The notes under the pieces: generated by a model
What the model was told of the DNA's origin: nothing
The model's input: only the letters and a program-made list of their open reading frames with translations
Databases searched by the model: none
Program-made: the position numbers and the translations under genes
Part shown: piece after piece, positions 1 through 64,000 of the stretch
Layout of the letters: the number at the start of each line of letters is the position of its first letter
Position numbering within the stretch: the first letter of the stretch is position 1
Origin: an uncultured Gammaproteobacteria bacterium
GTDB taxonomy: Bacteria > Patescibacteriota > Microgenomatia > UBA10105 > UBA927
NCBI GenBank assembly: GCA_964527425.1
Contig: CAZGOA010000001.1
Coordinates: forward strand, 20,842 to 84,841
Reading direction: 5' to 3'
Length of the DNA stretch: 64,000 nucleotides

Positions 1-741
1 TTTTTCTACTTGAGGATATATTTCGTGTAATGTTTGTTGAAAACGGGAAGTACCCCACGTGTCTGCAATATGACCAATATCGCTGTGTAAATTGGGTGCA
101 AAATGCTTATACTGCTTCCACAAAAATGATGGTGTTGTTACAAAATATCCTAAATTCCATGCATGTTTTCCACTTTCCAGATATCTTTTTGCAGTTTCTT
201 TGTCAGGACGATATTGAAAATTCTTAAATGAATGAAATGAAATATTATTTAATGTTTTTTTAACTTCTCCATATTCTATCCATCCCAAATTTTCACTGGC
301 AAAGCGCGGTTTTTGACCAATAAATACTATTGTATTAGGAGATTTTGTAACTATTTCACCTGCTCTAGTAAGTAATTCTCTAAATAATGATTCTTTTTTT
401 ACTAAATGATCACTCCATAAAATTGCCATTGGTTCAGAAGGAGCAATTTTATTAAGAATAGCAGTTAATAATCCAACTGCAGGTCCTACATCTCTCATTG
501 CAGGTTCTCCGATAATATGTGCTGAAGGTAATTTTTCAAGTTGCTCTTTAACCAGATCCACATACTGAGCCCCGGTAGATACAAACATATGATCCCAATT
601 AAAATCAGGCTGAAGACGTTCAGCTGCTAATTGAAGTGTAGATTTATTTCCAAAAATTTTCTCAAATTGTTTCGGAGAATTCTTTCGCGATAAAGGCCAT
701 AGCCTAGTTCCTGCACCACCTGCAAAAATTATACAATTCAT
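1..741 (-). CDS. mannose-1-phosphate guanylyltransferase (nucleotidyltransferase domain); partial, runs off window start
   Basis: Reverse-strand translation from ATG at 741 reads 'MNCIIFAGGAGTRLWPLSRKNSPKQF...', the classic 'GGxGTRLWPLS' sugar-1-P nucleotidyltransferase signature. No stop before position 1, so it is absent from the ORF track. Confidence 0.75.
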   Translation of the reverse strand, partial: MNCIIFAGGAGTRLWPLSRKNSPKQFEKIFGNKSTLQLAAERLQPDFNWDHMFVSTGAQYVDLVKEQLEKLPSAHIIGEPAMRDVGPAVGLLTAILNKIAPSEPMAILWSDHLVKKESLFRELLTRAGEIVTKSPNTIVFIGQKPRFASENLGWIEYGEVKKTLNNISFHSFKNFQYRPDKETAKRYLESGKHAWNLGYFVTTPSFLWKQYKHFAPNLHSDIGHIADTWGTSRFQQTLHEIYPQVEK

Positions 742-795
742 AATTAATTTAGAATTAACGATATCTAATCACGATACAAACAATATAGATAGTAT

Positions 796-1935
796 TTATC
801 TACGTTCTTGTATGTTTTCAGTGTTATATTCTTTTAATACATTTGCAACAAATAATGAAATTTGTTTCTTAAATCTCACTATATCAAACTGACTCGCCTG
901 TTTTCTACACGCAACTGGATCATATGTTTCAAGGTGAAATTGAGATAACGCGTTAACTAAACACTCCACAGTCTGCTCTTCAAATACTTCCCCTGTCTTA
1001 CCTGGAATGATAATTTCTGCTATGCCACTTTTTTTGTAACACAATACTGGTTTCCCGGAGGCTTGAGCTTCTGCAGCAACTATTCCAAAATCCTCTTCCC
1101 CAGCAAACAAAAACGCTCTGCACTGTTGATAATATCGAGCTAATTCTTCTGTTGTCAATTTATTCCGTATAAATGTTACATTTTTGCCAGCTCTCTTAAT
1201 TAGCCGCTGAGCATCTTTTCCATCTCCAATGACAACTAAGGGAAGGTTAAGTTTTGTACAGGCATCAATTACTATATCAATTCGTTTATAAGACACAAGG
1301 CGAGATACAACTAAAAACGGTGCATGTTCAGTATTTGTTTTTTCTGCTAAAGGAAATGCTGACATAGTTACAGGTGGATAGATAACTGCATCGACTGTAC
1401 GCTTGTAAAATGACTCAATTCGATGAGACACTAAGTTTGATATAGCTATAAAGTAATCAGGCTTTTGCGCAGCATAAAAATCCCACTTTTTTAAAATGCT
1501 GTGTGATAAAGATAATACTATTTTTGATAACCAACTAAACCTACCAAGCCCGGGTTCTTGTTGATATGAGGTATATCCACTCCACAAATATCTGGTTGGT
1601 GTTAAACAATAACAAATATGTAACGTATGTGGTTTCGTAATAATCGTTTTTGCTTCTGCAGAAGTAATGCTTATAACCACATCAAACATATCAAAATTAA
1701 ACAATTCAAATCCAAGTGGAGTTAACCATGGAAATAACTCATGATGCCGTTTTGCACTAGGTATTCTTTGAAGAAAGGAGGTGTGGACTTTAAATACTTT
1801 TGCCCATGTAGCTTTTTGTTTATCATAAACAGCTGTATATAGTGGAGCATTTGGCCATACTTCATGCAATGCCAGTAATACTTGTTCTGCACCTCCAAAC
1901 TTATTTACTCGATCATATACAAGCGCTATTTTCAT
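796..1935 (-). CDS. glycosyltransferase family 4 (GT-B, retaining)
   Basis: C-terminal 'FLFAGEEDFGIVAAEAQASGKPVL...GIAEII' E-x7-E motif; 379 aa; ATGA overlap with the upstream gene. Confidence 0.8.
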   Translation of the reverse strand: MKIALVYDRVNKFGGAEQVLLALHEVWPNAPLYTAVYDKQKATWAKVFKVHTSFLQRIPSAKRHHELFPWLTPLGFELFNFDMFDVVISITSAEAKTIITKPHTLHICYCLTPTRYLWSGYTSYQQEPGLGRFSWLSKIVLSLSHSILKKWDFYAAQKPDYFIAISNLVSHRIESFYKRTVDAVIYPPVTMSAFPLAEKTNTEHAPFLVVSRLVSYKRIDIVIDACTKLNLPLVVIGDGKDAQRLIKRAGKNVTFIRNKLTTEELARYYQQCRAFLFAGEEDFGIVAAEAQASGKPVLCYKKSGIAEIIIPGKTGEVFEEQTVECLVNALSQFHLETYDPVACRKQASQFDIVRFKKQISLFVANVLKEYNTENIQERR

Positions 1936-3068
1936 AGAAAGCTGTTTTTCAACTCACCAACTTTGTTATAAATATCCAATGTCTTTTGAGCCATGGATTT
2001 CCAAGAAAATTTTTGAAAATACAATTGTTTTTCCTTTGCATCTTTCCATGGAGTTTTTTTACCTTTTTTAATAACATCTTTAATTTTTTCAAACCAATCA
2101 TGAGCACTATCCGGATCGAAAAATGCGGTAGAAGAAGGTAAAAGCTCTCTAAACACTGGGATATCTGAAACCAATATCTCACAATCTGCAGCAAGAGCTT
2201 CCAGTAAAGGAAGTGCGAATCCTTCTGCTTTTGAAGGAGAAAGTGTTATTAATGCTTTACTAAAATATTGAGCCAGCTGAATATCAGTAACATTTTCTGG
2301 AAACAAAAAGAGGTCGTCGAGATCTTTTGAGTGTACTTCGCTAACAAACTTCCTGAAAAAGTAATCATGAGGACCTATCATCATGATTTTCAAAGGAGCA
2401 ATGCTTTGAACTGGTATTTCTTTTTTAAATAATATGGCAATATCAATTAATAATTTTACGTTTTTATGAGGATACGTGTTGCCCACATATAAGATATATG
2501 GAACATGAATTAATTCGTTATTAGTTGAAACATTAAAAAAAACCTCATCAACTCCCTCTAATGTAACACTAATCGGATTTTTAATATTCCAGGTTTGAAT
2601 TACATCATGTTTTGTTGTTTCAGAAACCGCAATAATATGTTTAGACTTTTTTAAACCATTCTTTAATACAATTTGATATCCTATTTTTTTTAACCAGTAC
2701 AACGGGTAGGGCAACGTAGTCGCCTTGCCTGTATTAATTCTTAATATAGTTAGATCATGGATTGTTGTGATTATTGAATGGGAATAAAACAGTGGCACGG
2801 TAAAATATGGTACATGCAATATATCCAGTTTTTCACGGTAGTAAATTATTGGCAGTTCAAGTTGTTCTCGCAGTGTATGCCAGCGAGCACAAACATAATG
2901 AACACGCCAATTTGATTTGGGCAATTCAAATGGAAAAACTGTATCGTTAAGTACATACAATATATATTCGTTCTTTTTATCTATATTGATTAGCTCAACA
3001 ATAAGATGACGAATATAACGACCTACACCTGTTTCATTTATAAGTCGTGCATCAATTCCAATTTTCAT
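1932..3068 (-). CDS. glycosyltransferase family 4
   Basis: 'KAEGFALPLLEALAADCEILVSDIPVFRELL' GT4 C-domain motif; N-terminus 'MKIGIDARLINETGVGRY'. Confidence 0.8.
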   Translation of the reverse strand: MKIGIDARLINETGVGRYIRHLIVELINIDKKNEYILYVLNDTVFPFELPKSNWRVHYVCARWHTLREQLELPIIYYREKLDILHVPYFTVPLFYSHSIITTIHDLTILRINTGKATTLPYPLYWLKKIGYQIVLKNGLKKSKHIIAVSETTKHDVIQTWNIKNPISVTLEGVDEVFFNVSTNNELIHVPYILYVGNTYPHKNVKLLIDIAILFKKEIPVQSIAPLKIMMIGPHDYFFRKFVSEVHSKDLDDLFLFPENVTDIQLAQYFSKALITLSPSKAEGFALPLLEALAADCEILVSDIPVFRELLPSSTAFFDPDSAHDWFEKIKDVIKKGKKTPWKDAKEKQLYFQKFSWKSMAQKTLDIYNKVGELKNSFL

Positions 3069-3076
3069 ACAAACGT

Positions 3077-3979
3077 TTATAAGCCGAACTTTTTTACTAT
3101 AAAAAGTCTCATATTAATGATTGTTATTACAAATATTGTTAACAACGCAGAATATTTATTTTGATAATGTTTCTTATAAAATAATTTCATCGTTGAATAA
3201 AAATATTCTTTTGTTTTTTTTCTTGTTTCGAGGTTACTATTATTTCTGCCACTTTGCTTTTTTTTATGAAGTACCTTAGCTAAAGGCTCATACCATATCT
3301 CCCATCCATTTTCTTTTATTCTAAATGCCCAATCTAAGTCTTCACCATACATAAAAAACGCTTCATCTAGTACTCCCACCTGATCTATTACTTCTTTTCT
3401 AACCATAAAAAATCCACCACTAATCGCATCAACTTGATGAGCTGAATTCATTTGTTTATACCACTGGTGATACTGACTAAACATACTGCTATGAGGAAAT
3501 AAAGACTCCATACCCACAAAGTAACTGAAAGATGCCCATGGAGTTGGAAAACCACGATGACAGGCTGGATCTATATTTCCATTAGGAAGAAATAACTTAC
3601 TCCCCACCACCCCAATCTTTGATGAAGAATATAACTTTTTAAGGCAAACTTGTATTGCATCAGATTGTATTTCTGTATCAGAATTGAGTAATAACACTGT
3701 CTTTCCTAAAGCAATAGCTAAACCTTTATTATTGCCTGCCGAAAATCCATAATTATTATCAAGTGCAAGAATCCTTATCCAACTCTTATTGGCAGTGTAT
3801 TCATTAACTGAAGTCAAAAATTCTACACTGTCATCAGAAGATCCATTATCTACAATTATTATTTCCCATAAATCAGTGTTTTTTTTTGAATGAATAACAC
3901 TCTTTAAACACTCCAGAGTTAACTCTTTAGTATTATAATTTACAATAATAATCGACAACTCAAGATTTTTTTGACTCAT
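3077..3979 (-). CDS. glycosyltransferase family 2
   Basis: 'LSIIIVNYNTKELTLECLKSV...IIIVDNGSSDDS' and 'LLNSDTEI' DxD motifs. Confidence 0.8.
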   Translation of the reverse strand: MSQKNLELSIIIVNYNTKELTLECLKSVIHSKKNTDLWEIIIVDNGSSDDSVEFLTSVNEYTANKSWIRILALDNNYGFSAGNNKGLAIALGKTVLLLNSDTEIQSDAIQVCLKKLYSSSKIGVVGSKLFLPNGNIDPACHRGFPTPWASFSYFVGMESLFPHSSMFSQYHQWYKQMNSAHQVDAISGGFFMVRKEVIDQVGVLDEAFFMYGEDLDWAFRIKENGWEIWYEPLAKVLHKKKQSGRNNSNLETRKKTKEYFYSTMKLFYKKHYQNKYSALLTIFVITIINMRLFIVKKFGL

Positions 3980-5168
3980 ATTTTTTCCAAATAGCTTCTT
4001 GTATATCTGCTATATGTGACCAACTATATTTTTTTTCTACTATTTGCCTAGCGTTTCGTGTTATTTTTTTGACATTCACCGAATCATTACATAATGTTTG
4101 TATATTACCTATCCACTCATTTGTTGTATCTCCAATTAAAATTGAATGATTATGCTTAACATCTAATCCTTCAATTCCTTTTGTAGTCGAAATAACTGGA
4201 ACTCCTGCTGCCATTGCTTCTAAAATTTTATATTTAGTACCACCACCTATTGCTATTGGAGCAAATGACATATGTGCTTTTCTCAATACATCACGAATAT
4301 CATCTACATTTTCTGTTAACGTAACAGATGATGAGAGATATTTTTTGAACGCTTGTGGAAAATGTTGACCAACTAACTCAAGTGAAGCTTTTGGATAATT
4401 TTTTGAAATAACCGGCCAATATAATCGTAATAACGATTTAACAGCGTCTTGATTTTGAATCCATCTGAAATTGCCAATAAATACTGCATGAAAATCTTTC
4501 GGTATGACATTATTAGGCAAAAATTCAAACCAAATATCATCTACCCCATTGGGAACAACAGTTACATTATTAAATCCTTTACTGTTAATATATGCTTTAT
4601 CTGATAACGATACAGTAATTATTTGATCTGCATTTTCCCAAATGGTTTGTTCCCATTTTTTTATTTTATGCACATCATTTCGAAGAAAAGACTTCATTAA
4701 AGGTAACTTAAATCGTTGAATATAACCTTCATAAATCCTATGTTCAATATTATGTTCACTAACAATAAGAGGAAGATCTAATTGGGGTAATCCAGTAAAT
4801 ACATATCCAGGTTCAATATGTACTACATTAATCGATTCCTCACTGATTATCTGAGCAATACGTTTTTGGGCCATAGTATGATGATATGTTGCGTGTAAGA
4901 GTGATTTATTGGTAAATAACGATTTTGTTATATAACCAGGTTGCCATGCTGTTCCTCTCAGAATCGTTTCAATCCGATGGCAGAAAGATAATTCTTTACA
5001 GAATTTAGTTTCTTCCTCTGTCCGAATATACGATATTAGGGTAATGTTATGATGTTCTGATAGCCTTTTTAAGAGATTATAAAGACGTACCTGACCTCCC
5101 GAATACAACGGGAAGGGTAGTACTGCTGAAACAACAAGAATATTCATAGGTACATTAATTTGAAGCAC
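3960..5168 (-). CDS. glycosyltransferase family 4
   Basis: 'GGGTKYKILEAMAAGVPVISTTKGIEGL' GT4 C-terminal motif; 402 aa. Confidence 0.8.
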   Translation of the reverse strand: MLQINVPMNILVVSAVLPFPLYSGGQVRLYNLLKRLSEHHNITLISYIRTEEETKFCKELSFCHRIETILRGTAWQPGYITKSLFTNKSLLHATYHHTMAQKRIAQIISEESINVVHIEPGYVFTGLPQLDLPLIVSEHNIEHRIYEGYIQRFKLPLMKSFLRNDVHKIKKWEQTIWENADQIITVSLSDKAYINSKGFNNVTVVPNGVDDIWFEFLPNNVIPKDFHAVFIGNFRWIQNQDAVKSLLRLYWPVISKNYPKASLELVGQHFPQAFKKYLSSSVTLTENVDDIRDVLRKAHMSFAPIAIGGGTKYKILEAMAAGVPVISTTKGIEGLDVKHNHSILIGDTTNEWIGNIQTLCNDSVNVKKITRNARQIVEKKYSWSHIADIQEAIWKKYESKKS

Positions 5169-6663
5169 TATTTGGTTTTGTTAAATCAATAATCGCAAAT
5201 GTATCATTTCGAACAATAACTTCGTACTCTTCACTTAAAGCCTTAGTTTCTCCATCTGCATCAGTAGGAGATACGGTAACATAATGGGTTGCTCCCAGTT
5301 TAATTTTTTCTTCAATATCAAATCCAATAGGCCAACCTTGACGTTTAGTTTGATAAAGAAATGTTGTGTCACCATTGTACGGAGCTATTACTTTTGCATC
5401 CGGAGGTAATAAAGAATCTGCAACCTTTCCTGCTTCAACTATTTCAGGTCGGTTTATCCAATAAAATCCTCGAATTTCAAACCAGGAAAATGCCACAGTA
5501 AAGAGCACTATGAAAAGTAACACTATTGAGTTGCGGAGTTTAGCTATGAATGATCTTGGACTTATAAGATGTTCAATACCAAATCCTAAACATAAACTAA
5601 TTACAGGTAAAATTAACTGCTGGTAATAATCATGTTGCACATTTCCTCTTGCTATTACGATAAAAAACAATAGACTACCAAATAATAACGAATATACTAT
5701 CACCCATTTTTTTTGAATTGATAGTATTCCCAAAATAAATAGTGCTATCCCCCAATACCCTAATATTAATTTTGAAACTCGTTCAGCAAACAGCCAATGA
5801 AACCATGCACCTTTAAAGCGAAGATTTCCTTCATTGTATAACCAATTTGAAACCGGAATTCCTTCTGGAAAGAATACTATCCACTGTCTCCATACATAAA
5901 GAGGCACTATAGCTATGACAAAAAAGATTCCTAATAACACTGTAGATGTTAATACTTTTCTTGTAAAAGAACGATTTAACAATGGAAAAGCTGAAACAAT
6001 ATTCCATACACTCGTTATAAAAAGCAAAGGAAGAGGAATTAATAAAAATACTGCAAAAGGCTTTACTAATAATGCAAATGCTGCACTAAACGTACTGACT
6101 ATGAGTAAAAAAAGTGCACTGACACCATTACTTTTTGTAGATTTTAAAGAAGCAAATAGAGCAAGCAGACTCAAAAAGACCATTAATGGCTCCGGTAATA
6201 TAGATCGGCCATAAAAAAAACTATATGGCAATACGGCATACATGAATGCACTTCCTAATCCCACAATTGAATTCTTTAATTGTTTCCCTATGTAAGCCAA
6301 CAATATTATTGTACCTATACTTGCAGCGATACTTGTAAGTCTGAGTGCCTGCTCAATACTAACTTGAGGCAACATAGTATATAACCCGTACGCTATACTT
6401 TGGTACAACGGAAACTCAACCATTCTCCATCCTTCTAGGTTGTTTTTACCCGATTGAATGTTCGACAAATCATCATATCTGGGTCTGAAAGGATCAAACC
6501 CAAGATCTCTAAAATTTCTCGCAACTGCTGCTGTATCAGCCTGTCTCCAACTATGCCAATCGGCAATAGGATTACTAAACTTATAACTACGCACACTAAC
6601 TCCTAATGCAACGATAACACCTAAGAATAATATAAATACATGTTTTTTTAGAAATTTCATCAT
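5155..6663 (-). CDS. polytopic membrane protein, GT-C-like (ArnT/PMT_2-like) with C-terminal soluble domain
   Basis: About 11 predicted TM helices. Loop motif 'HSWRQADTAAVARNF' follows TM1. C-terminal ~100 aa are hydrophilic. The track start at 6672 is TTG; ATG at 6663 gives 'MMKFLKK' and is the more likely start. Confidence 0.5.
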   Translation of the reverse strand: MMKFLKKHVFILFLGVIVALGVSVRSYKFSNPIADWHSWRQADTAAVARNFRDLGFDPFRPRYDDLSNIQSGKNNLEGWRMVEFPLYQSIAYGLYTMLPQVSIEQALRLTSIAASIGTIILLAYIGKQLKNSIVGLGSAFMYAVLPYSFFYGRSILPEPLMVFLSLLALFASLKSTKSNGVSALFLLIVSTFSAAFALLVKPFAVFLLIPLPLLFITSVWNIVSAFPLLNRSFTRKVLTSTVLLGIFFVIAIVPLYVWRQWIVFFPEGIPVSNWLYNEGNLRFKGAWFHWLFAERVSKLILGYWGIALFILGILSIQKKWVIVYSLLFGSLLFFIVIARGNVQHDYYQQLILPVISLCLGFGIEHLISPRSFIAKLRNSIVLLFIVLFTVAFSWFEIRGFYWINRPEIVEAGKVADSLLPPDAKVIAPYNGDTTFLYQTKRQGWPIGFDIEEKIKLGATHYVTVSPTDADGETKALSEEYEVIVRNDTFAIIDLTKPNSASN

Positions 6664-6696
6664 AGATAGCAATTCAAGATAACAATGGTAATTAAA

Positions 6697-9675
6697 TTAT
6701 TTGGGATTAACTTTCCCTTCCAATTGTTGTAATTTAAAATCTTCAAAAAGTAATAACGTCTTTTCTGTACCATATGGTTCTGGGTAGCCGAAAGCTGCTT
6801 CTATTGAATTTACTTGAGCGACATTATACGGTGATTGGCGAAACATATGCCATAAGGCATCATTTAATCCAGTAGGAAAAATCCAGGCCCGTCCAATCCG
6901 AATAGGTACATCGATAAATACAAACGTTCTTGTAAAATTTGGAGGGAAAAATCCTGTTCGTATTGATTTTAATGTTTGTTCTGTTACATATCCTGCAAAT
7001 TCCCATTCTTTTTCAATTCGTTTGAATTCAATAGTATTCCACCATATACAACTCACTATAAGAATAATTGAACCTATCTTTAATACCCATGACATACGCG
7101 ACTGAAACAATCGAGTAACAACTAAGCCTGCCAACATAACAATAAATACTGAAGGCAGCAGTGCATATCTTTCAGAGGCAGCACCTAATCCAATGAACGG
7201 TATAAGTGAGATAAAAATACTTGCCACTAAGCCCCATACCATACGCCTTTTAAGCAAATAGACTTTATATTTCCATACAGTAAACGACAGAAATGCTACT
7301 GCTCCCAGCCCGATAAACGTGAGTGTTTGAACGTATTGTCTCATCATTTCTCTTGCACTAAATCCAATCTCTATTGCTCTGGGTCCGACAATAATTGCCA
7401 AGAGATAAGTCCCTATATTTCCAATACCATTTACCAATAATTTACTCAGGTTGTAACCGTAATCTCCACTCGGTGCTACTGCTCCACTATACATACGTAT
7501 TATCCAATAGGCAGGAATTAATAATAATAACGGCCATTTAGTTTTCCTTTGATAAATAAGCCAATCAAATAACACAATTAATGCTGGGCCTATTATTACC
7601 GTTTCCCATGAACCCATTGCCAATAATAGAGTAAATGTACCCAGTCCCAATTTATATTTCTCCCATTTTGCACTCCGATCTATTAAAAATATGTTCATAG
7701 ATAGTAATAAAAACATAACCGCAAGCAGACTGCTTTGACCTGATATCCAAATGATATTTTCATGATGGACTGCGAGCACTGCAAAACAAATAGTAAGTAA
7801 CCCTGCAATGAATCGATTTACCCCAACTTTCCTCATGAATAAAAAGGTTAAAACAGAAATAACAAAGAATAAGAAAATTGATGCTAAATGATAGGCTTGA
7901 GGCATTAACCAAAAAACAGAAAATAATGAAAAATACCATAATTTAGGTATGGGTCTATAGAAGAAACCTTGAGCATTTGTAAAGTAAGCCCCAATATCTG
8001 CAGTTGAAGTTTCAGCTGCCCATCTCAACCAGGTAAAATCATCACCTATAAAGTAATAATTCAATATTGTTCCAAAGAATAAAAACATTCCGATTGCCAA
8101 ATATGAAGCAACTACAAATTTATTTGTAAAAAATTTATACAGTACCGAAAAGTATCCCTGTTTCATTTCATGTTTTGACAATAGTGCCATGGCGATACCA
8201 AGCATCATCCATAACGGAAAGGCTACTTTTGAAGCTTCAAAAACATCGATTAAGATAGCATTTGCACTTAAGCCAACAATACCTGCAAATAAACCGATAA
8301 CAAACGATTTTTCAAATGGTTCGAGTAAATCTTTTTTTCTCCAAAACCATACAAACGCATACAATAATATCCCTAAAAATGATATTGTACCCAAAATACC
8401 AGTTTCTCCTAACATTCGGTGATAGTTTCCATCTGCTGCTAAATTGAGACTTGAATATCCACTTCCTGTAAAAATGTTGCGTTTAAACGCAGCTATTGCT
8501 CTAGGCCATTGGCCTTGAAAACGCGTAGTTATAGAAATGTCAAGTACAAATGCTTTTTGGATTAAATAACTACCAGAAATAGTTGCAACTTCACCTTTTC
8601 CTGCAACTAATTCTTTTTTGTTTATAAATTCTACTTCATCAATTGGAGCAGTTGATGGTGTCACCCCTTGAGAAGGTACATTAATAAATCCACTACCCTT
8701 AGGTAAATTTTCTACATCAGGTTCACTGATTGGTTCTAATACTGCTTTCCCGCCTTCAACTTTTTCTAATGTACCAATAGGTTTTCCAGTTGATAAATCT
8801 ACGACTACATCATTAAATCTCAATGTTTTTAAAAACCGTTCTGAAGCACCACTAACAAAATTAACCATTATAATACTAGCTATTATCACTGGAACGATTA
8901 GCCAGCGTTTTTTTTGCCACCACAGCATGACCGAAATAGTTACCAAATATACCCCAAAAGAAACTCGTGATGCTGTAAGCAACAACAATATAAATGACGC
9001 AATTGTAATTGCCAACAATAAAACCTTGAACATCAATCGTTTAGTACCAAATATTAAGCTGCCCAATATTGGAATGGTTAACACCAAATATGCTGCTAAA
9101 TCATAATGCCCAGCAAATGTTGACATTATTCGTGCAGTAGGCGGGAGACGCAATGGAACACCTTTTGCAAACTCTTCATTCATTGTCGAAAAGGCCGGCA
9201 AGCCATAATATTTTTGACCTAATCCATATATGACAATAAAAATTCCAGTAACAGCAATTACACAAACAAGTATTGGTAATAGTTTTCTATTTCTTGAAAC
9301 TGCAGCAAAGGCAAGAAAAAACAACAGCATATACTCAATACGCCGGAGATAATGAAGTATTGCTATATGAGGCAATACATTAGGTAACTGAGGGAAAATA
9401 AATAAAATAGCAAGTATTACTGAAATTAAACCTACTCCCCAGAAAGTTACAATAGGAATACTTAGAGGAGTTTTTAATGATTGTTTCTTAAAAATAACTA
9501 ACATCCCCAAAATAGCTGCTGCTAAAAACACCAAAAAATCTTCTAACCGGATATATACCCATGTGCCAACAATATCTAAAATAGGAAGTTTTGGGTACAA
9601 CGGTATAAATGCTAAGAAGAATATCAGCATTCCGGGGACAAGCCACTTAATCAAGAATTGCCAGAGCTTTTCCAT
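6697..9675 (-). CDS. 992-aa membrane protein: N-terminal Wzy_C (O-antigen ligase/polymerase/PglL-like) domain fused to a second polytopic GT-C-like region
   Basis: 'LLLTASRVSFGVYLV' and 'GSGYSSLNLAADGNYHRMLGETGILGTISFLG' match the Wzy_C signature (R...GxG...H...GxxG). A large extracytoplasmic loop is followed by about 12 further TM helices with a 'DDFTWLRWA' loop. Confidence 0.6.
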   Translation of the reverse strand: MEKLWQFLIKWLVPGMLIFFLAFIPLYPKLPILDIVGTWVYIRLEDFLVFLAAAILGMLVIFKKQSLKTPLSIPIVTFWGVGLISVILAILFIFPQLPNVLPHIAILHYLRRIEYMLLFFLAFAAVSRNRKLLPILVCVIAVTGIFIVIYGLGQKYYGLPAFSTMNEEFAKGVPLRLPPTARIMSTFAGHYDLAAYLVLTIPILGSLIFGTKRLMFKVLLLAITIASFILLLLTASRVSFGVYLVTISVMLWWQKKRWLIVPVIIASIIMVNFVSGASERFLKTLRFNDVVVDLSTGKPIGTLEKVEGGKAVLEPISEPDVENLPKGSGFINVPSQGVTPSTAPIDEVEFINKKELVAGKGEVATISGSYLIQKAFVLDISITTRFQGQWPRAIAAFKRNIFTGSGYSSLNLAADGNYHRMLGETGILGTISFLGILLYAFVWFWRKKDLLEPFEKSFVIGLFAGIVGLSANAILIDVFEASKVAFPLWMMLGIAMALLSKHEMKQGYFSVLYKFFTNKFVVASYLAIGMFLFFGTILNYYFIGDDFTWLRWAAETSTADIGAYFTNAQGFFYRPIPKLWYFSLFSVFWLMPQAYHLASIFLFFVISVLTFLFMRKVGVNRFIAGLLTICFAVLAVHHENIIWISGQSSLLAVMFLLLSMNIFLIDRSAKWEKYKLGLGTFTLLLAMGSWETVIIGPALIVLFDWLIYQRKTKWPLLLLIPAYWIIRMYSGAVAPSGDYGYNLSKLLVNGIGNIGTYLLAIIVGPRAIEIGFSAREMMRQYVQTLTFIGLGAVAFLSFTVWKYKVYLLKRRMVWGLVASIFISLIPFIGLGAASERYALLPSVFIVMLAGLVVTRLFQSRMSWVLKIGSIILIVSCIWWNTIEFKRIEKEWEFAGYVTEQTLKSIRTGFFPPNFTRTFVFIDVPIRIGRAWIFPTGLNDALWHMFRQSPYNVAQVNSIEAAFGYPEPYGTEKTLLLFEDFKLQQLEGKVNPK

Positions 9676-10513
9676 AAACTGCCGAGAGGTCTCGGTCTCT
9701 TATTATGCCACAAATACCCAATACAAACCACGCTTTAAGCTTTAACATGTATACTAAAAGCTTAGTTTCCAGTATAGACTTATGTTTCTTATAAAAATAG
9801 AGAAGACCTTTATAAATATTTATAACAGGTTCCCTTCTATTTTCTGAACTAGCTGCACCCGTATGAATAAACTGGGCTTTAGGAGTAAACCATGTAAGAA
9901 AGCCCATATTTTTTGCACGATACAGTAAATCAACCTCTTCCATGTACATAAATATCGACTCATCAAACCCTCCTACTTTTAAGAAATCGCTTTTACGGAC
10001 CATGATACAAGCCCCCGAAATCCAATCAACTTGCCTTTCTTTATTAGGAGAATATCGAGAAAGATGTAACTGGTCTCCTTTTAAAAACAACATCAGAGCT
10101 ATGATTAATAATGAATAAAATGGCCCACATGACTGCTGAGGAGTTTTGTCTTCATTAAATAACTTTCCCCCAACAAAAGATTTTGGTTTTCTTGATAAGT
10201 ATTCAAAAAGTGTCTCTATACCTTTATCTAAAACTTCGCAGTCGGAGTTAAGAAAAAGCACGTATTCTCCCTTAGCTAGTTGAACTCCCTTGTTATTTGC
10301 CATTCCAAAACCTATATTTTTCTTGTTAAAAACAGACTCTACTTGAGGATATTTTTTTTTAATTAATTCTACAGACCCATCTGTAGAATTGTTATCTATG
10401 ACAATAATTTCATACTTAATTGATGAATTTTTTAGTGATGCACAAACAGATCCAAGACACCTATCCAATAACGCTTTTGTATTAAAGCTAAGAATAATTA
10501 TAGAAAGCTTCAT
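9647..10513 (-). CDS. glycosyltransferase family 2
   Basis: 'LSIIILSFNTKALLDRCLGSV...IIVIDNNSTDGS' and 'FLNSDCEV'. Confidence 0.8.
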   Translation of the reverse strand: MKLSIIILSFNTKALLDRCLGSVCASLKNSSIKYEIIVIDNNSTDGSVELIKKKYPQVESVFNKKNIGFGMANNKGVQLAKGEYVLFLNSDCEVLDKGIETLFEYLSRKPKSFVGGKLFNEDKTPQQSCGPFYSLLIIALMLFLKGDQLHLSRYSPNKERQVDWISGACIMVRKSDFLKVGGFDESIFMYMEEVDLLYRAKNMGFLTWFTPKAQFIHTGAASSENRREPVINIYKGLLYFYKKHKSILETKLLVYMLKLKAWFVLGICGIIRDRDLSAVYGKALAILD

Positions 10514-10520
10514 TATAGAT

Positions 10521-11135
10521 CTATTGAAACAAACGAGAAAATTTGAGGGTATATCGTAAATCTGTTGATCTTTTTTTTATTTCTTTAGCGGGAACACCTC
10601 CCACAACACTATATTCATCTACATCTTTGGTTACTACAGCTCCGGATGCGATAACAGCACCTTTTTTAATAGTTACACCAGGTAAAATTGTGACACGCGA
10701 ACCTATAACAACATAATCTTCAATTTTGACTGGTGCTCCAATTTCTGCAAAATAAGGATCATCAATATCATGCTCCATACTATATATTCTTACTTCACCT
10801 GCTATTGAAACGTTATTTCCAATTTGTATGGATCTCTGTGGCGGATTAATAAAATCCTTTAAATACCTTGCCATTTTATTTTTGTAAGAGGAAGTATGAT
10901 TATCAGACCAAGTTCGTTTAAATCTGCCATCTAGAAACGCATCATTACCGATAATAGTATTTGAACCAATTTCGATTCCACTGGGTAGATTAAATCGAGC
11001 CAACCAATGTATTGATGAGTCACGACCGATCTTTATTCTAAAAATATGCCTATAAAGAAATAAACGTATAGTATGACTCGGAATAATTCCAGTTAAGGTT
11101 GCAAGATAAACCCAAAAATCAATAAAAAATCTCAT
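10521..11135 (-). CDS. sugar O-/N-acetyltransferase, left-handed beta-helix (hexapeptide repeat)
   Basis: '[46 protein letters not shown]' hexapeptide repeats. Confidence 0.75.
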
Positions 11136-11138
11136 AGA

Positions 11139-12266
11139 TTATAACTCTCCTCTACCAACTTGTTCTAATATATCCAATGTTTTTTTTGCTGCACTATCCC
11201 AGCTAAATAAATCTACTCGTTCAAGACCAATTTCTATTCTTCTTCTTCCAGCTGGCGTTTGTTTTTCAAGTAACGCCTTTTTTATTCCTGCAGCAATATC
11301 TTCTGTATCTTCTGGCTTAATCATCACTCCTGCATCACCAGCTATTTCAGGTAAACTTGACACATTACTCACGACAATAGGAATTCCATAAGCCATAGCC
11401 TCTAGAACTGGCAAACCAAATCCTTCATATAAACTAGGTAATACAAAACATGCTCCTTGCTTGTACAGCTCAGGAAGATGTTCATCTGGCACAAAATCAA
11501 GGAATTTGACAGAGGATTCAACATTATTTTTTTTAGGTGAATCTAATATTTCTTCATATAACCAACCCTTTTTTCCTACTATGACTAACTCATATTCTTT
11601 AAAATCAGGCAATTGTTTTATCAGAGAGAATGCTTCAATAAGTTTGCTAAAATTTTTTCGCGGCTGAAGTGTTCCTACAGAAAGAATATATGGTTTATGA
11701 AGATTATAAACTTCTTGAACTGAATATTTTTTTATTGTGGTAGTCATACGAAACCCCGGATATGTAACAACTATACGAGATGATGGAATATTATATGCTT
11801 TAATTATAGCATTGCGGCTGAATTCACTTATAGTGAATACAGCTTTTGCTCGTTTTACGCTATATTCTGTCCAGTGTACAAGTTGATACAAATCCTTTTT
11901 TTTAAATAATCCCGGATACTCAAGATATGACATATCCATAATCGACATCACGCGAGGAATAGTAAGAAAACGAGGAATATAATGCGTCGGAGAAAATATG
12001 ACATCTGGTTTTTGAGGAGATTTCATTATTCCCATGGGCAAGCCAATAAACGTCCACAAAGAACGGGGTTTTAAAATAATATATTTCCACCAAGATGTTT
12101 CTAATGGCAAATCTTCAAGAGGATTTGTAGGAAGATATACTGTTACGTTGGATGTCTGATTTTTTTTCATTAAATCATAAAGACCATTAAGTGTCTCATA
12201 GGCATAAGAACCTATGCCTACTCGATTACGCACATTCGCTTCATAACCATCTATTGCAATATTCAT
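11139..12266 (-). CDS. glycosyltransferase family 4
   Basis: 'YEGFGLPVLEAMAYGIPIVVSNVSSLPEIAGDAG'. Confidence 0.8.
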   Translation of the reverse strand: MNIAIDGYEANVRNRVGIGSYAYETLNGLYDLMKKNQTSNVTVYLPTNPLEDLPLETSWWKYIILKPRSLWTFIGLPMGIMKSPQKPDVIFSPTHYIPRFLTIPRVMSIMDMSYLEYPGLFKKKDLYQLVHWTEYSVKRAKAVFTISEFSRNAIIKAYNIPSSRIVVTYPGFRMTTTIKKYSVQEVYNLHKPYILSVGTLQPRKNFSKLIEAFSLIKQLPDFKEYELVIVGKKGWLYEEILDSPKKNNVESSVKFLDFVPDEHLPELYKQGACFVLPSLYEGFGLPVLEAMAYGIPIVVSNVSSLPEIAGDAGVMIKPEDTEDIAAGIKKALLEKQTPAGRRRIEIGLERVDLFSWDSAAKKTLDILEQVGRGEL

Positions 12267-12874
12267 ACAGTAAACCCAGGATATATAACCTTTAATTTAT
12301 CGATTGAAACTCCAAATATTGTATTCATATCTCTTTTTGTCGCCTCAGAATCACATAAAAATATTCCACATTCATCAATTGCCCGATTCAATCTTCGTTT
12401 TTGTGTAGAAACAATATCTGCTTTATATATAAATGACCAAGGGTTAAATGAAATTCTTTGAGCTGTTTCATAAGGGTGTTTATAGACTATTAAATCATGA
12501 ATAGTTGTTATTCCTTTTGCAGTTTTCAGTGGTGGCTGACTCCAATCACTACTCCAGAATATATCTATATTTCCTATAAGTCGCTCTATAGAGAGAATAT
12601 GCAACCTATTCCAAAGAATGTCGAGTAACAATGGAGGAAACGGAAATAATCGCAACTGAATATTCTTATGAGTTTTTTGAAGTGTAGTTACATAATCCTT
12701 AATACGTTTTTGTTGTCTTAATGAACTTCCAAATAAGATATATTCATTTGTAGTATCTATCTTAATAAGTGCTGCAACTAACTCTTCAACATATCTTGCA
12801 ACACCAGTTCCGTTGTATACAATTTGACTAATATCTATACCAATTTTCATACTATTACTAACTACTATAGCCAT
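12263..12874 (-). CDS. GT4 N-terminal-domain-only protein (truncated/split glycosyltransferase)
   Basis: 'MKIGIDISQIVYNGTGVARYVEEL' resembles a GT4 N-domain start. The ORF ends '...KLKVIYPGFTV', exactly where the downstream full GT4's N-domain ends ('RIVVTYPGFRM'). It has no C-terminal E-x7-E domain. Confidence 0.5.
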   Translation of the reverse strand: MAIVVSNSMKIGIDISQIVYNGTGVARYVEELVAALIKIDTTNEYILFGSSLRQQKRIKDYVTTLQKTHKNIQLRLFPFPPLLLDILWNRLHILSIERLIGNIDIFWSSDWSQPPLKTAKGITTIHDLIVYKHPYETAQRISFNPWSFIYKADIVSTQKRRLNRAIDECGIFLCDSEATKRDMNTIFGVSIDKLKVIYPGFTV

Positions 12875-13850
12875 TAGGATGACTCTTATGCCATTTAAGA
12901 GCAGAAGAAATAATTGAGGGTAATTCTGAATGAGTTGGTTTCCATCCTAAATCTTTCATTATTTTCTGAGGATCGGCTACTAAAATATTCGGATCTCCAG
13001 CCCTTCTTTGCGATTCTATTACTGCAAAATCACTTCCGGTTTGTTTTTTAACTTCTGCAATTACTTCTCTATTGGTAACGCCTAAACCTGTTCCTATATT
13101 GTAGACATCAGATGCATGACCGTTTACTAACGCATCCAGCGCTAATAGATGAGCATCACACAAATCATCTAAATGAATATAATCTCTTTCACATGAACCA
13201 TCCCGTGTTTCATAGTCTGTTCCATATAAAGAGAATGTCTCTCTATATCCTAAAGCAGTTTTAATAGCCAGTGGAATCATATGAGGTTCGGGATCATGAT
13301 CTTCTCCATTTTCACCATCTTGCGAGGCACCTGAGGCATTAAAATACCGTAAAGCAATTGACTTAAATACATTCCTTCTATCATAAATATTTAACATTTG
13401 CTCCATACATAGTTTAGATAAGCCATAGGGAGATTCAGGGTTTTTTATATGGTCCTCAGGTATAGGTACTTTGGTTGGAATTCCATACACTGCCGCCGTT
13501 GATGAAAAAATCATATACTTCGTACCAAATGCTTCCATAGTTTCAAGTAAAGCAAGTGGTTCAATTAAATTATTGTTAAAATATTTAACAGGATTACGTA
13601 CAGATTCTTCTACTGATAAATACGCTGCAAAATGTATTACACCTTCAAATCGGTTTTTTTCAAAGAGACTTGTAAGTAGATCTTTATCTCCTGTAGAACC
13701 TTTTACGAAGTTAATCTCATTAGGAATTGAATCTTTATGTCCATGTTCTAGCGTATCAAGAACGGTTATAGTACTTTCAGAACGCTTTGCAAGCATTCTG
13801 ACCATGTGACTACCAATATATCCAGCTCCACCAGTAATTAATAGATTCAT
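12858..13850 (-). CDS. galE: UDP-glucose/UDP-GalNAc 4-epimerase
   Basis: 'MNLLITGGAGYIGSH', 'LRYFNASGA', 'YGxxK' (PYGLSK). Confidence 0.85.
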   Translation of the reverse strand: MNLLITGGAGYIGSHMVRMLAKRSESTITVLDTLEHGHKDSIPNEINFVKGSTGDKDLLTSLFEKNRFEGVIHFAAYLSVEESVRNPVKYFNNNLIEPLALLETMEAFGTKYMIFSSTAAVYGIPTKVPIPEDHIKNPESPYGLSKLCMEQMLNIYDRRNVFKSIALRYFNASGASQDGENGEDHDPEPHMIPLAIKTALGYRETFSLYGTDYETRDGSCERDYIHLDDLCDAHLLALDALVNGHASDVYNIGTGLGVTNREVIAEVKKQTGSDFAVIESQRRAGDPNILVADPQKIMKDLGWKPTHSELPSIISSALKWHKSHPNGYSS

Positions 13851-13897
13851 ACATTTATTCTACCCTAAACCCAATAGAATATGAATTGTTAAAGTAA

Positions 13898-14122
13898 TTA
13901 TTGTTTTTTATTAATCAGTGACACTATTACTGATATAAACATAAAAAAAGCCCCATACATTACCAGCCGCTGTGCAGTAAAAAAAATCCATTGTGAGTAT
14001 AGGGGTATTGCAACAAAAAAACAGCACAAACCGGCTGCTACAAATAACCTTCTTCTGCCTAACCATAAAAGAAGAAATAAGACCATAACAAAAATAACAT
14101 CTTGAATCTTAATATCCATCAT
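13898..14122 (-). CDS. small hypothetical membrane protein (2 TM)
   Basis: 74-aa ORF with two hydrophobic segments between the epimerase and decarboxylase genes. No recognisable motif. Confidence 0.3.
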   Translation of the reverse strand: MMDIKIQDVIFVMVLFLLLWLGRRRLFVAAGLCCFFVAIPLYSQWIFFTAQRLVMYGAFFMFISVIVSLINKKQ

Positions 14123-14125
14123 TGT

Positions 14126-15076
14126 CTATGTTGACTGCAGTTTTTTGTAGTAATCGATAGTCAATTCCAAACCTTCATCAATAGATACTTGAGGTTTCCA
14201 CCCCAATGACGAAGATACTTTATGAATATCAGGCTTTCTTTTTTGAGGATCATCTTCTGGGAGTGTGTGTGACTGAATACCAGAAGATGATTGTGTTAAT
14301 TCTATTATTTTTTGAGCTAAATTATTCATTGTGTATTCTTCGGGATTTCCAAGGTTATACACTTCACCAGAAGATCCATCAAACATTACTGAAATTATCC
14401 CAGAAACTAAATCAGATACATAACAAAATGATCTTGTTTGCTCTCCATTTCCATACATCGTAATAGGCTGGTTATTAATTGCTTGATTAATAAAATTAGA
14501 AATTACTCGACCATCTGTAGGTCTCATTCTTGGACCGTACGTATTAAAAATTCTAATGATTCGAGTATCTATGTTATATGTTCTTTTATAGAGCATAGTT
14601 ATCATTTCTCCAAAACGTTTTGCTTCATCATAACAAGCTCTCACTCCAATAGGATTTACATTTCCCCAATAGTCTTCAACTTGAGGGTGTACCAATGGAT
14701 CACCATAAATTTCTGAGGTAGAAGCGAATAAGAAACGAGCGTTATGTTGACGAGCAGTCTGCAGTAAATATCTTGTGCCTTGTGTATTAACTAAGGCTGT
14801 TTCCTCTGGTAATTGTTGGTAGTCTATAACTGATGCTGGAGATGCTAAATGAAATATATAATCAGCTTCTATTGTGGAAGGAAGCGGTTGGCTTACATCA
14901 TATTCTAAAAATAAAAAATACGGATTTGTAAGCGCAGATTCTATATTCGTTTTTGAACCAGTACTAAGATTATCTATACAAATTACCCTCAAACCCCTTT
15001 CTAATAAGACATCACATAAATGTGAACCTATAAAACCTGCACCACCTGTAACTATTGCTGACTCTTGTTTACCCAT
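14126..15076 (-). CDS. UDP-glucuronate decarboxylase (UDP-xylose synthase)-like NAD-dependent SDR
   Basis: 'TGGAGFIGSH', 'YDEAKR', 'RIFNTYGPRM...DGRVISNF' are typical of UXS/ArnA decarboxylases. The track ORF has a 16-codon non-ATG extension; the likely start is ATG at 15076 ('MGKQESAIVTGGAG'). Confidence 0.8.
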   Translation of the reverse strand: MGKQESAIVTGGAGFIGSHLCDVLLERGLRVICIDNLSTGSKTNIESALTNPYFLFLEYDVSQPLPSTIEADYIFHLASPASVIDYQQLPEETALVNTQGTRYLLQTARQHNARFLFASTSEIYGDPLVHPQVEDYWGNVNPIGVRACYDEAKRFGEMITMLYKRTYNIDTRIIRIFNTYGPRMRPTDGRVISNFINQAINNQPITMYGNGEQTRSFCYVSDLVSGIISVMFDGSSGEVYNLGNPEEYTMNNLAQKIIELTQSSSGIQSHTLPEDDPQKRKPDIHKVSSSLGWKPQVSIDEGLELTIDYYKKLQST

Positions 15077-15109
15077 AGTGATATGTATTATAACCTTGGT
15101 AGTATCTTT

Positions 15110-16141
15110 ATGAAAACAACACAAAAAATAGGTATTTCAATTATAGGTGCAGGATATTGGGGACCAAACCTTATCAGGAATTTCAGTTTAGTTCCCCACG
15201 CAAGTGTTCGCTATGTATGTGATTTAGATAAAAGCAAATTGCAACAAATTAAAACTCTTTACCCTACCATTGAAACAACTGCGCAAATTTCAGATGTACT
15301 TAAAGATCAATATACTCAAGCAATTATTATTGCTACCCCTGTAAGAACCCATTATTCCTTGGCTAAAAAGGCACTTGAAGCTGGAAAACACGTATTAGTT
15401 GAAAAACCGATGACATCTTCTATAGAAGATGCCGAAGATCTAATCAACATTGCAAAGAAAAAAGGATGCATATTAGCAGTTGATCATACATTTATTTATA
15501 ACCCTGCTGTTGTGAAGATGAAACATATTATCAAAAAAAAGGAATTGGGGGATTTATTTTACTTTGATTCAGTGAGAGCCAACTTAGGATTGTTTCAAAA
15601 CGATACTAATGTGTTGTGGGATTTAGCTACGCATGATCTATCTATTATGGATTATCTGCTCGATGAAGAACCGGTAGAAATTTCGGCAATAGGTTCATGT
15701 CACATTAAGAAAGGAATCTATAATATCGTTTATGTTACTGTAAAATATCCGAATAATTTACTCGGCCATATTCATGTAAATTGGGTAGCCCCAGTTAAAT
15801 TAAGACAAACTATTGTTTCCGGTTATCATAAAATGATTGCGTACAATGATTTAGAACCTGTAGAAAAAATTAAAGTATATGACAGAAGCATTACGTATAA
15901 AGTAAATCCTGCTGATGAATCATTATACAAATATCAATATCGAGTCGGAGACATTCATTCACCAAGAGTTGATAATGTTGAAGCATTATATAACTTAGCT
16001 GAACATTTTGTCTCATGTATAAAACATAAAAAACAACCGATTACTGATGGTATTTCGGGATTACGTATAGTAAAACTATTAACAGCTGCACAACAATCAC
16101 TGGATTCAAACGGAAGTGTTGTTCTGTTTAACGCTATATAA
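15110..16141 (+). CDS. Gfo/Idh/MocA-family NAD(P)-dependent sugar oxidoreductase (WbpB-like)
   Basis: 'IGISIIGAGYWGPNLIRNF' Rossmann N-terminus. The likely start is ATG 15110 ('MKTTQK'); the track start 15065 is TTG and overlaps the divergent gene. Confidence 0.8.
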   Translation: MKTTQKIGISIIGAGYWGPNLIRNFSLVPHASVRYVCDLDKSKLQQIKTLYPTIETTAQISDVLKDQYTQAIIIATPVRTHYSLAKKALEAGKHVLVEKPMTSSIEDAEDLINIAKKKGCILAVDHTFIYNPAVVKMKHIIKKKELGDLFYFDSVRANLGLFQNDTNVLWDLATHDLSIMDYLLDEEPVEISAIGSCHIKKGIYNIVYVTVKYPNNLLGHIHVNWVAPVKLRQTIVSGYHKMIAYNDLEPVEKIKVYDRSITYKVNPADESLYKYQYRVGDIHSPRVDNVEALYNLAEHFVSCIKHKKQPITDGISGLRIVKLLTAAQQSLDSNGSVVLFNAI

Positions 16142-16145
16142 TTAT

Positions 16146-17252
16146 ATGAATGTACCTTTTGCAGATTTATCACGAATGCATAATCCGATTCGAAAAAAAT
16201 TGGATAAAGCATGGAAAGATGTAGTAGATGCGAATAATTACATTCTTGGAGATCAAGTAGAACAATTTGAACATAAATTTGCTTCTTTTTCTGGAAGTAA
16301 ATATGGCATAGGAGTAGCAAACGGAACAGATGCACTACAACTTGCACTTTTATCACTTGGCATTCAAAAAGGAGATGAAGTTATTATTCCATCTCATACA
16401 TTTATATCAACAGCTCTAGCAGTAAGTTATGCTGGCGCAACCCCTGTATTTGCAGAAATAGAAGAAGACACCTATCTGTTAGATCCAACAAAAATTGAAG
16501 AAAAAATAACTAAAAAAACAAAGGCTATTCTACCAGTATCCTTATATGGACAACCGGTTGATTTATCATCCATACAACAAATTACAAAGAAACATAAACT
16601 AGGATTACTCATTGATGATTGTCAGGCACACGGTGCTACATATAAAGGTAAACCAATGGGTGAATATGGAGATGCTCAAGCATATTCCTTTTATCCAGGT
16701 AAAAACTTAGGAGCGTTTGGAGATGCTGGGTTACTAACAACAAACAATAAAACTATTGAAAAACATGTAAGACTACTTCGCAACATTGGAAGAACAGGCT
16801 GGTATGATCATCCAATTAAAGGATACAACAGTAGACTTGACACTCTTCAAGCCAATATTTTATTAACTAAACTTAAGTATCTTAATAAATGGAATACCGA
16901 TCGTCAAAAAACAGCAGAAATATACAATAAACTACTCCAAGAGTTTCCAATTACGCTCCCAGTCGCAAAACCAGATCGTACCCATATTTATCATCTTTAT
17001 ATAATCAGAACAAAGAGAAGAAAAGAATTTATAAACCATATGTTAAAACATGATGTTCATGTTTCTATTCACTATCCTATTCCAATTCATAAACAAAAAG
17101 CATATAAAGAATTACCAAGCGTTCACCTTCCGATTACAGAAAAAGTTGCCAATGAAGTTGTTTCTCTTCCTCTATTTCCTGGCATTACAATGACGGAACA
17201 AGAATATGTTGCAGATAAAATATCGTTATTCTTTAAAAAATTAACTAAATAG
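16146..17252 (+). CDS. DegT/DnrJ/EryC1/StrS PLP-dependent sugar aminotransferase (WbpE-like)
   Basis: 'ANGTDALQLAL', 'SFYPGKNLGAFGDAG' (PLP lysine present). The likely start is ATG 16146 ('MNVPFADL'), 4 nt after the preceding stop. Confidence 0.8.
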   Translation: MNVPFADLSRMHNPIRKKLDKAWKDVVDANNYILGDQVEQFEHKFASFSGSKYGIGVANGTDALQLALLSLGIQKGDEVIIPSHTFISTALAVSYAGATPVFAEIEEDTYLLDPTKIEEKITKKTKAILPVSLYGQPVDLSSIQQITKKHKLGLLIDDCQAHGATYKGKPMGEYGDAQAYSFYPGKNLGAFGDAGLLTTNNKTIEKHVRLLRNIGRTGWYDHPIKGYNSRLDTLQANILLTKLKYLNKWNTDRQKTAEIYNKLLQEFPITLPVAKPDRTHIYHLYIIRTKRRKEFINHMLKHDVHVSIHYPIPIHKQKAYKELPSVHLPITEKVANEVVSLPLFPGITMTEQEYVADKISLFFKKLTK

Positions 17253-18410
17253 CTTCAAAATCGTTTTAATATCTTTCATTGTCATATCTGGATTATTACC
17301 AAAATACAAACCCTGTTCATGAATCATATTTGCATTAGGATAAGTAGATTTACTTTTTTTGGAGTATTTTTTCATAAATGGTTGAAGGGTCATATCACCA
17401 CCCACAATTGGTCTTATTTCTAAAACACCTTCGCATTTTTTAACTAATTCATCTCGAATCTTCTGAGATTTACAGATTATTGGGACTGCAAAGTTAGATA
17501 ATGTATCTAAATGTGTAAATTTTATAGGGTAAAACCTATCAGATTGCAGGTATAATGTCGAAAAATGATGGAAATTTTCTTCTCTTTTCTTCACTATCTC
17601 ATCTAAGTACGGTAATTGTAATTGTCCGGTAAAACCAGTAATTTCTGTAGGACGAAGATTATATCCTAAATCATAAAAAGTATACCTAGAATAGAATGTC
17701 GAGTTTACTTTAAATTTTCTTCGTATTTCTTCTTGTTTATGAAAAGAAAGATTTCTATCCCATCCATGAGCACGTACTAAATGGAGCATCGTTGCAAGTG
17801 TTTCATCATCAGTACAAATCGCTCCACCTTCAATTGTGGACATATGATGTCCTACATAAAAAGAGAATGTACTAGCTAAACTGTAATTTCCTAATTTTTT
17901 CCCTTTATATACGCTACCTAATGATTCACAATTATCTTCTATTAAGATAATTTTTCTTTTTTTACATATTGCTTCAATTTCATCAATATCATCGCAAAAT
18001 CCTAATAAATTAGTGACAAAAAGTACCTTTAATGACGTTTTTTTTAGTACTGCTAATAAAGTTTTTGAAGATATATTTAATGTATCTACTTCCACATCGA
18101 TTGGCACTGGATTTAATCCTAATTGAATTATTGGCATTACATTTGTAGACCAGGTAACTGCAGAAAATCCGACTTTGTCCCCAACTTTAATCTTTCTTAG
18201 ATTTAACAATGCTTGAATGATTGCTAAATTTGCAGAACTTCCACTATTTACTAAAACGCAATGTTTTCTTTGCTGCCAAGAGGCAAATTGCGATTCAAAT
18301 GTTTTACATTCCGGTCCAAAACTTAATTGCTTGGCGTTAAGAACAAATTGTGACAGTTTTTTTTGCGTTTCTTTTTCTTGATAAAAAGTAGATTTGATGA
18401 GTGGAATCAT
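17241..18410 (-). CDS. DegT-family PLP/PMP enzyme with His replacing the catalytic Lys: 3-dehydratase (ColD/E1-like) candidate
   Basis: DegT-like fold ('LVNSGSSANLAII', 'TIEGGAICTDDE'), but the PLP-lysine position reads 'SFYVGHHMST'. 389 aa. Its 3' end overlaps the convergent aminotransferase by 12 nt. Confidence 0.65.
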   Translation of the reverse strand: MIPLIKSTFYQEKETQKKLSQFVLNAKQLSFGPECKTFESQFASWQQRKHCVLVNSGSSANLAIIQALLNLRKIKVGDKVGFSAVTWSTNVMPIIQLGLNPVPIDVEVDTLNISSKTLLAVLKKTSLKVLFVTNLLGFCDDIDEIEAICKKRKIILIEDNCESLGSVYKGKKLGNYSLASTFSFYVGHHMSTIEGGAICTDDETLATMLHLVRAHGWDRNLSFHKQEEIRRKFKVNSTFYSRYTFYDLGYNLRPTEITGFTGQLQLPYLDEIVKKREENFHHFSTLYLQSDRFYPIKFTHLDTLSNFAVPIICKSQKIRDELVKKCEGVLEIRPIVGGDMTLQPFMKKYSKKSKSTYPNANMIHEQGLYFGNNPDMTMKDIKTILKLFS

Positions 18411-18429
18411 AAATTAATAGTGATATATA

Positions 18430-20292
18430 TCATGTGCGCACAGATACATCAAATATTATTATTTCTTTATCCTCATATACAATAGGAAATTTCTCTTTAA
18501 ACAATGGCAAAGACTCTATGTATGAATAATTATCTTTAGGCTTCAAGGGGAATAAGACATATTGAATATTGTTGTGTTGAAATATTTCCCTATTATCAAT
18601 AGCAGTTTCATTGAACAAGATTGGTACTTCTTTTGTTCTATCAGGTTGTCCAAAATTTCTAAAAAATCCCCAATAGTTTCTGCGTCCTGCTAATGATACT
18701 GGGTCAAAAATATCAGCATATGAAATGAATGTAGATTTCGGAGGCGTACTATCGTGTATCCATTGAATTAACTCGTTTTTACCTGAATATGGAATTCTGT
18801 ACATAAAATCATTTTTTATAACCATAAAATCAATAAAACCTGATGGGATATATAATATAAAACCAATGATACTAATGACCTTAAAGATACGACTTTTCGT
18901 CCATAGTACTGCCAAACCATGTGATGAGACTATTGCAAATAAAATTAAAAAAAGGTTCAAAAATTTTTGATCAAGTTCTGATCCCATCAATATTTTTAAA
19001 CCATAAGCTCCTAGAACTAAAAATAAAAAAGGTAACAGTAATAATTTTTCTGATTTTCTTAAGAAATATATTCCAACTGGAACAGTAATTAAAGCAATTC
19101 CATAATTAACAAAAAATCTATAAAAAACACTAAATTCAGAAGAAAATTTTAGAGAATTTATAGTTGAGATATCTGTTGAAACTGAAGAATACGTAATGTT
19201 CATAATCCATGGTAATAATTCTATTAATCCAATAAAGCTGGAGAGCAATATAAATAAAGACAACGATTGCCATTTTCTGTAAAGTAAATATATTAATCCA
19301 ATTGAATATCCAAATGCTAATGTTAATAAGACATGCCAGTATGGCATTAAACCAATAGATATACCGGCCAATATCGACATTCGTGTTACTGACTGTTTAT
19401 TCTTTAAACTTAGAATCACACATATAAAAAGCATTAAACCAAAAGCCAGTGGAAAAGCTAAATGACGTTGATTCACATACACATTTAAAGTGTGATAAAT
19501 ACTTATAGCAGAACCGTCATACGGTGCTGCAAACATATATGTTGGAATATTCCAAAGTGCAGATAAAGAAATAGAATACTTCTGTAAATAAAACCACCAT
19601 GTTAATGTACTATGACTTAAGACAAATATAACTGCGACTAGCCCAACTATTTTTTTTGATCGCATCAAAATAATTGGAAAATAATAAACAATCATCAATA
19701 AAAGTGTAAATGAGATTATACTAGTAATATTCAACGCATAACCTATTGATAAACCCAGTCGTTCGATAAATCCAGTCCAATAATAAAAAAAGAAATGATA
19801 TATATCTACTGCTCCAGACACGAACGGAGACAAATACGGCACATTATCACCCCAAGAAAAACTACGAATAATTGAGATATTATGACCGAAATCAAATACA
19901 AGATTACTGGCTACCACCAAAGCTTCATCCTGGGTGCGAAACGTTTTATGCATAATATATGAAGAAATAACTAATAATAGAAATAAAACGAGATAGTCGA
20001 AATGGGGAGTAAATATAGCTCGTATAGAAATAGTTTTTTTATGTTTTAGAAAAAACACATAACTTGAAAGAAGAGCTATGCTAATAAACATACCATATGT
20101 AATTTTTAAATTATTCTGTGAAAGAATATCGATTATATAGAGACAAGGAACACTAAAAAATATTCCAAACATTAAAGAAATAAGTGTTTGAAATAGAGTA
20201 TTATTACTCCTAATCTTTACAATTTCTACAATTGCTCTGCCGATGCAATATTGAGTAAAAAAAAGTAGTAAACCCAATAAAATATTAGTCAT
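18430..20292 (-). CDS. polytopic membrane protein with C-terminal extracytoplasmic domain (GT-C-like, family unassigned)
   Basis: 620 aa, about 13 TM helices then a ~140-aa hydrophilic tail. No diagnostic motif recognised. Confidence 0.45.
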   Translation of the reverse strand: MTNILLGLLLFFTQYCIGRAIVEIVKIRSNNTLFQTLISLMFGIFFSVPCLYIIDILSQNNLKITYGMFISIALLSSYVFFLKHKKTISIRAIFTPHFDYLVLFLLLVISSYIMHKTFRTQDEALVVASNLVFDFGHNISIIRSFSWGDNVPYLSPFVSGAVDIYHFFFYYWTGFIERLGLSIGYALNITSIISFTLLLMIVYYFPIILMRSKKIVGLVAVIFVLSHSTLTWWFYLQKYSISLSALWNIPTYMFAAPYDGSAISIYHTLNVYVNQRHLAFPLAFGLMLFICVILSLKNKQSVTRMSILAGISIGLMPYWHVLLTLAFGYSIGLIYLLYRKWQSLSLFILLSSFIGLIELLPWIMNITYSSVSTDISTINSLKFSSEFSVFYRFFVNYGIALITVPVGIYFLRKSEKLLLLPFLFLVLGAYGLKILMGSELDQKFLNLFLILFAIVSSHGLAVLWTKSRIFKVISIIGFILYIPSGFIDFMVIKNDFMYRIPYSGKNELIQWIHDSTPPKSTFISYADIFDPVSLAGRRNYWGFFRNFGQPDRTKEVPILFNETAIDNREIFQHNNIQYVLFPLKPKDNYSYIESLPLFKEKFPIVYEDKEIIIFDVSVRT

Positions 20293-22249
20293 GTTGTTTT
20301 AATTGAATGATACTTATTACTAATAACAATACAATCATGCTGATAAACGATATAGTTGCACCCCATATCGCATAATACTGAGGTATAAAAACCAGTTCAA
20401 CAGAATGTAACAATTCATTTTTAGGTAATGGAAAAGACATGAAACCCAAAGAGGTTTTTACAGGTTCGATCTCTCTATTCTTAGTTTTTAATATCCACTG
20501 TGGATGATAATTCATCAAAAAAAATACCTCGGATATATTCTTATCTTTAATATTCACTGAATAATGTGAAGAAGTATGTTGAATATAGGATAAACCTGTA
20601 CCACTTGAATCTGAGATAAGTGGTGGTGGTAAACCTAAATCATACAAATGTAATTCATTAAACCCTGAAATTTTCGGTATTTGCATCTCGTTTAAAATAG
20701 TAATGTATTTTTCGCGTCTAGTAGGATCATACCGATATTCTGTAAGATACACTTTTTGGGATATATCTGTGGCAACAGCTATATAACGTATTCCTTTACT
20801 TTTTACCGCCTCAATAAAAGATGAAGATGTTGCCTGCTCTGCTAATACATTTTCGTTAAAAGAATCAATTAGCACATTTGCATCAACCATCGGATGCAAA
20901 CTGCTATTGTATGCAAATCGATCATGTTCAGGAATCCATAATACTCTACTAAACTCTTGATCATTCATCATGTAATCTTTGTATCTTTTATACTCGTTAG
21001 AATATTTCGGAGGTGAAAAATTACCTGTAAGCATACCCAAAAATAACTCTTTATGCACAATTCCCCAAAAAATGATTATAAGTAGACTAAATATGTATAC
21101 GAACTTAGAATACTTTTTTTTATCAATTCGAAATTTTTGTAGTATTGCTACCACTGATGCTGGAATTAACACTGAATATGATAGCGATATCAAACTATAA
21201 AACTTGGTTGGATCTCGAAACATGACAAAGCCAGGAATGTGTTCAAAGAAGAAATTATAAACACCACCAAATGGTTCGTTAGTACCTTTAGCTAAAAAAG
21301 ATCCAACAAGACTCAAGACTACAAAAAATAGAATAAATCGGTTAGATGAAAAAACTAATACTGAAAAAGCGATTAATGGGATCAATAAAAATCCAGATTG
21401 GAAAAAATGAACATATCCAAACAGATTTTCTGGCCAGTTGGGGTGCAACAAACTGATAGTATGGCTAAAATCTGCAAAACTCAAAAAATCAACCATTCCA
21501 ACACTATTAATTTCATTTCCTAAACTCGAAACAATATTGTTTGTTAGTATTGCTGGTACAAGCCAATATGAGTGTATGAGCAGGAATAATACACCCACTA
21601 TGCTAAATGAAATAATACTGTTATATAAAATAACGCTAGAAAATAATTGTTTATTATAATAAACAATTAAACCCAATAAGTACATACAAATTAACAGCAT
21701 ACCAACATATCCGAATCTCAAATCACTGGCTATTAATGAAGAAGTAATCAACGATGTTTTTATTAATATGAGAAGATTTTTATTACAATGATACTTTACA
21801 ATAAAGTGACTACCCAACAAAGATTTAGTCAGAATTATCCAATAATAAAAAAAGAGAGGAAGTAACGAATATCCTACAAATACACCTAATTGACCACCTC
21901 CAAATATCATAAGTGCATATGTGTTTGTAGAATAAATAATTGCTGAAATTATTGAAAGCTGAGATGATGCAAAAAAATATTTACTTAATTTAAATGCAGA
22001 ATAAAAACATAACCCAACAATTCCCAACCAAATACATTTATCAATTAACCACCAATCAAACCCAAACAAACTTAATACCTTAATTGTCAATTGAAGTGGA
22101 TAATCATACCAAAGTCTATATATAACTGATTCACCCAAACCATGTACATCATTCCACACAACTGGATACCATGTGATTGATTGTATTTGATCTGAATAAA
22201 AAAATGGTGCGTCTCCCCCAGCAAAATAACGAGAAAACCAATCAATCAT
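20285..22249 (-). CDS. polytopic membrane protein, GT-C-like, sharing N-terminal loop and C-terminal 'YHPQW'+TM module with the 1019-aa protein
   Basis: 654 aa. C-terminus 'MNYHPQWILKT...' is followed by a final TM helix, paralleling 'TYHPGWKIVKS' in 23271..26309. Confidence 0.5.
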   Translation of the reverse strand: MIDWFSRYFAGGDAPFFYSDQIQSITWYPVVWNDVHGLGESVIYRLWYDYPLQLTIKVLSLFGFDWWLIDKCIWLGIVGLCFYSAFKLSKYFFASSQLSIISAIIYSTNTYALMIFGGGQLGVFVGYSLLPLFFYYWIILTKSLLGSHFIVKYHCNKNLLILIKTSLITSSLIASDLRFGYVGMLLICMYLLGLIVYYNKQLFSSVILYNSIISFSIVGVLFLLIHSYWLVPAILTNNIVSSLGNEINSVGMVDFLSFADFSHTISLLHPNWPENLFGYVHFFQSGFLLIPLIAFSVLVFSSNRFILFFVVLSLVGSFLAKGTNEPFGGVYNFFFEHIPGFVMFRDPTKFYSLISLSYSVLIPASVVAILQKFRIDKKKYSKFVYIFSLLIIIFWGIVHKELFLGMLTGNFSPPKYSNEYKRYKDYMMNDQEFSRVLWIPEHDRFAYNSSLHPMVDANVLIDSFNENVLAEQATSSSFIEAVKSKGIRYIAVATDISQKVYLTEYRYDPTRREKYITILNEMQIPKISGFNELHLYDLGLPPPLISDSSGTGLSYIQHTSSHYSVNIKDKNISEVFFLMNYHPQWILKTKNREIEPVKTSLGFMSFPLPKNELLHSVELVFIPQYYAIWGATISFISMIVLLLVISIIQLKQHD

Positions 22250-23274
22250 ATGTTTTTATTTCGTGTACTTTTTTTTAGTTTAATAAATAAATTATCTATT
22301 TCTGATTTAGTGTACCCAAATAACGTTACCCAACAAGCAATTGGATGCATGAACCATGCTATATCTGGTTTTACAATATATCCGCGCAAACTCATTAATA
22401 TATTTGGAATCAGTGTAATTGTACAAAAACAAAAAATCATTAATGAGAGTAAATCGTTAACGTTTTTAAAATCAAAAACAATATAATCTCTTTTTTTTAT
22501 AGACGTATCTATATACTGGTTTCGGTAAATAACTCTTCTCTTTATAAAACGTCTTAAACTTTTCCCGGTAAAATGTACTATGGAATTATTTACTACTCCG
22601 AATTGATTATATTGCTTTATTACTAATCTCATAAACATATCAGTGTGTAAAAATTGTTCTCCTTCAATAATTACCGATTTTAATTCTTTTATGCGAACCA
22701 TATGACCATTATCACCTAATGTTGGAAGATTATTAGGATTAAACATAACTGTCTCATATTTTGAATTTTTTGAAATAATATGACCTTTCTTATAATCGGT
22801 TTCATAATGGGTTAATTTTTCTGACTTACCAAGAAACAACACAAAAGGATCATTAATGCCAAATAATCCACAATACCGAGTCAATAAAGGCATACGTTTA
22901 TCAACATAATTATATTTGCTAAAAGTTCCAACAATATGAGGATTATCAATAAACGGTTGAACCATATATGCAAGCCACGTTTTAGATGTAACAAAATTAT
23001 CAAATTCTAGTATTAATAATAAATCACCATTTACTAATTTAATTCCTTTCGCTGCCCTCATTAACGCAAAATCTTTATATTGTCTTTGAACTATAACTTC
23101 ACACCCAAATGATTTAGCTATTTCAATAGAACCATTTGTAGAACCACCATCCATAACAATATGGCGAATTCTATTTTTAGGATACTCTTGCTGAGCTAAA
23201 TTTATTAAACATTGCTTAACAAGATATATATCAGTGTTGTAAGAGACTGTTAATATTGTTACAAATGGTTTCAT
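22246..23274 (-). CDS. glycosyltransferase family 2
   Basis: 'VTILTVSYNTDIYLVKQCL...IVMDGGSTNGS'. Confidence 0.75.
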   Translation of the reverse strand: MKPFVTILTVSYNTDIYLVKQCLINLAQQEYPKNRIRHIVMDGGSTNGSIEIAKSFGCEVIVQRQYKDFALMRAAKGIKLVNGDLLLILEFDNFVTSKTWLAYMVQPFIDNPHIVGTFSKYNYVDKRMPLLTRYCGLFGINDPFVLFLGKSEKLTHYETDYKKGHIISKNSKYETVMFNPNNLPTLGDNGHMVRIKELKSVIIEGEQFLHTDMFMRLVIKQYNQFGVVNNSIVHFTGKSLRRFIKRRVIYRNQYIDTSIKKRDYIVFDFKNVNDLLSLMIFCFCTITLIPNILMSLRGYIVKPDIAWFMHPIACWVTLFGYTKSEIDNLFIKLKKSTRNKNI

Positions 23275-26200
23275 ATTTTTGATTTTTTTATATCCATATA
23301 TATATAGACAGAAAATACTCCTAAACTTAAGAAGGTTATAAGAAAACCACTAATTACAAATATTTGAGGTAAAAAGTAAAATGTATACTTAGTACTTTCT
23401 GAAGATGCAGGGATTACCCAACCATTACTAAATCCAAACAACTCTATATGTTTTTCGGTAGATTCTTCATTTGAACTAGAAAATAAGGCTAATACATATA
23501 AAAAGACAGAAAAAATATTTTCATTAGTATTTTTTGACTTTACTATTTTCCAACCAGGATGATATGTAGAAGGGATAGAAAGTATACGCGGATATTTTGA
23601 TGAAGGAATGGTAACGGTAAACACTACAGGACTCATTTGAACATATCGTTCTACCTCTTGCGCGGGCTGATTTATTTCATTAATGACCCTCTTAACATAT
23701 ATACTAGGAATATGTTTATGAACAATATTCCTAATAGTGCGTAATTCTATATTATGTAGACCTTCATTGAGCATCAACGGTTTATTATCATTTACCTTAT
23801 TACCGTCGATAAAGATGTCCCAAAAAATCTTATCCGTATCTTTAAAAATAATTTCAAGATTTTCTTCAGTTTCAGGCAGCGTTACAGCATATTTGTAAAT
23901 ATTTCTTTCTGGATCAGAGATAATAACTTTTTTACTAATTTTGTTTAGCATTTCATTAAGGAATGGGTTAATCTCAGTAAATTGATTTTTGTTTGCTTCT
24001 ACATACCGTAATTGTGCTAATAAAAATGCATATATACGAGATCTATATTCCTGTTGTCTTTCTGGAACAAGTTTACTCAAATTGATAATAATATCTTCTA
24101 TAAAGGTTTTGTAAACTGCTATTTTTTGAAATTCATTAGGAATCTTTAGTAGTGCTCTATTAGAGAATGATAAATCCATATCAATTTTTGAACCTGGATC
24201 TATTGTTGGATTGTTGTATAGCTTTGTTTCTTTATGTGAAAGTAATCCCTGACTATTTATTGAAGATGTATTATACGCTGCTATATCGATGCTACTCACA
24301 AAATTTTCAAATTCATTCTCTTTGCAATACAAACAATTAGCTTTCCATATTTGTGTATTAACTTCTTTCAAAACAGATTGAGCTGGCAAAAAAGAATCAT
24401 ACATTACAGCAGCATTACTGGCATTTAATGATAAAAGATGGTTCATTGAATCTTTAGGAGCAAACACCTGCGTTAATGAATTATAAACAAACGGCTTAAC
24501 ATCAGCGTTAATCTCATACAAAGACCATTCTCCTCTCTCTAATACTTTTTTAATCAAAGGAGTTGTATCAAGTAGAGTAGACCATGTACTAATCATTTTT
24601 TGTTTAAACTGTGTATCTTTTATTTCAATATCTTTTCTAAAGAGTATATGAGATATACCCATTAAGTTACTAAGTTGATTTACACTTTTTATTTCTTCAT
24701 TTTTTAAAGAGTTTAGTAATGATTGAATAATTTCTGGAGTTCCTGCAGAATTACCTACTACTGGTTTATCAAATAACAACCATTGAAAAGGTTCCAAACT
24801 ATAATAACCCCATGTGTAAGTATCAGTTGGTACATTAATATACCCTGTATCAATTTCAGGAACAATTAATATTTTTTTGACAGCTTGAGATGATTTTATA
24901 TATTCATCTACCTGATATACATACGTTGGAACGTTAACAAGTGTCGAAAATCCCCAAGTAAACGCAAAAGGATTATTTATAAAAATTGGTATGTGATACA
25001 GAAATATTCCTAAGATTATTACCGCAGAAATTAATAATCGATTTTTTTGGAAAATATTTTTAACATCAGTAAGTATATAGATACTGTATGAAAATAATAT
25101 GCTCATTGAGAAAATTGTTAATGGCATGAATTTGTAATAACTTGAACGAAATATCGCAAAACCAGGAATCTTTCGCATCATTAATTCAAAAATAATTCCT
25201 GTTGGGGGATGTGTTCCTGTAGAAAAAATAATTCCTAAGACAAACAATAATAATAATGTATAAAACCAAAAAGTATAATATTTCCTTTTTCTCTTGAACG
25301 TAATATAAATTAATGCAGCGAAAATTAGTAATATGGGAATTAATCCCATACTATACAAAATAATGTTTGAATAGTTGTTTGAATATGAATATGCATTTTC
25401 ACCAATCCAATTTGGTGAGCCTGTTATTCTGATTACGTTCAGTATGCTTGCATTAACACTTACCATTTTCTCCCAAAGAATAGCACCCTCGATACCTCCC
25501 ACTGCTGATACTGTAGATGAATAACCTGTTGTTAAATATGATAAAAAAGGTAATAACCAATACGCTTGAGATAATATACCTGAGAAGAGTAACCCAATGA
25601 CTATTAATAGAGTTCTTCTTAATCCAGCAATACGAAATAAGGTAATTTCTCTTAATCCGAATACAAAAACCAATAGGAATACTGCGATACCATAAGCTCC
25701 TAATAAAGGAGGTAATCCTGCACTATTAAATAAAAAAAACACAAAAAAATAATATACTAATGATCGAATAATAGTAGACCTTCTAATAAATAGATTATGT
25801 AAAATTAGACACGTTAATGGTAATAAAACAAATAATGAAAACTTAGGCCTATCTGCAATAAACCACAATTCAAACATAAAAAAATTTATTGTATAAAAAA
25901 CTGGACCTATGATTCGTATAATTCTGTAATCAATTGCAGGAAATAACGTTCTCAAGAAGATGTACATAGATATACTCATTAAGAAAAACCATCCTAAGAG
26001 TATAATTCGTTGACCAATATCGATCCCACATATGTACATAACTGTTGTTTCAACAACATTCATAGTAAAAAAGCCACGGGGATACGGCCAATCATTTCCC
26101 GTACTAAAGTTATTATTCCAAGCATAAAAGTGATTTATCACCTGATTTTGAGGTTGTAAGGAAAACGCAGAATCATGACCTAAAACTATACCACCCGACC

Positions 26201-26309
26201 TCATCCACCATAGAGGTAGTAAAGAGAGTAAAAAAAGAAATAATACCTCAGGTATATAATGTTTCCATTGCTTGAGCATAGGACTTCCAAGTAAAGGTTG
26301 ATAGTACAT
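23271..26309 (-). CDS. large (~1010 aa) GT-C-like membrane protein: N-terminal polytopic domain plus ~550-aa extracytoplasmic region plus C-terminal TM anchor
   Basis: Loop motif 'LGHDSAFSLQPQN...WPYPRGFF' after TM1; about 14 TM helices; C-terminal 'YHPGWK' beta-rich region and a terminal TM. The track start 26330 is TTG; ATG at 26309 or 26279 is more likely. Confidence 0.5.
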   Translation of the reverse strand: MYYQPLLGSPMLKQWKHYIPEVLFLFLLSLLPLWWMRSGGIVLGHDSAFSLQPQNQVINHFYAWNNNFSTGNDWPYPRGFFTMNVVETTVMYICGIDIGQRIILLGWFFLMSISMYIFLRTLFPAIDYRIIRIIGPVFYTINFFMFELWFIADRPKFSLFVLLPLTCLILHNLFIRRSTIIRSLVYYFFVFFLFNSAGLPPLLGAYGIAVFLLVFVFGLREITLFRIAGLRRTLLIVIGLLFSGILSQAYWLLPFLSYLTTGYSSTVSAVGGIEGAILWEKMVSVNASILNVIRITGSPNWIGENAYSYSNNYSNIILYSMGLIPILLIFAALIYITFKRKRKYYTFWFYTLLLLFVLGIIFSTGTHPPTGIIFELMMRKIPGFAIFRSSYYKFMPLTIFSMSILFSYSIYILTDVKNIFQKNRLLISAVIILGIFLYHIPIFINNPFAFTWGFSTLVNVPTYVYQVDEYIKSSQAVKKILIVPEIDTGYINVPTDTYTWGYYSLEPFQWLLFDKPVVGNSAGTPEIIQSLLNSLKNEEIKSVNQLSNLMGISHILFRKDIEIKDTQFKQKMISTWSTLLDTTPLIKKVLERGEWSLYEINADVKPFVYNSLTQVFAPKDSMNHLLSLNASNAAVMYDSFLPAQSVLKEVNTQIWKANCLYCKENEFENFVSSIDIAAYNTSSINSQGLLSHKETKLYNNPTIDPGSKIDMDLSFSNRALLKIPNEFQKIAVYKTFIEDIIINLSKLVPERQQEYRSRIYAFLLAQLRYVEANKNQFTEINPFLNEMLNKISKKVIISDPERNIYKYAVTLPETEENLEIIFKDTDKIFWDIFIDGNKVNDNKPLMLNEGLHNIELRTIRNIVHKHIPSIYVKRVINEINQPAQEVERYVQMSPVVFTVTIPSSKYPRILSIPSTYHPGWKIVKSKNTNENIFSVFLYVLALFSSSNEESTEKHIELFGFSNGWVIPASSESTKYTFYFLPQIFVISGFLITFLSLGVFSVYIYMDIKKSKI

Positions 26310-27435
26310 AATCTTTACCTTTATTTGCAATATTCTTTTTTCTATTTTCCGAACGAATATAATAAATTATCGCATTACTTAACTGTTCAATATTTCCTCC
26401 ATCATATAAAAGTGCATCTATTTTATCATGTAAAACTTCTGCTACTCCTGATCCTCGAGATACTATTACTGGCGTTCCCAAAGCCAAAGATTCAAGAACC
26501 GTAAGCCCCCATGTTTGCGGAGAATTAGGAAATACTAACATATCTGCAGCAGATATATATTCCATTCGATCATTATCATTGACGAATCGGTTAATTATGT
26601 ATACTTTATGATTAATTTCCAAAGTATTAATTAACTTTTTGAGTTTATTTGCATATTTTAGATCGGCATTTAAATTAGAAAGTAAAATGAATACAAGATC
26701 ATATGATTTTTTATTTAAAACGCTTAGTGCTGAAAGGATATCTTCGTATCTGCGATGAGGAGAAAGAATATTTGCACCTATAGAAATTATGGAATTGGGA
26801 GAAATACCCAATTCTTTTCGTATATCCTTGGTTGGTATAAATTCTAAATATTTTTTTCTATCTACACCGCTTCGTATGATATGTATTTTTGAGGTATCTT
26901 TCTTAAGCCAAGATGTAACTAGACTGTAATTGCGCTTATCTAATACTGTTATTGCATCAATTGTAGTACCTGCATGTCTATCAATAAATAATTTGAAACG
27001 AGTGAATAAAGACTTACTAAGTCTCGGTGGAACATCATTAATTGTAGTAATTTTTCTTGTTGAAGAACTTTTTATTCCTGATTGAATCCACATCGTCATC
27101 CAATCATGACCGTGTAAAATATCAAATTTATTCCGACGTATTATTATGTGAAATAAAGGAGTATTTAATAAAGCTATGTATAACATTATTGTTTCAATAA
27201 AAAATATATTTATGTTAAACATTCTTATTAATATACTGGGAAAAGGTAATATAGATTTAACCTTAAACTTTTTATAACCTATATCCGCTGTTTCTGGTAT
27301 ATATATACAAGTAAGAATGGTAATAGTATACCCTTCTTCAACCAAAGATTTTGATAATTCTAAACATTGTTTTGCAGTCCCATTCTGCGTAATTAACACA
27401 GGAAGTAGCATACAAACATGCAGTTTTTTTTTCAT
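26248..27435 (-). CDS. glycosyltransferase family 4
   Basis: 'WGLTVLESLALGTPVIVSRGSGVAEVL'. The gene starts 'MKKKL', encoded by an A9 tract. Confidence 0.8.
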   Translation of the reverse strand: MKKKLHVCMLLPVLITQNGTAKQCLELSKSLVEEGYTITILTCIYIPETADIGYKKFKVKSILPFPSILIRMFNINIFFIETIMLYIALLNTPLFHIIIRRNKFDILHGHDWMTMWIQSGIKSSSTRKITTINDVPPRLSKSLFTRFKLFIDRHAGTTIDAITVLDKRNYSLVTSWLKKDTSKIHIIRSGVDRKKYLEFIPTKDIRKELGISPNSIISIGANILSPHRRYEDILSALSVLNKKSYDLVFILLSNLNADLKYANKLKKLINTLEINHKVYIINRFVNDNDRMEYISAADMLVFPNSPQTWGLTVLESLALGTPVIVSRGSGVAEVLHDKIDALLYDGGNIEQLSNAIIYYIRSENRKKNIANKGKDYVLSTFTWKSYAQAMETLYT

Positions 27436-28353
27436 TTATAAAGTTATGTTAAGGAGTTTTAAAATTATTGCCTTTTGTATGTGAAGTCTATTTTCAGCTT
27501 CATCCCAAACAATGGATTGTGGCCCATCAATAATTTCATCGGTAATTTCATCATTTCTATGTGCTGGTAAACAATGCATAACAACGACATTCTTTTTTGC
27601 ATATTGCAATAGTTTTTTGTTTACTTGATAAGGTCTTAACGCTTTTTCTCGCTCCTCTTTGTCTGTTTTTCCCATACTTACCCATACATCTGTAACTACT
27701 ACATCTGCATTTTTTACAGCTACAGAAGGGTCTGTTATCATATCAAATGTTCCGTTATATTTTTTAGATAATACTTCTATTTCTTTAACTATTTCTTTAT
27801 TCATTTCATACATTTTAGGAGATGAAACACGACAGTGCATACCTAATTGCATAGCTAGTATAGCTAAACTATTTGTCATATTATTATCTCCGTCTCCTAC
27901 ATATGTTAATGTAAATTTAGATAATTCTTTCTGTCTTTCCCATAAAGTAAACATATCTGCTAATACTTGACATGGATGAAATTCATCACTTAGTCCGTTA
28001 ATAACTGGCTTACCTGAATATTTAGATATCGTAACCACATCATCGTGAGAAAAAACTCTTGCCATAATAATATCGACATATCTGCCTAATACTCTGGCTG
28101 TATCAGCAATTGTTTCCCCTCTAGAAAGTTGTAGATCATTTGCACCTAAATACAACGCATGTCCACCCAATTCTGTCATCCCGACTTCAAAACTAACTCG
28201 TGTTCTTGTTGATGGTTTTTGGAAAATCATTGCCATTGATTTTCCTTTCAAATATGAATAATATCTTTTTTGCTTTATTTTTTTAGCAGTTTTAAACAAT
28301 TCATAAATTTCTTTTAGTGAGAAATCAGTAGTGGTTAATAGAGATAGAGGCAT
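27436..28353 (-). CDS. argF: ornithine carbamoyltransferase
   Basis: 'STRTRVSFE' carbamoyl-P site, 'DVWVSMG', 'HCLPAHR' ornithine-binding motif; 305 aa. Confidence 0.85.
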   Translation of the reverse strand: MPLSLLTTTDFSLKEIYELFKTAKKIKQKRYYSYLKGKSMAMIFQKPSTRTRVSFEVGMTELGGHALYLGANDLQLSRGETIADTARVLGRYVDIIMARVFSHDDVVTISKYSGKPVINGLSDEFHPCQVLADMFTLWERQKELSKFTLTYVGDGDNNMTNSLAILAMQLGMHCRVSSPKMYEMNKEIVKEIEVLSKKYNGTFDMITDPSVAVKNADVVVTDVWVSMGKTDKEEREKALRPYQVNKKLLQYAKKNVVVMHCLPAHRNDEITDEIIDGPQSIVWDEAENRLHIQKAIILKLLNITL

Positions 28354-28414
28354 AATAGACGGTTTTCTATTTATTTAATTGCTCTTCTTTAATTTTAGAA
28401 GTATTATTGCACTT

Positions 28415-29425
28415 ATGCAGAAGTTAGTCTACCCTAAAGTTACGTTCATAATACCCACATTAAATGCATCTTTTTACTTGCCAAAATGTTTAGATGCTAT
28501 TCGATCTCAAAAGTATCCACAAAAAAAAATCGAAATTATTATTGCAGATGGTGGATCTTGTGACAATACAATAAAAATTGCAAAAAAATATAACACAAAG
28601 ATTATTTCTAATCCTGAGGTTCTCCATGAGCAAGGCAAATCTAGAGCTTCAAAGGTTGCAACTGGAGGCATTTTATTCTATACCGATGCTGATAATATTC
28701 TATCTACTCAACACTGGATAGAAATGATGATTAAACCTTATATTAAAGAAAAAAATGTTGTCGGGTTCCTACCTCAAACGATTCCAGCTCCTGACTCAAA
28801 CCCGCTTGATAAATATTTAGGTTATTTGTTTACTGATCCTTTCACATGGTTTGTTTATGGGCTTAGCGCTAACCCTCAAACATATCACCTAAAATACAAA
28901 CCAATTAAAATAACAAAAGATTACGAATTATATAAATTTAAAGGACTTGATTATCCTTTATTTGGACTTTCACAAGGCGTGGGTACTGTAAAAGATTTTA
29001 AACGCTCACAACATGCATATGCCGATGATTTACTGGCTGGTATAAAACTCATGAGAGATGGTGGTGTTATCGCATATATACCTCAAGCGGGAGTTTATCA
29101 CTATCATGTGTCAGGCTTTTCGAACTATATAAATAAATACAGATGGCGAGTAAGAAATAATCTTACTAAAAAAATTAAGGGTATGGGCATTTCCAACCGA
29201 ACTATTTATTTCAGTACAATGAGAAAAGTAAAAATGTTTTTATTCATTCCCTATGCACTTTCAATAGTATTCCCTATTATTGATTCAATTACACTCTCTA
29301 TTAAATATAAAGATAAAGTTATGCTGTACCACCTCCCTGCTACTTTAGTCCTTGCTTATCTAGTCATAGCAGAATATTTTCAATATTTATTCAAAACTAA
29401 TAATAATTTAGGAACATATGAATAA
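28415..29425 (+). CDS. glycosyltransferase family 2
   Basis: 'VTFIIPTLNASFYLPKCLDAI...IIIADGGSCDNT', 'YTDADNIL'. Likely ATG start at 28415. Confidence 0.75.
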   Translation: MQKLVYPKVTFIIPTLNASFYLPKCLDAIRSQKYPQKKIEIIIADGGSCDNTIKIAKKYNTKIISNPEVLHEQGKSRASKVATGGILFYTDADNILSTQHWIEMMIKPYIKEKNVVGFLPQTIPAPDSNPLDKYLGYLFTDPFTWFVYGLSANPQTYHLKYKPIKITKDYELYKFKGLDYPLFGLSQGVGTVKDFKRSQHAYADDLLAGIKLMRDGGVIAYIPQAGVYHYHVSGFSNYINKYRWRVRNNLTKKIKGMGISNRTIYFSTMRKVKMFLFIPYALSIVFPIIDSITLSIKYKDKVMLYHLPATLVLAYLVIAEYFQYLFKTNNNLGTYE

Positions 29426-30572
29426 ATACTCTTCAATTATATATGTTAATTTTGCACCGTATGAAAATGCGGGACATATACTTGATTATTTATTAGATAC
29501 ATATGAGATAGTAATACTCTTTTGCTTTAATTTTCATAAATTAACTAATAAAGAAGAACCAAGTTTGTTAAAAATTTATAAACTAAAAAAACTAACTTAT
29601 ACTCATAAACTTTACTATATACCTACTCCTCAAGCATTAGTTTTTGTACTTCTTCCTTTACGATCGGCAATAATTTTTTTGCAATTACTATGGCATATAC
29701 TAAGACTTCATATATCTATAGGTAAAATAGATACCTATTTTACTGTAAACGCTTTTACTGCTTGGTGTGGAATTATTTTTAAACGTTTACATTTTGTTAA
29801 CAGAACAATTTTCTGGGTATGGGATTATTACCCTCCAATTCATACGAATAAGATTGTCATGTTTATGAGATGGTTATATTGGTTGTATGATAAACCTGCC
29901 ACATTGCATTCAGACAAAATCGTTTTTTTGAATAAAAACTTAATAGAACTTAGAAAAAGACATAATATTCTAAAAAAAGATACAAAGTATTCTATTGTAG
30001 AAATCGGAACTAATCCTGTAAAAACAATCTCAATAAAGAAAAAATCATCAGTTAATCTTGTTTTTTTAGGTGTAATCAAGAAAAGTCAGGGATTAGATTT
30101 GTTATACGATGCTGCATCTGAAATCAAAGAAAATTTTCCATCTATTACTATTACAGTAATTGGATCTGGACCTGAAGAATCGCATTTTAAAAAAAGAGCC
30201 AAAAATACAAAATTAAAAACGAAATTTCTTGGATTTGTAGCAGATGATCAATTAGTAGATCTCACTATTAAACAAGCACACATTGGGTTGGCTTCTTATA
30301 TTCCAGAAAAGAGCAATGTTTCTTATTATAGTGACCCATCTAAGATAAAACGATATATTAGTTCAGGTATTCCTGTAATTACTACAGATGTTTTCGACTT
30401 TTCAAAAAAAATTAAGAAATTTAAAGCGGGTATATTAATTGAATATGATAAAAAAGAATTAGCTAGAGCTATAACTACAATATTAAAATCCTATTCTTTT
30501 TATCAAAAGAATGCATTAAATCTATCAGAGCAATATAAATATTCTACCATATACAAAAGAATTTTTAATTAA
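29418..30572 (+). CDS. GT-B glycosyltransferase (GT4-like), paralog of 33922..35097
   Basis: C-terminal 'KFLGFVADDQLVDLTIKQAHIGLASY...SGIPVITTD'. The N-domain architecture matches gene 33922..35097. Confidence 0.65.
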   Translation: MNKYSSIIYVNFAPYENAGHILDYLLDTYEIVILFCFNFHKLTNKEEPSLLKIYKLKKLTYTHKLYYIPTPQALVFVLLPLRSAIIFLQLLWHILRLHISIGKIDTYFTVNAFTAWCGIIFKRLHFVNRTIFWVWDYYPPIHTNKIVMFMRWLYWLYDKPATLHSDKIVFLNKNLIELRKRHNILKKDTKYSIVEIGTNPVKTISIKKKSSVNLVFLGVIKKSQGLDLLYDAASEIKENFPSITITVIGSGPEESHFKKRAKNTKLKTKFLGFVADDQLVDLTIKQAHIGLASYIPEKSNVSYYSDPSKIKRYISSGIPVITTDVFDFSKKIKKFKAGILIEYDKKELARAITTILKSYSFYQKNALNLSEQYKYSTIYKRIFN

Positions 30573-31680
30573 GCTTCTGTTTTTGTATTGCAATCATTCC
30601 TGAGAGTAATTTTATTACTTTGGTTGAAATATTTAATTCTTGATAATGAATAGACGGATTCAACTGATTGGCTAAATGCTGTGTCGAGAGTGTTGTCGAT
30701 ATTGCTTGCATTACATCTCCTGCTTCTAGCCCACAGACTATGATTGAACCAGCATCAAATGCTTCAGGTCGCTCCGTTGATGTTCGAAGCTGAATAGCAT
30801 TACATTTAAGTATCGATGATTCTTCTTGAATTGTGCCAGAATCAGATAATACACATAAGGCATTTTTTTGAAGCTTAATATAATCAAAAAACCCAAATGG
30901 TTTATGAAATATAATATTCTTATTATTCATTATGAATCCTTGTAAACGCATTTTAGTGCGTGGATGTAGTGAAACAATTATAGGTTTTTTATATTCATCT
31001 ACAACAGCTTGTAACGTGTTAATCAACTTCCTTAAAGGTTTTGGATCATCAACATTTTCTTCTCTATGAACACTTACTAAAAAATATGAATTAGGATTTA
31101 ATGACAGTTTTTTAAGAATATTTGATTTTTCAATAGATTCTGCATAGTAATCAATTACTTCTTTTAGAGGAGAACCAAACACAAAGATAGAGTCAGGGTC
31201 TATACCTTCTTCAAGTAAATATCTTCGTGCATGTTCGGTATAACATATATTAAAGTTGCTGATATGATCTACTATTCTCCTATTAATTTCTTCAGGAACA
31301 CGCCAATCAAAGCATCTATTACCTGCTTCCATATGAAATATTGGTATATTCATACGTCTTGCTATGATTGCTGAGAGAGAACTATTAGTATCTCCCAAAA
31401 TTAAAATTGCATCTGGATTAATTCTACTAATAATATCTTCCGTTTGTGATAAAATATTACCAATTAATCTACTAAGGATATTAGATTTTACATCCAAAAT
31501 ATGATCAGGCGCCCGCAAATTAAGCTCATCAAAGAAAATCCCACTTAATTCAAAATCATAATTTTGGTTAGTATAAACAAATACATGCTTAAATACTACA
31601 TCAAGAGCAGGAAGTATCCGTGATAAGCGAATAATTTCAGGTCTAGTCCCTAAAATAGACATTACTGTATATTTATGCAT
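30565..31680 (-). CDS. UDP-N-acetylglucosamine 2-epimerase family (CapG/FnlC/WecB-like)
   Basis: 'MSILGTRPEIIRL', 'HMEAGNRCFDWRVPEEINRRIVDHIS'. Confidence 0.8.
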   Translation of the reverse strand: MHKYTVMSILGTRPEIIRLSRILPALDVVFKHVFVYTNQNYDFELSGIFFDELNLRAPDHILDVKSNILSRLIGNILSQTEDIISRINPDAILILGDTNSSLSAIIARRMNIPIFHMEAGNRCFDWRVPEEINRRIVDHISNFNICYTEHARRYLLEEGIDPDSIFVFGSPLKEVIDYYAESIEKSNILKKLSLNPNSYFLVSVHREENVDDPKPLRKLINTLQAVVDEYKKPIIVSLHPRTKMRLQGFIMNNKNIIFHKPFGFFDYIKLQKNALCVLSDSGTIQEESSILKCNAIQLRTSTERPEAFDAGSIIVCGLEAGDVMQAISTTLSTQHLANQLNPSIHYQELNISTKVIKLLSGMIAIQKQKLN

Positions 31681-31684
31681 ATTT

Positions 31685-32722
31685 TTATTTTAATTCCTCT
31701 TTAATCTCAGGAAGTGATAAAAGTAAAGAAATAGTCTGTTCTTCACTTAACTGTTGAGTATTTCCAGATGTATAAGCTTGTAGATTATCTTTATATGTTG
31801 ATTTTCCTTCACTAAAATAGGTTTGATAATTAAAATGCTTTCCTTCTGGAGCTATTTTATAATAATCACCAACATCAAATGCCCTTAAAAATTCTTCACT
31901 GGTTATTAAAGTTTCATGTATTTTTTCTCCCGATCTAATTCCTACATATTGAATACCTTTTTTATAAGAAAAAATTTTATTAATACTTTGTGCTAGGGTT
32001 TCTATAGTACATGCCGGAGATTTTTTTACGTACATAAATCCATTTTCTCCTTTTGAAAGAGCGTAAAGTACTAAGCCAACAGCATTTGGCAATGGCAATA
32101 AAAATCGAGTCATCGTAGGGTCTGTTATTGAAAGTTTTTCTCCTTTTTTAATTTGTTCTACGAAAAAAGGAATTACTGACCCTCGTGAATATAATACATT
32201 TCCATAACGCACACCGCAAATAGTTGTAGTATGTTTTTTTTCATCTAATTCTCTAGCCTTTGCTACCATAACTTTTTCCATAAGTGCCTTAGACATTCCC
32301 ATTGCATTGATAGGATAAACAGCTTTGTCAGTACTCAATACAACTACTCGTTTTACCTTGTGTGATATAGCACTTCTTAAAATATTTTCTGCTCCAATGA
32401 TATTTGTTTGTACTGCTTCAAGAGGGAAAAACTCACATGAAGGTACCTGTTTAAGAGCAGCTGCATGAAACACATAATCTACTTTCTCCATGGCAGATTC
32501 AATACTTTGATAATTTCTAACATCTCCTATAATGAATTGCAATAATGGTGATTGAAACTCATTTCTCATATCAAATTGTTTCTTTTCATCTCTGCTGAAA
32601 ATTACTATTTTTTTTGGATTTTTAGGTAACAATTGTTTAATTACTGCATGACCAAAAGATCCTGTACCTCCTGAAATAAAAAACACTTTATTTTTTATAT
32701 ATTTATTAAATAATTCATTCAT
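31685..32722 (-). CDS. UDP-GlcNAc 4,6-dehydratase (CapE/FnlA/WbjB/PseB-like polysaccharide biosynthesis protein)
   Basis: 'ISGGTGSFGHAVIKQLL', 'VFHAAALKQVP'. Confidence 0.75.
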   Translation of the reverse strand: MNELFNKYIKNKVFFISGGTGSFGHAVIKQLLPKNPKKIVIFSRDEKKQFDMRNEFQSPLLQFIIGDVRNYQSIESAMEKVDYVFHAAALKQVPSCEFFPLEAVQTNIIGAENILRSAISHKVKRVVVLSTDKAVYPINAMGMSKALMEKVMVAKARELDEKKHTTTICGVRYGNVLYSRGSVIPFFVEQIKKGEKLSITDPTMTRFLLPLPNAVGLVLYALSKGENGFMYVKKSPACTIETLAQSINKIFSYKKGIQYVGIRSGEKIHETLITSEEFLRAFDVGDYYKIAPEGKHFNYQTYFSEGKSTYKDNLQAYTSGNTQQLSEEQTISLLLSLPEIKEELK

Positions 32723-32724
32723 AA

Positions 32725-33111
32725 TTATATTGTGTAAGTATCAGAGTCATTAGGATTATACTCTTCACTAATGTAAACTAATAATATTAATTCTTCTACT
32801 CCAATATTTTCTATTTGATGAAATATGCCCATAGGCATCTCTACTATGGTTGGGTTATCAGCACTTAATTCAATTATTTCACTGTCTTTAGTATTCAAAT
32901 TCTTCAATGTTAATAATCCTTTTCCCTTAATAACACAATACCATTCACGCTTTCGATTATGATAATGCCCTCCTTTTTTCATTCCAGGTTTAGCTGTTGT
33001 TATTAGAATCTGTCCAAATGTTGATTTACCTACATGTTCAGCTCTTAATAGTTCATACAACATTCCACGTTCATCTCTTTTTACTTGTAATTTTCTAATA
33101 GATACTTTCAT
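32725..33111 (-). CDS. cupin-fold sugar epimerase/isomerase (CapF C-domain-like or FdtA-like)
   Basis: 128 aa, 'KKGGHYHNRKREWYCVIKGKG' His-containing cupin motif. Overlaps the upstream SDR gene by 17 nt. Confidence 0.6.
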   Translation of the reverse strand: MKVSIRKLQVKRDERGMLYELLRAEHVGKSTFGQILITTAKPGMKKGGHYHNRKREWYCVIKGKGLLTLKNLNTKDSEIIELSADNPTIVEMPMGIFHQIENIGVEELILLVYISEEYNPNDSDTYTI

Positions 33112-33910
33112 AATCTTTATTCAAAATTTCTTGAATACCTTCCAGAATATTCGTCCTAGGAAACCAACCATCATTTGTTTGTATAGTATCTGGAACGATT
33201 TTTGGTAATTCTTTTGGTTCAGGATTATTCGTTTTAAGTATTTTAATTTTTCTTCCCGTAATATTTCGAATAACGGTAATTATATCGTTAAGAGATAGTT
33301 GTGTACCAGAACAAATATTATAAGTACTACTATATATAGTAGTCTTTTTAGACTGAATAATTAATAAAAAAGCGTTTACTACATCTTCAATATATATATA
33401 ATCTCTTTTTTGCTCACCATCATTATTTAAATTTATTGATTGATTATGTAATATTTGATAAAGGTATGTAGAAATAACAGAATTATAGAAAGGCTTACAA
33501 CCAGGACCATATACATTACTTAACCTCAAAATTGTAGATTTAATCTTGTTTCTTTTTGCATATAATGCAAGTAATTCTTCACAGGTTTTTTTTGATAAAC
33601 CATATATAGAATTTTCATAGAATATTTGAAATGAAGAAGAGAACAGAATGTGTGCTTTTGGATTAAAATTATTTACAACATCCAGTAATGAAAGAGTAAG
33701 ATTAATATTTGTGTTAAAAATATCTATATCAGATCCACGATTTTTTCCTCCTAGATGAATAATAATATCTGCATTAGTTACTTCTTTTGTGAAATTTTTA
33801 TTTATCTTTTTTGGGATTCTACAGACATTAAACGCTATATTATATTTGTTTAGTTTTTTAACAAGATGCCTTCCTATAAAACCTGTATGTCCAGTAACTA
33901 ATATTTGCAT
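33095..33910 (-). CDS. short SDR NAD(P)-dependent reductase (CapF N-domain-like)
   Basis: 'MQILVTGHTGFIGRHLVKKL', 'YGLSKK'; 271 aa. Confidence 0.7.
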   Translation of the reverse strand: MQILVTGHTGFIGRHLVKKLNKYNIAFNVCRIPKKINKNFTKEVTNADIIIHLGGKNRGSDIDIFNTNINLTLSLLDVVNNFNPKAHILFSSSFQIFYENSIYGLSKKTCEELLALYAKRNKIKSTILRLSNVYGPGCKPFYNSVISTYLYQILHNQSINLNNDGEQKRDYIYIEDVVNAFLLIIQSKKTTIYSSTYNICSGTQLSLNDIITVIRNITGRKIKILKTNNPEPKELPKIVPDTIQTNDGWFPRTNILEGIQEILNKDYESIY

Positions 33911-33921
33911 ATACGATTATA

Positions 33922-35097
33922 TTAACTTAATATTCTATTCAAATTCTTTTTAAAAATGATATTCCAATCATACTCTTTAGCATAAGAACGGGCATTTTCA
34001 CGATATTCATTATATCGTTTTGATGATGACAATAGGATCGATACAGCATTTATAAAGGACTCAATCGTATAGTTTATTACAACTCCCGCCCTTTTTTTAG
34101 TAATATCTTTATTTGTAGATATTGCATCTGTTACAATTACAGGCATCCCGTATTGTGTATATTCTTTTATTTTAATAGGATCAGCATTTTGTACTTTTTC
34201 ATCTAGAATAAGAGTATTAAATGTAGCCAGACCTATCGCTCCATCTCTTAGTAAATGTTCTCTCTCCACTTCTGTCTTAATCCATCCATGAAAAGTTACA
34301 ATTTCTTTTATTTTCAATTTATCAACGAGTTTTTTTAAATAAAGTTCCGCTTCTCCTCCGCCTATTATTTCTAAATGAATATTAGGAAATTTTTTACGAA
34401 GTTTTGTTAATGATCGAATCGGCAAATCTACTCCCATAAAATCAACTAAATGACCAATAAAAACTAACTTATTAATATCAATCAAATGTTTTGGTACTTT
34501 TTTTGCTTTATTAAACCATATACCTATTGGTACATGATACTGTCTTCTAAATGCATCACTTTTCATTCCATTTTTTTCTCTTGCTTTTTTCATAGCACTT
34601 GAAACATTCCATGTTTCATCACATAAAAATACGCAAATTTTATCTAATAAATGATATATAAAATTCATTATTTTATTACTAAACCTTTCTGGAAAATAAT
34701 CTATTGAATAATAAATATTTTTTTTGGTAAACCCGAACAATTTTAATAGAATACCTGCCAACGCATTTAAAGGATCCAATCCTATATATAGATCAAATTT
34801 TTTATTACTACTAATAACCCAATACAAAGAATATAAAACATCTTTAATATACAAAAAAGATTCCGGTAATCGTATATGAGGAGCAGTAGATGACTTTATA
34901 GAAACACTATCCAGATATAACTCCTTTCTAGAAGATTGGCTATAGCACTCGTTTATATACAATAAAGGATGTGCAATAAATAATACTGTTCCTGTATAGT
35001 TGGTGAGACAGAAATCTCGCAAATTATGACCTGGCCCACTGGGTGTAATTGACTCATGAACAACTATTGCAATATTAAAATTATTAGAAAAATTCAT
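33922..35097 (-). CDS. GT-B glycosyltransferase (GT4-like), paralog of 29418..30572
   Basis: C-terminal 'LEIIGGGEAELYLKK...IGLATFN' and shared N-domain pattern. Confidence 0.65.
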   Translation of the reverse strand: MNFSNNFNIAIVVHESITPSGPGHNLRDFCLTNYTGTVLFIAHPLLYINECYSQSSRKELYLDSVSIKSSTAPHIRLPESFLYIKDVLYSLYWVISSNKKFDLYIGLDPLNALAGILLKLFGFTKKNIYYSIDYFPERFSNKIMNFIYHLLDKICVFLCDETWNVSSAMKKAREKNGMKSDAFRRQYHVPIGIWFNKAKKVPKHLIDINKLVFIGHLVDFMGVDLPIRSLTKLRKKFPNIHLEIIGGGEAELYLKKLVDKLKIKEIVTFHGWIKTEVEREHLLRDGAIGLATFNTLILDEKVQNADPIKIKEYTQYGMPVIVTDAISTNKDITKKRAGVVINYTIESFINAVSILLSSSKRYNEYRENARSYAKEYDWNIIFKKNLNRILS

Positions 35098-36878
35098 TTA
35101 ATGTTTCTTTTTGATAGAAGATAATTGCCTAATGCTAGATACTCTAAGCCTGAATGTTCAAATGCATGTATCGCTTCTCTTGGTCCTAGTACTATTGGAA
35201 AACCATGGAGATTAAAGGATGTGTTTAAAACACCACCTATTCCGGTCAATCGTTTAAATTCACTTATTATTTTGTGGTACGAAGGATTCCATTCGGAGTC
35301 AACTAGTTGAGGCCTTATTGTAAAATCATATGGATGCATAGCAGCTCTAAGTTCTTGTTTCGCTTTTTCTGTAGAGTTAAACGTAACTATCATATATGGC
35401 GCAGAAATATTTTTAGGATTAACTATATAATCATTTGCATATTCTTTAAGAATTGAAGGTGTAAAAGGCATCCAAAAATCTCTCAGTTTCATTTGTTCGT
35501 TAATAATACGCACATTATCAGGATTAGAAGGATTAGCAAGAATAGACCGGTTACCTAATGCTCTAGCACCCCATTCCATTTTATTATTCATTCTAGCTAC
35601 TACTTTATTGCTTTGCAACAATTTCGCTATTACTGATTCTATTTCTTTATGATGTTTTACAACAAATTTTTTTTGAATATTGTATTTCTTTATATATGAA
35701 TAAATATCTTTATCACTAAATTCCGGTCCTAAATATAATTCTTTTAATTGTTGAGGATTAATTTTGATACCATATTTTCTGCATTCATCAATATATCCTA
35801 AATACGCTGCACCTAATGCTGTTGATTCATCTCCGGCACTAGGACAAGGAAAAAATTCTTTTACTCCTGCAAGCTCTGCAACTCGCATATTAGCTTTTAC
35901 ATTCATGACTACACCCCCGGCCATACAGATTGTATGAATACCTGTATGCTTAACTGCAGCAGAAACCCATTCAACAATTCTTTCTTCAATGAGTTTTTGA
36001 AATGCACCTGCAATATTGTCAAATCGTAATTCTTTCATTTCATTTTGAAGGAAAAAACCAGAAAGATGTGTATCAAATAATTCTTTAAAAACTAATGGAT
36101 TATTCGGATCAAGGGTAACAATATTTTTTATTTTTTCATATATAGGTAATACACCATAATCTTTAGCATACGGCGCTAAACCCATTACTTTATATTCGTG
36201 TTCATTACGCTTCATTCCAAGATAACCGGTAACTTCCATGTAAAGATATCCCAGAGAACAAGAAGAAGGAGTAGATGCCAATCTTGTCCATTCTCCATCT
36301 TTTACGACATTTACTGTAGCTGATAAAAGATCTCCTTCTCCATCAATAGTTAGAACTAAAGCATTCTTCTTATTGTAGGGACTTCCATAATATGCTGCTG
36401 CCGCATGAGCCATGTGGTGTTCATATTGATGAATTTTTCTCTCAGAAATTGTAAGATATTCAGCAATAACTCGCTTCATCTTATCCGAAGTTCTTTTTCC
36501 AAACACCCTGAAAGCTAATGAGTATAACGGCCATGTAATGGTATGAAGTATTGGAAATTTATATTCCAGGAAACCAATATAATATCGCAATTTCAATAAA
36601 GGGCTATATAAATTACTAACAATATTTAAAATAGAATCATTTTTAATTTTTTTGTCTTGATAAACTGGTACACCCCATAATCTTGGGATTGCTACATGAT
36701 CTATATCGCTACCACTGATTGATTCATTTTCTAATAGCCAATCAATACTTTTATATGGAAATCCAATATAGTTTTTTATACCATTAAATCTCTCTTCACT
36801 AACAGATCCGACAACCACACCATCTTTTATAAGAGTAGCTGTTGCATTGTGACCATCATAAATACCCAATATATACAT
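35094..36878 (-). CDS. carbamoyltransferase, NodU/CmcH family
   Basis: 'MYILGIYDGHNATATLIKDGVVVGSVSEERFNGIKN' (Carbam_trans_N); 594 aa. Confidence 0.8.
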   Translation of the reverse strand: MYILGIYDGHNATATLIKDGVVVGSVSEERFNGIKNYIGFPYKSIDWLLENESISGSDIDHVAIPRLWGVPVYQDKKIKNDSILNIVSNLYSPLLKLRYYIGFLEYKFPILHTITWPLYSLAFRVFGKRTSDKMKRVIAEYLTISERKIHQYEHHMAHAAAAYYGSPYNKKNALVLTIDGEGDLLSATVNVVKDGEWTRLASTPSSCSLGYLYMEVTGYLGMKRNEHEYKVMGLAPYAKDYGVLPIYEKIKNIVTLDPNNPLVFKELFDTHLSGFFLQNEMKELRFDNIAGAFQKLIEERIVEWVSAAVKHTGIHTICMAGGVVMNVKANMRVAELAGVKEFFPCPSAGDESTALGAAYLGYIDECRKYGIKINPQQLKELYLGPEFSDKDIYSYIKKYNIQKKFVVKHHKEIESVIAKLLQSNKVVARMNNKMEWGARALGNRSILANPSNPDNVRIINEQMKLRDFWMPFTPSILKEYANDYIVNPKNISAPYMIVTFNSTEKAKQELRAAMHPYDFTIRPQLVDSEWNPSYHKIISEFKRLTGIGGVLNTSFNLHGFPIVLGPREAIHAFEHSGLEYLALGNYLLSKRNIK

Positions 36879-36883
36879 ATCGA

Positions 36884-37459
36884 TTAATCTACATACTTTA
36901 CTACTTTAGCTGGATTTCCCGCAACGACTGAATAAGCTGGAACATCATGAGTTACAACACTGCCTGCACCTATTATTGCACCCTTTCCTATAGTAACTCC
37001 TTTCATTATCATAGCTCTTCTCCCAATCCAAACATCATCTTGAATTATTATAGGTTTTGATTCAGGAGGTACTCGTTTATATTTACTTGATTCTAATCCG
37101 TATATTGAAAATGACTTAATATCTTTCCTTCGATCTTTACTATGTAGTGAATGACTATTGTTATCCTGAATATAAACATCAGCAGAAACCATAACATACT
37201 TCCCTATTTTTATAGAATTCATCGCTCTAATTACACTTCCACGGGCAATATTAGTAAATTCATCAATTTCTATTTTTCCATTTAATTCAACTATTAACCA
37301 TCCAAAAATACATGCATTTTTTTTAATAATTATTTGATCTTTATTTTTAATTCCTAATATACCTGAACCAATGAAAAAAAATACAGGTTTATTTAACGTA
37401 ATAAGATTGTTATAGAATATTGTATATAACCAAGAAATAAGTTTTTGAATAAATGTCAT
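36884..37459 (-). CDS. hexapeptide-repeat acetyltransferase
   Basis: '[34 protein letters not shown]'. Confidence 0.7.
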
Positions 37460-38433
37460 GATTTATAAGTATTAATATACCAATCTATTGTTTTTCTTAG
37501 TCCTGTATCAAACTTAGTTTTTGCTTTAAATTCTAATACTCTTTTCGCTTTACTGTTATCACTATTCCGTCTAGGACTACCATCAGGTTTTGTTTTATCA
37601 AATAAAATTTTGGGGTTTTTTCCAGTATATCTTACTATTTTATTGATTAATTCCTTAATTGAAATTTCTTCATCTGTTCCAATATTCACAGGATCAGATT
37701 TAGGATATTTTTCTATAGCTTTTAACATACCAGATGCCAAATCTTCCACATACAAAAACGCTCTTGTTTGATTTCCACTACCCCAAACTACCACTGGATT
37801 CTCGTCACTTAATACTCTTTTTATAAGCGCTGGAATAACATGAGAAGAATATGAGTCAAAATGATCTCGAGGACCGTACGCATTATACGGTCTAATAATA
37901 CTAATATTCATTCCAAACTCCTCAGCATAATACACACCTAATTTTTCTGCCATTCGTTTTCCCCAACCATATCCACCGTTTGTTGGTTCAGGTTCACTTC
38001 TAAATCCTTCTTCTTCTGGGGTAGGGATAATCGCATCACGGGGATAAACACAAGCTGAAGACACTACTAAAAAACGATTAACTTTTTCTACTCTAGCTGC
38101 CTCAAGCATTGTCATTCCTATATTAAGATTATCTCTTAACATTGTTGCTTGATGCATTCTATTATATTCTATTCCTCCTACATGAGCTGCTAAATTCATA
38201 ACAATATTTTTCCCCTGACAAGCTCGCTTAGCAGTATTTAAATCTGTACAATCACCATTTATAAAATTTATTTGATCTTTTAAATAACCAATGTTCTTTA
38301 TAGTATTGTTCTTTATTCTATCCAGAACAGTTACTTTAGCATTTTTTTTAATTAATAGTTCAACTACATGACTGCCTATAAATCCTGTCCCTCCAGTTAC
38401 TAATACTTTCTGATTGTTCCAAAAATTTATCAT
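37456..38433 (-). CDS. GDP-L-fucose synthase-like (GDP-4-keto-6-deoxy-D-mannose 3,5-epimerase/4-reductase; Fcl/ColC-like)
   Basis: '[13 protein letters not shown]', 'VSSACVYP', '[12 protein letters not shown]', 'HVIPALIKR' parallel Fcl motifs. Confidence 0.7.
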
Positions 38434-38448
38434 GTATTTGGTCCTTTC

Positions 38449-40161
38449 TTATAATTCGTCTGTTCTGTCTTCTAATATATGTTCATCACCTTTATAAAAC
38501 CAATAGACTATCTGACTTTTATCAAATTTACCTGATTTCATATTACTGAGTAAAGTAGCTTTATCATTGTAGTATCCAAAACCCTTATCCGCTTGCTCAA
38601 TATATCCAGTCTCACCAAACCCTTCAAATATTCTATTTGCAAGTATTTCATCAGGAATTTTACCTGTAGGATACAATAAAACGCTCAATATAAAACCATC
38701 TCCTAGAAAAAAAGGGATTCTAGTTTTATCGATAAAATAATTTCTATCACTGTCGAGTAATATTACTGGTTTAGCAGGTAGTTTTTCTATATTTTTGTTC
38801 ATTTCACTAATGAAGATTTTCATATCTATTCCTCTTATAGCTGCGTGTCTAACTTCCCGATGTGTAATATTCATTTGTTTATAAAGAAAAATGGTAAACA
38901 GACAAATACCTCCGAACATTGTTAGTTTATTGTTTATTAATTTCAATATTATTTTTTTTATTCCAACTACGAGTCCTCCTACTAGCATCCAAAAAGGGAT
39001 ACCTCCATAATACATATAGATAGAATAAATATATGAATCATATCTGTTGATTAACCGTAGACTAATGGGTAGAAAAGTAACCCAGTACCATAAAAAACAT
39101 ATAAATAGAAATAAATAATGGTTACTATTTCTTTTTAAAATTACATATGCGGTCAATAAGAAAATTCCTGAAAAAAATATACTAACTGTGTCTGATAAAA
39201 TAAAATTTATTATTACATCAATGTTATTGTTATTACTTAACAATCCGTAGTTAAAATTTAACATAAATGTTGCTATACGTTTTACGAATCTAAATGGAAT
39301 AATATATTGAGATAATGATACTAAGGGGTAAAAAAAACTATTAAATACAAACTTAGGGAAAACTAATTTTGGTTCTATAGCATCAACATTTGCAATATTT
39401 ATTGAATATAATTTCACAATATATAGCGATATGCTAATAATAAATAAACTAAATATTGTAGTAATTTTTTTATGCACATAAATCCACGGCAAGACATTCT
39501 TTCTGTTAAAATATCCGGAAATAAAAGCAACTAATACGAAAGTAAAAGCACTAGCCTCTTTAAATAAAAATGCTATATATGCAAATAGTAAAGACAATCC
39601 AACTCTATAAATGTTATTTTTACTTGAAAAAGCAGAATAAATTGCAACTAGTGAAAAAAAACTAGAAAACAAAATTTGATTTCCAGCTCCCATCCAAGTA
39701 AGCACCTGTTCATATCGTGAGGATGATGCAAATAATAAAGAACTTACGGCAGCCCAAAGGATATTACTAGTTATTTTTTTAACGAATAAAAATATTACAA
39801 ATGAATTAATTATATGCATAAACAAAAAAATAACAACAAATGGATTCTGATTAAAAGAAAAAAAATGAAAAAAAAGAATACTCATTCTTGAACCTAAAAT
39901 TCTACCTTTTCCCAGTAATATTTCTAAAAAAGTAAAATTTCTTGTGTCAGAATTAATTCCATATAGAAGATAGTCTCCATATTGCTTCCATTCATCATGA
40001 AGAAAATATATATTTGGAAGCATTCTATACGAATATAATATGCACCCTATTAATAGAAACAAAAAAAAGAAATTAATAAAGGATAAACTTTTGCTAAGTC
40101 GATGTATTAAACTAAAAATCAATCCTGTAGCAGTCTTTTTATTTCTAATTTTACGTCTCAT
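38449..40161 (-). CDS. GT-C membrane glycosyltransferase (PMT_2/ArnT-like) with C-terminal soluble domain; tandem paralog A
   Basis: 'HDEWKQYGDYLLYG' DE loop after TM1. The C-terminal 'PFFLGDGFILSVLLYPTGKIPDEILANRIFEGFGETGYIEQADKGFGYY' is nearly identical to its neighbour. Confidence 0.55.
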   Translation of the reverse strand: MRRKIRNKKTATGLIFSLIHRLSKSLSFINFFFLFLLIGCILYSYRMLPNIYFLHDEWKQYGDYLLYGINSDTRNFTFLEILLGKGRILGSRMSILFFHFFSFNQNPFVVIFLFMHIINSFVIFLFVKKITSNILWAAVSSLLFASSSRYEQVLTWMGAGNQILFSSFFSLVAIYSAFSSKNNIYRVGLSLLFAYIAFLFKEASAFTFVLVAFISGYFNRKNVLPWIYVHKKITTIFSLFIISISLYIVKLYSINIANVDAIEPKLVFPKFVFNSFFYPLVSLSQYIIPFRFVKRIATFMLNFNYGLLSNNNNIDVIINFILSDTVSIFFSGIFLLTAYVILKRNSNHYLFLFICFLWYWVTFLPISLRLINRYDSYIYSIYMYYGGIPFWMLVGGLVVGIKKIILKLINNKLTMFGGICLFTIFLYKQMNITHREVRHAAIRGIDMKIFISEMNKNIEKLPAKPVILLDSDRNYFIDKTRIPFFLGDGFILSVLLYPTGKIPDEILANRIFEGFGETGYIEQADKGFGYYNDKATLLSNMKSGKFDKSQIVYWFYKGDEHILEDRTDEL

Positions 40162-41864
40162 ATCTTAAACTTTAGTTCTGCTGTTTTGTTTTCTAATTTA
40201 TGGATATAGCCATCATAATACCAATATACAAGTTGTTCTTTCAGGAATAACCCGTTTTGAAGATCAACAATTAGTTTATTTATGTCAGTATAAAATCCAT
40301 ATCCTTTATCATTTTCCTCAATATAGCCATGTTCACCAAATGTTTCAAATAATCTATTAGCTATTACTTTATCTGGAATTTTACCTGTAGGGTATAACAA
40401 AACACTTAACACAAAGCCATCCCCTAATAAAAAGGGTGTTCTATTATATTCTCGAATGTAATTTTTATTACTTTCCAGCAGAATAACTGGCTTTTCTGGA
40501 AGTGTTGAAGAAATCTTCATCAATTCTTGAGTAAATTTCTTCATGTCACTACCTCTTATCGCTTCTGCTCTTACCTCCCTATTCGTAATATCTATTTGCT
40601 TCCATATAAAAAAAGTAAAACTTATAATCAGAAACATTGTCATTATTTTTTTATACGGTCGTACTTGAATATATTGATGTATTGCTGTTATCATCCCACC
40701 AATTAGTATCCAAAAAGGCATCCCTCCATAATACATATACAAAGAATTTATATATGAATCATATCTATTTATTAACCGAAAACTTATAGGAATTAGCGTA
40801 GCAACAAACCAAAATAATGATATATATACTAAACGTTTATTAATTGATCGTTTACGTAATAACAAGTATCCTACAAGTAATAATAAAATCGATCCAATCA
40901 CTGAAATAAAATCTGCTAATATAAAATGTACTATACTTTCTCTATTCTCATCATTAAACATAAAATTATAATTAAACTGCAAAAATCCATATCCTAATCT
41001 TTCCATAAAACGGAAAGGAATAAGAAATTGAGATAAAGAAACAATTGGATAATAAACTGTGTTAAAAACACCTTTTGTAAGAATATATACAATTCCAAAC
41101 CCATCGGTATTAGCTACCTTAGATGAATAAATTTTGCTAATTATAAATATACAAATTAATCCGACCGTACTAAGTGAGACAAGTGAAAAAAGTTTGAAGT
41201 GAAAATTATTATTTCTTTTAATGAGATAATAGATGCTGTAAATAAATATTAGTAGAAAGACGTATGCACTCGCATCTTTAAATAGAAATCCAATGCATGC
41301 AAATAACAAAGATATCGTAAAATATATTTTCGACCTATCTGCTTTTAATAAAAACATAATACTAATGAGGGAGAATAAGGCTGAATATAAAGTTTGATTG
41401 CCAGCACCGATCCATGTTAGTGCTTGTTCATACCGAGAAGAAGTTGCAAAAAGAAGTGCACTACTTATTGCCCAAAAGGTACTATTCGTTTCTTTTATAA
41501 CTAATAAATATAAAAAATATGAATTTAAAATATGTGCTATTAAAAAACTTATTATAAACGGAGTTGTGTTGTATGGGGCATAAAGATAAAATACACTGTT
41601 GAGAAATGACCCTAGCATTCTTCCCTTACCAAAAATAATTTCAATAAGTGAATTATTTCTTATATCTGTCCATACTCCATACAAAAAAACATCTGATAAA
41701 GCACGCCACTCATCATGCAAATAATAAACAGAAGGTAAAAAATGATATGCTCTTAAAATCACTATAATAATAAGTGCCAGTACTATGAGTTGCAATGGAG
41801 TTATCCAACGCTTAACGGATCTAATATTCACGCCTGCATGAAATTGATAGCGTTTCTTTTTCAT
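40158..41864 (-). CDS. GT-C membrane glycosyltransferase (PMT_2/ArnT-like); tandem paralog B
   Basis: 'HDEWRALSDVFLYG'; C-terminal 'PFLLGDGFVLSVLLYPTGKIPDKVIANRLFETFGEHGYIEENDKGYGFY'. Confidence 0.55.
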   Translation of the reverse strand: MKKKRYQFHAGVNIRSVKRWITPLQLIVLALIIIVILRAYHFLPSVYYLHDEWRALSDVFLYGVWTDIRNNSLIEIIFGKGRMLGSFLNSVFYLYAPYNTTPFIISFLIAHILNSYFLYLLVIKETNSTFWAISSALLFATSSRYEQALTWIGAGNQTLYSALFSLISIMFLLKADRSKIYFTISLLFACIGFLFKDASAYVFLLIFIYSIYYLIKRNNNFHFKLFSLVSLSTVGLICIFIISKIYSSKVANTDGFGIVYILTKGVFNTVYYPIVSLSQFLIPFRFMERLGYGFLQFNYNFMFNDENRESIVHFILADFISVIGSILLLLVGYLLLRKRSINKRLVYISLFWFVATLIPISFRLINRYDSYINSLYMYYGGMPFWILIGGMITAIHQYIQVRPYKKIMTMFLIISFTFFIWKQIDITNREVRAEAIRGSDMKKFTQELMKISSTLPEKPVILLESNKNYIREYNRTPFLLGDGFVLSVLLYPTGKIPDKVIANRLFETFGEHGYIEENDKGYGFYTDINKLIVDLQNGLFLKEQLVYWYYDGYIHKLENKTAELKFKI

Positions 41865-41867
41865 TGT

Positions 41868-42896
41868 TTACTTTTGATATAAACTCATATGCTGCATTAA
41901 GGAAATATAATATTGAACATTCCGATTTTTTACAATAAGGGGTAGAATATTCTTATCCTTAATACACTGTATTTTATTACGTACGATGTATCGTTTATGC
42001 ATAATTTCAGACAGATGTTTTATATTCCAGAGTACTGATTTTTCTACAGCAATAAATAATGAAACATTCCCTTTAATAAACGCAAACAATGCGAAAAATT
42101 GTACTGCCAATAAATGAATAGGCAACATCAACAATAACCACTCAAAAGATAAATTTGTTAAATAGCAATGAATACGATTTTTAAAGGAATGAAATTGAAT
42201 AACTTGATTGCAAATCTTTGTACTTGTTCCTCCAGCTTTATGATAAACAACTGATTCAGGTACAAACATCATTTTATATCCACTGAGCCAAATCCGATGA
42301 CATAAGTCAGTCTCTTCAAAGTATGCAAAATAAGAAGGATCAAAAATGTGATTATCTATTGCCACAGCATTCAGCACTTTTTTTCTGAAAATCATACATG
42401 CACCTTTGACTGTATAAACTGCAACTGTTTGATTAAAAGTTCCATCATCTTTTTCATGAAATCCATAATGATTTAAGAAACCAGTATTTGTTAAATAAGC
42501 ACCCGCAGCATCAATAATTGTAGGGTTATCCATCAATAATAATTTACTCTGTGCTCCTCCGACATCAGGATTTTGTTCCATATACGAAACTAGTGATGTT
42601 AGAAAATTTATTGTTACTTTTGTATCGTTATTAAGGAATAATATGTAGGTACCTTTCGCATGACGATATCCAATATTATTGGCATCTGCAAAACCTACAT
42701 TTTTATTGTTTATAATAAGCTTAATATTGGGATAGTAACGCTTAACGTAGTCTACAGAGCCATCAGTCGAAGAATTATCTACAAGTATTATTTCAAAGTG
42801 TTTATAATTCTGCTTTTCAAGGGATGCTAAGCAGGATGTTAGCCACTTTTTACCATTCCAGTTTACGATAATAATTGAAACGAGAGGTGTGCTCAT
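41868..42896 (-). CDS. glycosyltransferase family 2
   Basis: 'VSIIIVNWNGKKWLTSCL...IILVDNSSTDGS', 'FLNNDTKV'. Confidence 0.8.
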   Translation of the reverse strand: MSTPLVSIIIVNWNGKKWLTSCLASLEKQNYKHFEIILVDNSSTDGSVDYVKRYYPNIKLIINNKNVGFADANNIGYRHAKGTYILFLNNDTKVTINFLTSLVSYMEQNPDVGGAQSKLLLMDNPTIIDAAGAYLTNTGFLNHYGFHEKDDGTFNQTVAVYTVKGACMIFRKKVLNAVAIDNHIFDPSYFAYFEETDLCHRIWLSGYKMMFVPESVVYHKAGGTSTKICNQVIQFHSFKNRIHCYLTNLSFEWLLLMLPIHLLAVQFFALFAFIKGNVSLFIAVEKSVLWNIKHLSEIMHKRYIVRNKIQCIKDKNILPLIVKNRNVQYYISLMQHMSLYQK

Positions 42897-43615
42897 GAAG
42901 GTTTTCTTATTTTTATAGTTATGAAATGAGCATGTGTAGTATCAATATGACCAAATAGAGATGGCAATGGAAAATAACCTGCACCTTTTACTGCTTCAAT
43001 TTTAAAACTAAATGCTTCTGCATATTCGATTAAACCTCGTATATTATAAATTCGAATATGGAACCAAGAAGGGTGTTCTAATTCACCCCCTCTATGGAGA
43101 GCAAAAGGATTACCAATACCTCTTTTCTTTGCAGAAATATTGGTTAGTGAAAATATCTGCCATCCTAATATACTGGCCGCAATATTACACCAACTAGAAG
43201 CATTTTCAGTACTGATAATGGCGTACCCTCCAGGTTTTAATATTCTATAAATTTCTGACAATAATAAATCAGTATTCCAAAGATGTTCTATTACTTGATT
43301 TGCATGAATTACATCAAACGAATTATTTCTTAACGGAAACTTTTTACTAATATCATGCTTGACTATTTGTATTCCATTTGATTTTGCTATTTTAAGTCGC
43401 TCATCAACAATGTCTATTCCCCATACTTTTTTTGCATGTATCTTATGTTTTAATTTTTTTGTTAATACACCATCATCGCATCCAATATCAAGTAACACTG
43501 CGTTTGCATTCTTTTCTAACAATGAATATATTTGGTTGTGATTATCTTCCACAGCATATTCAAATAATGATTGAAGATATTTTTTATACATATGACCTAT
43601 TTTTGTACCTATCAA
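42893..43615 (-). CDS. class I SAM-dependent methyltransferase
   Basis: 'VLLDIGCDDGVLT' (motif I), 'FDVIHANQVIEHL', 'LKPGGYAIIST'. Confidence 0.75.
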   Translation of the reverse strand: MIGTKIGHMYKKYLQSLFEYAVEDNHNQIYSLLEKNANAVLLDIGCDDGVLTKKLKHKIHAKKVWGIDIVDERLKIAKSNGIQIVKHDISKKFPLRNNSFDVIHANQVIEHLWNTDLLLSEIYRILKPGGYAIISTENASSWCNIAASILGWQIFSLTNISAKKRGIGNPFALHRGGELEHPSWFHIRIYNIRGLIEYAEAFSFKIEAVKGAGYFPLPSLFGHIDTTHAHFITIKIRKPS

Positions 43616-44438
43616 TTATTGCCTTATAATATCCGATTTTATATGGTATACCTTTTATCAATAATAATAGTAAAGAACCTATACTTTCAGCATACAAACC
43701 TTTATGAAATAATCCTTTACGAAATCGCTCTTTGCTAGACATAAGCTTGTAATATTTCGTCTCCGTTTTTGCAGTTTCACCTGTGTATCCCCAACGGTAA
43801 CATTTTTTAATTACTGAACGTATAGAATCTGATTCCATATGTTTAACCGCGTGCCCAAGGGTTGTTATTTTTTTAGTTAATAACCACGACTCATAATACA
43901 ATATTGCATGATCAGGGCCACCGACGGTATCAACTATTGAATGTGGTATTGAAGTAATTGCCTTAAGCAGGAGTGATTTTCGAAAAAAACGAGGTAAAAT
44001 TGCACTTGTATACGGATTATAATCTTTCGCTTGCTCTATTATTTTTCGATCTGCAGCGAATAAATATTGTATTAACGTTTTTTTTTCATACACATCTTCT
44101 CCTAGCGCTAACATGTCATAATTTACAGTCGTACATTTATACACTGCCCTTTCAATGGTATCTTTTTCTAAAATCTGATCACTATCTAGAAGGAGTATAA
44201 ATTCACCTTTAGTTTTATTAATCCCTATAATTCTTGATTTAAGCAAACCACCGTTAACAGAAATCATACTAACATGCTCTTGTTTCGCTATATCTCTTGT
44301 GCCGTCTGTTGATCCGCTATCCATGAGAATAATTTCTATTGGTTTGTATGTTTGACTTTTAACAGCTTTTAAACATAACTGAATAGTTTTTTTACTATTA
44401 AATGTGGGAATAGTGATAGATACTAACGGTTTTTTCAT
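43584..44438 (-). CDS. glycosyltransferase family 2
   Basis: 'VSITIPTFNSKKTIQLCL...IILMDSGSTDGT', 'LLLDSDQIL'. Confidence 0.8.
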   Translation of the reverse strand: MKKPLVSITIPTFNSKKTIQLCLKAVKSQTYKPIEIILMDSGSTDGTRDIAKQEHVSMISVNGGLLKSRIIGINKTKGEFILLLDSDQILEKDTIERAVYKCTTVNYDMLALGEDVYEKKTLIQYLFAADRKIIEQAKDYNPYTSAILPRFFRKSLLLKAITSIPHSIVDTVGGPDHAILYYESWLLTKKITTLGHAVKHMESDSIRSVIKKCYRWGYTGETAKTETKYYKLMSSKERFRKGLFHKGLYAESIGSLLLLLIKGIPYKIGYYKAIIDRYKNRSYV

Positions 44439-44442
44439 AAAT

Positions 44443-45783
44443 TCACTTATATATCAAAATCGAGATAACATTTAATGAACATAGGAATAATAAAAGTAAA
44501 AATGTTGCAAACGTTGAAATAAACCGCAATCTCTTTTCAGGAAAAATAGACATAATTGAAGGAATACCGCAGCATACCAAAAATATTCTATATACATAGA
44601 AGGAAAATCCAAAAATAACTTCCCACGTGTGTTTTAGTAAGGGTAAACCAATCAAGGATAAACTGAAAAAAGTAAATAACGAACGTTCTTTGATAGATTG
44701 GATAAGCATATAGCTTAAAGCGATTATAAGAAAGGGATAAAACGGATATCTATACCACCCATGACCAGGTTCGTTGGGAATACCTAATATATATATAACA
44801 AAATATCCAAAAAAACCTAATAAAAGAAACTTATGTTCTTTAAAAGATGAAAGTAACATAAATAAAGCAAACCAGCCAACATAAATCCACCCATCAATGT
44901 AAATCTCATTCACTAAATATGGTGTTGTAAACAATGAGAATATTCCATCAAATGTAATATCATATCGAGCTGTTTGTAACTTTAGTAAATCAAAAAATAC
45001 AGTTTTATCCCAATACACACCCCAGAGAAAAAACATGCAAAAAGTTATAGCAACTATTACGAAAAATAATATAGCTTCTTTATATTTTTTTACAGAGGAT
45101 AACAAGAAAATACAACTCAATGCAGAACCCCACCAAGGAACTTTAGCAAGTGTTAGTAGCCCACAAATAAGTGCTGGAATTATGTATAACATAGGTTTAT
45201 GTATCAGAGAGTATTTATTACTTTTATGCTTTATGTAGCGGATTGTTAACCAAGTAACTAATACATACAAAGGAATAAAAAAATTTTCATTTTGTACTAA
45301 TCTTGATCCAATAACTACTGTTGGAATTGTTGCATAGAATAATGCAGACATAAGTCCGACTAAATCACCATAAATCTCTTTTGCGAGTAAAAAAACCAAA
45401 TAGATAGTAAGCACACCCAGTATAAGTGAAAGACTACGAACATGAATTAGTTCAACAGTAAACATGTCTTTCGCACCATTTAACAATGCCCATGAACCAG
45501 CTAGTAAACCAAAAAATGGAGGGTGTTCTAAATATGGTTGAACTAACCAAAATGTAGTGCCATATTGATCTATGTAATGCTCCCGCTGATTGTATTGAGA
45601 ATGAGGTGACCAAGATATTGGGACACCTTTTTGAAGAATATTCATACCTAACCAGGTCCAAGCAAATTCGTCAAACGTTGCTCCACGAGGAGGAAATGCT
45701 GTTAAATTATAAGCACGTAAAAAAAGTCCTAATAATAATATGAAAAAAACAATAATAACTTTGTATCTAACTACTAAATTCAT
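44443..45783 (-). CDS. GT-C membrane glycosyltransferase (PMT_2/GT39-like)
   Basis: 'LRAYNLTAFPPRGATFDEFAWTWLGMNI' loop-1 DE motif; about 11 TM helices. Confidence 0.55.
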   Translation of the reverse strand: MNLVVRYKVIIVFFILLLGLFLRAYNLTAFPPRGATFDEFAWTWLGMNILQKGVPISWSPHSQYNQREHYIDQYGTTFWLVQPYLEHPPFFGLLAGSWALLNGAKDMFTVELIHVRSLSLILGVLTIYLVFLLAKEIYGDLVGLMSALFYATIPTVVIGSRLVQNENFFIPLYVLVTWLTIRYIKHKSNKYSLIHKPMLYIIPALICGLLTLAKVPWWGSALSCIFLLSSVKKYKEAILFFVIVAITFCMFFLWGVYWDKTVFFDLLKLQTARYDITFDGIFSLFTTPYLVNEIYIDGWIYVGWFALFMLLSSFKEHKFLLLGFFGYFVIYILGIPNEPGHGWYRYPFYPFLIIALSYMLIQSIKERSLFTFFSLSLIGLPLLKHTWEVIFGFSFYVYRIFLVCCGIPSIMSIFPEKRLRFISTFATFLLLLFLCSLNVISILIYK

Positions 45784-45794
45784 AACAATAATTT

Positions 45795-46916
45795 CTATTT
45801 ACTAGATGCTACAGATAGTAGTAAAGTTTCACTTTTGTTTATAACTTCTTCCCAATTGAGAAAATCTACCCATTTTTTACCTTCAGCTTGATAGTTCTTA
45901 TATCTATCTGCATCTTTATACAATTCAAACGCTGCTGTAGCAAGCTGTTTTGGAGTATTTTCTTTTACTAAGTAACCTGTTTTATCATGTTTAACAACGT
46001 CTTTTAATCCAGGCACATTGTATACAACTGATGGAGTACCCTGACTTGCTGCTTCTAACACTACTAAACCCCACCCTTCTTTTACAGACGCATGTAACAA
46101 TATATGTGATTTTTTCATTAATGCTAATTTGGAATTCTCGTCTAGCTTTCCCATAAAACGAATGTGTTGTTCAATATGTAGATTATGAATATATTTTTTT
46201 AAATAATTGATATATCGTGTTTCTCCACTCCCTACAATATATAGTTGTGAACTCGGCAATTCGTTTAAGATATACCAAAATGAAGTGATGACATCCTTGA
46301 TACCTTTCATTGCAACTACTCTACTAACAAAAATAAAGGTTGGATTTTTTTCTTTTTTAGTGATATTCTTTATTTCTTTTTTATAAATAGGACAAGGTAT
46401 TGCAACACAATTGCTTTTAGGAATTCCCATTTGTTCTAACTCTTCAATCGTAGAATTTGAATCAGTCCAAAATGTAACCGATTTATAGAAGTGAAAATAA
46501 ACTTTTTCAAATATTTTACCTATAGTGCTTATTGGGAAAGGAGCCATATAATCCCAAATTGTTCCTGCTACTTCATGAATAAATGCAATCTTTGGTGTTC
46601 TAGTTGCGAGAGGCGTTAAGAATGGTATTGCATGAATTTCATCTATTATTACATCATACTTATTCCCAAATAATAGAGTATAAAAAAACCCCCATATATA
46701 TATAATTAAGGATCCTGATCTTCTCATTATATATACTCCCTCTACCATCTCATCTTTTATTGCTCCTTTGTAACGAGAGGTAAGCCAGGTAACTGAATGA
46801 CCTTTTTTTACCCAACCTTTTGCATGTTCTATGGTGACAATTTCTGCTCCTCCAGCTTTTGGATGTCTAATATCTCGCCAATTAAGAAGTAAAATTCGTA
46901 ATTTTTTGGATGCCAT
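45795..46916 (-). CDS. glycosyltransferase family 4
   Basis: 'KEGWGLVVLEAASQGTPSVVYNVPGLKDVV'. Confidence 0.8.
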   Translation of the reverse strand: MASKKLRILLLNWRDIRHPKAGGAEIVTIEHAKGWVKKGHSVTWLTSRYKGAIKDEMVEGVYIMRRSGSLIIYIWGFFYTLLFGNKYDVIIDEIHAIPFLTPLATRTPKIAFIHEVAGTIWDYMAPFPISTIGKIFEKVYFHFYKSVTFWTDSNSTIEELEQMGIPKSNCVAIPCPIYKKEIKNITKKEKNPTFIFVSRVVAMKGIKDVITSFWYILNELPSSQLYIVGSGETRYINYLKKYIHNLHIEQHIRFMGKLDENSKLALMKKSHILLHASVKEGWGLVVLEAASQGTPSVVYNVPGLKDVVKHDKTGYLVKENTPKQLATAAFELYKDADRYKNYQAEGKKWVDFLNWEEVINKSETLLLSVASSK

Positions 46917-46924
46917 AGTAATTT

Positions 46925-47731
46925 TTAGCCAGTATTTATTCTGAAGTTTAATTCAGGATCATATACCCATTTTCTTTTATTCCCGTGATCGTAGTATTTT
47001 AATAAACGCAAACGATAATAAATTGCTAGCGTATCTCGCAACATTCCCGCTACCGCTTTGGAAACACTTTTCTTATTTAAACTAGAAGTAATTTGTTGAA
47101 AATCTAACTCTATGGGTGATTCATATATCCGGTCGTATCCTAAATGCTTAGCAACAGCTAATATTTCTATATCAAAAGCAAATTCTTTCACTAATAATCG
47201 AGGAAGAACATCTTCAAGAACACTTCTCTTATATAACTTTAATCCAACCTGTGAATCACGAATGTTTAGACCAAATAATAATTTAATTAGTATTTGATAA
47301 CCAATGGATAATATTTTTCTGTACCAAGGGTATGATATTTTTGATACCGGATGACGCTTACTTCCAATTACAATATCTGCGTTATACCAACGCATATGTT
47401 CTATTAACATGGGAATACCTGATTCTCTAATCTCGCCTCCTGCATCAATAAACCCTATTACATCTCCTTTTGCTTTCGCCATACCATACCTAACTGCATA
47501 CCCTTTCCCTTTATTCGTTTTATATCCAATAATTTTTATTTTGGGTGTTCCTATTTTTTTAACTGCTTGCGCACTGTTGTCGGAAGATCCATCATCCACC
47601 ACAATTAATTCATAAGGAGTGTTAAATAATTCTAATTCTTGTACGATTCCTTGAATATTTTTTCGTATAGTTGATCCCTGATTGTATACTGGAACTATAA
47701 CTGAGAGAAGTTTTGGGAAATCACGATTCAT
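46925..47731 (-). CDS. GT2 polyprenyl-phosphate sugar synthase (DPM1/GtrB-like)
   Basis: 'LSVIVPVYNQ...ELIVVDDGSSDNS...NKGKGYAVRYGMAKAKGDVIGFIDAGG'. Confidence 0.65.
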   Translation of the reverse strand: MNRDFPKLLSVIVPVYNQGSTIRKNIQGIVQELELFNTPYELIVVDDGSSDNSAQAVKKIGTPKIKIIGYKTNKGKGYAVRYGMAKAKGDVIGFIDAGGEIRESGIPMLIEHMRWYNADIVIGSKRHPVSKISYPWYRKILSIGYQILIKLLFGLNIRDSQVGLKLYKRSVLEDVLPRLLVKEFAFDIEILAVAKHLGYDRIYESPIELDFQQITSSLNKKSVSKAVAGMLRDTLAIYYRLRLLKYYDHGNKRKWVYDPELNFRINTG

Positions 47732-48962
47732 GGATGTAGTATACTAAAATAGAAATAAACAAAAAAAGCGTTACTAATGCATTTGAAACGATTAGGGAAA
47801 AGAGTGTTGAGTGAAAAAGGAACATTCCTGCTATTTGAATACAAACTCCAATACATAATAACCTCCATACTCTTGTTCTATTTATAGCAAGGCACATCAT
47901 AGAAAGATAATTTATAGTTGTAATACATGCTAAAAATAATCCATATATTCCTAAATATTGTCCAGCATTAGCATAAGCACTACCAAATAATAATGCAGGA
48001 ATTACTGAAGATAACAATAAATAGATAACTGATATTCCTATACTTATACCTCCCACACCAAGTAGTCCGACTCGTATGATTGATGTATATTCTTTACCTG
48101 ATACTTTTCTCTCAGCTGCCATTGGAAACAACACAATAAGTAAGGCTGATGAAGCAAAAAATATAATTTTCCCAAATATATTGAGAGATGCATATATTCC
48201 AGCATCTTGTGCTTGAAAAAACATCTTTACTAACACTACATCAATGTTATAGAGCATAGTTATTGCAAGCGTTGTCATTAGTGTAGGAAAAGCAAATTGT
48301 ATAGCATCTTTTTTAAGGAGAGAATGATTTACCGGTTTTGCTTTTAGAACAAAACGTAAAGGAAACATTCCATATATTAGGGTAATAACATTACTAATAA
48401 TCATCCCCAATAAGGTAGTAGCTGCTCCAAAAGGCGCGAGTAAAAGACCTGTAATGAGCCGGGTTGCGATATTTATGATTTGATAAATGCTGGATGATAA
48501 AAACTTTTGATAACCATTGAGAATTCCATTGCCAGCGGTTATATAAAATGAAGATGCTACAATTCCAAATAGCCAAATAAAACTCATAAAATCTTGAATT
48601 CTTAGCATTTTTTGCAGAAACGGAATAAATGGAAGAAACAATAACCCACCGACTATACTACCTATGGTTAAATACTTTACTATACGCAGCAACAAACTTT
48701 TAGCTTGTCCTGTATTTCCTTTTGCTTTTATTTCTGAATAAAACTTTGTTAGTGATATTTGAACTACATTGGCTGGAACACTTAAAATGAATAAAAGTGA
48801 AAATAGTGCTGCAAATTCACCATATCGCTCTGGTCCCATAATTCTTCCAACAATAACATGGTATAAATATGCACCAATATTTACGACCATTGTACCGACA
48901 AACATTATTCCGCTGTTTATTAAGACTGTATTATTTGCAAGCAACAAGACATATTTTTTCAT
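47721..48962 (-). CDS. Wzx-type oligosaccharide/lipid-linked sugar flippase (Polysacc_synt, MOP superfamily)
   Basis: 'VGRIMGPERYGEFAALFSL' (RxLGxxxYG motif), about 12 TM helices, 413 aa. Confidence 0.7.
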   Translation of the reverse strand: MKKYVLLLANNTVLINSGIMFVGTMVVNIGAYLYHVIVGRIMGPERYGEFAALFSLLFILSVPANVVQISLTKFYSEIKAKGNTGQAKSLLLRIVKYLTIGSIVGGLLFLPFIPFLQKMLRIQDFMSFIWLFGIVASSFYITAGNGILNGYQKFLSSSIYQIINIATRLITGLLLAPFGAATTLLGMIISNVITLIYGMFPLRFVLKAKPVNHSLLKKDAIQFAFPTLMTTLAITMLYNIDVVLVKMFFQAQDAGIYASLNIFGKIIFFASSALLIVLFPMAAERKVSGKEYTSIIRVGLLGVGGISIGISVIYLLLSSVIPALLFGSAYANAGQYLGIYGLFLACITTINYLSMMCLAINRTRVWRLLCIGVCIQIAGMFLFHSTLFSLIVSNALVTLFLFISILVYYIHES

Positions 48963-49642
48963 ATAAATTTAAATTTAATAAGAGTCCAAACTGCCATAAT
49001 TCCATCTCTCCATGTTAATTTTTTTCCTTCTTCAAACTTTCTCCCAAAATACGATATTGGGACTTCATATATTTGATAGCCAGCTTTCAGTACTTTTGCT
49101 GTAAATTCTGGTTCAAAATCAAATCTGTTGCTTTGTAAGGTAAACGAATTAAGTACGCTTTTTCGAAATGCTTTGTACCCGGTTTCCATATCAGTAATAT
49201 TCGTGTTGTACAAAATGTTGGTTAAAAAGGTTACAAATTTGTTTCCTATTGTATAAAGATACATAGTAGATAAGTGTGATCCTAAAAACCTTGAACCATA
49301 TACCACTTGAACACGTTCATGAGTAAAAGGACTAATAAGTTGTTCATAGTCATTTGGTGTGTATTCAAAGTCAGCATCTTGAATAAGAATAATTTCACCT
49401 TTTGCATGTTTAAAACCTTCAATTAAGGCTGCACCTTTACCTCGGTTATATCGCTGCAAAATTACGTTATATTTATTTTTTACTTTTCTTAATAATTCTT
49501 GAGTACCATCGGTTGAACCATCATCAACAATAATAATTTCTTTTTTCCATCCTTTTATCTGCTGATTTTCCACTAATTTTAATAACTTAAGTATAGTATT
49601 CTTTTCGTTAAATACAGGAATGATAATTGATACAAGTTTCAT
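48959..49642 (-). CDS. GT2 polyprenyl-phosphate sugar synthase (DPM1/GtrB/CsbB-like)
   Basis: 'VSIIIPVFNEKNTI...IIIVDDGSTDGT...NRGKGAALIEGFKHAKGEIILIQDADFEYTP'. Confidence 0.75.
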   Translation of the reverse strand: MKLVSIIIPVFNEKNTILKLLKLVENQQIKGWKKEIIIVDDGSTDGTQELLRKVKNKYNVILQRYNRGKGAALIEGFKHAKGEIILIQDADFEYTPNDYEQLISPFTHERVQVVYGSRFLGSHLSTMYLYTIGNKFVTFLTNILYNTNITDMETGYKAFRKSVLNSFTLQSNRFDFEPEFTAKVLKAGYQIYEVPISYFGRKFEEGKKLTWRDGIMAVWTLIKFKFI

Positions 49643-49645
49643 ATG

Positions 49646-50656
49646 TTAAGATAAACATTTCTTATATATAGTTAGTGTTTCTTGTGCTGTTTTCTCCCAC
49701 GAAAACTGCCGGGCATACGACATTAATTCTTTTTGATTCCATTTTTTATGTACTGCTTCCTTAATACCATTAACAATACTGTTTACATTAAATGGATCAA
49801 CTAATACAGATGGACCTGCAATTTCTACTAAACTAGAACTTGAGGATACCACACAAGGAATTCCACAGGCCATAGCTTCTAATATGGGTAATCCAAACCC
49901 TTCTGCAATAGAAACTTGTACACATACAGTTGCTACACTATACACTAAAGGCAAATCCTCCTGAGGAACAAACCCCAGTTTAATAATGGTATTCTCAGCT
50001 TTGCATTCTTTAATAAGTGAGTTGATTATCTTCACTTCTTGTAATCCGTCATTGAGAAAAGCTTTACCAACCAGTACTAGTGGAATATCACTTTGAGAAA
50101 TTGCTTTAATTAGATTAGGAATATTCTTATTCCAATTAACGTCTCCAACATAAAGCAGGAATTTTTCAGGTAACGAATATTTATCACGAATAAATTTTTT
50201 TTTGTCGTTATCTGCTAGGATAAATTCTGCTCCAGGTGCTAAATAGCTGACAAATACTCTTGATTCTGGTACGTGTAGTGCTTGTACTATGTCTTTTTTT
50301 GATGCATATGAATCAGTAATAATCGCCGTTGCTTTCTGTAGAGTTTTCTTTTGAATGAACCATTTAATATTTCCACGCAGACCAACTGGGAAATGTTTTT
50401 TATAAACTATAGGAATTAAGTCATGTACAGTTACGATAAATGGCACATGGATGTTTCTGGGTAGTGTTAAAAAAAATGGATCAAAATAAGGGAAATGAAC
50501 TAGATCCACATTCGAGGGAATATCACCTTTAAAAGGTATCAGGATACATGTTTCAGAATATTTTTGTAATGATTCCAGTAATTGTTTAGTATAAGTTCCA
50601 GTTCCGCGACCTGCATGAGAAGAAGTTAATGGTGAAATATCTAAACCAATATTCAT
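49646..50656 (-). CDS. glycosyltransferase family 4
   Basis: 'AEGFGLPILEAMACGIPCVVSSSSSLVEIAG'. Confidence 0.8.
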   Translation of the reverse strand: MNIGLDISPLTSSHAGRGTGTYTKQLLESLQKYSETCILIPFKGDIPSNVDLVHFPYFDPFFLTLPRNIHVPFIVTVHDLIPIVYKKHFPVGLRGNIKWFIQKKTLQKATAIITDSYASKKDIVQALHVPESRVFVSYLAPGAEFILADNDKKKFIRDKYSLPEKFLLYVGDVNWNKNIPNLIKAISQSDIPLVLVGKAFLNDGLQEVKIINSLIKECKAENTIIKLGFVPQEDLPLVYSVATVCVQVSIAEGFGLPILEAMACGIPCVVSSSSSLVEIAGPSVLVDPFNVNSIVNGIKEAVHKKWNQKELMSYARQFSWEKTAQETLTIYKKCLS

Positions 50657-52272
50657 AATTTCCTGCTCCCAAGAGTAAATCGCTTAGGTCTAATTAATAC
50701 TGATAGCAACAAAAAACTCATAGCTGTAATAGAAATTATATTACTAATCATCCTTAATGGAGTATCTTTAAATACTGCAGTTATAGTATGCGCTCCTGGT
50801 GGGATCGTTACTTCAATAATTCCATCGTTGTTGTTAATAGGAATACTTTTGTTATCCGAGTATACATACCAACCTGGATAATATAGTCTGTTAATTAAAA
50901 CGGTGCTTTCTTTCTCGCCTTGTATGGTAAATCTGTCGGTTGTAGTCGTTGAAGATAAGGAAGTAACAACGCCGTCTCCCGATAGAATTGATATCCTAGA
51001 AGTGGGTCGTTCTTTTTTCCATGTTGTCCACTTAGTTGAGAAACTATTTCCCATAGAAGATGTACCATCAGTATAATTTTTTTCTGACGTATAATATTCA
51101 TCAGACCTTGGTTCATACAAAACCGGCTGTGAGTATGCAAATGTTAAGACGATACTAGCAAGTACAATAACCAATATCATCCATTTGCGCATATATTCAA
51201 AACTATACACAGCCAGAAATGGAATACTAATTACTATAAGTGATAGTAATCGCCAAGGATATTGGACTAGCTGAAGTGGCTTAAGGATAGTCCAAAGAGG
51301 AATACTTATCTCTAACAATAAGAAGAAAACTATTATGATTATTACAAGAAAAAAACGAACCAAATTAATGTATAGTGGATGTTTATTAATTTTTATAAAG
51401 GTGATAATAGTAATAAAAAATATTAATAGAGGAATTATTCCAATCTGCTGTGACATCTCAGTACCAGAAGCTCCAGGATTTGAAAATCCACTACCCCATG
51501 ATGGTATTAATAACTGAAAAAGTTGAGGAAAATGATCACTATAGGTAGAAGTATTTAAACCTACCATATACTTACTTTCAAACAAAGCTGGCAGCCAAAA
51601 ATATGCCGCTCCAAGAAACCCGAGTATATAGTGTATTATTGCAGTTTTGTTTGTTAGAAATATATAAACTGCTATGATCGGCAATGTAATCATTGCCATA
51701 ATATTGTGTGTTATACATAAAAGAAAAATAGATAAACCGAGTACTATTTTTTTGTTCCAGCTAACTGATGCTAATGCTAACATACACCATGCTATTCCCC
51801 ATATTTCACCGATTGATCCTCTAACTGCTATATCCACAAACCAATACGGTACAGTGGCAAATACTAGTGTTGCCCCTACTGCGATAAATAGTTTTGTAAA
51901 CTTTAGCATCAGGATATAGCAGCTTATGAGAGCAATAAGATAACCGATTACTAAGCTGAGTTTATAGCTATCAATGAGACTAAATCCTAATAAATGTATT
52001 ACTGAACCTACATAATTGGGAAATGGATAATGAAAAATAAATAGCGGAAGACCGTATCCACTGTTTAATCCTGGAGACCACCGAGGAAATAAGTGTCCAT
52101 CTTGTAACATCTTTGTAAATTCATAAAAGCGTATAATATGAAATTCACCGTCATGAGTAGGGATATATGATCGACCTGCATAGGGAATAGAAATAATCGC
52201 CCAAAAAGAAAAAATAATTCCTAGCCCAACCAAAAATGCAATATATTGATTCTTACCTTGAAAGGTATTCAT
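50653..52272 (-). CDS. GT-C-like membrane protein, 'THDGxxH...PRW' family, paralog 1
   Basis: 'PTHDGEFHIIRFYEFTKMLQDGHLFPRWSPGLNSGYGLP', 'VPYWFVDIAVRGSIGE', C-terminal 'YYPGWYVY' plus a terminal TM. Confidence 0.55.
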   Translation of the reverse strand: MNTFQGKNQYIAFLVGLGIIFSFWAIISIPYAGRSYIPTHDGEFHIIRFYEFTKMLQDGHLFPRWSPGLNSGYGLPLFIFHYPFPNYVGSVIHLLGFSLIDSYKLSLVIGYLIALISCYILMLKFTKLFIAVGATLVFATVPYWFVDIAVRGSIGEIWGIAWCMLALASVSWNKKIVLGLSIFLLCITHNIMAMITLPIIAVYIFLTNKTAIIHYILGFLGAAYFWLPALFESKYMVGLNTSTYSDHFPQLFQLLIPSWGSGFSNPGASGTEMSQQIGIIPLLIFFITIITFIKINKHPLYINLVRFFLVIIIIVFFLLLEISIPLWTILKPLQLVQYPWRLLSLIVISIPFLAVYSFEYMRKWMILVIVLASIVLTFAYSQPVLYEPRSDEYYTSEKNYTDGTSSMGNSFSTKWTTWKKERPTSRISILSGDGVVTSLSSTTTTDRFTIQGEKESTVLINRLYYPGWYVYSDNKSIPINNNDGIIEVTIPPGAHTITAVFKDTPLRMISNIISITAMSFLLLSVLIRPKRFTLGSRKL

Positions 52273-53417
52273 GCTCTCATTTCCTTCATATGTTTTCTAA
52301 AAAAATAATTCCAATTTTTATAAGTAAATAGTATAGCTACAGGAGTAATCATACTGATTACACGCAATATTGGACCATATCCTTCATAATACCCCATAAA
52401 TATATAAGGGCTATGCCTTAATATAAGTCCAAAACTAAATGCTATAGAATATTCATATAAAATTTTATATTCTTTGTACGGCAAAAAACTTAACATTGTT
52501 AAAAACCACACAGCGTACCACGGATACATCTCTTCCCTCAAGGGAGTTAATAAAAATGCAAAAAACATACAAAAAAAACCAATAAAAAATAATTGTTTCA
52601 TGTCTCTTTTTATAAAAAATATTGGAATCATTGCTACTGTTGCACCTTTCACAAAAACTGAAAGAAGCCATACCAATATTCCCATGAGTTTATAAATTTT
52701 CTTTTGTTCTTTAAAAATAAAAAATCCCCACACCGCAAACAGCATCATAGTAATATCGTTATGTCCACCTACAATAACTTCTACTAAAATTAAGGGATTA
52801 AATGCAAATACGCTTACTTGAAATACATTGTTCGTTTTTTTATAAAGTAAGAATATAAAAAGTAAGTAACAAATTGTAACGAGACCTTTAAATGAAATAA
52901 TAGTTAGCCAAACATTATTTAAGCCTAAGAAATGAGGTATAGCAGTAAGTAATATCCAGGTGGGTCCATATAACGCAACTTTATTCGCTGCTCTCGTATA
53001 AGCCAAAGCAGGTTCATTCGGAATATCTATAGGCATAGTTATCCATGGATTTTCTTTCCAAAAAAAAGTTACTTTTGCCGTCGCGATATAATTAAAAATG
53101 TCATAGGAAAATGCAGGAAAAGCGATTAACAAGAAAAAAACGACTATCAGTAATAACGTTCGTATCTCTTTAATACTTATGCGTTTAGTATACGAAAGAT
53201 AAAGAACTCTTAAGTAGAGTATAAACAACGAAATAATAATACTCACATAAATAATCCCAAACATAAAACGATTATTCTGAAGTAATGATTGCAACGTAGT
53301 CTGAAACGATTGGTATATTTGTCTATCAAGTAAGAATAGATTTAAATCTACAAAACAATACGAGAACACTATCAAAACTAATGAGGTAATAATGAATCCA
53401 ATCGACAATATCTTCAT
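52269..53417 (-). CDS. polytopic membrane protein (DUF2029/GT87-like candidate)
   Basis: 382 aa, about 10 TM helices, 'FNPLILVEVIVGGHNDITMMLFAVWG'. Confidence 0.4.
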   Translation of the reverse strand: MKILSIGFIITSLVLIVFSYCFVDLNLFLLDRQIYQSFQTTLQSLLQNNRFMFGIIYVSIIISLFILYLRVLYLSYTKRISIKEIRTLLLIVVFFLLIAFPAFSYDIFNYIATAKVTFFWKENPWITMPIDIPNEPALAYTRAANKVALYGPTWILLTAIPHFLGLNNVWLTIISFKGLVTICYLLFIFLLYKKTNNVFQVSVFAFNPLILVEVIVGGHNDITMMLFAVWGFFIFKEQKKIYKLMGILVWLLSVFVKGATVAMIPIFFIKRDMKQLFFIGFFCMFFAFLLTPLREEMYPWYAVWFLTMLSFLPYKEYKILYEYSIAFSFGLILRHSPYIFMGYYEGYGPILRVISMITPVAILFTYKNWNYFFRKHMKEMRA

Positions 53418-53420
53418 AAT

Positions 53421-54938
53421 CTATAAATAAGGTTCTTCATCTCTAAACGAAGAATTATCCGGTTCCAGTAATAAGTCATCTTCTGCTTTTTTAAGCTTTT
53501 CCTGTGACTTTAAACATTCGTCTAAACCATCTCCATCGACTGGTTTAGATGAAGTATTTATACAAAAATCTATAATATCAAGCCTCATCAATTCACTATT
53601 GTGTAGTAGAATGGCCTCATCAATTAATGTGTGCAAATTTAATACCGTCTCAGCTTCATGCTCTGGAGTCCACGTAACTTGTTGTGGTACTTTGCCTTTT
53701 AATTCTTCCAGAACCTTAATATGCGTCTTTAATGCCTCGGCATATAATGTAATTGTAGGCTTAATATCTTTTCCCTCACTGTATGCATTTAGAATAACCG
53801 CTTGAAGAGTGCCTATGTAATTTATAGAGGTTTTTAACCCTTCAGAGCCTAACAAATATTGCTTATACTCGAACAATGTTTTTGATTGAACAAGATACTT
53901 ATCTGCCTGTGCTAAATTAAATCTAAATCGGGCAATACTTCCCCAAACCCAATAGGATTGAAGAGTATCGATGAACAAAGATAATTTATAAAATTTACTT
54001 CCTGGCATTGCTGATGGATATGGCAGTACATAATCTGCCCTAACCTGACTTACAATACTTAATAAACAGAAACAGAAAACTAAAGCAGAAAGTACTGTTT
54101 TAATATGAAAGGATTTAAAATATGCAACTGGATAATGTAAAGCAGAGAAAAATGAAAAAATAAATCCTCTTATTCCGTCTAGTATTCCCTTATGTCGTAT
54201 ATACAAAGACAAAAAAACTTGCAGTGGTTTTATTATAGTATAAATGATAAATCGTAATATTCCGATTTGTTTTTCTGTGCGTATTTGCTTTGCTAATAGA
54301 CTGGTATATTTCGCTGCACCTTCAAAGTATCGTTTAAATGTTGGATTGGAATAATGATTTAAATCATGATGCAGCCAACCCACTCGACCTTCTATAATAA
54401 TTTGTTCATGAACACTTTTTGCAGGAACTGTTCCTTTATTTTTTTTGAATAGACGAATAACACCATCAGGATACATACCTGCATACGTCATTGGTTTTCC
54501 TAGAAAGAAATTTCTTCTCGGTAAATAATAGCCATTAACAGGTCCTTGTTCTGGTCTTTTTATGGAATCTCTAGATTCAACTAATAATTGATGACGCAAA
54601 AAAAGCTCACTAGTATTTGATTCTTGAGTGCTTTTTGCTAATACAACACGTTTAATCTCGTTTGATAAATTTTTAGTAACTTCTTCATCAGCATCTATTT
54701 GAAGTATCCATTCTCCAGAGCATGCTTCTACTGCTTTTTTCTTATTAATATGAAAGACTTTGGGATTATCTGTATTCAGGATAATTGCATTAAACTCTTT
54801 TGCAATAGACAGGGTGTTATCAGTCGAACCCCCATCAACTATTACAATTTCATCTGCCAATTCTTTAATTGATAACAAGCATCTCTTTAAATTTGACTCT
54901 TCATTATATACTGCTAATGCTACAGATAAATGCTTCAT
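53421..54938 (-). CDS. GT2 glycosyltransferase with ~250-aa C-terminal extension (TM segments plus acidic tail)
   Basis: 'LSVALAVYNEESNLKRCL...IVIVDGGSTDNT', 'LQIDADEEV'; the C-terminus ends 'DDLLLEPDNSSFRDEEPYL'. Confidence 0.7.
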   Translation of the reverse strand: MKHLSVALAVYNEESNLKRCLLSIKELADEIVIVDGGSTDNTLSIAKEFNAIILNTDNPKVFHINKKKAVEACSGEWILQIDADEEVTKNLSNEIKRVVLAKSTQESNTSELFLRHQLLVESRDSIKRPEQGPVNGYYLPRRNFFLGKPMTYAGMYPDGVIRLFKKNKGTVPAKSVHEQIIIEGRVGWLHHDLNHYSNPTFKRYFEGAAKYTSLLAKQIRTEKQIGILRFIIYTIIKPLQVFLSLYIRHKGILDGIRGFIFSFFSALHYPVAYFKSFHIKTVLSALVFCFCLLSIVSQVRADYVLPYPSAMPGSKFYKLSLFIDTLQSYWVWGSIARFRFNLAQADKYLVQSKTLFEYKQYLLGSEGLKTSINYIGTLQAVILNAYSEGKDIKPTITLYAEALKTHIKVLEELKGKVPQQVTWTPEHEAETVLNLHTLIDEAILLHNSELMRLDIIDFCINTSSKPVDGDGLDECLKSQEKLKKAEDDLLLEPDNSSFRDEEPYL

Positions 54939-54939
54939 A

Positions 54940-56589
54940 CTATTTTTTTAATAATCGTTTTTTGATAAAGGGAACACTTACCAATAAAACTAATCCAAAC
55001 ATACCAACTAAAGACATACTATTAGCAACACTTCTTAATTTTGTATCTGTATAAATAATTTCAATATCATGCTCACCAGGTTCTAACCAGAATGTCATTC
55101 TTCCTCTCCAATTAGGATCCTGAAATTCAATTGGTATTTGAGTTCCATTATCTATAATAATCCACCCTGGAAAATAAAGTGTATTTTCAACAAATCTAGT
55201 TCGTTCAATAACGTGTATATTGTATGTTCTCTTTGTAGAATTTCTGAAAAGCATTTCAATCGTCGCATTTCCATCTATTATCTGTAATGGTGCGATTGCT
55301 TCTGATTCCATAAAACGCACAGACCAAATAGGACTACTTTCTCCAGTATCAGTTGTTCCATGATAAATATTTGTAAAAAAAGAATCATCGTATAGTCGAT
55401 ATTCTTTTGGTTTCCACATTTGATACGTTGTAATGATCAACATAATAATAGTAAATACTAGTACTAATTGTTGCTTTTTTTCTGAAATGAATGAACATGC
55501 AAATCCACCTATTGCTGATGTTACGAAAACGGTAATAGTTAAAAGTCGCCAGGGAAACTGAAATTTTTGAAGGATTGTTACCGTATTCCAAACAGGAATA
55601 GACCATTCAGTCATAAGAAATAATGATCCAGCAAAAACTCCTAACATTGCAAAACCAAATATTCTTTTTTTCATTTTTTTTGTTGTGATGACGATGTACA
55701 TAGTACTTACTACGAACATCCATTGAATTATTCCTACCTCTTTTGAAAATTGAGCTCCCCCTCCATAATTCCAGGGTGAATATATAAACGATAACGGATT
55801 AACCATTCGGGTTATCACCTCGCCCTGAGTGACAATATCTCTAAGCGTATACTTACCTTCCAAAAAAGCAGGCATTAAGAAAAATGAAGACAAAAGCACA
55901 CCCAATACAGTTCCTATACCTATATAGAGACTACTTTTATACCGATGTTTAGTTTCAAAAAAAACTAAATATATAGAATATAGGAAACCGATAGGAATCA
56001 TCATCAGACTAACAGCATTATGAGAAAGAAGTAATCCTGCAACTGAAAGAGCAAGTAGACTTATCCAAATATGTTTTTTAGAATTTTTTATTAACCCATC
56101 AAGAGCAAACAATATTAATGGAATAAACACAAAAGCTACATGTTCTCCTATTGCTCCTCTAACAGTTAAATCCACGAATCGATACGGAGCAAAAGTGTAC
56201 AAAAAACCTGCAATCAAACCAGCAGTAGTTCCCCATCTGCCTTTTGCCCAATAATACATACTAAATCCACTTAACAAATAGCTTACTGCAAACACTAATT
56301 TTGTACTGCTAAGTATGGAAAATCCTAAAACATGAAACAATGAAGCAACATAAGAAGGTAAGGGATATAAAAACATTACTACAGGATGGCCAAATCCCCA
56401 ATTTAAATTACCAGCCCATCTTGGTACTATATTTCCTTCACTTAAAGACTGATAAAAATTAGCAATCCGAACTACATGATCTTGCCCATCATGAGTAACG
56501 GGCAATCCTGGAACAAGCAAATGCGCTATAGGTAATAGTAATAGCAACAATAATAATACTGGTATATATTTCATTACTTTACCATCCAT
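54940..56589 (-). CDS. GT-C-like membrane protein, 'THDGxxH...PRW' family, paralog 2
   Basis: 'PVTHDGQDHVVRIANFYQSLSEGNIVPRWAGNLNWGFGHP', 'APYRFVDLTVRGAIGE', C-terminal 'LYFPGWIIIDNG...EFQDPNWRG' plus a terminal TM. Confidence 0.55.
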   Translation of the reverse strand: MDGKVMKYIPVLLLLLLLLPIAHLLVPGLPVTHDGQDHVVRIANFYQSLSEGNIVPRWAGNLNWGFGHPVVMFLYPLPSYVASLFHVLGFSILSSTKLVFAVSYLLSGFSMYYWAKGRWGTTAGLIAGFLYTFAPYRFVDLTVRGAIGEHVAFVFIPLILFALDGLIKNSKKHIWISLLALSVAGLLLSHNAVSLMMIPIGFLYSIYLVFFETKHRYKSSLYIGIGTVLGVLLSSFFLMPAFLEGKYTLRDIVTQGEVITRMVNPLSFIYSPWNYGGGAQFSKEVGIIQWMFVVSTMYIVITTKKMKKRIFGFAMLGVFAGSLFLMTEWSIPVWNTVTILQKFQFPWRLLTITVFVTSAIGGFACSFISEKKQQLVLVFTIIMLIITTYQMWKPKEYRLYDDSFFTNIYHGTTDTGESSPIWSVRFMESEAIAPLQIIDGNATIEMLFRNSTKRTYNIHVIERTRFVENTLYFPGWIIIDNGTQIPIEFQDPNWRGRMTFWLEPGEHDIEIIYTDTKLRSVANSMSLVGMFGLVLLVSVPFIKKRLLKK

Positions 56590-57013
56590 ATTCTGAAAAG
56601 ATTATCTGTTTATTTACACAGTCAATAGCGTATTTAATATAAGTTATTGTGTTAGATGGAAGAGAATTTAATTGAAAAAACTGCAAATCATCACATTTGT
56701 TAGGTTCTGCATTAATGATTTCTCCTTTCCACTTTAAGCATCTAAAGAAAAAATCTACTCGCTCGTCATCTTTTTTTCTATGCATTACGTGTACTAACTG
56801 TAAATCTTCAGGCTGTATATGAAGGCCAATTTCTTCCTTAATTTCTCTGCAGGTGCCTTTCCTGATAGGTTCTCCTTGTTCCATATGACCTGCAGGAACA
56901 CTATATTTTCCATCTTCATATCCTGTTTGAAATCGTCGAGAAAGCAAAATAGTATTATTGACTATGTGTAATAAATATCCGGATATAATAACTTTATGAC
57001 GATTTACATGCAT
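56579..57013 (-). CDS. NUDIX hydrolase
   Basis: Nudix box 'GHMEQGEPIRKGTCREIKEEIGL' (GX5EX7REUXEEXGU). Confidence 0.8.
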   Translation of the reverse strand: MHVNRHKVIISGYLLHIVNNTILLSRRFQTGYEDGKYSVPAGHMEQGEPIRKGTCREIKEEIGLHIQPEDLQLVHVMHRKKDDERVDFFFRCLKWKGEIINAEPNKCDDLQFFQLNSLPSNTITYIKYAIDCVNKQIIFSEYGW

Positions 57014-57019
57014 ATCGTT

Positions 57020-58645
57020 TTAGTGAGAAATAAGCATTGCAACTGTACCATCTAAATAATAAACAGTTTTTAATGTTCCTTCATTCATTTCTATAGGTGC
57101 ACCTAAATAAAGCGTCTTTTTATCTCTTTTTTCTTTATCCCACTGGAGAGTCCTGAACTCAAATTTATCAAACTTATTAAAACGCTCCGCAAAACTTCCT
57201 GAAACTGTTCCACCTTCTTCTAGATACTTTTTTGGATCATATTTTAGATAAAATAAGAAGAACATGTGTGGTTGTTCAAGTTTTGTAGAAACAACTATTT
57301 TGTCATAATCATCATAACGCTCCATGACAAAAGGAATAGCCTCTTTGTATCCGTATTGCCAAAAATTTGAAAATTCTTTATTCTGATGAACAAAATACAT
57401 CACTAGATAATAGGAAACATTAAATAGATAACTTCCTATAAATACTGCGAGAACAAAAGCTGTAACATATTTTCGAAAGGTACTTATATATACCAGAAAG
57501 TGCAAGATACCCAATCCAATTACTATTTGAAAGGTAGGCAAAAACACTAACGTTCTTATAGCATGAGGCAATTCTGTAGTAGGAGATGCCGCAATAGGAG
57601 CTATTAACATCCAGGCAAGTACTAATTTACCAGCTTGTCTTCCGTATCTTATTAAAAAAAATAATCCGATAAATAAAAATGGTAACTCGATATGATATAA
57701 CAATCCCATTCCAGGGGCATGATGACGAGGATTATCTCCAGTTAAGAACAACCAATTTAATGAAAAACTAGATAAATATCCTGAAAGCAATGTCTGTGCG
57801 AAAACAATTCTACGATTATCTAAAATTTTACCAAGTAAATTATTTGTAGTCTGATTTCTTTCCAGTTTAATTACTGATCGTTCTAATAATCTCGTTTGAT
57901 CAGCAAGAGCACTGGTTCCTCGAAGTCTTGTTAGTGTAGATGAATCTGTTAATACAGGAATTAATGGTCCTATTGTTAACAAACCAACGACAGTTGCTAT
58001 TAATACTGACTTCCATTTTTTTATTACCATATTAAAAAACACACAACCCAATACTATTACTAATAGTGGAGAAAAAATTCTCTGGCTGTGATAGGCATAT
58101 ATTGAAAGACTAAATAAAAATGCTGATAACGAAAAAAATATTCCTTTCTTTAAACCCCATAAAAAACTTACTACTGCCCAAATAGTTACAGTAAGCCCTA
58201 TTCCTGCCTCAAATGCCATACGCGAAAATTGTAAATGCCACGGGGATATTGCAAGTAGCAATGAAACAATAAATGGTAAATACTGAAATTTAGTGCTCTT
58301 TGAAAAATAGCTAACAAGTTCTTTCGTAAGAAAATACGTTCCAATTACTGCTAATACACCCATGACGACAGCAGGTAATCGAACAGACCAAATATCTAAT
58401 CCAAACATCCACATACTAGGAACCGTTAAATACATATATAACGGTGGTTTATAATCATCATAAGAGCGAAGTGAAAGTGGAAACCAATTACCATATTCAT
58501 CTCTTCCAGTTTTCAGTATCGAATAGGCATTATACCCTAAAGCAGCTTCATCCCAATTAGGTCCGGGGGGAACGATCCCAAGATTCCATAATCTTAAAAT
58601 TGTAGCGAGTAAAATAATAAAACCTAATACAATATAATTCTTCAT
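57020..58645 (-). CDS. PMT_2/ArnT-family GT-C glycosyltransferase (GT39/GT83-like), tandem paralog A
   Basis: 'LRLWNLGIVPPGPNWDEAALGYNAYSI...RLPAVVMGVLAV'; C-terminal soluble domain. Confidence 0.7.
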   Translation of the reverse strand: MKNYIVLGFIILLATILRLWNLGIVPPGPNWDEAALGYNAYSILKTGRDEYGNWFPLSLRSYDDYKPPLYMYLTVPSMWMFGLDIWSVRLPAVVMGVLAVIGTYFLTKELVSYFSKSTKFQYLPFIVSLLLAISPWHLQFSRMAFEAGIGLTVTIWAVVSFLWGLKKGIFFSLSAFLFSLSIYAYHSQRIFSPLLVIVLGCVFFNMVIKKWKSVLIATVVGLLTIGPLIPVLTDSSTLTRLRGTSALADQTRLLERSVIKLERNQTTNNLLGKILDNRRIVFAQTLLSGYLSSFSLNWLFLTGDNPRHHAPGMGLLYHIELPFLFIGLFFLIRYGRQAGKLVLAWMLIAPIAASPTTELPHAIRTLVFLPTFQIVIGLGILHFLVYISTFRKYVTAFVLAVFIGSYLFNVSYYLVMYFVHQNKEFSNFWQYGYKEAIPFVMERYDDYDKIVVSTKLEQPHMFFLFYLKYDPKKYLEEGGTVSGSFAERFNKFDKFEFRTLQWDKEKRDKKTLYLGAPIEMNEGTLKTVYYLDGTVAMLISH

Positions 58646-58648
58646 ATA

Positions 58649-60343
58649 TTATTCAAACACTGTTAACACTTCTGTTCCATTTAATAATGTAATATGTTTG
58701 ATCACTGTGGCATCCATTGGTTTTAAATGAGGTGGCAGCACATACAAAACACGTCCTTCTAATACTGGCACTTCACCATCTACAAATGTATATTTTCCAA
58801 AACCTTTTACTTTATAAAATCCTGCCGCATCAAAGAAAGATATTTTTGACTCCCAAAATTCCTGTGGTGAATACTTGCCATAAAATAATGCATACATATA
58901 TGGTCTACCGATTGTCTCTGAAACAACTATATGATCATATCTATCTTTCAATGATTCTGTAACTTCCAGGGCCTGCTTGTATCCATATTGCCATTCACCA
59001 GAGAATTCATACGGATAATGAGCATAATAATTATGAAGATAGAAAACTATAAGTGCTGCATACATTAATACAAGATTCAGACCATAGAAATATTTAACAC
59101 TCTTTCTTTTTAAGATGTCCCATACAGAAATAATACCTACACCAATAGCTATATGCCATGTTGGAAGTGTATTCAATATTCGTAATGCATGCGGAGTTTC
59201 TCTAGCAACACCAGCTGGTACGATAGCTAATAATAACCATCCCAATAAGAGTATACCTATTTTTACATTCATTGAAAAAATCACATACCATCCAATCGCC
59301 AAAAATACAACTTCTATGATGTAGAATTGACCAGTATCCTGAATCGAAAATTTTGGATTACCGTCTCCTTTAATAAATAGAAATGATGGATCAAAATGAT
59401 CTAAATAGTGTTTCAAATACGAAATACCATACCCTACTCTTCTATTATTAAGTACGTTTGCCCACCAACTGTTTCCGGCATGCTCTATCCTGGCATTTGC
59501 TGTAGTTACAATAAGTGGATCAGAAAAAATATTTACCTCTTTAAAACGAAGTCTTGCCTCGGGCGATAATAAATGTGGTAACAAAGGCAACATAAATATA
59601 CTTGCAATAAAAATACTTACCACTAATCTCATAACTGTAATGTTCATCGAAGTATTTAGTGATTTTGATTTACTTTTAAAAACCGATTTACGTATCGCCG
59701 AAAAAAACATCTGAAGCTCTTTACCATATGTAAACCACAGCAGAAGTAATGCAAAAAAAGGTAGAAAATACCGAGCACTATTAAATGTATACATAGCGGC
59801 CACAAATGGAAGCCACATCAGTAACTGTAATTTTGGTTTATTCTTTGAACTAAGGATGATCAATACACCCAAAACAACAAAAAAAAGCGCTATAACAGCT
59901 TCAAAACCCGCCCTTGATAGATTAATATGCCAGGGTGATACAGCTAACACTGCTGCAGATAATAAAGCAAATCTATGAGGAAACTTATATGAACTGAACA
60001 GTACCATAACCAATGCGTACGTCAATAAAACTGTAAGAGTACTTACTATCACTACTGGTAAACGTACAGATAATTCATTAAGTCCCAATAAACCTACAAA
60101 AGGAGCAGTTAGATAGATAGAAACTGGTGGTTTATAGTCACCATAAGCAATAAATGTATCTAGTGGTAAAAACCTTCCATGTTCATCTTTTCCAGTATTC
60201 CAAATGCTCCAAGCATTATAACCAATAGAAACCTCATCCCATGTCAATGCTGGCGGGATATCTGTAATTTTATAAAAACGTAATAAAAAAGCGACACAGA
60301 TTATTATTATGAGTAGAAACCTTGTTTTTGATAAATCTTTCAT
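58649..60343 (-). CDS. PMT_2/ArnT-family GT-C glycosyltransferase, tandem paralog B
   Basis: 'LRFYKITDIPPALTWDEVSIGYNAWSI...RLPVVIVSTLTV'. Confidence 0.7.
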   Translation of the reverse strand: MKDLSKTRFLLIIIICVAFLLRFYKITDIPPALTWDEVSIGYNAWSIWNTGKDEHGRFLPLDTFIAYGDYKPPVSIYLTAPFVGLLGLNELSVRLPVVIVSTLTVLLTYALVMVLFSSYKFPHRFALLSAAVLAVSPWHINLSRAGFEAVIALFFVVLGVLIILSSKNKPKLQLLMWLPFVAAMYTFNSARYFLPFFALLLLWFTYGKELQMFFSAIRKSVFKSKSKSLNTSMNITVMRLVVSIFIASIFMLPLLPHLLSPEARLRFKEVNIFSDPLIVTTANARIEHAGNSWWANVLNNRRVGYGISYLKHYLDHFDPSFLFIKGDGNPKFSIQDTGQFYIIEVVFLAIGWYVIFSMNVKIGILLLGWLLLAIVPAGVARETPHALRILNTLPTWHIAIGVGIISVWDILKRKSVKYFYGLNLVLMYAALIVFYLHNYYAHYPYEFSGEWQYGYKQALEVTESLKDRYDHIVVSETIGRPYMYALFYGKYSPQEFWESKISFFDAAGFYKVKGFGKYTFVDGEVPVLEGRVLYVLPPHLKPMDATVIKHITLLNGTEVLTVFE

Positions 60344-61662
60344 GATATTTGATCAGAACGTATTATCTGTTCTTCATAATGAAATAACACACCAAGAATA
60401 AAAATTGTCGATAAAAACGCAATATGACTATTATTAAAATACCTACTGAAATACCAAATAATAAAAAGAAACACACCGTAGGATAAGAAGAGTTTAGAAA
60501 TTGATGGTTTTTTTCGTATCCAGAGTAGTAATAAGCCTAATACGGGTAATCCCAGACCTAACTGAAATATTGTAAACGGAAAGTAGTCTTTAATGTTGCC
60601 TATAAATCCGTGTTCAAACAGTATCATACTAAAACCATATCCAGAAACAGGATATCCTGTTTCTCCACCAGCACTCAAGTACAAAATCACACTATTAATA
60701 AAAGCTTGAGCATCCCATAGTAAAAAAGGCAACATTATTACTACTGCAGTACTCACGGCGATACATACATAAAAAACAAATTGTATTGTTCTGCTATTAT
60801 GAAACTTTAACCTTTTTATTAAAAGTTTTTTATTAGAGTAATGAGGAATTCCTAAAGCCAACCAAACATAGTAAATCCAAAATGGAAAAGCAAACCAAAG
60901 TGTCTGTTTTGACATCAAACCCAAACCGATTGATATTGCTGATAATACAATTCTTTTATTGTGTAATAAATAAACTGCATAAACTAACCACAATAAAGCA
61001 AATGTATCACTTCTTCCTTCTATAAAATAATGAGTAACTGCTGGAGACAGTGCTACTAGAATAATAGATATCTCTTTTAACACTGGATCTTTAAACCACC
61101 TCCATAAAACTACAATAATTCCAGTTAAAGCTATGAGCGATACTAATCTCACATCAAAGAATCCCAATGTTCGATTAGCTATCCAATAAACAGGAAATGG
61201 AAATAATAGATACCACGGAGGCATTACAAAATGGTATAACGCAGGATTTACTGCATCTTTACCTAATTCTGAGTATCTAAATAATTCAACAGGTGTATTA
61301 AAATAGGTTTCTTTATAGGGATTTTTACTTTGATGCAGATAACGCATAGCTGCTTCAAGCTGAAGTACAATGTCATGAGTACCCCATTGCGGTGCAATTT
61401 TATGCCGATCAATAATTGCAGTGTACGTAGTTCCTCCTATCACTATACTTAATACGATAATTAATAATACAAAGGATATTCGTCTATTCCACATACCAAA
61501 AGTACGTGGGTAAATATCAATGAATACTTTTCCAATTAAAGTAAAAAAAACTATGCCAAATAATGTGTATGGAGTTGTTTCAACAGGCCATATTCTAAAG
61601 TGCATAATCACAGGTATAGATAATGCAAAAAGTAGAATTGCCGGTATTGCAGAAAACGTCAT
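60340..61662 (-). CDS. polytopic membrane protein (GT-C-like candidate, family unassigned)
   Basis: 440 aa, about 11 TM helices, 'GRSDTFALLW...GLMSKQTLWFAFPFW'. Confidence 0.4.
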   Translation of the reverse strand: MTFSAIPAILLFALSIPVIMHFRIWPVETTPYTLFGIVFFTLIGKVFIDIYPRTFGMWNRRISFVLLIIVLSIVIGGTTYTAIIDRHKIAPQWGTHDIVLQLEAAMRYLHQSKNPYKETYFNTPVELFRYSELGKDAVNPALYHFVMPPWYLLFPFPVYWIANRTLGFFDVRLVSLIALTGIIVVLWRWFKDPVLKEISIILVALSPAVTHYFIEGRSDTFALLWLVYAVYLLHNKRIVLSAISIGLGLMSKQTLWFAFPFWIYYVWLALGIPHYSNKKLLIKRLKFHNSRTIQFVFYVCIAVSTAVVIMLPFLLWDAQAFINSVILYLSAGGETGYPVSGYGFSMILFEHGFIGNIKDYFPFTIFQLGLGLPVLGLLLLWIRKKPSISKLFLSYGVFLFIIWYFSRYFNNSHIAFLSTIFILGVLFHYEEQIIRSDQIS

Positions 61663-61680
61663 AGGTGTATTGTACTAAAA

Positions 61681-61709
61681 TTGAACAGCATACATGAAAG
61701 AGATACTAT
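61681..61709 (+). promoter_or_regulatory. candidate sigma70-like promoter for the + strand gene at 61724
   Basis: TTGAAC (61681-61686), a 17-nt spacer, TACTAT (61704-61709); AGGA about 9 nt before the ATG. Lies in a 61-bp divergent intergenic region. Confidence 0.3.
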
Positions 61710-61723
61710 AGAATAGGATTCTC

Positions 61724-63397
61724 ATGAAATCATTATATTTACTTTTTTTTATTATCATACTCTCTCTTCTGCCTTTTGTAAGCATTTTTACCACAAATCA
61801 ACTACCTCATACGAGTGATGGTGGAGTTCAAATACCGCGTATGGCAGCATTCTACACAGCGCTCAAAGATGGACATATTCCTGTTAGATGGGCAGGCGAT
61901 CTCAATTATGGATACGGATTGCCCCTATTTAATTTTATCTATCACACTCCTTTTTTTATTTCTTCATTTCTAATTTGGCTGGGAATCGGGTTAATAGATT
62001 CCTTTAAATTACTTTTACTTATCAGCTTTCTTCTTTCTGGTATATTTATGTTTCTTTTCTCTTCTGTTTTTTTCAAAGATACAAAAACTGCATTGTTTGT
62101 AACGATGCTCTATCAATTTGCACCATATAGATTAGTAGAGATATTAACCAGAGGAAGCATTGGAGGTATATATGCGTATACATTTTTACCACTCATGTTG
62201 TGGTGTATTGTATTAGTCTGGAATAAAGCAACTATTTATCGAATATTGGGTATTATAATAGCAGGTGGTTTGCTTATTCTTTCACACAACGCTTTAGCAC
62301 TATTGTTCTTTTTTTGTGTAGTGCTGTTTATATTATTAATGGGACCAAATAAACCATCTAAGTATTATTCTTTGTTCGGAGTATTGGGTAGCTTGGGTTT
62401 ATCTTCATATTATTGGATTCCTGCACTTTTTGAACACAAATACACCTATGGTGATTTATTTATGAAAGATTTATATCTTTCACATTTTCCTGAAATAGTT
62501 AAATTTTTTATTCCAAATCTTATCAATGCTCAAAATCTTCGAGTTGCTGAAATAAATATACACATAGGAATAATACATACAGTTGTGTTTATAATTGCGT
62601 GCCTCGTATTGATAACAACAAAACAAATGTTATCTCTACGAAATTTTATTAAGGAACCTCGCAATAGACTATTGGTTTATTCAATAAGTATATTTTTTTT
62701 GAGTATATTCTTTATGTCACGATTTTCAGTATTATTCTGGCAACATATTTCGTTTCTAAGACAATTTCAATTTCCATGGCGATTTCTTGCGCTCACTGTA
62801 TTTTCAACTTCACTCATGGGCTCGTTTGTCATGAGTATTCGTTTATTTAGACAACGCTATATTTTTGTTCTTTTATTACTTTTAACAATCGTTCCAACGC
62901 TCTATTATTGGCGTCCACCGCAAGGATACACCTATGGTGCAACTGACGAAAAATTTTGGAACTATCCACTAAATACTACCTATTTCGGTGAAACAGATGT
63001 AATTTGGTCAGCTGGTCCTGCAACATCATACCCGCCTTCTCGTATTCAAATAGTAGATGGAAACGCCCAAATCAGTAACTTTTCAAAAAAAACACATCAA
63101 CAATTTTTTACTGTAGAAGCAATAATTCCTTCAACTATCGTTAGCAACACACAATACTTTCCAGGATGGAAAGTATATGTAGACGATCAACTTGTTCCCA
63201 TAGAATTTCAAGATCAGAATTGGAGAGGACTTATTACCTTTGCAGTTCCACAAGGTATTCATCAAGTTAAGATACTATTTAAAGAAAGTAAAATTAGAAT
63301 CCTTGCTGATTGCATTACGCTTGGAACAATAGTCATTATGGGAATCTCACTTCTTGCGTCTACTCGATTAAAACGTCTCACGAGGAAAAATGTATGA
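61724..63397 (+). CDS. GT-C-like membrane protein, 'THDGxxH...PRW' family, paralog 3
   Basis: 'PHTSDGGVQIPRMAAFYTALKDGHIPVRWAGDLNYGYGLP', 'APYRLVEILTRGSIGG', C-terminal 'QYFPGWKVYVDDQLVPIEFQDQNWRG' plus a terminal TM. Confidence 0.55.
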   Translation: MKSLYLLFFIIILSLLPFVSIFTTNQLPHTSDGGVQIPRMAAFYTALKDGHIPVRWAGDLNYGYGLPLFNFIYHTPFFISSFLIWLGIGLIDSFKLLLLISFLLSGIFMFLFSSVFFKDTKTALFVTMLYQFAPYRLVEILTRGSIGGIYAYTFLPLMLWCIVLVWNKATIYRILGIIIAGGLLILSHNALALLFFFCVVLFILLMGPNKPSKYYSLFGVLGSLGLSSYYWIPALFEHKYTYGDLFMKDLYLSHFPEIVKFFIPNLINAQNLRVAEINIHIGIIHTVVFIIACLVLITTKQMLSLRNFIKEPRNRLLVYSISIFFLSIFFMSRFSVLFWQHISFLRQFQFPWRFLALTVFSTSLMGSFVMSIRLFRQRYIFVLLLLLTIVPTLYYWRPPQGYTYGATDEKFWNYPLNTTYFGETDVIWSAGPATSYPPSRIQIVDGNAQISNFSKKTHQQFFTVEAIIPSTIVSNTQYFPGWKVYVDDQLVPIEFQDQNWRGLITFAVPQGIHQVKILFKESKIRILADCITLGTIVIMGISLLASTRLKRLTRKNV

Positions 63398-64000
63398 AAC
63401 TAAAAAATGTATTTATGCGATACTTTCCAATATTCGTACTTGTATGCATTACGATCCTCTTTTTTTATAAATCGTTTTTTAAAGGCTATATACCTTTTCC
63501 TGGTGACCTACTCATTGCAGAATATCAGCCTTGGAAGTCATTTCAGTTTGAAGGATACAATCCAGGAAGTTTTCCCCATAAAGCACAATATTTTGATACA
63601 ATTCGTCAATTATATCCCTGGAAATTTTTTAGCATTGAAGAACTTAAAGCTGGTAGGTTACCACTTTGGAATCCTCATAATTTTTCTGGTGCCCCATTAT
63701 TTGCAAATCTTCAATCGGCTCTTCTCTATCCAACAACCCTACTATTTTTAGTATTTCCATTTAACCTCAGTTGGACTCTATCTGTTATTCTTCAACCGTT
63801 AATTGCCGCACTGTTTACCTATGTTTTTGCGAGAAGGTTACAGTTTTCTAAATCAGCTTCACTTTACTCTAGTATCGCATATGGATTTTCTTTATATATG
63901 ACTGTATTTCTTGAATATAATACTATTGGTCACGTCATTTTATGGCTTCCTGCGATTCTTTTCTGTATCGAAAGTTATTTTCAATTTAAAAAGAATCGTT
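63394..64000 (+). CDS. YfhO-like polytopic membrane protein (GT-C candidate); partial, continues past window end
   Basis: My translation from ATG 63394 in frame 1 is 'MKLKNVFMRYFPIFVLVCITILFFYKSFFKGYIPFPGDLLIAEYQPWKSFQFEGY...'. It has no stop to position 64000 and overlaps the upstream stop by ATGA. The track ORF 63407..63751 is in another frame. Confidence 0.5.
   Translation, partial: MKLKNVFMRYFPIFVLVCITILFFYKSFFKGYIPFPGDLLIAEYQPWKSFQFEGYNPGSFPHKAQYFDTIRQLYPWKFFSIEELKAGRLPLWNPHNFSGAPLFANLQSALLYPTTLLFLVFPFNLSWTLSVILQPLIAALFTYVFARRLQFSKSASLYSSIAYGFSLYMTVFLEYNTIGHVILWLPAILFCIESYFQFKKNR

Follow-up and report, generated by a model that had tools for sequence, protein, structure and literature searches.

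A densely packed glycosylation island, probably from a Microgenomates-type bacterium, that may interleave two polyprenyl-linked pathways

The question raised by this locus is whether its closely spaced genes encode one extracytoplasmic glycosylation system driven purely by polyprenyl-monophosphate sugars, as an earlier note on this DNA had proposed, or something more composite. The window (i.e., the whole 64-kb stretch of DNA analysed) is the central part of an island in the chromosome that spans at least 74 kb; 3.7 kb to the left and 6 kb to the right of the window were also examined in near-identical contigs. The ORF listing contains 54 genes, and Pfam and NCBIfam scans were run on every window ORF (coordinates below refer to the minus strand unless marked +). 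These scans identified 18 cytoplasmic glycosyltransferases (GTs), nine complete GT4 and nine GT2 enzymes, in addition to a single GT4 fragment, close to the approximately 17 counted in the earlier note. Hydropathy indicated 17 polytopic proteins, including a partial ORF at the right end, of which 16 were assigned to GT-C-type enzymes (at least 15 had been claimed) and one to the Wzx/MOP flippases. The 16 GT-C ORFs sum to ~9,150 codons, ~43% of the window DNA. Two polyprenyl-phosphate-sugar synthases of the DPMS/ArnC class and approximately 15 nucleotide-sugar or modification enzymes were also found. The statement of the earlier note that every gene belongs to glycan synthesis is not exact, because orf21 (27436..28353; TIGR00658 412 bits, cutoff 281) is an ornithine carbamoyltransferase and, thus, not a glycan enzyme as such; a 74-aa membrane ORF (13898..14122) has no family match. 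The enzyme families are all of known kinds; new are the density of GTs, their arrangement and two GT-C families without a model. The locus represents an unusually dense yet recognisable machinery for cell-surface sugar polymers.

The evidence for the GT-C enzymes is of several kinds. Pfam gathering scores are exceeded by orf5 (5155..6672; PMT_2/GT39-like, 28.8 bits, cutoff 26.1; 9 TM segments), orf36 (44443..45783; PMT_2 42 bits), orf45 (54940..56589; YfhO/PTPS_related, YfhO 32.5 bits, cutoff 28.5) and orf47 (58649..60343; PMT 27.2 bits, cutoff 22.7, and PMT_2 28.0 bits, cutoff 26.1). Strong paralogy ties the YfhO-like orf42 (50653..52272; 29% identity over 524 aa, E 9e-59) and orf49 (61724..63397, +; 33% over 564 aa, E 3e-83) to orf45, the PMT-like orf46 (57020..58645; 32% over 564 aa), which has a WDE motif following TM1, to orf47, and orf32 (40158..41864; 47% identity) to orf31. 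The right-end ORF (63394..64000, +), cut by the window edge after 202 of 753 aa, is complete in a 99.9%-identical contig (L092) and encodes a YfhO protein (88 bits). The family profile of orf17 (20285..22249) matches the AftD structures 6w98/6wbx (E 3e-6), and six of 43 orf17 relatives match YfhO. The orf17-family HMM in turn matches orf19 (23271..26330; E 7.8e-13 in a local search), a 1019-aa AftD/YfhO-like protein in which a large domain lies outside the cytoplasm and a TM segment anchors the C-terminus (GT-C_AftD 21.8 bits, under the cutoff of 26). For orf43 (52269..53417) a match with the MptA_B_family (PF26314) was obtained, with a weak one to MptA (TIGR03459, E 4e-6); its family has an invariant D106 (A4), and further conserved acidic residues are D134 (A1), D13 (A2) and D56/E57 (A3). 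None of 40 homologues of orf16 (18430..20292) has a Pfam domain, and its AF2 model (pLDDT 88.6, pTM 0.92) gives GT-C proteins for all of the best 18 Foldseek matches, with a steep fall thereafter; the model thus suggests that orf16 is a GT-C-fold enzyme of a family without a Pfam model. From its predicted fold, orf31 (38449..40161) is likewise a putative GT-C enzyme of a Pfam-less and rare family, with eight homologues among 5.8e9 proteins. Two cases are weaker. GT87 scores 18.1 bits, under the cutoff of 25, for orf48 (60340..61662), probably a GT87/ALG3-like enzyme; the gene immediately upstream of the orf47 homologue in a distant genome (L098), compared with orf48 by position alone, has weak GT87 and ALG3 matches. 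The 992-aa orf6 (6697..9675) has two modules, a C-terminal PMT_2-like GT-C half, matched at aa 584-714 by the orf31-family HMM (E 4.8e-9 in a 49-protein search), and an N-terminal half resembling Wzy_C/O-antigen ligases (Wzy_C 24.8 bits, under the cutoff of 31.7; IctB-like 29 bits). The possible Wzy/ligase function of the latter is, like the GT87 assignment of orf48, based on sub-threshold scores. The MptA_B, AftD-like, PMT and GT87-like families are all represented, in line with the likeness to mycobacterial assembly that had been noticed.

At the cytoplasmic side, complete GT4 enzymes are encoded by orf1 (796..1935; Glycos_transf_1 88 bits), orf2 (1932..3068; Glycos_transf_1 64 bits), orf4 (3960..5168; Glyco_trans_1_4 68 bits, TIGR03087-like 170 bits), orf9 (11139..12266; Glycos_transf_1 128 bits) and, from Pfam scans, orf20 (26248..27435), orf23 (29418..30572, +), orf27 (33922..35097), orf37 (45795..46916) and orf41 (49646..50656); orf10 (12263..12874) is the N-terminal domain fragment (Glyco_transf_4 only, 34.5 bits). 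The GT2 enzymes comprise orf7 (9647..10513; Glycos_transf_2 93 bits) and orf35 (43584..44438), and orf3 (3077..3979; Glycos_transf_2 85 bits) and orf18 (22246..23274; Glycos_transf_2 47 bits) with one C-terminal TM segment each, orf22 (28379..29425, +) with two, orf33 (41868..42896) with C-terminal TM segments, orf44 (53421..54938) with two TM segments and DUF5667, and the synthases orf38 and orf40. Enzymes of nucleotide-sugar metabolism start at the left edge with ManC (mannose-1-phosphate guanylyltransferase; 1..741), of which the translation gives the N-terminal 247 of 360 aa and which is complete in contig L095 with NTP_transferase and ManC beta-helix domains. They further include GalE (orf11, 12858..13850; TIGR01179 380 bits, cutoff 262), an SDR dehydratase/decarboxylase-like protein (orf12, 14126..15124; Epimerase 186 bits, under every NCBIfam cutoff), a GFO/IDH/MocA oxidoreductase like UDP-GlcNAc 3-dehydrogenase (orf13, 15065..16141, +), a DegT-family sugar aminotransferase (orf14, 16116..17252, +; 376 bits) and an RfbH-like DegT-family enzyme (orf15, 17241..18410; DegT 220 bits). 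A second group consists of a WecB/CapG-like non-hydrolysing UDP-GlcNAc 2-epimerase (orf24, 30565..31680; TIGR00236 243 bits, cutoff 210), an FnlA/CapE/PseB-like UDP-GlcNAc 4,6-dehydratase (orf25, 31685..32722; Polysacc_synt_2 327 bits; FnlA 417 bits, under cutoff), a 128-aa cupin (32725..33111) and an SDR reductase/epimerase (orf26, 33095..33910) resembling the C- and N-terminal parts of CapF, respectively, and an Fcl-like SDR epimerase/reductase (orf30, 37456..38433). Modification enzymes are a WcaF-like hexapeptide O-acetyltransferase (orf8, 10521..11135; Hexapep, WcaF family 79 bits), a NodU/CmcH-type carbamoyltransferase (orf28, 35094..36878; Carbam_trans_N and Carbam_trans_C), a hexapeptide acyltransferase (orf29, 36884..37459) and a SAM-dependent methyltransferase (orf34, 42893..43615). 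A 144-aa NUDIX hydrolase (56579..57013; 52.9 bits) lies between orf45 and orf46.

Wzz and Wza were found neither in the window nor in the 3.7-kb left and 6-kb right flanks, as had been noted for the window. The window itself also contains no initiating phosphoglycosyltransferase (PGT), but this absence is an artefact of the window edge. In contigs that match its left 10-12 kb at 99.9-100% identity, the truncated ManC is followed, ~350 bp past the left edge, by the gene for a Bac_transf enzyme of 212 aa (204 bits; 251 bits for the WbaP/EPS sugar-transferase domain). The PGT is followed by DUF4012, a domain tied to CPS/EPS loci (PMC6744442), and then by housekeeping genes (RecO, GlyRS, MraZ, RsmH and PBP). 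The right side carries three further GT-C genes, i.e., that of the 753-aa YfhO protein and two PMT genes (566 and 555 aa).

The DPM1-like synthases and the flippase that had been predicted are indeed present. DPM1/DPMS-class orf40 (48959..49642) matches the DPMS of P. furiosus (5mlz) over aa 4-205 (E 7.7e-19) and ArnC (E 6e-15), with AglJ, PpgS and ArnC as best NCBIfam matches, and orf38 (46925..47731) matches the same proteins (E 3e-14 and 1.4e-11, respectively), whereas for orf33 the match is limited to the generic GT2 N-terminal part. In contrast to GtrB and ArnC, orf38 and orf40 have no C-terminal TM helices. The MOP flippase is orf39 (47721..48962; Polysacc_synt 42.7 bits, cutoff 28.2); a GtrA-type flippase for polyprenyl-P-sugars was not found, nor was a phosphatidylinositol synthase or a PimA-specific GT4, the GT4s of the island giving generic NCBIfam matches only. 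With the PGT, Wzx, the Wzy_C-like module of orf6 and 16 GT2/GT4 enzymes of ordinary type, the island also encodes a conventional diphosphate-linked pathway, and the idea of a purely monophosphate-driven system is not supported.

We consider it reasonably likely, although well short of assured, that a PGT/Wzx heteropolysaccharide pathway and a polyprenyl-P-sugar/GT-C battery are interleaved in this island. The observations cover the families and folds of the gene products, the flanks, the synteny and the mosaicism among strains; from these we infer which sugars and acceptors are used, and in what order the steps occur, as follows. The first pathway would start with the small WbaP/PglC-type PGT, after which, on the cytoplasmic side, polyprenyl diphosphate would carry an oligosaccharide assembled by the 16 ordinary GT2/GT4 enzymes, with sugars supplied by GalE, an FnlA/CapE-type L-FucNAc-like route and 3- and 4-aminosugar routes, and modified by the acetyl-, carbamoyl- and methyltransferases of the island. 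The product would be exported by orf39 and polymerised or ligated by the Wzy_C-like module of orf6. In the second pathway, GDP-mannose from ManC would be the precursor, and polyprenyl phosphate would be charged with a sugar by orf38 and orf40; for one or both of these enzymes the sugar is probably mannose. Once the charged lipid has been flipped, at least 16 GT-C enzymes (PMT/PMT_2, YfhO/AftD-like, MptA/B, GT87-like and the two unmodelled families) would add single sugars on the external side of the membrane, a logic that resembles actinobacterial lipomannan/LAM assembly and protein O-mannosylation. Alternatively, each pathway may have a product of its own.

The suggestion of a CPR-like origin is supported by the distribution of this locus. 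The orf43 homologues with a named source belong to Microgenomates, Gottesmanbacteria and Patescibacteria, and the gene order orf37–orf47 is kept in GCA_000998865.1 (Microgenomates group bacterium GW2011_GWC1_43_11) and GCA_023379025.1, which supports, at the sequence level, a Microgenomates-type ultra-small CPR (Patescibacteria) bacterium as source. In the literature, the envelope of CPR bacteria is described as unresolved but Gram-positive-like (PMC6744442), from which the source may be monoderm, as the earlier note had suggested; a Saccharibacterium has been proposed to carry PIM-like glycolipids (PMC6031116). In both distant genomes the synthases are the best conserved genes (60-66% identity; 60-63% for orf38 and 64-66% for orf40), with 49-51% for orf37. 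A colinear sister locus has 77% nucleotide identity, and the locus is mosaic among strains, including an extra PMT_2-like gene. Genes orf37–orf47 form a lineage-wide core; outside it, the island varies from strain to strain and is mosaic. The core product would probably be a basal mannose-rich lipoglycan or wall glycopolymer, and the variable remainder would decorate or replace the exposed glycan. At the border of the core, which orf36 adjoins, the gene after the orf37 homologue is PMT_2 in one distant genome (L096) and GT2 in the other (L098), i.e., a PMT_2 gene occupies the orf36 position in one of the two.

The window has a G+C content of 31.6% and contains 49 open reading frames (ORFs) that are ≥150 aa long. 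Of these, 45 lie on the minus strand, and most abut or overlap their neighbors by a few bases. One gene is cut off at each window edge, and tRNA genes are absent within the window. All ORFs were compared with Pfam and many of them with NCBIfam, and the resulting inventory comprises nine complete GT4 and nine GT2 glycosyltransferases, one GT4 N-domain fragment, and, among the polytopic proteins, 16 of the GT-C type and one Wzx/MOP flippase (orf39; Polysacc_synt, 42.7 bits vs. a cutoff of 28.2). The earlier note, which had counted about 17 cytoplasmic glycosyltransferases and at least 15 GT-C enzymes and had mentioned a flippase, was right in these respects. GT-C genes occur at a density of approximately one per 4 kb and occupy ~43% of the DNA. 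Some 15 sugar-nucleotide and modification enzymes accompany them: GalE and a WecB-type 2-epimerase (both above their NCBIfam cutoffs), an FnlA/CapE-like dehydratase accompanied by a CapF-like enzyme split over two genes, one GFO/IDH/MocA oxidoreductase, two DegT-family enzymes, three other SDRs, two hexapeptide acyltransferases, a NodU/CmcH-type carbamoyltransferase (35094–36878), one SAM methyltransferase, a NUDIX hydrolase of 144 aa, and ManC, truncated at the left window edge. The earlier assertion that every gene serves glycan synthesis is nearly correct, the exception being orf21 (27436–28353), an ornithine carbamoyltransferase (412 bits vs. a cutoff of 281).

The 16 polytopic GT-C-type proteins (counting the YfhO protein that is partial at the right end) each contain 7–21 hydrophobic segments according to a crude Kyte-Doolittle hydropathy scan, where the class criterion is ~8–13 TM helices. 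The HMM searches suggested by the earlier note placed four window ORFs above the curated Pfam gathering scores, i.e., orf5, orf36 (PMT_2), orf45 (YfhO), and orf47 (PMT and PMT_2), as well as the full-length right-end YfhO protein; the other membrane proteins were assigned through paralogy, profiles, and folds. Sub-threshold Pfam matches were obtained for orf19, orf42, and orf48, and no match was found with the single sequences of orf16, orf17, orf31, orf32, orf46, and orf49; for the membrane proteins lacking a match, even an E threshold loosened to 10 brought up nothing but noise in Pfam. BLASTP revealed that orf42 and orf49 are paralogues of orf45 (E 1e-58 to 1e-83), orf46 of orf47 (E 1e-65), and orf32 of orf31 (47% identity). 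No match was obtained for orf43 in the local Pfam, but the precomputed tables assign it to PF26314 (MptA_B_family), as they do all 120 listed relatives. Its score against TIGR03459 (MptA) is 25.9 bits, far under the cutoff of 439, and orf43 appears to be a family-level relative and not an equivalog.

An exhaustive HMMER search with orf17 (20285–22249) recovered 2,184 representatives. A profile of this family (43 members) matches the structures of mycobacterial AftD (6w98 and 6wbx, E ~3e-6), YfhO is matched by six family members, and in a search of 49 proteins the profile connects orf19, orf45, orf49, and orf42 (E 8e-13 to 3e-8). Most members of the family possess an N-terminal TM helix and are ~20 aa longer, whereas orf17 and its closest relatives are devoid of this helix and, therefore, carry the invariant GD(W/A)PF motif at the extreme N-terminus. 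Single-sequence searches of the PDB with orf31, orf16, orf19, and orf6 gave nothing meaningful. Since family profiles of orf16 and orf31 also failed to find a match in the PDB, fold prediction was needed for these two Pfam-less families, which are those covered by modeling among the 16 polytopic proteins. For orf16, 40 homologues were found, none of which contains a Pfam domain (0/40) and which include distant ones in Herbinix (Clostridia). The AlphaFold model of orf16 made from the alignment of these homologues (pLDDT 88.6, pTM 0.92) has as its top 18 Foldseek matches in the PDB exclusively GT-C enzymes (DPY19, AglB, STT3, AftA, PglB, ArnT, and AftD), with a Foldseek probability of 1.0 for the GT-C matches and ≤0.12 thereafter. 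The family of orf31 and orf32 (38449–41864) has only eight homologues among 5.8 billion proteins, and the predicted fold of orf31 is nearest to those of the protein O-mannosyltransferases Pmt4 and Pmt2. The models thus support a GT-C fold for both families.

The weakest GT-C cases include orf48 (GT87, 18.1 bits vs. a cutoff of 25) and orf6, the C-terminal half of which matches the orf31 family with an E value of 4.8e-9 (local HMM). The N-terminal half of orf6 resembles Wzy_C (24.8 bits vs. a cutoff of 31.7) and IctB-like proteins (29 bits). Hence, orf6 (6697–9675) appears to be a fusion of 992 aa, with an N-terminal half like Wzy_C/O-antigen ligases and a C-terminal GT-C half related to orf31/32. 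We know of no description of such an architecture. Each family alignment contains a conserved Asp or Glu near the protein start or in an early loop, i.e., D134 in the orf16 family (at least 90%) and the invariant D13, D56-E57, and D106 in the orf17, orf31, and orf43 families, respectively; a position on the outward side is suggested by hydropathy only. HD or WDE motifs follow TM1 in orf36, orf42, orf45, orf46, and orf47.

The DPM1-like polyprenyl-phosphate-sugar synthases reported earlier are indeed present. The whole catalytic domain of orf40 (227 aa) matches the dolichol-phosphate mannose synthase (DPMS) of Pyrococcus (E 7.7e-19) and ArnC (E 6e-15), and that of orf38 matches the same proteins with E values of 3e-14 and 1.4e-11; both lack C-terminal TM helices. 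For the other GT2 proteins the match is limited to the generic N-terminal portion that is common among GT-A enzymes and, therefore, two such synthases are recognized and not many. The idea that all GT2 proteins adjacent to GT-C genes are GtrB-like synthases was rejected for orf33, where the match is generic, and for orf3, orf7, orf22, and orf35 on the basis of their best NCBIfam matches. The presence of the two DPMS-class synthases in one core with GT-C genes indirectly suggests that the GT-C proteins may use polyprenyl-phosphate-linked sugar donors. ManC at the left edge is predicted to supply GDP-mannose.

Flanking sequences were recovered by exact-protein look-ups, which gave contigs that are 99.9–100% identical to the window ends. 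The gene truncated at the left edge encodes a ManC of 360 aa. Next to it, as the second gene past the edge, a phosphoglycosyltransferase (PGT) of 212 aa is encoded (Bac_transf, 204 bits) with the catalytic domain of WbaP/EPS sugar transferases, followed by a DUF4012 protein of 674 aa (positions 11430–13454 of the left-flank contig L095, ~1.1–3.1 kb beyond window position 1). Since the genes further left (RecO, GlyRS, MraZ, RsmH, and PBP) are those of an ordinary chromosome, the island ends ~3.7 kb left of the window. The island, therefore, includes an initiating PGT, and the earlier statement that there is none is true for the window but not for the island. An origin as mobile element or plasmid was considered and rejected in view of RecO, GlyRS, and the dcw cluster in the left flank; no tRNA or transposase was seen. 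The gene truncated at the right edge encodes a YfhO protein of 753 aa (88 bits) and is followed by two more PMT/PMT_2 proteins before the contig ends. Consequently, the island measures at least ~74 kb and contains at least 18 GT-C-type genes. None of the ORFs in the window or the recovered flanks matches Wzz/PCP or Wza/OPX (Poly_export), in line with what had been noted earlier. DUF4012 is enriched in CPR and Gram-positive bacteria and is linked to CPS/EPS loci, among which a cluster of Bifidobacterium longum (PMC6744442), and at the island border, beside the PGT, the protein might be a stand-in for the missing Wzz-type component.

The suggestion that the organism is CPR-like is supported by two lines of evidence. 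The named relatives of orf43 (42–47% identity) all derive from Patescibacteria, i.e., Microgenomates group bacterium GW2011_GWC1_43_11, Ca. Gottesmanbacteria, and a “Patescibacteria group bacterium.” Furthermore, the gene order from orf47 to orf37 is kept in two of these genomes (GCA_000998865.1 and GCA_023379025.1), with protein identities of 64–66% for orf40, 60–63% for orf38, 55% for orf46, ~50% for orf37 and orf45, and 37–47% for the rest. In a sister species a stretch of 21.7 kb is colinear at 77% nucleotide identity. The segment from orf37 to orf47 (~45.8–60.3 kb) forms a lineage-wide core. It comprises the two putative polyprenyl-phosphate-sugar synthases, two GT4 enzymes, Wzx, a GT2-DUF5667 protein, and MptA_B, YfhO-like, and PMT-like GT-C proteins; in one of the two distant genomes a PMT_2 gene follows at the position of orf36.

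Homologues of the non-core genes were mostly not seen beside the core in the distant genomes, and the non-core part has the lowest G+C content (0.298 at 17–44 kb vs. 0.33–0.40 in the housekeeping flank). Strain SRR7051042 is ~100% identical to the window at 0–10 kb, 67–73% at 44–46 kb, 87–92% at 48–61 kb, and 99% at 62–63 kb, and has an extra gene inserted at ~48,965, encoding a GT-C protein of 536 aa with a weak PMT_2 match. These jumps in identity and the extra gene indicate recombination and gene gain or loss within the island, and such a mosaic is the pattern expected for a recombining surface-antigen locus. On the contigs of related strains (L088:14463–16073 and L099), the extra gene sits between the homologues of orf40 and Wzx.

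The observed gene families, folds, flanks, and synteny lead us to propose that the island probably encodes two interleaved pathways. In a diphosphate pathway, the PGT would start a glycan that is extended by cytoplasmic GT2 and GT4 enzymes with rare and modified sugars, exported by Wzx, and handed to the Wzy_C-like polymerase or ligase (orf6). In a monophosphate pathway, GDP-mannose would be converted by orf38 and orf40 to polyprenyl-phosphate-sugar, from which the GT-C enzymes would transfer the sugar at the outer face, in the manner of actinobacterial LM/LAM assembly, protein O-mannosylation, and YfhO-type polymer glycosylation. Which sugars are used, what accepts them (lipoglycan, wall polymer, or protein), and in what sequence the steps take place is inferred.

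The island resembles the assembly of LM/LAM and arabinogalactan in the Corynebacterineae (Ppm1; PimE; MptA, MptB, and MptC; AftA-D; Emb), where a GT2 polyprenyl-phosphate-sugar synthase likewise supplies a set of GT-C enzymes by which a glycan is lengthened on the outer side of the membrane. The island shares with this system putative MptA_B-family, AftD-like, and GT87-like members, as well as the accompanying GT4 enzymes and GDP-mannose supply (ManC). However, the island's proteins have very little identity with their mycobacterial counterparts and score under the curated cutoffs, and no PI synthase, PimA/PimB-specific GT4, or decaprenyl-phosphate-arabinose pathway was seen in the window, where the GT4 proteins give only generic matches and the PimE (GT87) match is the one of 18.1 bits under a cutoff of 25. 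The island also differs in that all genes are together rather than dispersed, in its small-genome CPR host, and in that the machinery is joined to a PGT/Wzx pathway. We tentatively suggest that Microgenomates-type CPR may synthesize a major envelope polymer that defines their lineage, with nearly all of its assembly taking place outside the membrane. This polymer would be a lipoglycan or wall glycan rich in mannose and comparable to the LM/LAM of mycobacteria, with polyprenyl-phosphate-sugars as its precursors. The GT-C enzymes involved, no fewer than 17, would all be encoded in this one island and include at least two families without database models (orf16; orf31/32), and above the polymer a hypervariable, recombining outer part would set the surface identity of the strain (host attachment or phage evasion). 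If true, this would give genetics its first concrete access to the cell envelope of the CPR.

The main alternative, which we consider rather unlikely, is that the GT-C battery chiefly serves the O-glycosylation of proteins (type IV pilins, S-layer, or other surface proteins) and not a lipoglycan or wall polymer. PMT-type enzymes would then O-mannosylate Ser/Thr, and the island has, with the flank included, six PMT/PMT_2-type genes; as in the actinobacterial and eukaryotic systems (Ppm1/DPM1 with PMT), PMT/PMT_2 members carry a D-E motif after TM1, and Pmt4 and Pmt2 come out nearest to orf31 in fold. The Wzy_C family also includes PglL and PilO, and the Wzy_C module of orf6 could, with similarly low probability, be an O-oligosaccharyltransferase of this kind that moves the Wzx-exported oligosaccharide to protein. 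A precedent for a GT-C enzyme that glycosylates pilin is TfpW of P. aeruginosa. Type IV pilus genes are, moreover, enriched in CPR genomes (PMC6744442). However, neither the window nor the recovered flanks contain a gene for a pilin, S-layer, or Ser/Thr-rich acceptor, the PMT_2 matches are generic to ArnT-like enzymes, and the acceptors known for the MptA/B, AftD-like, and YfhO families are glycans or teichoic acids and not proteins. The island also differs from protein O-mannosylation systems in the absence of MIR domains and of a known acceptor and in its many paralogues.

It seems improbable that the island is a set of independent three-component modules (GtrB, flippase, and GT-C) lying side by side, each of which would attach a single side-chain sugar to a polymer whose synthesis is encoded elsewhere (e.g., teichoic-acid-like), as CsbB/YfhO do in Firmicutes. 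The DPMS/ArnC-class GT2 proteins and the YfhO- and ArnT/PMT_2-type GT-C enzymes recall such systems (GtrA/GtrB/GtrC; CsbB/GtcA/YfhO; ArnC/ArnE-F/ArnT), the strain-specific extra GT-C gene would fit them, and several GT2 genes have a GT-C gene as neighbor (orf7–orf6, orf18–orf17/19, orf33–orf32, orf35–orf36, orf44–orf43/45, and the orf40–orf42 region). However, only orf38 and orf40 resemble polyprenyl-phosphate-sugar synthases, the adjoining GT2 proteins being generic. The two synthases have no C-terminal TM helices and face at least 16 GT-C enzymes. A small flippase of the GtrA/GtcA type was not found (no Pfam match; the only small membrane ORF, of 74 aa, has no family match), and the island's own PGT, Wzx, and many glycosyltransferases suffice for a backbone.

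A large but conventional Wzx/Wzy capsule or O-antigen-like cluster, in which the polytopic proteins are Wzy, ligases, and acyltransferases and no monophosphate-sugar chemistry is needed, is very improbable: the small Bac_transf PGT in the flank, Wzx, the Wzy_C-like module, the many ordinary GT2 and GT4 enzymes, the rare-sugar and acetyl/methyl modification genes, the low G+C content in the middle of the island, and the strain mosaicism are all as in Gram-positive O-antigen/capsule/EPS loci, as is the DUF4012 protein in Bifidobacterium longum, but Wzz/PCP, tyrosine kinase, Wza, and LytR-CpsA-Psr genes were not seen, the size of the island is ~3 times the usual one, the 16 or more GT-C genes (against normally one or two Wzy/ligase proteins) are by family or fold PMT, YfhO, MptA_B, and AftD and not Wzy/WaaL, and these and the two DPMS-class synthases, the most conserved genes of the core, would be left over by the PGT/Wzz/Wza cluster that the earlier note had named as the competing explanation.

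The enzyme classes encountered are all known, and the island, therefore, extends known biochemistry to a new setting and reveals no new principle. What is unusual is the combination of a PGT/Wzx pathway with an LM-like GT-C battery in one island of a small-genome bacterium, the density of GT-C genes, the putative Wzy_C-like/GT-C fusion, and the two GT-C families without database models, which are added here with structural support. The literature searched on CPR/Patescibacteria in connection with GT-C, YfhO, or PMT contained no description of such clusters. The island alone exceeds the 20 glycosyltransferases reported for an entire Parcubacterium genome (PMC5220378). How the CPR envelope is structured and assembled is openly acknowledged to be unknown or unresolved (PMC5220378, PMC6744442). 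A Saccharibacterium has been suggested to contain PIM-like glycolipids (PMC6031116). The surface is central to CPR biology since these organisms live attached to other cells, and the concentration of glycosyltransferases and the core conserved in Microgenomates therefore make the island a source of specific candidates, both for the genes of a basal surface polymer of the CPR and for those behind surface variation at the strain level.

The ornithine carbamoyltransferase orf21 lies inside the glycan island at 7 kb from the NodU/CmcH-type carbamoyltransferase. Its nearest relatives in species genomes (≤52% identity) belong to mixed bacterial and archaeal phyla, and it might provide local carbamoyl phosphate, via phosphorolysis of citrulline, for O-carbamoylation of sugars in an organism with reduced metabolism. 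The only real gaps in the window are occupied by three small ORFs: the membrane ORF of 74 aa (13898–14122), which matches no family and contains two or three hydrophobic stretches, a cupin of 128 aa, and the NUDIX hydrolase. The GT4 N-terminal domain that stands alone (orf10, 12263–12874; 203 aa) is found immediately upstream of orf9, a complete GT4, and probably represents what is left of a GT4 duplicate, as it shares 57% identity with orf2 over the first 40 residues. Instead of a single gene for the CapF-like enzyme of an L-FucNAc-type route (32725–33910), there are two that overlap, one for an SDR of 271 aa and the other for the cupin, a division that is also present in the sister species.

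Follow-up and report, generated by a model that had tools for sequence, protein, structure and literature searches.

A gene in the 64,000-nucleotide stretch of DNA analyzed here (the window) encodes a genuine 992-residue membrane protein in which a WaaL/Wzy-type module is fused to a second polytopic glycosyltransferase module, and hundreds of genomes of Microgenomates (candidate phyla radiation) retain the fusion. The probable product of the protein is a conserved Microgenomates cell-surface glycan. We give a probability of about one-half to the reading that the N module is a polymerase-type undecaprenyl-diphosphate (Und-PP)-glycan transferase and that the GT-C module coupled to it decorates this same glycan or attaches it. 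Literature searches returned no description of this fusion. The initial annotation had called the arrangement nonstandard, which is true of the literature and of Pfam, whereas within Microgenomates it is the standard form.

Gene and Module Layout

The reading frame (6697..9675, minus strand) has a single ATG start and 992 codons plus a stop, with no internal stop, in agreement with the initial annotation. Because the base composition of the window predicts a stop every ∼12 codons, 992 open codons would arise by chance with P ∼8e-37. The motifs that had been quoted, TASRVSFGVYLV (residues 234-245), GSGYSS (404-409), GNYHRMLGETGILG (416-429), and DDFTWLRWA (545-553), are all present in the translation. 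The gene is divided as follows.

6697..9675, minus strand: whole gene, a 992-aa bimodular polytopic glycosyltransferase (stop codon 6697-6699; full-length homologues, AF2 model)
8161..9675, minus strand: N module, residues 1-505, a 12-TM WaaL/Wzy-type (GT-C_B) domain
8122..8160, minus strand: intermodule cytoplasmic linker, residues 506-518, nonconserved (17% mean identity) and K/R-rich
6949..8121, minus strand: membrane core of the C module, residues 519-909, GT-C_A fold
6700..6948, minus strand: C-terminal alpha/beta domain, residues 910-992, with the GRAWIFPTGLNDALWH motif

A structure prediction had been called for, and the AF2 single model that we obtained has a pLDDT of 84 and a pTM of 0.84. 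In this model the linker divides 12 predicted TM helices from 12-13 further TM helices and an 83-aa alpha/beta end domain, with about 24 TM helices predicted for the polypeptide in total. Mean identity is 49% in the N half (unusually high for a Wzy), 31% in the C half, and 17% in the positively charged linker (residues ∼500-518). The nonconserved linker and the model move the module boundary from residue 460, where it had been drawn, to ∼505-518 and shorten the C module from ∼530 to about 475 aa. Across 80 species, 70 residues are invariant; they lie in both halves, and most of them, by the AF2 helix order, fall in predicted outer loops or at the outer ends of helices. The alignment suggests that both halves are under selection. 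PDB sequence searches with the single protein and with a 121-sequence profile gave no meaningful match, and an HMM of each half detected no paralogue among all of the window ORFs.

Conservation and Split Forms of the Fusion

Among the matches listed, every one of the 120 homologues is 973-1013 aa long, with 47-91% identity and at least 95% query coverage. A search of species-representative genomes gave at least 590 confirmed stretches, and the locus work was carried out on the best 80 of these, all of which are Microgenomates-type loci (Woese-, Gottesman-, Levy-, and Roizmanbacteria). The fusion is full length in 79 of the 80, the lone exception being truncated by a contig end. The initial annotation had allowed for two separate genes and a sequencing error or frameshift; because 120/120 listed homologues and 79/80 loci carry the full-length protein, the fusion is not a frameshift artifact. 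A broader form of this doubt, in which an assembly or frameshift error joins two genes or one half is a dead scaffold, could draw on a related contig (L090) where the halves are called separately. The split coincides with an A6 run and could be a frameshift or sequencing error. In addition, the identical 992-aa protein is present on two independent assemblies, each half retains invariant polar residues, and the AF2 model is confident overall (pTM 0.84), so that we regard an artifact or a degenerate fusion as effectively refuted.

Variant arrangements were found at a few related loci. In a sister clade (L091) the halves are separate adjacent genes with a TGATG overlap, and the N-module invariants are all kept. 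Elsewhere (L087), a C-like GT-C lies between the GT2 and GT4 orthologues beside an ABC exporter, and an N module is absent within 6 kb; this single example is in line with a requirement for the N module in a Wzy-type route only. A distant stand-alone C-like protein, 22% identical and outside the fusion operon, is encoded beside type IV pilus genes (L088). One further locus (L089) was considered as an operon without the N module and rejected; upstream of its GT2 lies the tail of another C-like protein, truncated at the contig edge. The N-half HMM detected no stand-alone N-like paralogue in ∼1,500 ORFs of 85 related loci.

The N Module

The assignment of the N half to the Wzy_C family holds, although PF04932 scores only 24.8 bits (E 2e-5, residues 223-426), below the gathering score of 31.7 bits; E. 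coli WaaL gives 50 bits in the same scan, and some homologues carry a precomputed PF04932 match. Judged from these sequence scores, the relationship is real but marginal. The fold of the module is that of WaaL, with 12 TM helices and, toward the C terminus, a long outer loop. The best structural match of the module is an O-antigen ligase, a result that does not discriminate between ligase and polymerase because the PDB holds no Wzy_C-type polymerase for comparison. The following stretches carry the residues of interest.

9100..9207, minus strand: outer loop EL3, residues 157-192, YGLPAFSTMNEEFAKGVPLRLPPTARIMSTFAGHYD, the most conserved stretch (71% mean identity)
8965..8976, minus strand: TASR motif, residues 234-237, with R237 as the counterpart of E. 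coli WaaL R215
8425..8820, minus strand: large outer loop EL5, residues 286-417, its proximal part poorly modeled by AF2
8389..8433, minus strand: DGNYHRMLGETGILG, residues 415-429, placed by column counts and an ungapped profile-profile register scan

In EL3, R182 is matched in the alignment by R161 of E. coli WaaL, itself invariant. With the N-half HMM, LTASR falls on LTQTR215, hhalign is collinear with this, and R237 is invariant in 80 species; R237 is accordingly mapped as the counterpart of the first Und-PP-binding Arg of WaaL. The distal part of EL5 holds the invariant residues D379, S381, T383, T384, R385, Q387, and W390. Of these, R385 lies in an S-x-[GT]-[AT]-R motif, likened by inspection to SxxxR288 of WaaL, and is the probable counterpart of WaaL R288, the second Und-PP-binding Arg. 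Both of the Args that bind the Und-PP diphosphate can thus be assigned, R385 less certainly than R237. Against a 32-sequence WaaL alignment, hhalign gave a weak (E 0.031), partial, and collinear match that ends before the D415 region, and against E. coli WaaL alone it gave no alignment of the family.

The acceptor-activating His of the ligases (Ec H338/Cm H313) is absent from the N module, the best register giving the invariant D415 in its place. This register (H338 = D415) scores +13.7/+19.0 in the ungapped profile-profile scan, and all other registers score at most +1.4. The scan and the motif logic together suggest that D415 occupies the catalytic His site of WaaL. Further along DGNYHRMLGETGILG, Y418, R420, E424, G426, and G429 are invariant or almost so, and residue 419 is variable (His in 10 and Leu in 48 of the 80 species). 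We considered H419 as the catalytic His on account of its H-x4-E-x-G spacing and rejected it, its register scoring -2.1/-7.0 versus +13.7/+19.0 for D415. O-Ligs have two Args and a His, with Asp or Glu occupying the His position in SEDS and inverting BP-Pols, which belong to the same clan (PMC10920833). The N module carries such an acidic residue (D415) at the ligase-His position together with outer-face Args (R237, R385), and since D415 is the SEDS/inverting-Wzy signature, the module is predicted to be a glycan-to-glycan transferase or repeat-unit polymerase rather than a WaaL- or PglL-type ligase.

The C Module

That the C half forms a second GT-C-like polytopic domain is borne out by its membrane core, which has the GT-C_A fold. 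PMT_2-type profiles had been suggested for comparison; Pfam and NCBIfam scans of the C half gave no match, including to PMT, PMT_2, and YfhO. Nine of 10 stand-alone C relatives likewise have no Pfam or NCBIfam match, and one distant relative has a weak match to PMT_2. The sequence contains no WWDYG motif, MIR domain, or MIR-sized loop. In the fold comparison, STT3 and AglB score nearly equal to PMT and ArnT, so that the nature of the donor (P-monosaccharide versus PP/P-oligosaccharide) is not readable from the fold. The family to which the module belongs comprises 8,641 cluster representatives at E ≤ 1e-10.

8017..8043, minus strand: DDFTWLRWA, residues 545-553, first outer loop of the C module, invariant in 80 species
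7747..7767, minus strand: HHENIIW, residues 637-643, with E639 and W643 invariant
7165..7173, minus strand: ERY, residues 835-837, with R836 and Y837 invariant

D545 and D546 directly follow the first TM helix of the module, and acidic residues in the first extracytoplasmic loop are a mark of GT-C_A enzymes such as GT39 PMT, GT83 ArnT, GT66 STT3/PglB/AglB, and GT53. All 26 further C-half profile matches, distant stand-alone relatives among them, have D546, and 25 also have D545, the lone exception being a fusion fragment. D545 and D546 are putative catalytic or metal-binding acids, and R836 is a candidate phosphate-binding residue. The C-terminal alpha/beta domain is probably extracytoplasmic and glycan-binding.

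Operon and Genomic Context

The fusion lies in a conserved operon with the gene order GalE-like, GT4 N-piece, GT4, hexapeptide acetyltransferase, GT2, fusion, PMT_2-like GT-C, GT4, GT2, GT4, GT4, and NTP_transferase (NDP-sugar pyrophosphorylase). The last gene is cut by the window edge; in relatives, the operon continues with Bac_transf and DUF4012.

1..13850, minus strand: conserved operon
9647..10513, minus strand: upstream GT2, 288 aa, its end overlapping the fusion start by 29 nt, syntenic in 75 of 80 loci
5155..6672, minus strand: downstream PMT_2-like GT-C, 505 aa, a constant neighbor, syntenic in 78 of 80 loci
47721..49642, minus strand: DPMS/ArnC-like GT2 (48959-49642) overlapping a Wzx-like flippase (47721-48962)

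Each of the operon neighbors of the fusion is present in 63-78 of the 80 loci. NTP_transferase is found in 58 loci, Bac_transf in 56, and DUF4012 in 48, where ∼52 loci have at least 9.5 kb of downstream flank. The seven or eight cytoplasmic GTs are compatible with a large repeat unit and equally with a one-off complex oligosaccharide that would be ligated. We rejected the upstream GT2 as a polyprenyl-P-sugar synthase for the GT-C, since in the PDB it is related to GT-A enzymes of the sugar-to-sugar type and matches DPMS only marginally.

The pairing of a Wzx flippase with a chain-length regulator in the same cluster, which would mark a Wzy polymerase, was not found here. No MOP-family or Wzz-like gene occurs in three annotated loci, and no Wzx homologue lies within ±10 kb of the fusion in the 80 loci. 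The sole MOP-family/Wzx-like gene of the window (47721-48962) is 38 kb away from the fusion. With the overlapping DPMS/ArnC-like GT2 it could possibly provide the donor supply, a circumstantial link; co-occurrence counts of the DPMS-like GT2 over the 80 loci include cross-matches to other GT2s.

Proposed Mechanism

We propose that one polypeptide carries two extracytoplasmic lipid-donor glycosyltransferase active sites, both of which would act on one Microgenomates surface glycan. Judging from the operon content, the co-operonic Bac_transf phosphoglycosyltransferase would start an Und-PP-linked oligosaccharide, four or five GT4s, two GT2s, and the acetyltransferase would finish it in the cytoplasm, and a flippase encoded elsewhere would carry it across the membrane. 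The N module, which has the GT-C_B fold, would then bind the Und-PP donor via R237 and R385, with D415 activating the acceptor hydroxyl. In the C module, whose GT-C_A fold is PMT/ArnT-like, the key residues would be D545/D546 (outer loop 1), R574, E639, and R836. The task of this module might be to decorate the growing polymer with a side-chain sugar taken from a polyprenyl-monophosphate-linked donor, or else to hand that polymer over to the final acceptor. Because the fusion is found in hundreds of species and the separate halves in the sister clade are TGATG-coupled, we infer that the two steps would be obligatorily coupled, probably in one complex that includes the PMT_2-like neighbor. In the most specific version of this scheme, the Wzy-like module polymerizes and the GT-C_A module, not an LCP or WaaL enzyme, attaches the polymer to a wall acceptor; we put this forward tentatively and consider it unlikely as a whole.

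Alternative Readings

The N module could instead work as a WadA-like coupled ligase, moving a finished Und-PP-glycan en bloc to a lipid or glycan acceptor, e.g., a glycolipid anchor or another wall polymer, to which the GT-C module would first add the acceptor sugar from a polyprenyl-P-sugar, much as WadA relies on its GT25 domain to finish the core prior to ligation. Bimodular proteins that combine a ligase with an acceptor-finishing GT are already known (PMC10920833; PMC9938171). An O-antigen ligase is the best structural match of the N module, the conserved operon lacks Wzx and Wzz, its many cytoplasmic GTs suit a defined oligosaccharide, and the strong conservation of the N module suits a conserved acceptor. 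However, Asp stands in place of the acceptor-activating His by which GT121 ligases are defined, residue 419 varies, the WaaL top match is nondiscriminating in a PDB without a Wzy_C-type polymerase, and the L087 locus keeps the GT-C with no N module within 6 kb even though an ABC-exporter route would still need a ligase. We hold a ligase of this kind to be possible, on the unlikely side.

The initial annotation had judged lipid A-core ligation unlikely and a polymerase or a protein O-oligosaccharyltransferase (O-OTase) likelier, in an organism apparently without LPS genes. Our results support this. No lpx or waa genes are present among the window ORFs scanned, and the host lineage, Patescibacteria, is one that we take to be monoderm, without LPS or lipid A-core. 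As an O-OTase, a PglL/PilO/WsaB-type N module would attach glycan to a pilin or S-layer protein, with the GT-C module extending or modifying what has been attached. This agrees with the Wzy_C-family similarity, with the presumed monoderm envelope, and with the proximity of one distant stand-alone C-like protein to type IV pilus genes (L088), and a PGT with a GT4/GT2 cluster resembles Gram-positive S-layer glycosylation clusters. That C-like protein is, however, only 22% identical and not in the fusion operon, and the conserved operon contains no pilin or S-layer gene in three fully annotated loci. The position of the His conserved in WaaL-type ligases, a residue that is also essential in PglL-type O-OTases, holds the invariant D415, which favors a polymerase, and we consider O-OTase activity very unlikely. 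The preferred reading remains a polymerase-type N module coupled to the GT-C module.

Implications

Microgenomates are uncultured, and a class-wide syntenic operon centered on the fusion points to one conserved surface glycan and offers a concrete handle for its study. The fusion and the TGATG-coupled split form act as a "Rosetta stone" that physically links a WaaL/Wzy-type Und-PP enzyme to a GT-C_A enzyme, and support the idea that pairs such as WpsI and WpsJ act as complexes. The His-to-Asp replacement in a WaaL-like fold is a boundary case that tests the ligase/polymerase rule. Through the C module, a very large GT-C family also comes to light, one with thousands of cluster representatives and no name in Pfam or NCBIfam, for which reason its proteins are annotated as "hypothetical" or wrongly as "O-antigen ligase". 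If polymerization plus attachment by the C module were correct, the main glycopolymer of the Microgenomates envelope would be the one specified by this operon, and a new, very large GT-C family of glycan "ligases" would have the C module as its founding member.

Comparison with Known Systems

The N module is only 16% identical to WaaL (GT121; Cupriavidus metallidurans 7TPG/7TPJ; E. coli K-12), from which it differs by an extra loop insertion of ∼80 residues and by the invariant Asp in place of the catalytic His. Unlike WaaL, it is joined to a second enzyme, in a lineage presumably without LPS or lipid A-core. The C module forms a distinct, very large family relative to ArnT, PMT, and the three-component GT-C enzymes (GacL, CsdB, YfhO). 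To our knowledge, no polymerase of the Wzy/SEDS class is fused to a GT-C_A enzyme. Compared with inverting Wzy/SEDS enzymes (clan GT-C1, PMC10920833), the fusion has no Wzx/Wzz partner in its operon, and its conservation is far above that usual for a Wzy.

WadA of Brucella and Mesorhizobium is a bimodular GT25 + GT121 protein (PMC10920833) and, like the fusion, joins a WaaL-type module to a second glycosyltransferase that acts on the same glycoconjugate. Its partner is a soluble, nucleotide-sugar-dependent, cytoplasmic GT25, and its chemistry is that of a ligase in the LPS pathway, whereas the partner in the fusion is not a soluble GT25 but a polytopic GT-C_A module with its active site predicted on the outer face. 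In the Lactococcus lactis pellicle, the WpsI polymerase and then the WpsJ GT-C transferase act outside the membrane on one wall polysaccharide (PMC9574508). WpsI and WpsJ are separate proteins that use an Und-P-linked donor, whereas the Bac_transf PGT of the fusion operon implies an Und-PP donor. The likeness is functional: a lipid-linked-oligosaccharide polymerase and a GT-C enzyme working in succession, the same logic that we propose for the fusion.

A Single, Widely Conserved Gene

The fusion is encoded as one gene on the minus strand (6697-9675). Translation gives an ATG-started ORF of 992 codons with no internal stop, as the initial annotation had observed, and all of the motifs that it quoted were located at their reported places in the protein. 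At the composition of the window a stop is expected about every 12 codons, and the chance probability of such an open length is ∼8e-37. At 6001-10000, over the gene, the plus-strand AT skew jumps to +0.10 from about -0.03 in the flanks, in keeping with a minus-strand gene whose very hydrophobic product calls for T-rich codons (Phe, Leu, Ile).

Two independent public assemblies encode the identical protein. A homologue search with the fusion returned >2,000 clusters below E 1e-3, the best 120 of which are 973-1013 aa long with 47-91% identity and query coverage of at least 95%; public annotation names the homologues "O-antigen ligase family protein" or "hypothetical protein". With each GTDB species represented by one genome, a genome scan confirmed at least 590 stretches. 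The best 80 of these loci, with best-segment identities of 35-57%, all carry the full-length fusion except one, which ends at a contig edge. Over these 80 species, mean identity to the window protein is 49% in the N half, 31% in the C half, and only 17% at residues 500-518, a stretch that can therefore be regarded as a linker; 70 invariant residues are distributed over both halves. The gene combines two distinct folds of lipid-donor glycosyltransferases, and selection acts on both.

The relatives are labelled Patescibacteria group, and include Woese-, Gottesman-, Levy- and Roizmanbacteria, all of them Microgenomates. Many fusion-carrying species-representative MAGs (loci L007-L084; TPA co-assembly bins) are titled "uncultured Gammaproteobacteria". 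These records are probably mislabelled, as they match Microgenomates in both gene content and synteny.

Probable Catalytic Residues of the N Module

The Wzy_C domain named in the initial annotation is the sole Pfam match of the N module; the match reaches E 2e-5 and carries an ∼80-residue insertion, and its 24.8 bits lie under the gathering score of 31.7 bits. The single NCBIfam match, IctB, is far below threshold. Residues were placed using E. coli K-12 WaaL and a 32-sequence WaaL alignment as references. In the HMM alignment of the N half, LTASR237 of the fusion pairs with LTQTR215 of WaaL, and hhalign pairs residues 49-253 with WaaL 50-231, weakly but in collinear order. By inspection, R385, which lies within the invariant block D-x-S-x-T-T-R-x-Q-x-x-W, appears to correspond to R288 of the WaaL S-x-G-A-R288 motif. 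An ungapped profile-profile scan of the catalytic-His region has a single clear optimum, which pairs H338 of WaaL with D415 (+13.7 with close homologues and +19.0 with the 80 species, all other registers ≤+1.4) and makes G349/G352 coincide with G426/G429. The nearby H419 is not conserved, being His in 10 of the 80 species and Leu in 48.

In the CAZy analysis of these enzymes, O-antigen ligases (GT121) use two Und-PP-binding Arg residues and an acceptor-activating His, whereas an Asp or Glu takes the place of the ligase His in SEDS enzymes and in inverting Wzy-type polymerases, which belong to the same clan (PMC10920833). By this criterion, the N module has a WaaL fold, yet a catalytic signature on the polymerase/SEDS side.

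An Unnamed GT-C Family in the C Module

The C half has no match in Pfam, NCBIfam, or PDB sequences. Its DDFTWLRWA loop stands directly behind the first TM helix of the module, and its final 83 residues fold into a small alpha/beta domain. The invariant residues are D545, D546, W549, W552, R574, E639, W643, Y723, R727, R836, and Y837. A 12-TM module of the WaaL type terminates on the cytoplasmic side, and the linker after it is rich in K; an outward-facing DD loop, common to all GT-C_A enzymes, is therefore predicted by homology. Searched against 1.84 billion cluster representatives, the C-half profile matches 44,155 at E≤1e-3, 8,641 at E≤1e-10, and 125 at E≤1e-30. The best 150 matches are a mix of ∼1000-aa fusions, fragments, and genuine stand-alone proteins; the last are 447-550 aa long, have their own N termini, and retain the DD, R574, E639, W643, and R836 positions. 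The C module is therefore one member of a large GT-C family without a name, and the fusion is a form confined to one lineage.

A conserved C-terminal motif, GRAWIFPTGLxDALWH (residues 928-943; window 6700-6948, minus strand), recalls the blade motif GRxxVFxRGxDxALWHxWQ of the Photorhabdus PLL beta-propeller lectin (8q7u); the match is a single copy at E 3.9 and not significant, and the motif might hint at sugar binding. P0232, a distant stand-alone member (22% identity) in the related locus L088 (contig G+C 39%), neighbors type IV pilus/T2SS ATPase and platform genes and a PilS-like kinase. Other branches of the family may serve pilus-related glycosylation.

The same operon also exists in variant architectures. 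In L091 (3406-6413), a locus of a more distant subfamily with the same operon, a 531-aa N-like gene that retains all N-module invariants is joined by a TGATG overlap to a 470-aa C-like gene, and several cluster representatives of this ∼470-aa C-like subfamily start at an independent Met. In L087 (6001-7482), a C-like protein (30% identity) is flanked by orthologues of the upstream GT2 (38%) and downstream GT4 (35%) and adjoins an ABC exporter, with no N-like gene within 6 kb. The break in L090 (3497-6497) coincides with an A6 run and could stem from a frameshift error, and this locus is not informative. L089 (1-3078) holds a second GT2 and C-only copy directly behind another C-like protein, and is not evidence of N-module loss.

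A Class-Wide Operon

Across the 80 loci, the neighbors of the fusion share its strand and keep a constant offset from it.

Conserved neighbors of the fusion gene (loci of 80)
GT4 N-piece: 63
GT4 following the N-piece, upstream: 76
Hexapeptide acetyltransferase: 75
GT2 overlapping the fusion start: 75
PMT_2-like GT-C: 78
GT4, first past the PMT_2-like GT-C: 71
GT2, past the PMT_2-like GT-C: 75
GT4, after the downstream GT2: 73

The array ends with a ManC-like NTP_transferase (58 loci; the copy in the window is cut by the window edge), a 211-aa Bac_transf phosphoglycosyltransferase (56), and a 660-aa DUF4012 protein (48), where about 52 loci have at least 9.5 kb of downstream flank. The fusion belongs to a class-wide operon that starts from a phosphoglycosyltransferase. 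With Bac_transf present, the intermediate should be Und-PP-linked, which is the kind of donor that WaaL/Wzy enzymes use. The DUF4012 protein after it (e.g., 20545-22527 in the related locus L007) has an N-terminal TM helix, a coiled coil, and a large extracellular domain; might it act in chain-length control or attachment? Upstream, a 203-aa ORF (12263-12874, minus strand) consists of an N-terminal Glyco_transf_4 domain alone, ahead of a full GT4 (11139-12266, minus strand). Its conservation in 63 of the 80 loci, with comparable N and C half-GT4 pairs in L003 and L005, suggests a stable split GT-B enzyme.

The window (G+C ∼32%) is an almost unbroken run of glycan-synthesis genes: many GT4 and GT2, sugar-nucleotide epimerases and dehydratases, aminotransferase-like genes, acetyltransferases, a carbamoyltransferase, and a methyltransferase. 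About a dozen polytopic proteins have weak or no PMT_2, YfhO, or AftD similarity.

Large polytopic ORFs (window coordinates)
5155-6672
18430-22249
23271-26330
38449-41864
44443-45783
50653-52272
54940-56589
57020-60343
61724-63397

Some of these ORFs have weak PMT_2, PMT, YfhO, or AftD-GT-C matches, and several have no Pfam match. Putative GT-C enzymes are unusually dense for a single 64-kb stretch.

The GT2 directly upstream of the fusion was considered as a polyprenyl-P-sugar synthase and rejected, as it is an ordinary GT-A. The conserved array contains no MOP flippase; the only one in the window (47721-48962, Wzx-like, Polysacc_synt) overlaps by 4 nt a 227-aa GT2 (pair 47721-49642, minus strand) that matches dolichol-P-mannose synthase (DPMS, 5mlz; E 7.7e-19) and ArnC (E 6e-15). 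Like GacI and GacK, the two could synthesize a polyprenyl-P-sugar and flip it, supplying the many GT-C proteins of the window.

Proposed Function and Precedents

We propose that the N module handles an Und-PP-linked oligosaccharide, and that the C module would use a polyprenyl-phosphate donor to decorate or attach that glycan. The fusion, together with the coupled split genes, leads us to infer that both modules act together. Because of D415, we consider a polymerase-type transferase, moving glycan to glycan, more probable for the N module than a ligase of the WaaL/PglL type. The chief alternative is a ligase of the WadA kind, for which the GT-C module would complete the acceptor, and D415 stands against it. 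The initial annotation had offered an O-OTase or a polymerase; the second gains from D415, and a protein O-OTase becomes less likely since the conserved His position of WaaL-type ligases is Asp and the operon, in three annotated loci, is without an acceptor gene. A His at this position is also essential in PglL-type O-OTases.

The interest of the fusion lies in its universality in Microgenomates, the His-to-Asp switch within the WaaL fold, the unnamed GT-C family that the C module exposes, and the handle that it gives on an uncharacterised envelope glycan. In PMC and bioRxiv, we found neither an account of a WaaL/Wzy-type module joined to a GT-C_A module nor one of this operon in Patescibacteria. 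Precedents for the coupled logic are known in WpsI and WpsJ of L. lactis (PMC9574508) and in the bimodular ligase WadA (PMC10920833). Both folds of the fusion are of known kinds.

Follow-up and report, generated by a model that had tools for sequence, protein, structure and literature searches.

AftD is the enzyme that finishes the arabinan of the mycobacterial cell wall, and it has so far been regarded as peculiar to the cell wall of the mycolata. This actinobacterial protein (Rv0236c, MAB AftD; Pfam PF11847, GT-C_AftD, formerly DUF3367; PDB entries 6W98, 6WBX and 6WBY) combines a GT-C membrane core with three carbohydrate-binding modules (CBMs) and a C-terminal bundle of transmembrane (TM) helices, TM13–16, with K39, D41, E251, K361 and D474 as essential residues (10.1101/2019.12.22.885152). 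A short, AftD-like polytopic protein, MmpA (NCgl2761, Rv0226c; NCBIfam NF053599), has an extracytoplasmic domain ahead of its last TM helix and shares the tmaT locus with full-size aftD in Corynebacterineae; a role in lipid transport or scaffolding, not catalysis, has been assigned to the mycobacterial protein (PMC8698533). Other GT-C proteins include the YfhO family (PF09586), known from CsbB/GtcA/YfhO-type teichoic acid glycosylation, and those of the ArnB-ArnC-ArnT and Gtr/GT136 systems, in which a DegT-family nucleotide-sugar enzyme and a GT2 that loads undecaprenyl phosphate are combined with a single GT-C that transfers the sugar outside the membrane. To our knowledge, very little is known about the construction of surface glycans in ultrasmall, host-dependent bacteria. 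Here we describe a locus of a Patescibacterium whose 1012-aa and 654-aa proteins are paralogues within the AftD branch of the GT-C superfamily and probably act as extracytoplasmic glycosyltransferases.

Organization of the locus

The 64,000-nucleotide stretch of DNA analyzed (the window) is a glycan-biosynthesis cluster with GT4s, GT2s, PMT_2 and YfhO-like GT-C proteins, nucleotide-sugar enzymes, Wzy_C-like proteins and a Wzx-type flippase. Within it, a run of genes encodes an OTCase, a GT4, a large GT-C protein, a GT2, a small GT-C protein, a third, distant GT-C-like protein and an RfbH-like enzyme (Table 1). Neighboring genes from the large GT-C gene to that of the 620-aa protein overlap by 4, 4 and 8 nt, and the large and small GT-C genes are translationally coupled in one run. 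A TTG start at position 26330 lengthens the open reading frame (ORF) of the large protein to 1019 aa (23271–26330, minus strand); the 1012-aa version is the form found in public collections (P0001).

The position of the GT4 gene upstream of the large gene is conserved in the homologous loci L005, L006, L013 and L004, and orthologues of the RfbH-like enzyme lie downstream of the third GT-C gene in L005 and L006. The best NCBIfam match of the latter enzyme was RfbH, with a score of 218.6 bits where the cut-off is 423. Its sequence reads “SFYVGHHMSTIEGG”, which we take to place a His at the position of the PLP-lysine of aminotransferases, and it looks like a candidate sugar 3-dehydratase.

Table 1. 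Features of the GT-C locus and of related genes elsewhere in the window (window coordinates).
Feature	Position	Strand	Remarks
DegT-family enzyme, RfbH/ColD-like	17241..18410	(-)	PF01041, E 7.5e-65; final gene of the run
Third triad member, distant GT-C-like	18430..20292	(-)	620 aa, polytopic
Small AftD-like GT-C protein	20285..22249	(-)	654 aa; no TM1, no soluble insert
C-terminal “YHPQW” beta-sandwich and terminal TM helix of small paralogue	20297..20605	(-)	
“GGD”, putative catalytic-loop motif	22211..22219	(-)	Residues 11–13 of the 654-aa protein
Membrane-anchored GT2	22246..23274	(-)	342 aa; GT-A domain and C-terminal hydrophobic helices; PF00535 Glycos_transf_2, E 4e-12
Large AftD-like GT-C protein	23271..26309	(-)	1012 aa from ATG at 26309
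Shared C-terminal module of large protein	23283..23663	(-)	Beta-sandwich, “YHPGW” and “NGW” motifs, terminal TM helix
Helical-bundle insert, DUF5667-like	23934..24314	(-)	Model helices 666–792; missing from the 654-aa paralogue
Soluble alpha/beta domain after the membrane core	24330..24962	(-)	Motif “GISHILFRKDIE”
Conserved loop “GTHPPxG...IPGFAIFRSSYYKF”	25128..25217	(-)	N-terminal of the penultimate TM helix
“GHDSAF” motif	26163..26180	(-)	First extracytoplasmic loop; residues 51–56 of the 1019-aa ORF
GT4 glycosyltransferase	26248..27435	(-)	PF00534, E 6.7e-24; directly upstream, overlaps the start of the large protein
ArnC/PpgS/AglJ-like GT2s	46925-47731, 48959-49642		
Polysacc_synt (Wzx-type) flippase	47721-48962		Adjoins the ArnC/PpgS/AglJ-like GT2s
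YfhO-like paralogue trio with THDG	50653-52272, 54940-56589, 61724-63397		

Both proteins have a GT-C fold related to that of AftD

The initial annotation, made from the sequence, had likened the large protein to AftD and proposed a structural comparison. In Foldseek searches, the AlphaFold model of the large protein (pLDDT 82.3, pTM 0.77) matched AftD first among the solved structures (6w98_A, E 2.8e-12), followed by STT3, ArnT, PglB and AftA. The model of the 654-aa protein (pLDDT 90.2, pTM 0.92) gave the same top match (6w98_A, E 1e-7; rmsd 5.9 over 600 columns). All PDB matches with E ≤ 0.001 were GT-C enzymes, AftD and STT3 being found for both models, and ArnT, PglB/AglB, AftA and PimE followed at E 0.002–0.04. 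AftD is thus the closest solved structure for both proteins. The outcome named beforehand as refuting, a transporter fold in place of GT-C, did not occur, as transporters were matched only at noise level (E > 0.1, probability < 0.15).

Comparison of sequence profiles pointed to the same relative. A merged family profile matched the sequence of 6w98_A with E 1.1e-17 (66.6 bits) in three colinear segments, in which profile positions 42–242, 383–498 and 565–641 paired with AftD residues 56–250, 405–540 and 1197–1275; the last of these pairs, the C-terminal module, had an i-Evalue of 0.0056. The profile of the 654-aa family alone matched the AftD sequence with E 7.8e-5. In Pfam, PF11847 scored 21.8 bits in the 1019-aa protein, under the gathering cut-off of 26, and was not matched in the 654-aa protein, while two homologues of the large protein, P0020 (47.3 bits) and P0011 (28.3 bits), passed the cut-off. 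At E ≤ 0.01, the domain was detected in 3 of 19 large-family and 7 of 38 small-family members. Sequence identity to AftD is about 10%.

The likeness to AftD extends over TM2–7, the last TM helix of the core with the soluble alpha/beta domain (“GI.Y..v..D”), and the final beta-sandwich (“PGW...NGW”) with its membrane-re-entry helix, which is TM12 in AftD. An acidic residue is present in loop 1 of AftD as well. D13 of the 654-aa protein falls about 1 residue from AftD D41 by ungapped extrapolation, the HMM alignments beginning only at AftD residue 56, and on this extrapolation the loop-1 Asp may be equivalent to D41. The two proteins differ from AftD in their accessory parts. The three CBMs of AftD are replaced in the large paralogue by a DUF5667-like helical bundle and in the small one by nothing; the small paralogue also lacks TM1. 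The ACP-binding TM13–16 bundle of AftD is absent, both proteins stopping 3–10 residues past a single terminal TM helix, and the window proteins therefore lack the ACP-binding site. No CBM, for which a check of the soluble region of about 550 aa had been suggested, was detectable in the large window protein, whose soluble insert is a DUF5667-like helical bundle and a beta-sandwich. The sole weak CBM_4_9 match (23.7 bits, cut-off 25.9) came from a longer homologue, within an insertion absent from the window protein. The AftD-like architecture proposed initially therefore holds for the GT-C fold and for the profile homology, including the C-terminal module, but not for the CBMs or the TM13–16 bundle.

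The large and small proteins are paralogues

A hydropathy scan and the secondary structure of the AlphaFold model placed approximately 11–12 TM helices in the N-terminal part of the large protein, followed by a soluble region of approximately 525 aa (residues ~455–980) and a single terminal TM helix; in the model, strands at 804–979 precede a helix at 982–1009. The extracytoplasmic region and terminal helix described earlier were recovered, whereas the earlier count of about 14 TM helices was slightly high. Alignment of the large and small proteins gave E 3e-9 in BLASTP and E 5.4e-29 in hhalign over 540 columns, which cover the whole membrane core and the first soluble domain; judged by sequence, the two are paralogues across the entire GT-C core. 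Their C-terminal modules, in which a shared “YHPQW” motif had been noticed, aligned over approximately 125 residues including the terminal TM helix (hhalign probability 99.0%, E 8.9e-18), with YHPGW in the large and YHPQW in the small protein, so that the homology reaches well beyond the module first seen. The parts common to both proteins are a membrane core of approximately 11–12 helices, the loop-1 Asp (GHD or GGD), an Arg/Lys pair (PGF..FR...KF), the soluble alpha/beta domain with “GI.Y....D”, and the C-terminal beta-sandwich (“PxW ... NGW”) with a final helix back to the membrane. A helical (DUF5667-like) and beta-rich insert of approximately 350 aa is found only in the large protein; DUF5667 matches of its homologues P0013 and P0020 map onto residues ~680–755. 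The soluble alpha/beta domain of the large protein, on which its PF11847 match falls, aligns with the 654-aa paralogue and with AftD 405–540 (“GISYLVVRNDL”).

The Asp of GHDSAF (D53 of the 1019-aa ORF) was invariant in all 19 homologues, and was aligned by hhalign with the GGD motif of the 654-aa protein, of which G12 and D13 were invariant in 38/38 homologues. This Asp is a candidate catalytic or metal-binding residue and, from the topology of homologous enzymes, would face outward. The Arg and Lys of FR..(Y)KF (R345 and K349 of the 654-aa protein) and D495 were invariant across both paralogue families. In the loop beginning GTHPPxG, the G, P, F, R and K residues were invariant within the A1 family, and the loop is a candidate donor-phosphate binding site. 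As had been noted earlier, GHDSAF parallels the THDG motif of the three YfhO-like paralogues in the window (hhalign probability 94.7%). The third member of this trio (61724–63397) reads HTSDG.

Both families are large, and all of the homologues are metagenome-derived. At E ≤ 1e-30, the profile of the large protein matched at least 2560 cluster representatives, and the 654-aa protein had at least 588 homologues, the few named ones belonging to Patescibacteria/Microgenomates. No TM helix precedes GGD in 30 of 38 members of the small family.

The conserved unit is a triad of GT-C genes

The large AftD-like gene, the small AftD-like gene and the gene of the 620-aa GT-C-like protein occur in this order on one strand in 12 loci, the third gene directly following the small paralogue in each; in seven further loci, the large gene is followed by the small one. 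Informative record titles assign the 12 triad loci to Patescibacteria (Microgenomates-type groups). The 620-aa protein had no Pfam, NCBIfam or PDB sequence match, and hhalign aligned it with the 654-aa family over 459 columns including the soluble domain (probability 95.3%, E 2e-8). This conserved partner had been missed in the initial annotation.

That annotation had instead suggested that GT-C, GT2 and GT-C may form a polymerising unit; spelled out, the GT2 would then be an obligatory partner, as a polymer synthase or as a synthase of the lipid-phosphate-sugar donor. Each of the three genes overlaps its neighbor by 4 nt, the GT-A domain and C-terminal hydrophobic helices of the GT2 resemble GtrB-type enzymes, and at least six other loci have GT2-family orthologues within approximately 4–8 kb of the triad. 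Synteny argues against this reading. Orthologues with 35–78% identity were found near the triad in L005, L007, L008, L011, L021 and L003, but the GT2 stands between the GT-C genes only in the window and in its closest relative, L005 (58% identical). Elsewhere it is upstream of the GT-C pair, and the large and small GT-C genes abut or overlap in six loci (L006, L007, L009, L011, L012 and L017). Assignment of the GT2 to the ArnC/GtrB/DPM1 type was also rejected: its profile matches to ArnC and DPMS had E > 0.1, and TarS, PcManGT and BcsA scored better, though the PDB profile matches cover the nucleotide-binding half only. NCBIfam gave only weak generic GT2 matches. We consider an obligatory polymerising unit of this kind highly improbable; what is conserved as a functional unit is the GT-C triad.

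Possible functions of the triad

Whereas fold, homology, paralogy, conserved motifs and synteny are shown by the analysis, we infer that the proteins are catalytic, which type of donor and which acceptor they use, and in what order they act. The large and small proteins are most likely extracytoplasmic glycosyltransferases that use polyprenyl-phosphate sugars to extend a surface polymer outside the cell membrane. If they work like the GT-C enzymes of known structure, each protein would draw its sugar from a polyprenyl-phosphate-linked donor located in the outer leaflet and pass it to a growing surface glycan outside the cytoplasmic membrane, with the soluble domains gripping the acceptor polymer. 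The three triad proteins may act one after another on the same polymer and form a different linkage each. The donors could be loaded onto lipid by ArnC/PpgS/AglJ-like GT2s, which are direct neighbors of the triad in L010 and L003; the window has such candidate polyprenyl-phosphate-sugar synthases beside the Wzx-type flippase, 25 kb from the GT-C genes.

A different division of labor, in which only the large protein is enzymatic and the small paralogue, perhaps with the 620-aa protein, handles or delivers lipid-linked intermediates or serves as a scaffold, is suggested by MmpA. MmpA was the sole NCBIfam match of the 654-aa protein (E 2.4e-6). It is partly homologous to AftD, over the first 668 residues of the latter, and trehalose-lipid transport is impaired when MmpA is lost (PMC8698533); AftD, too, interacts with TmaT in a non-enzymatic role (10.64898/2026.07.31.741767). 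The small paralogue also lacks TM1, so that its catalytic loop would have to reach the outside as an unanchored N-terminal tail. However, the MmpA match reached only 26.4 bits against a curated cut-off of 210. Reports on MmpA describe no catalytic motif, whereas 38 diverse members of the 654-aa family share without exception the loop-1 Asp, the Arg and Lys of FR..KF and the Asp of the soluble domain, as would be expected of an active site rather than of a scaffold. MmpA is linked to trehalose-mycolate transport, which would be unexpected here. We know of no Patescibacteria that synthesize mycolate-type lipids. A non-catalytic small paralogue is thus rather unlikely in our view. Transfer of a preassembled glycan en bloc from polyprenyl-diphosphate to a protein such as an S-layer protein or pilin, as by STT3, PglB and AglB, would agree with the rank of these oligosaccharyltransferases as the next structural matches behind AftD and with the Wzx-type flippase and Wzy_C-like proteins in the window, which handle diphosphate-linked glycans. 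Against it, a pattern search found WWDxG in none of the 1019-aa, 654-aa and 620-aa proteins, the sequence profile matched AftD and no oligosaccharyltransferase in the PDB, and the C-terminal module is AftD-specific; we regard this activity as very unlikely.

That AftD is the closest characterized relative raises the question of whether the proteins are true arabinofuranosyltransferases with a decaprenyl- or undecaprenyl-phospho-arabinofuranose donor. The enzyme set required for pentofuranose donors has been described (PMC11127046), and synthesis of the arabinofuranose donor needs UbiA-type and DprE1/E2-type enzymes. Neither a UbiA-type phosphoribosyltransferase nor a DprE1/E2-type epimerase was found by Pfam in the 48 window ORFs scanned, a set that excludes the ORFs at 60340–61662 and 61724–63397, and this absence from the neighborhood argues against arabinofuranosyl transfer. 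Since identity to AftD is so low and the GT-C fold does not predict donor specificity, such an activity is barely credible, and the transferred sugar is probably not arabinofuranose. A far-reaching extension of the glycosyltransferase reading, unlikely on present evidence, is that the three triad enzymes are physically joined in an assembly line found only in Patescibacteria, in which the free N-terminal catalytic tail of the small paralogue would be positioned by its partners and which would build a wall polymer in the place of mycobacterial arabinan; the large/small pairing, seen as AftD/MmpA in Mycobacteriales, would in that case go back to an ancient two-component module and not be an actinobacterial invention.

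Extracytoplasmic transfer from lipid-linked donors is also the mechanism that would be expected of the YfhO family, with a lipid-phosphate-sugar donor and an extracytoplasmic polymer acceptor, and the “HD”-type loop-1 motif of that family is shared, the THDG of the window trio aligning with GHDS. PF09586 matched weakly in 2 of 38 homologues of the small paralogue and, in Pfam, in neither the large nor the 654-aa window protein. The triad proteins differ from the YfhO family in that their C-terminal module and soluble domain are AftD-type and no GtcA/GtrA flippase gene was seen next to them. The ArnB-ArnC-ArnT and Gtr systems are likewise similar in their combination of a DegT-family enzyme, a GT2 and extracytoplasmic GT-C transfer, and in the ArnC/PpgS-like GT2s that abut the triad in L003 and L010. 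Unlike those systems, the window has three successive GT-Cs in place of one, its DegT-family neighbor resembles the RfbH/ColD dehydratases and not an aminotransferase, the GT2 between the GT-C genes is not ArnC/GtrB-like, and no flippase was identified in the unit.

These assignments, at the level of fold and profile, concern two large families of Patescibacteria annotated as hypothetical proteins. They provide a solid annotation rather than a new kind of system, and no new mechanism is demonstrated. Both families are stripped-down AftD variants, without CBMs or ACP-binding bundle and in one case without TM1, that travel as a fixed gene triad, and the triad offers a concrete starting point for the question of how surface glycans are built in ultrasmall, uncultivated, host-dependent bacteria. 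Such minimal AftD-type enzymes could help to tell apart the contributions of catalytic core and accessory modules in AftD, and the parallel between AftD/MmpA in Mycobacteriales and the large/small pair described here suggests a second look at the relationship of MmpA to AftD. Between 17.2 and 28.4 kb of the window, no ORF encodes a small flippase of the GtrA, SMR or MATE type; L003, L004 and L016 carry small hydrophobic ORFs of 57, 126 and 121 aa, respectively, between their GT-C genes.

Fold and relationship to AftD

AlphaFold models of the large (1012 aa; pLDDT 82.3, pTM 0.77) and small (654 aa; pLDDT 90.2, pTM 0.92) membrane proteins were searched with Foldseek. The top PDB match of both models was the mycobacterial arabinofuranosyltransferase AftD (6W98), with an E value of 2.8e-12 and a query-normalised TM-score of 0.51 for the large protein, and an E value of 1e-7 and an rmsd of 5.9 over 600 columns for the small protein. 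The next structural matches were STT3, ArnT, PglB and AftA for the former, and STT3, ArnT, AglB and PimE for the latter. The AftD-like architecture proposed in the initial annotation therefore held in the structure comparison, and a transporter was excluded, because the MFS, ABC and ferroportin matches of both models were all at noise level (E > 0.1, probability < 0.15).

Single-sequence phmmer searches against PDB sequences gave only noise for both proteins. Against the Pfam AftD family (PF11847; cut-off, 26 bits), the large protein scored 21.8 bits and the small protein had no match; among family members, matches at E <= 0.01 were obtained for 3 of 19 large and 7 of 38 small proteins, and two homologues of the large protein, P0020 (47.3 bits) and P0011 (28.3 bits), exceeded the cut-off. 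The large-family profile alone reached AftD only at an E value of ~2; significant matches to the AftD sequence came with the small-family profile (7.8e-5) and with a profile merged from the two families, which matched it at 1.1e-17 in three colinear pieces. These corresponded to TM2-7 (AftD 56-250), to the last TM helix and the soluble alpha/beta domain (AftD 405-540; 'GIxYvlvptD' versus 'GISYLVVRNDL'), and to the C-terminal module (AftD 1197-1275; 'fdPGW...nGf.gfiip' versus 'inPGW...NGWqqGWvlP'), the last extending into the AftD re-entry helix. A C-terminal 'YHPQW' module common to the two proteins had been noticed earlier and was recovered here as a homologous region of ~125 aa, final TM helix included (hhalign 99.0%, E 8.9e-18), and reads 'YHPGW' in the large protein; since it is this module that matches the C-terminal piece of AftD, it represents a hallmark of the AftD family. 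The two proteins are homologous throughout the membrane core and over the first soluble domain: they matched each other in BLASTP (E 3e-9) and in hhalign (99.8%, E 5.4e-29, 540 columns), with GHDSAF aligned on GGDAPFF. We regard it as very likely that both are AftD-family GT-C proteins.

Architecture and conserved motifs

AftD consists of TM1-11, a soluble GT-C domain, three CBMs, a beta-sandwich, TM12 and, as a distinct unit, a TM13-16 bundle to which acyl carrier protein binds (10.1101/2019.12.22.885152). In contrast to AftD, both window proteins end after the TM12 equivalent and lack the TM13-16 bundle. Hydropathy and AlphaFold secondary structure indicated ~11-12 N-terminal TM helices, a ~525-aa soluble stretch and one terminal TM helix in the large protein; the previous count of ~14 TM helices was slightly high, whereas the long soluble region (put at ~550 aa) and the terminal helix were confirmed. 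Unlike AftD, the large protein carries an insert composed of a helical bundle (helices 666-792 of the model) followed by beta structure, and the small protein has no insert. The bundle corresponds to the DUF5667 matches of two homologues, P0013 and P0020. Carbohydrate-binding modules had been considered for the soluble region, but no CBM family was detected in the large protein, and the sole weak CBM_4_9 match, in P0020 (23.7 bits, below the cut-off), maps to an insertion of the 1100-1190-aa size class that is absent from the window protein. TM1 is missing from 30 of the 38 aligned members of the small family, the window protein among them. In these proteins, 8-13 residues separate the start Met from the invariant GD loop; an N-terminal helix preceding 'IIGGDWPYYY' is kept in eight members. 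A missed N-terminal extension is unlikely, because the stop of the upstream gene overlaps or abuts the start of the small gene in several loci.

GHDSAF occupies residues 51-56 of the large protein (numbering of the 1019-aa form), and its Asp was invariant in all 19 aligned homologues; the loop-1 Asp is likewise invariant within the small family. The resemblance of GHDSAF to the THDG motif of three YfhO-like paralogues, pointed out in the initial annotation, was borne out, as THDG aligned to GHDS (hhalign of the trio, 98% to the small and 94.7% to the large family). The Arg and Lys of 'PGF..FR...KF' (R345 and K349 of the small protein) and, in the soluble domain, the Asp of 'GI.Y....D' (D495 of the same protein) were invariant across both families. 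The essential residues of AftD are K39, D41, E251, K361 and D474 (10.1101/2019.12.22.885152). Because the HMM alignments begin at AftD residue 56, D13 of the small protein is placed by ungapped extrapolation rather than alignment; this would put it near AftD residue 42, adjacent to D41.

Gene arrangement and the third membrane protein

Coordinates of the genes discussed, with remarks
Feature	Position	Strand	Remarks
Ornithine carbamoyltransferase	27436-28353	-	First of run; 416 bits versus cut-off of 306
GT4	26248-27435	-	
Large membrane protein	23271-26330	-	TTG start, 1019 aa; ATG at 26309, 1012 aa, as in public form P0001
342-aa GT2	22246-23274	-	
Small membrane protein, 654 aa	20285-22249	-	
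620-aa polytopic membrane protein	18430-20292	-	
DegT-family enzyme	17241-18410	-	Last of run
YfhO-like paralogue 1 (PF09586)	50653-52272	-	Trio with 29-33% mutual identity; THDG / HTSDG loop-1 motif
YfhO-like paralogue 2 (PF09586)	54940-56589	-	
YfhO-like paralogue 3 (PF09586)	61724-63397	+	
AglJ/PpgS/ArnC-like short GT2	46925-47731		Flanks flippase
Wzx-type flippase	47721-48962		
AglJ/PpgS/ArnC-like short GT2	48959-49642		Flanks flippase
NodU/CmcH-type carbamoyltransferase	35094-36878		
FnlA-like UDP-GlcNAc 4,6-dehydratase/5-epimerase, cupin, WbcJ-like reductase, WecB-like 2-epimerase	30565-33910	-	Four consecutive genes
992-aa Wzy_C-like protein	6697-9675	-	~22 predicted TM segments; weak Wzy_C (O-antigen ligase/polymerase) match below cut-off
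Tandem polytopic paralogues	38449-40161, 40158-41864	-	47% identity; no Pfam match
Tandem polytopic paralogues	57020-58645, 58649-60343	-	32% identity; 58649-60343 matches PMT/PMT_2
Further PMT_2 proteins	5155-6672, 44443-45783		
505-aa protein	53421-54938	-	N-terminal GT2 domain; weak DUF5667 match

The window has a G+C content of ~30%, and nearly all of it is a glycan-biosynthesis cluster; a tRNA scan of the window found no tRNA or tmRNA genes. The first seven genes in the table form an unbroken run, with successive spacings of 0, -62, -4, -4, -8 and +19 nt. A consensus promoter and terminator scan of 16.8-28.8 kb was uninformative, with promoter-like sites rarer than in shuffled sequences and terminators at chance level.

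Searches of Pfam, NCBIfam and PDB sequences returned nothing for the 620-aa protein. Its family matched the small family (hhalign 95.3%, E 2e-8, 459 columns that take in the soluble domain) and the large family (87%). These profile-profile comparisons, which are its only links to the AftD-like families, suggest a distant GT-C-like protein, and it has invariant motifs of its own (FDFGH, RSFSWG, YHF and NQRHLA). The 620-aa-type protein encoded in a Gottesmanbacteria chromosome (L003, 12688-16647, equal to L014, 12646-16605) has a length of 1319 aa, and so is fused to or extended by ~700 aa.

Synteny was examined in 20 loci from a scan of species-representative genomes, with profile searches over all ORFs of these loci. 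The genes for the large, small and 620-aa-type proteins lie in this order on one strand, the last directly 3' of the small gene, in 12 loci (the window, L003/L014, L005, L006, L007, L008, L009, L010, L011, L012, L013 and L017), and the large gene is followed by the small gene in seven more. Small hydrophobic ORFs, which may encode membrane subunits or flippase-like proteins, lie between the two AftD-like genes in L003 (10888-11061, 57 aa), L004 (11545-11925, 126 aa) and L016 (4718-5083, 121 aa). The named hosts were Gottesmanbacteria, Roizmanbacteria, and the Microgenomates or Patescibacteria group. The other labels read 'uncultured Gammaproteobacteria' or 'uncultured bacterium', probably a mislabel; 'uncultured Gammaproteobacteria bacterium', borne by many MAG records of this Patescibacteria-type locus (L008, L010, L011, L013, L016, L019, L021, L022, L025 and L026), looks like a placeholder or mislabel in the deposited assemblies.

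A word-indexed homologue search returned 21 relatives of the large protein. The impression of a rare family was a filter artefact, as shown by an exhaustive HMM search, in which 11,171 cluster representatives scored E <= 0.001 and at least 2,560 scored E <= 1e-30. The best 150 listed matches (all E <= 3e-189) were mostly full-length proteins of ~950-1200 aa. The family of the large protein is big and unannotated.

Intervening GT2 and donor supply

The window and L005, the large protein of which is 58% identical, are the only loci in which the 342-aa GT2 gene separates the two AftD-like genes; the large and small genes abut in L006 and in the majority of the others. Full-length orthologues (33-44% identity) were located upstream, at a distance of a few kb, in L007, L008, L011 and L003, and two copies were present in L021, so this GT2 is a loose neighbour rather than a fixed spacer. 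It matched solved GT2 structures over the nucleotide-binding half only (best matches, 6P61, TarS, PcManGT and BcsA), and a role as a GtrB/ArnC/DPM1-type donor synthase was unsupported (ArnC and DPMS, E > 0.1). Short GT2s of another type gave full-length matches to AglJ, PpgS, ArnC and dolichyl-phosphate hexose transferase models and directly adjoin the triad in L010 and L003. The short GT2s, two of which are in the window, are better candidates than the 342-aa GT2 for synthesis of a lipid-phosphate sugar donor.

Orthologues of the DegT-family gene follow the third GT-C gene in L005 and L006. The best NCBIfam match of the window protein was RfbH (218.6 bits versus a cut-off of 423), and it reads 'SFYVGHHMSTIEGG', a His taking the position of the PLP lysine of aminotransferases, which is the signature of ColD/E1-type sugar 3-dehydratases. 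The protein is probably such a dehydratase and not an aminotransferase, and the signature hints at a deoxy-sugar.

Proposed function and alternatives

The analysis establishes fold, homology, paralogy, motif conservation and synteny, whereas catalysis, donor class, acceptor and order of action are inferences. We think it reasonably likely that the large and small proteins are AftD-branch GT-C enzymes, which, at the outer face of the membrane, would use a polyprenyl-phosphate sugar as donor and transfer its sugar to a surface glycan. The acceptor would be held by the soluble domains and a beta-sandwich clamp, and the triad members would act successively on one polymer.

A GT-C/GT2/GT-C polymerising unit, as suggested in the initial annotation, is weakened by both the synteny and the type of the intervening GT2. 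Membership of the oligosaccharyltransferases, with en-bloc transfer of a glycan to protein, was rejected because the WWDxG motif is absent. [quoted passage not shown] MmpA was the only NCBIfam match of the small protein, but it scored 26 bits versus a cut-off of 210, and the Asp, Arg and Lys that are invariant in the small protein speak for an active site. As for true arabinofuranosyltransferases, the requirements for pentofuranose donors have been described (PMC11127046), and the 48 window ORFs scanned included no UbiA-type or DprE-type genes for a lipid-arabinofuranose donor, which argues against this reading.

Enzymes of the AftD kind are already known, and the Pfam AftD family already reaches some relatives of the window proteins. 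What is new is the AftD-type assignment for two large Patescibacteria families that lack annotation, their reduced architecture (without CBMs or the ACP-binding bundle, and with TM1 lost in the small protein), and the conserved order of three genes, the third of which encodes a distant GT-C-like protein. Our literature search found no paper tying AftD-type enzymes or arabinofuranosyltransferases to Patescibacteria.

Other features of the glycan cluster

The ornithine carbamoyltransferase gene heads the glycan run without a gap to the GT4 gene, and L005 is arranged alike; the enzyme may have a housekeeping role (arginine deiminase pathway) or carbamoylate a glycan component. The four-gene set starting with the FnlA-like enzyme resembles a UDP-L-FucNAc / 6-deoxy-L-hexosamine pathway. 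The Wzy_C-like protein is very large, a size unusual for that family. Larger relatives of the 1012-aa protein carry, in their soluble insert, the DUF5667 helical domain that the 505-aa protein weakly matches. With the tandem pairs and the further PMT_2 proteins counted, the GT-C-type proteins of the window, confirmed or candidate, may number as many as about a dozen.
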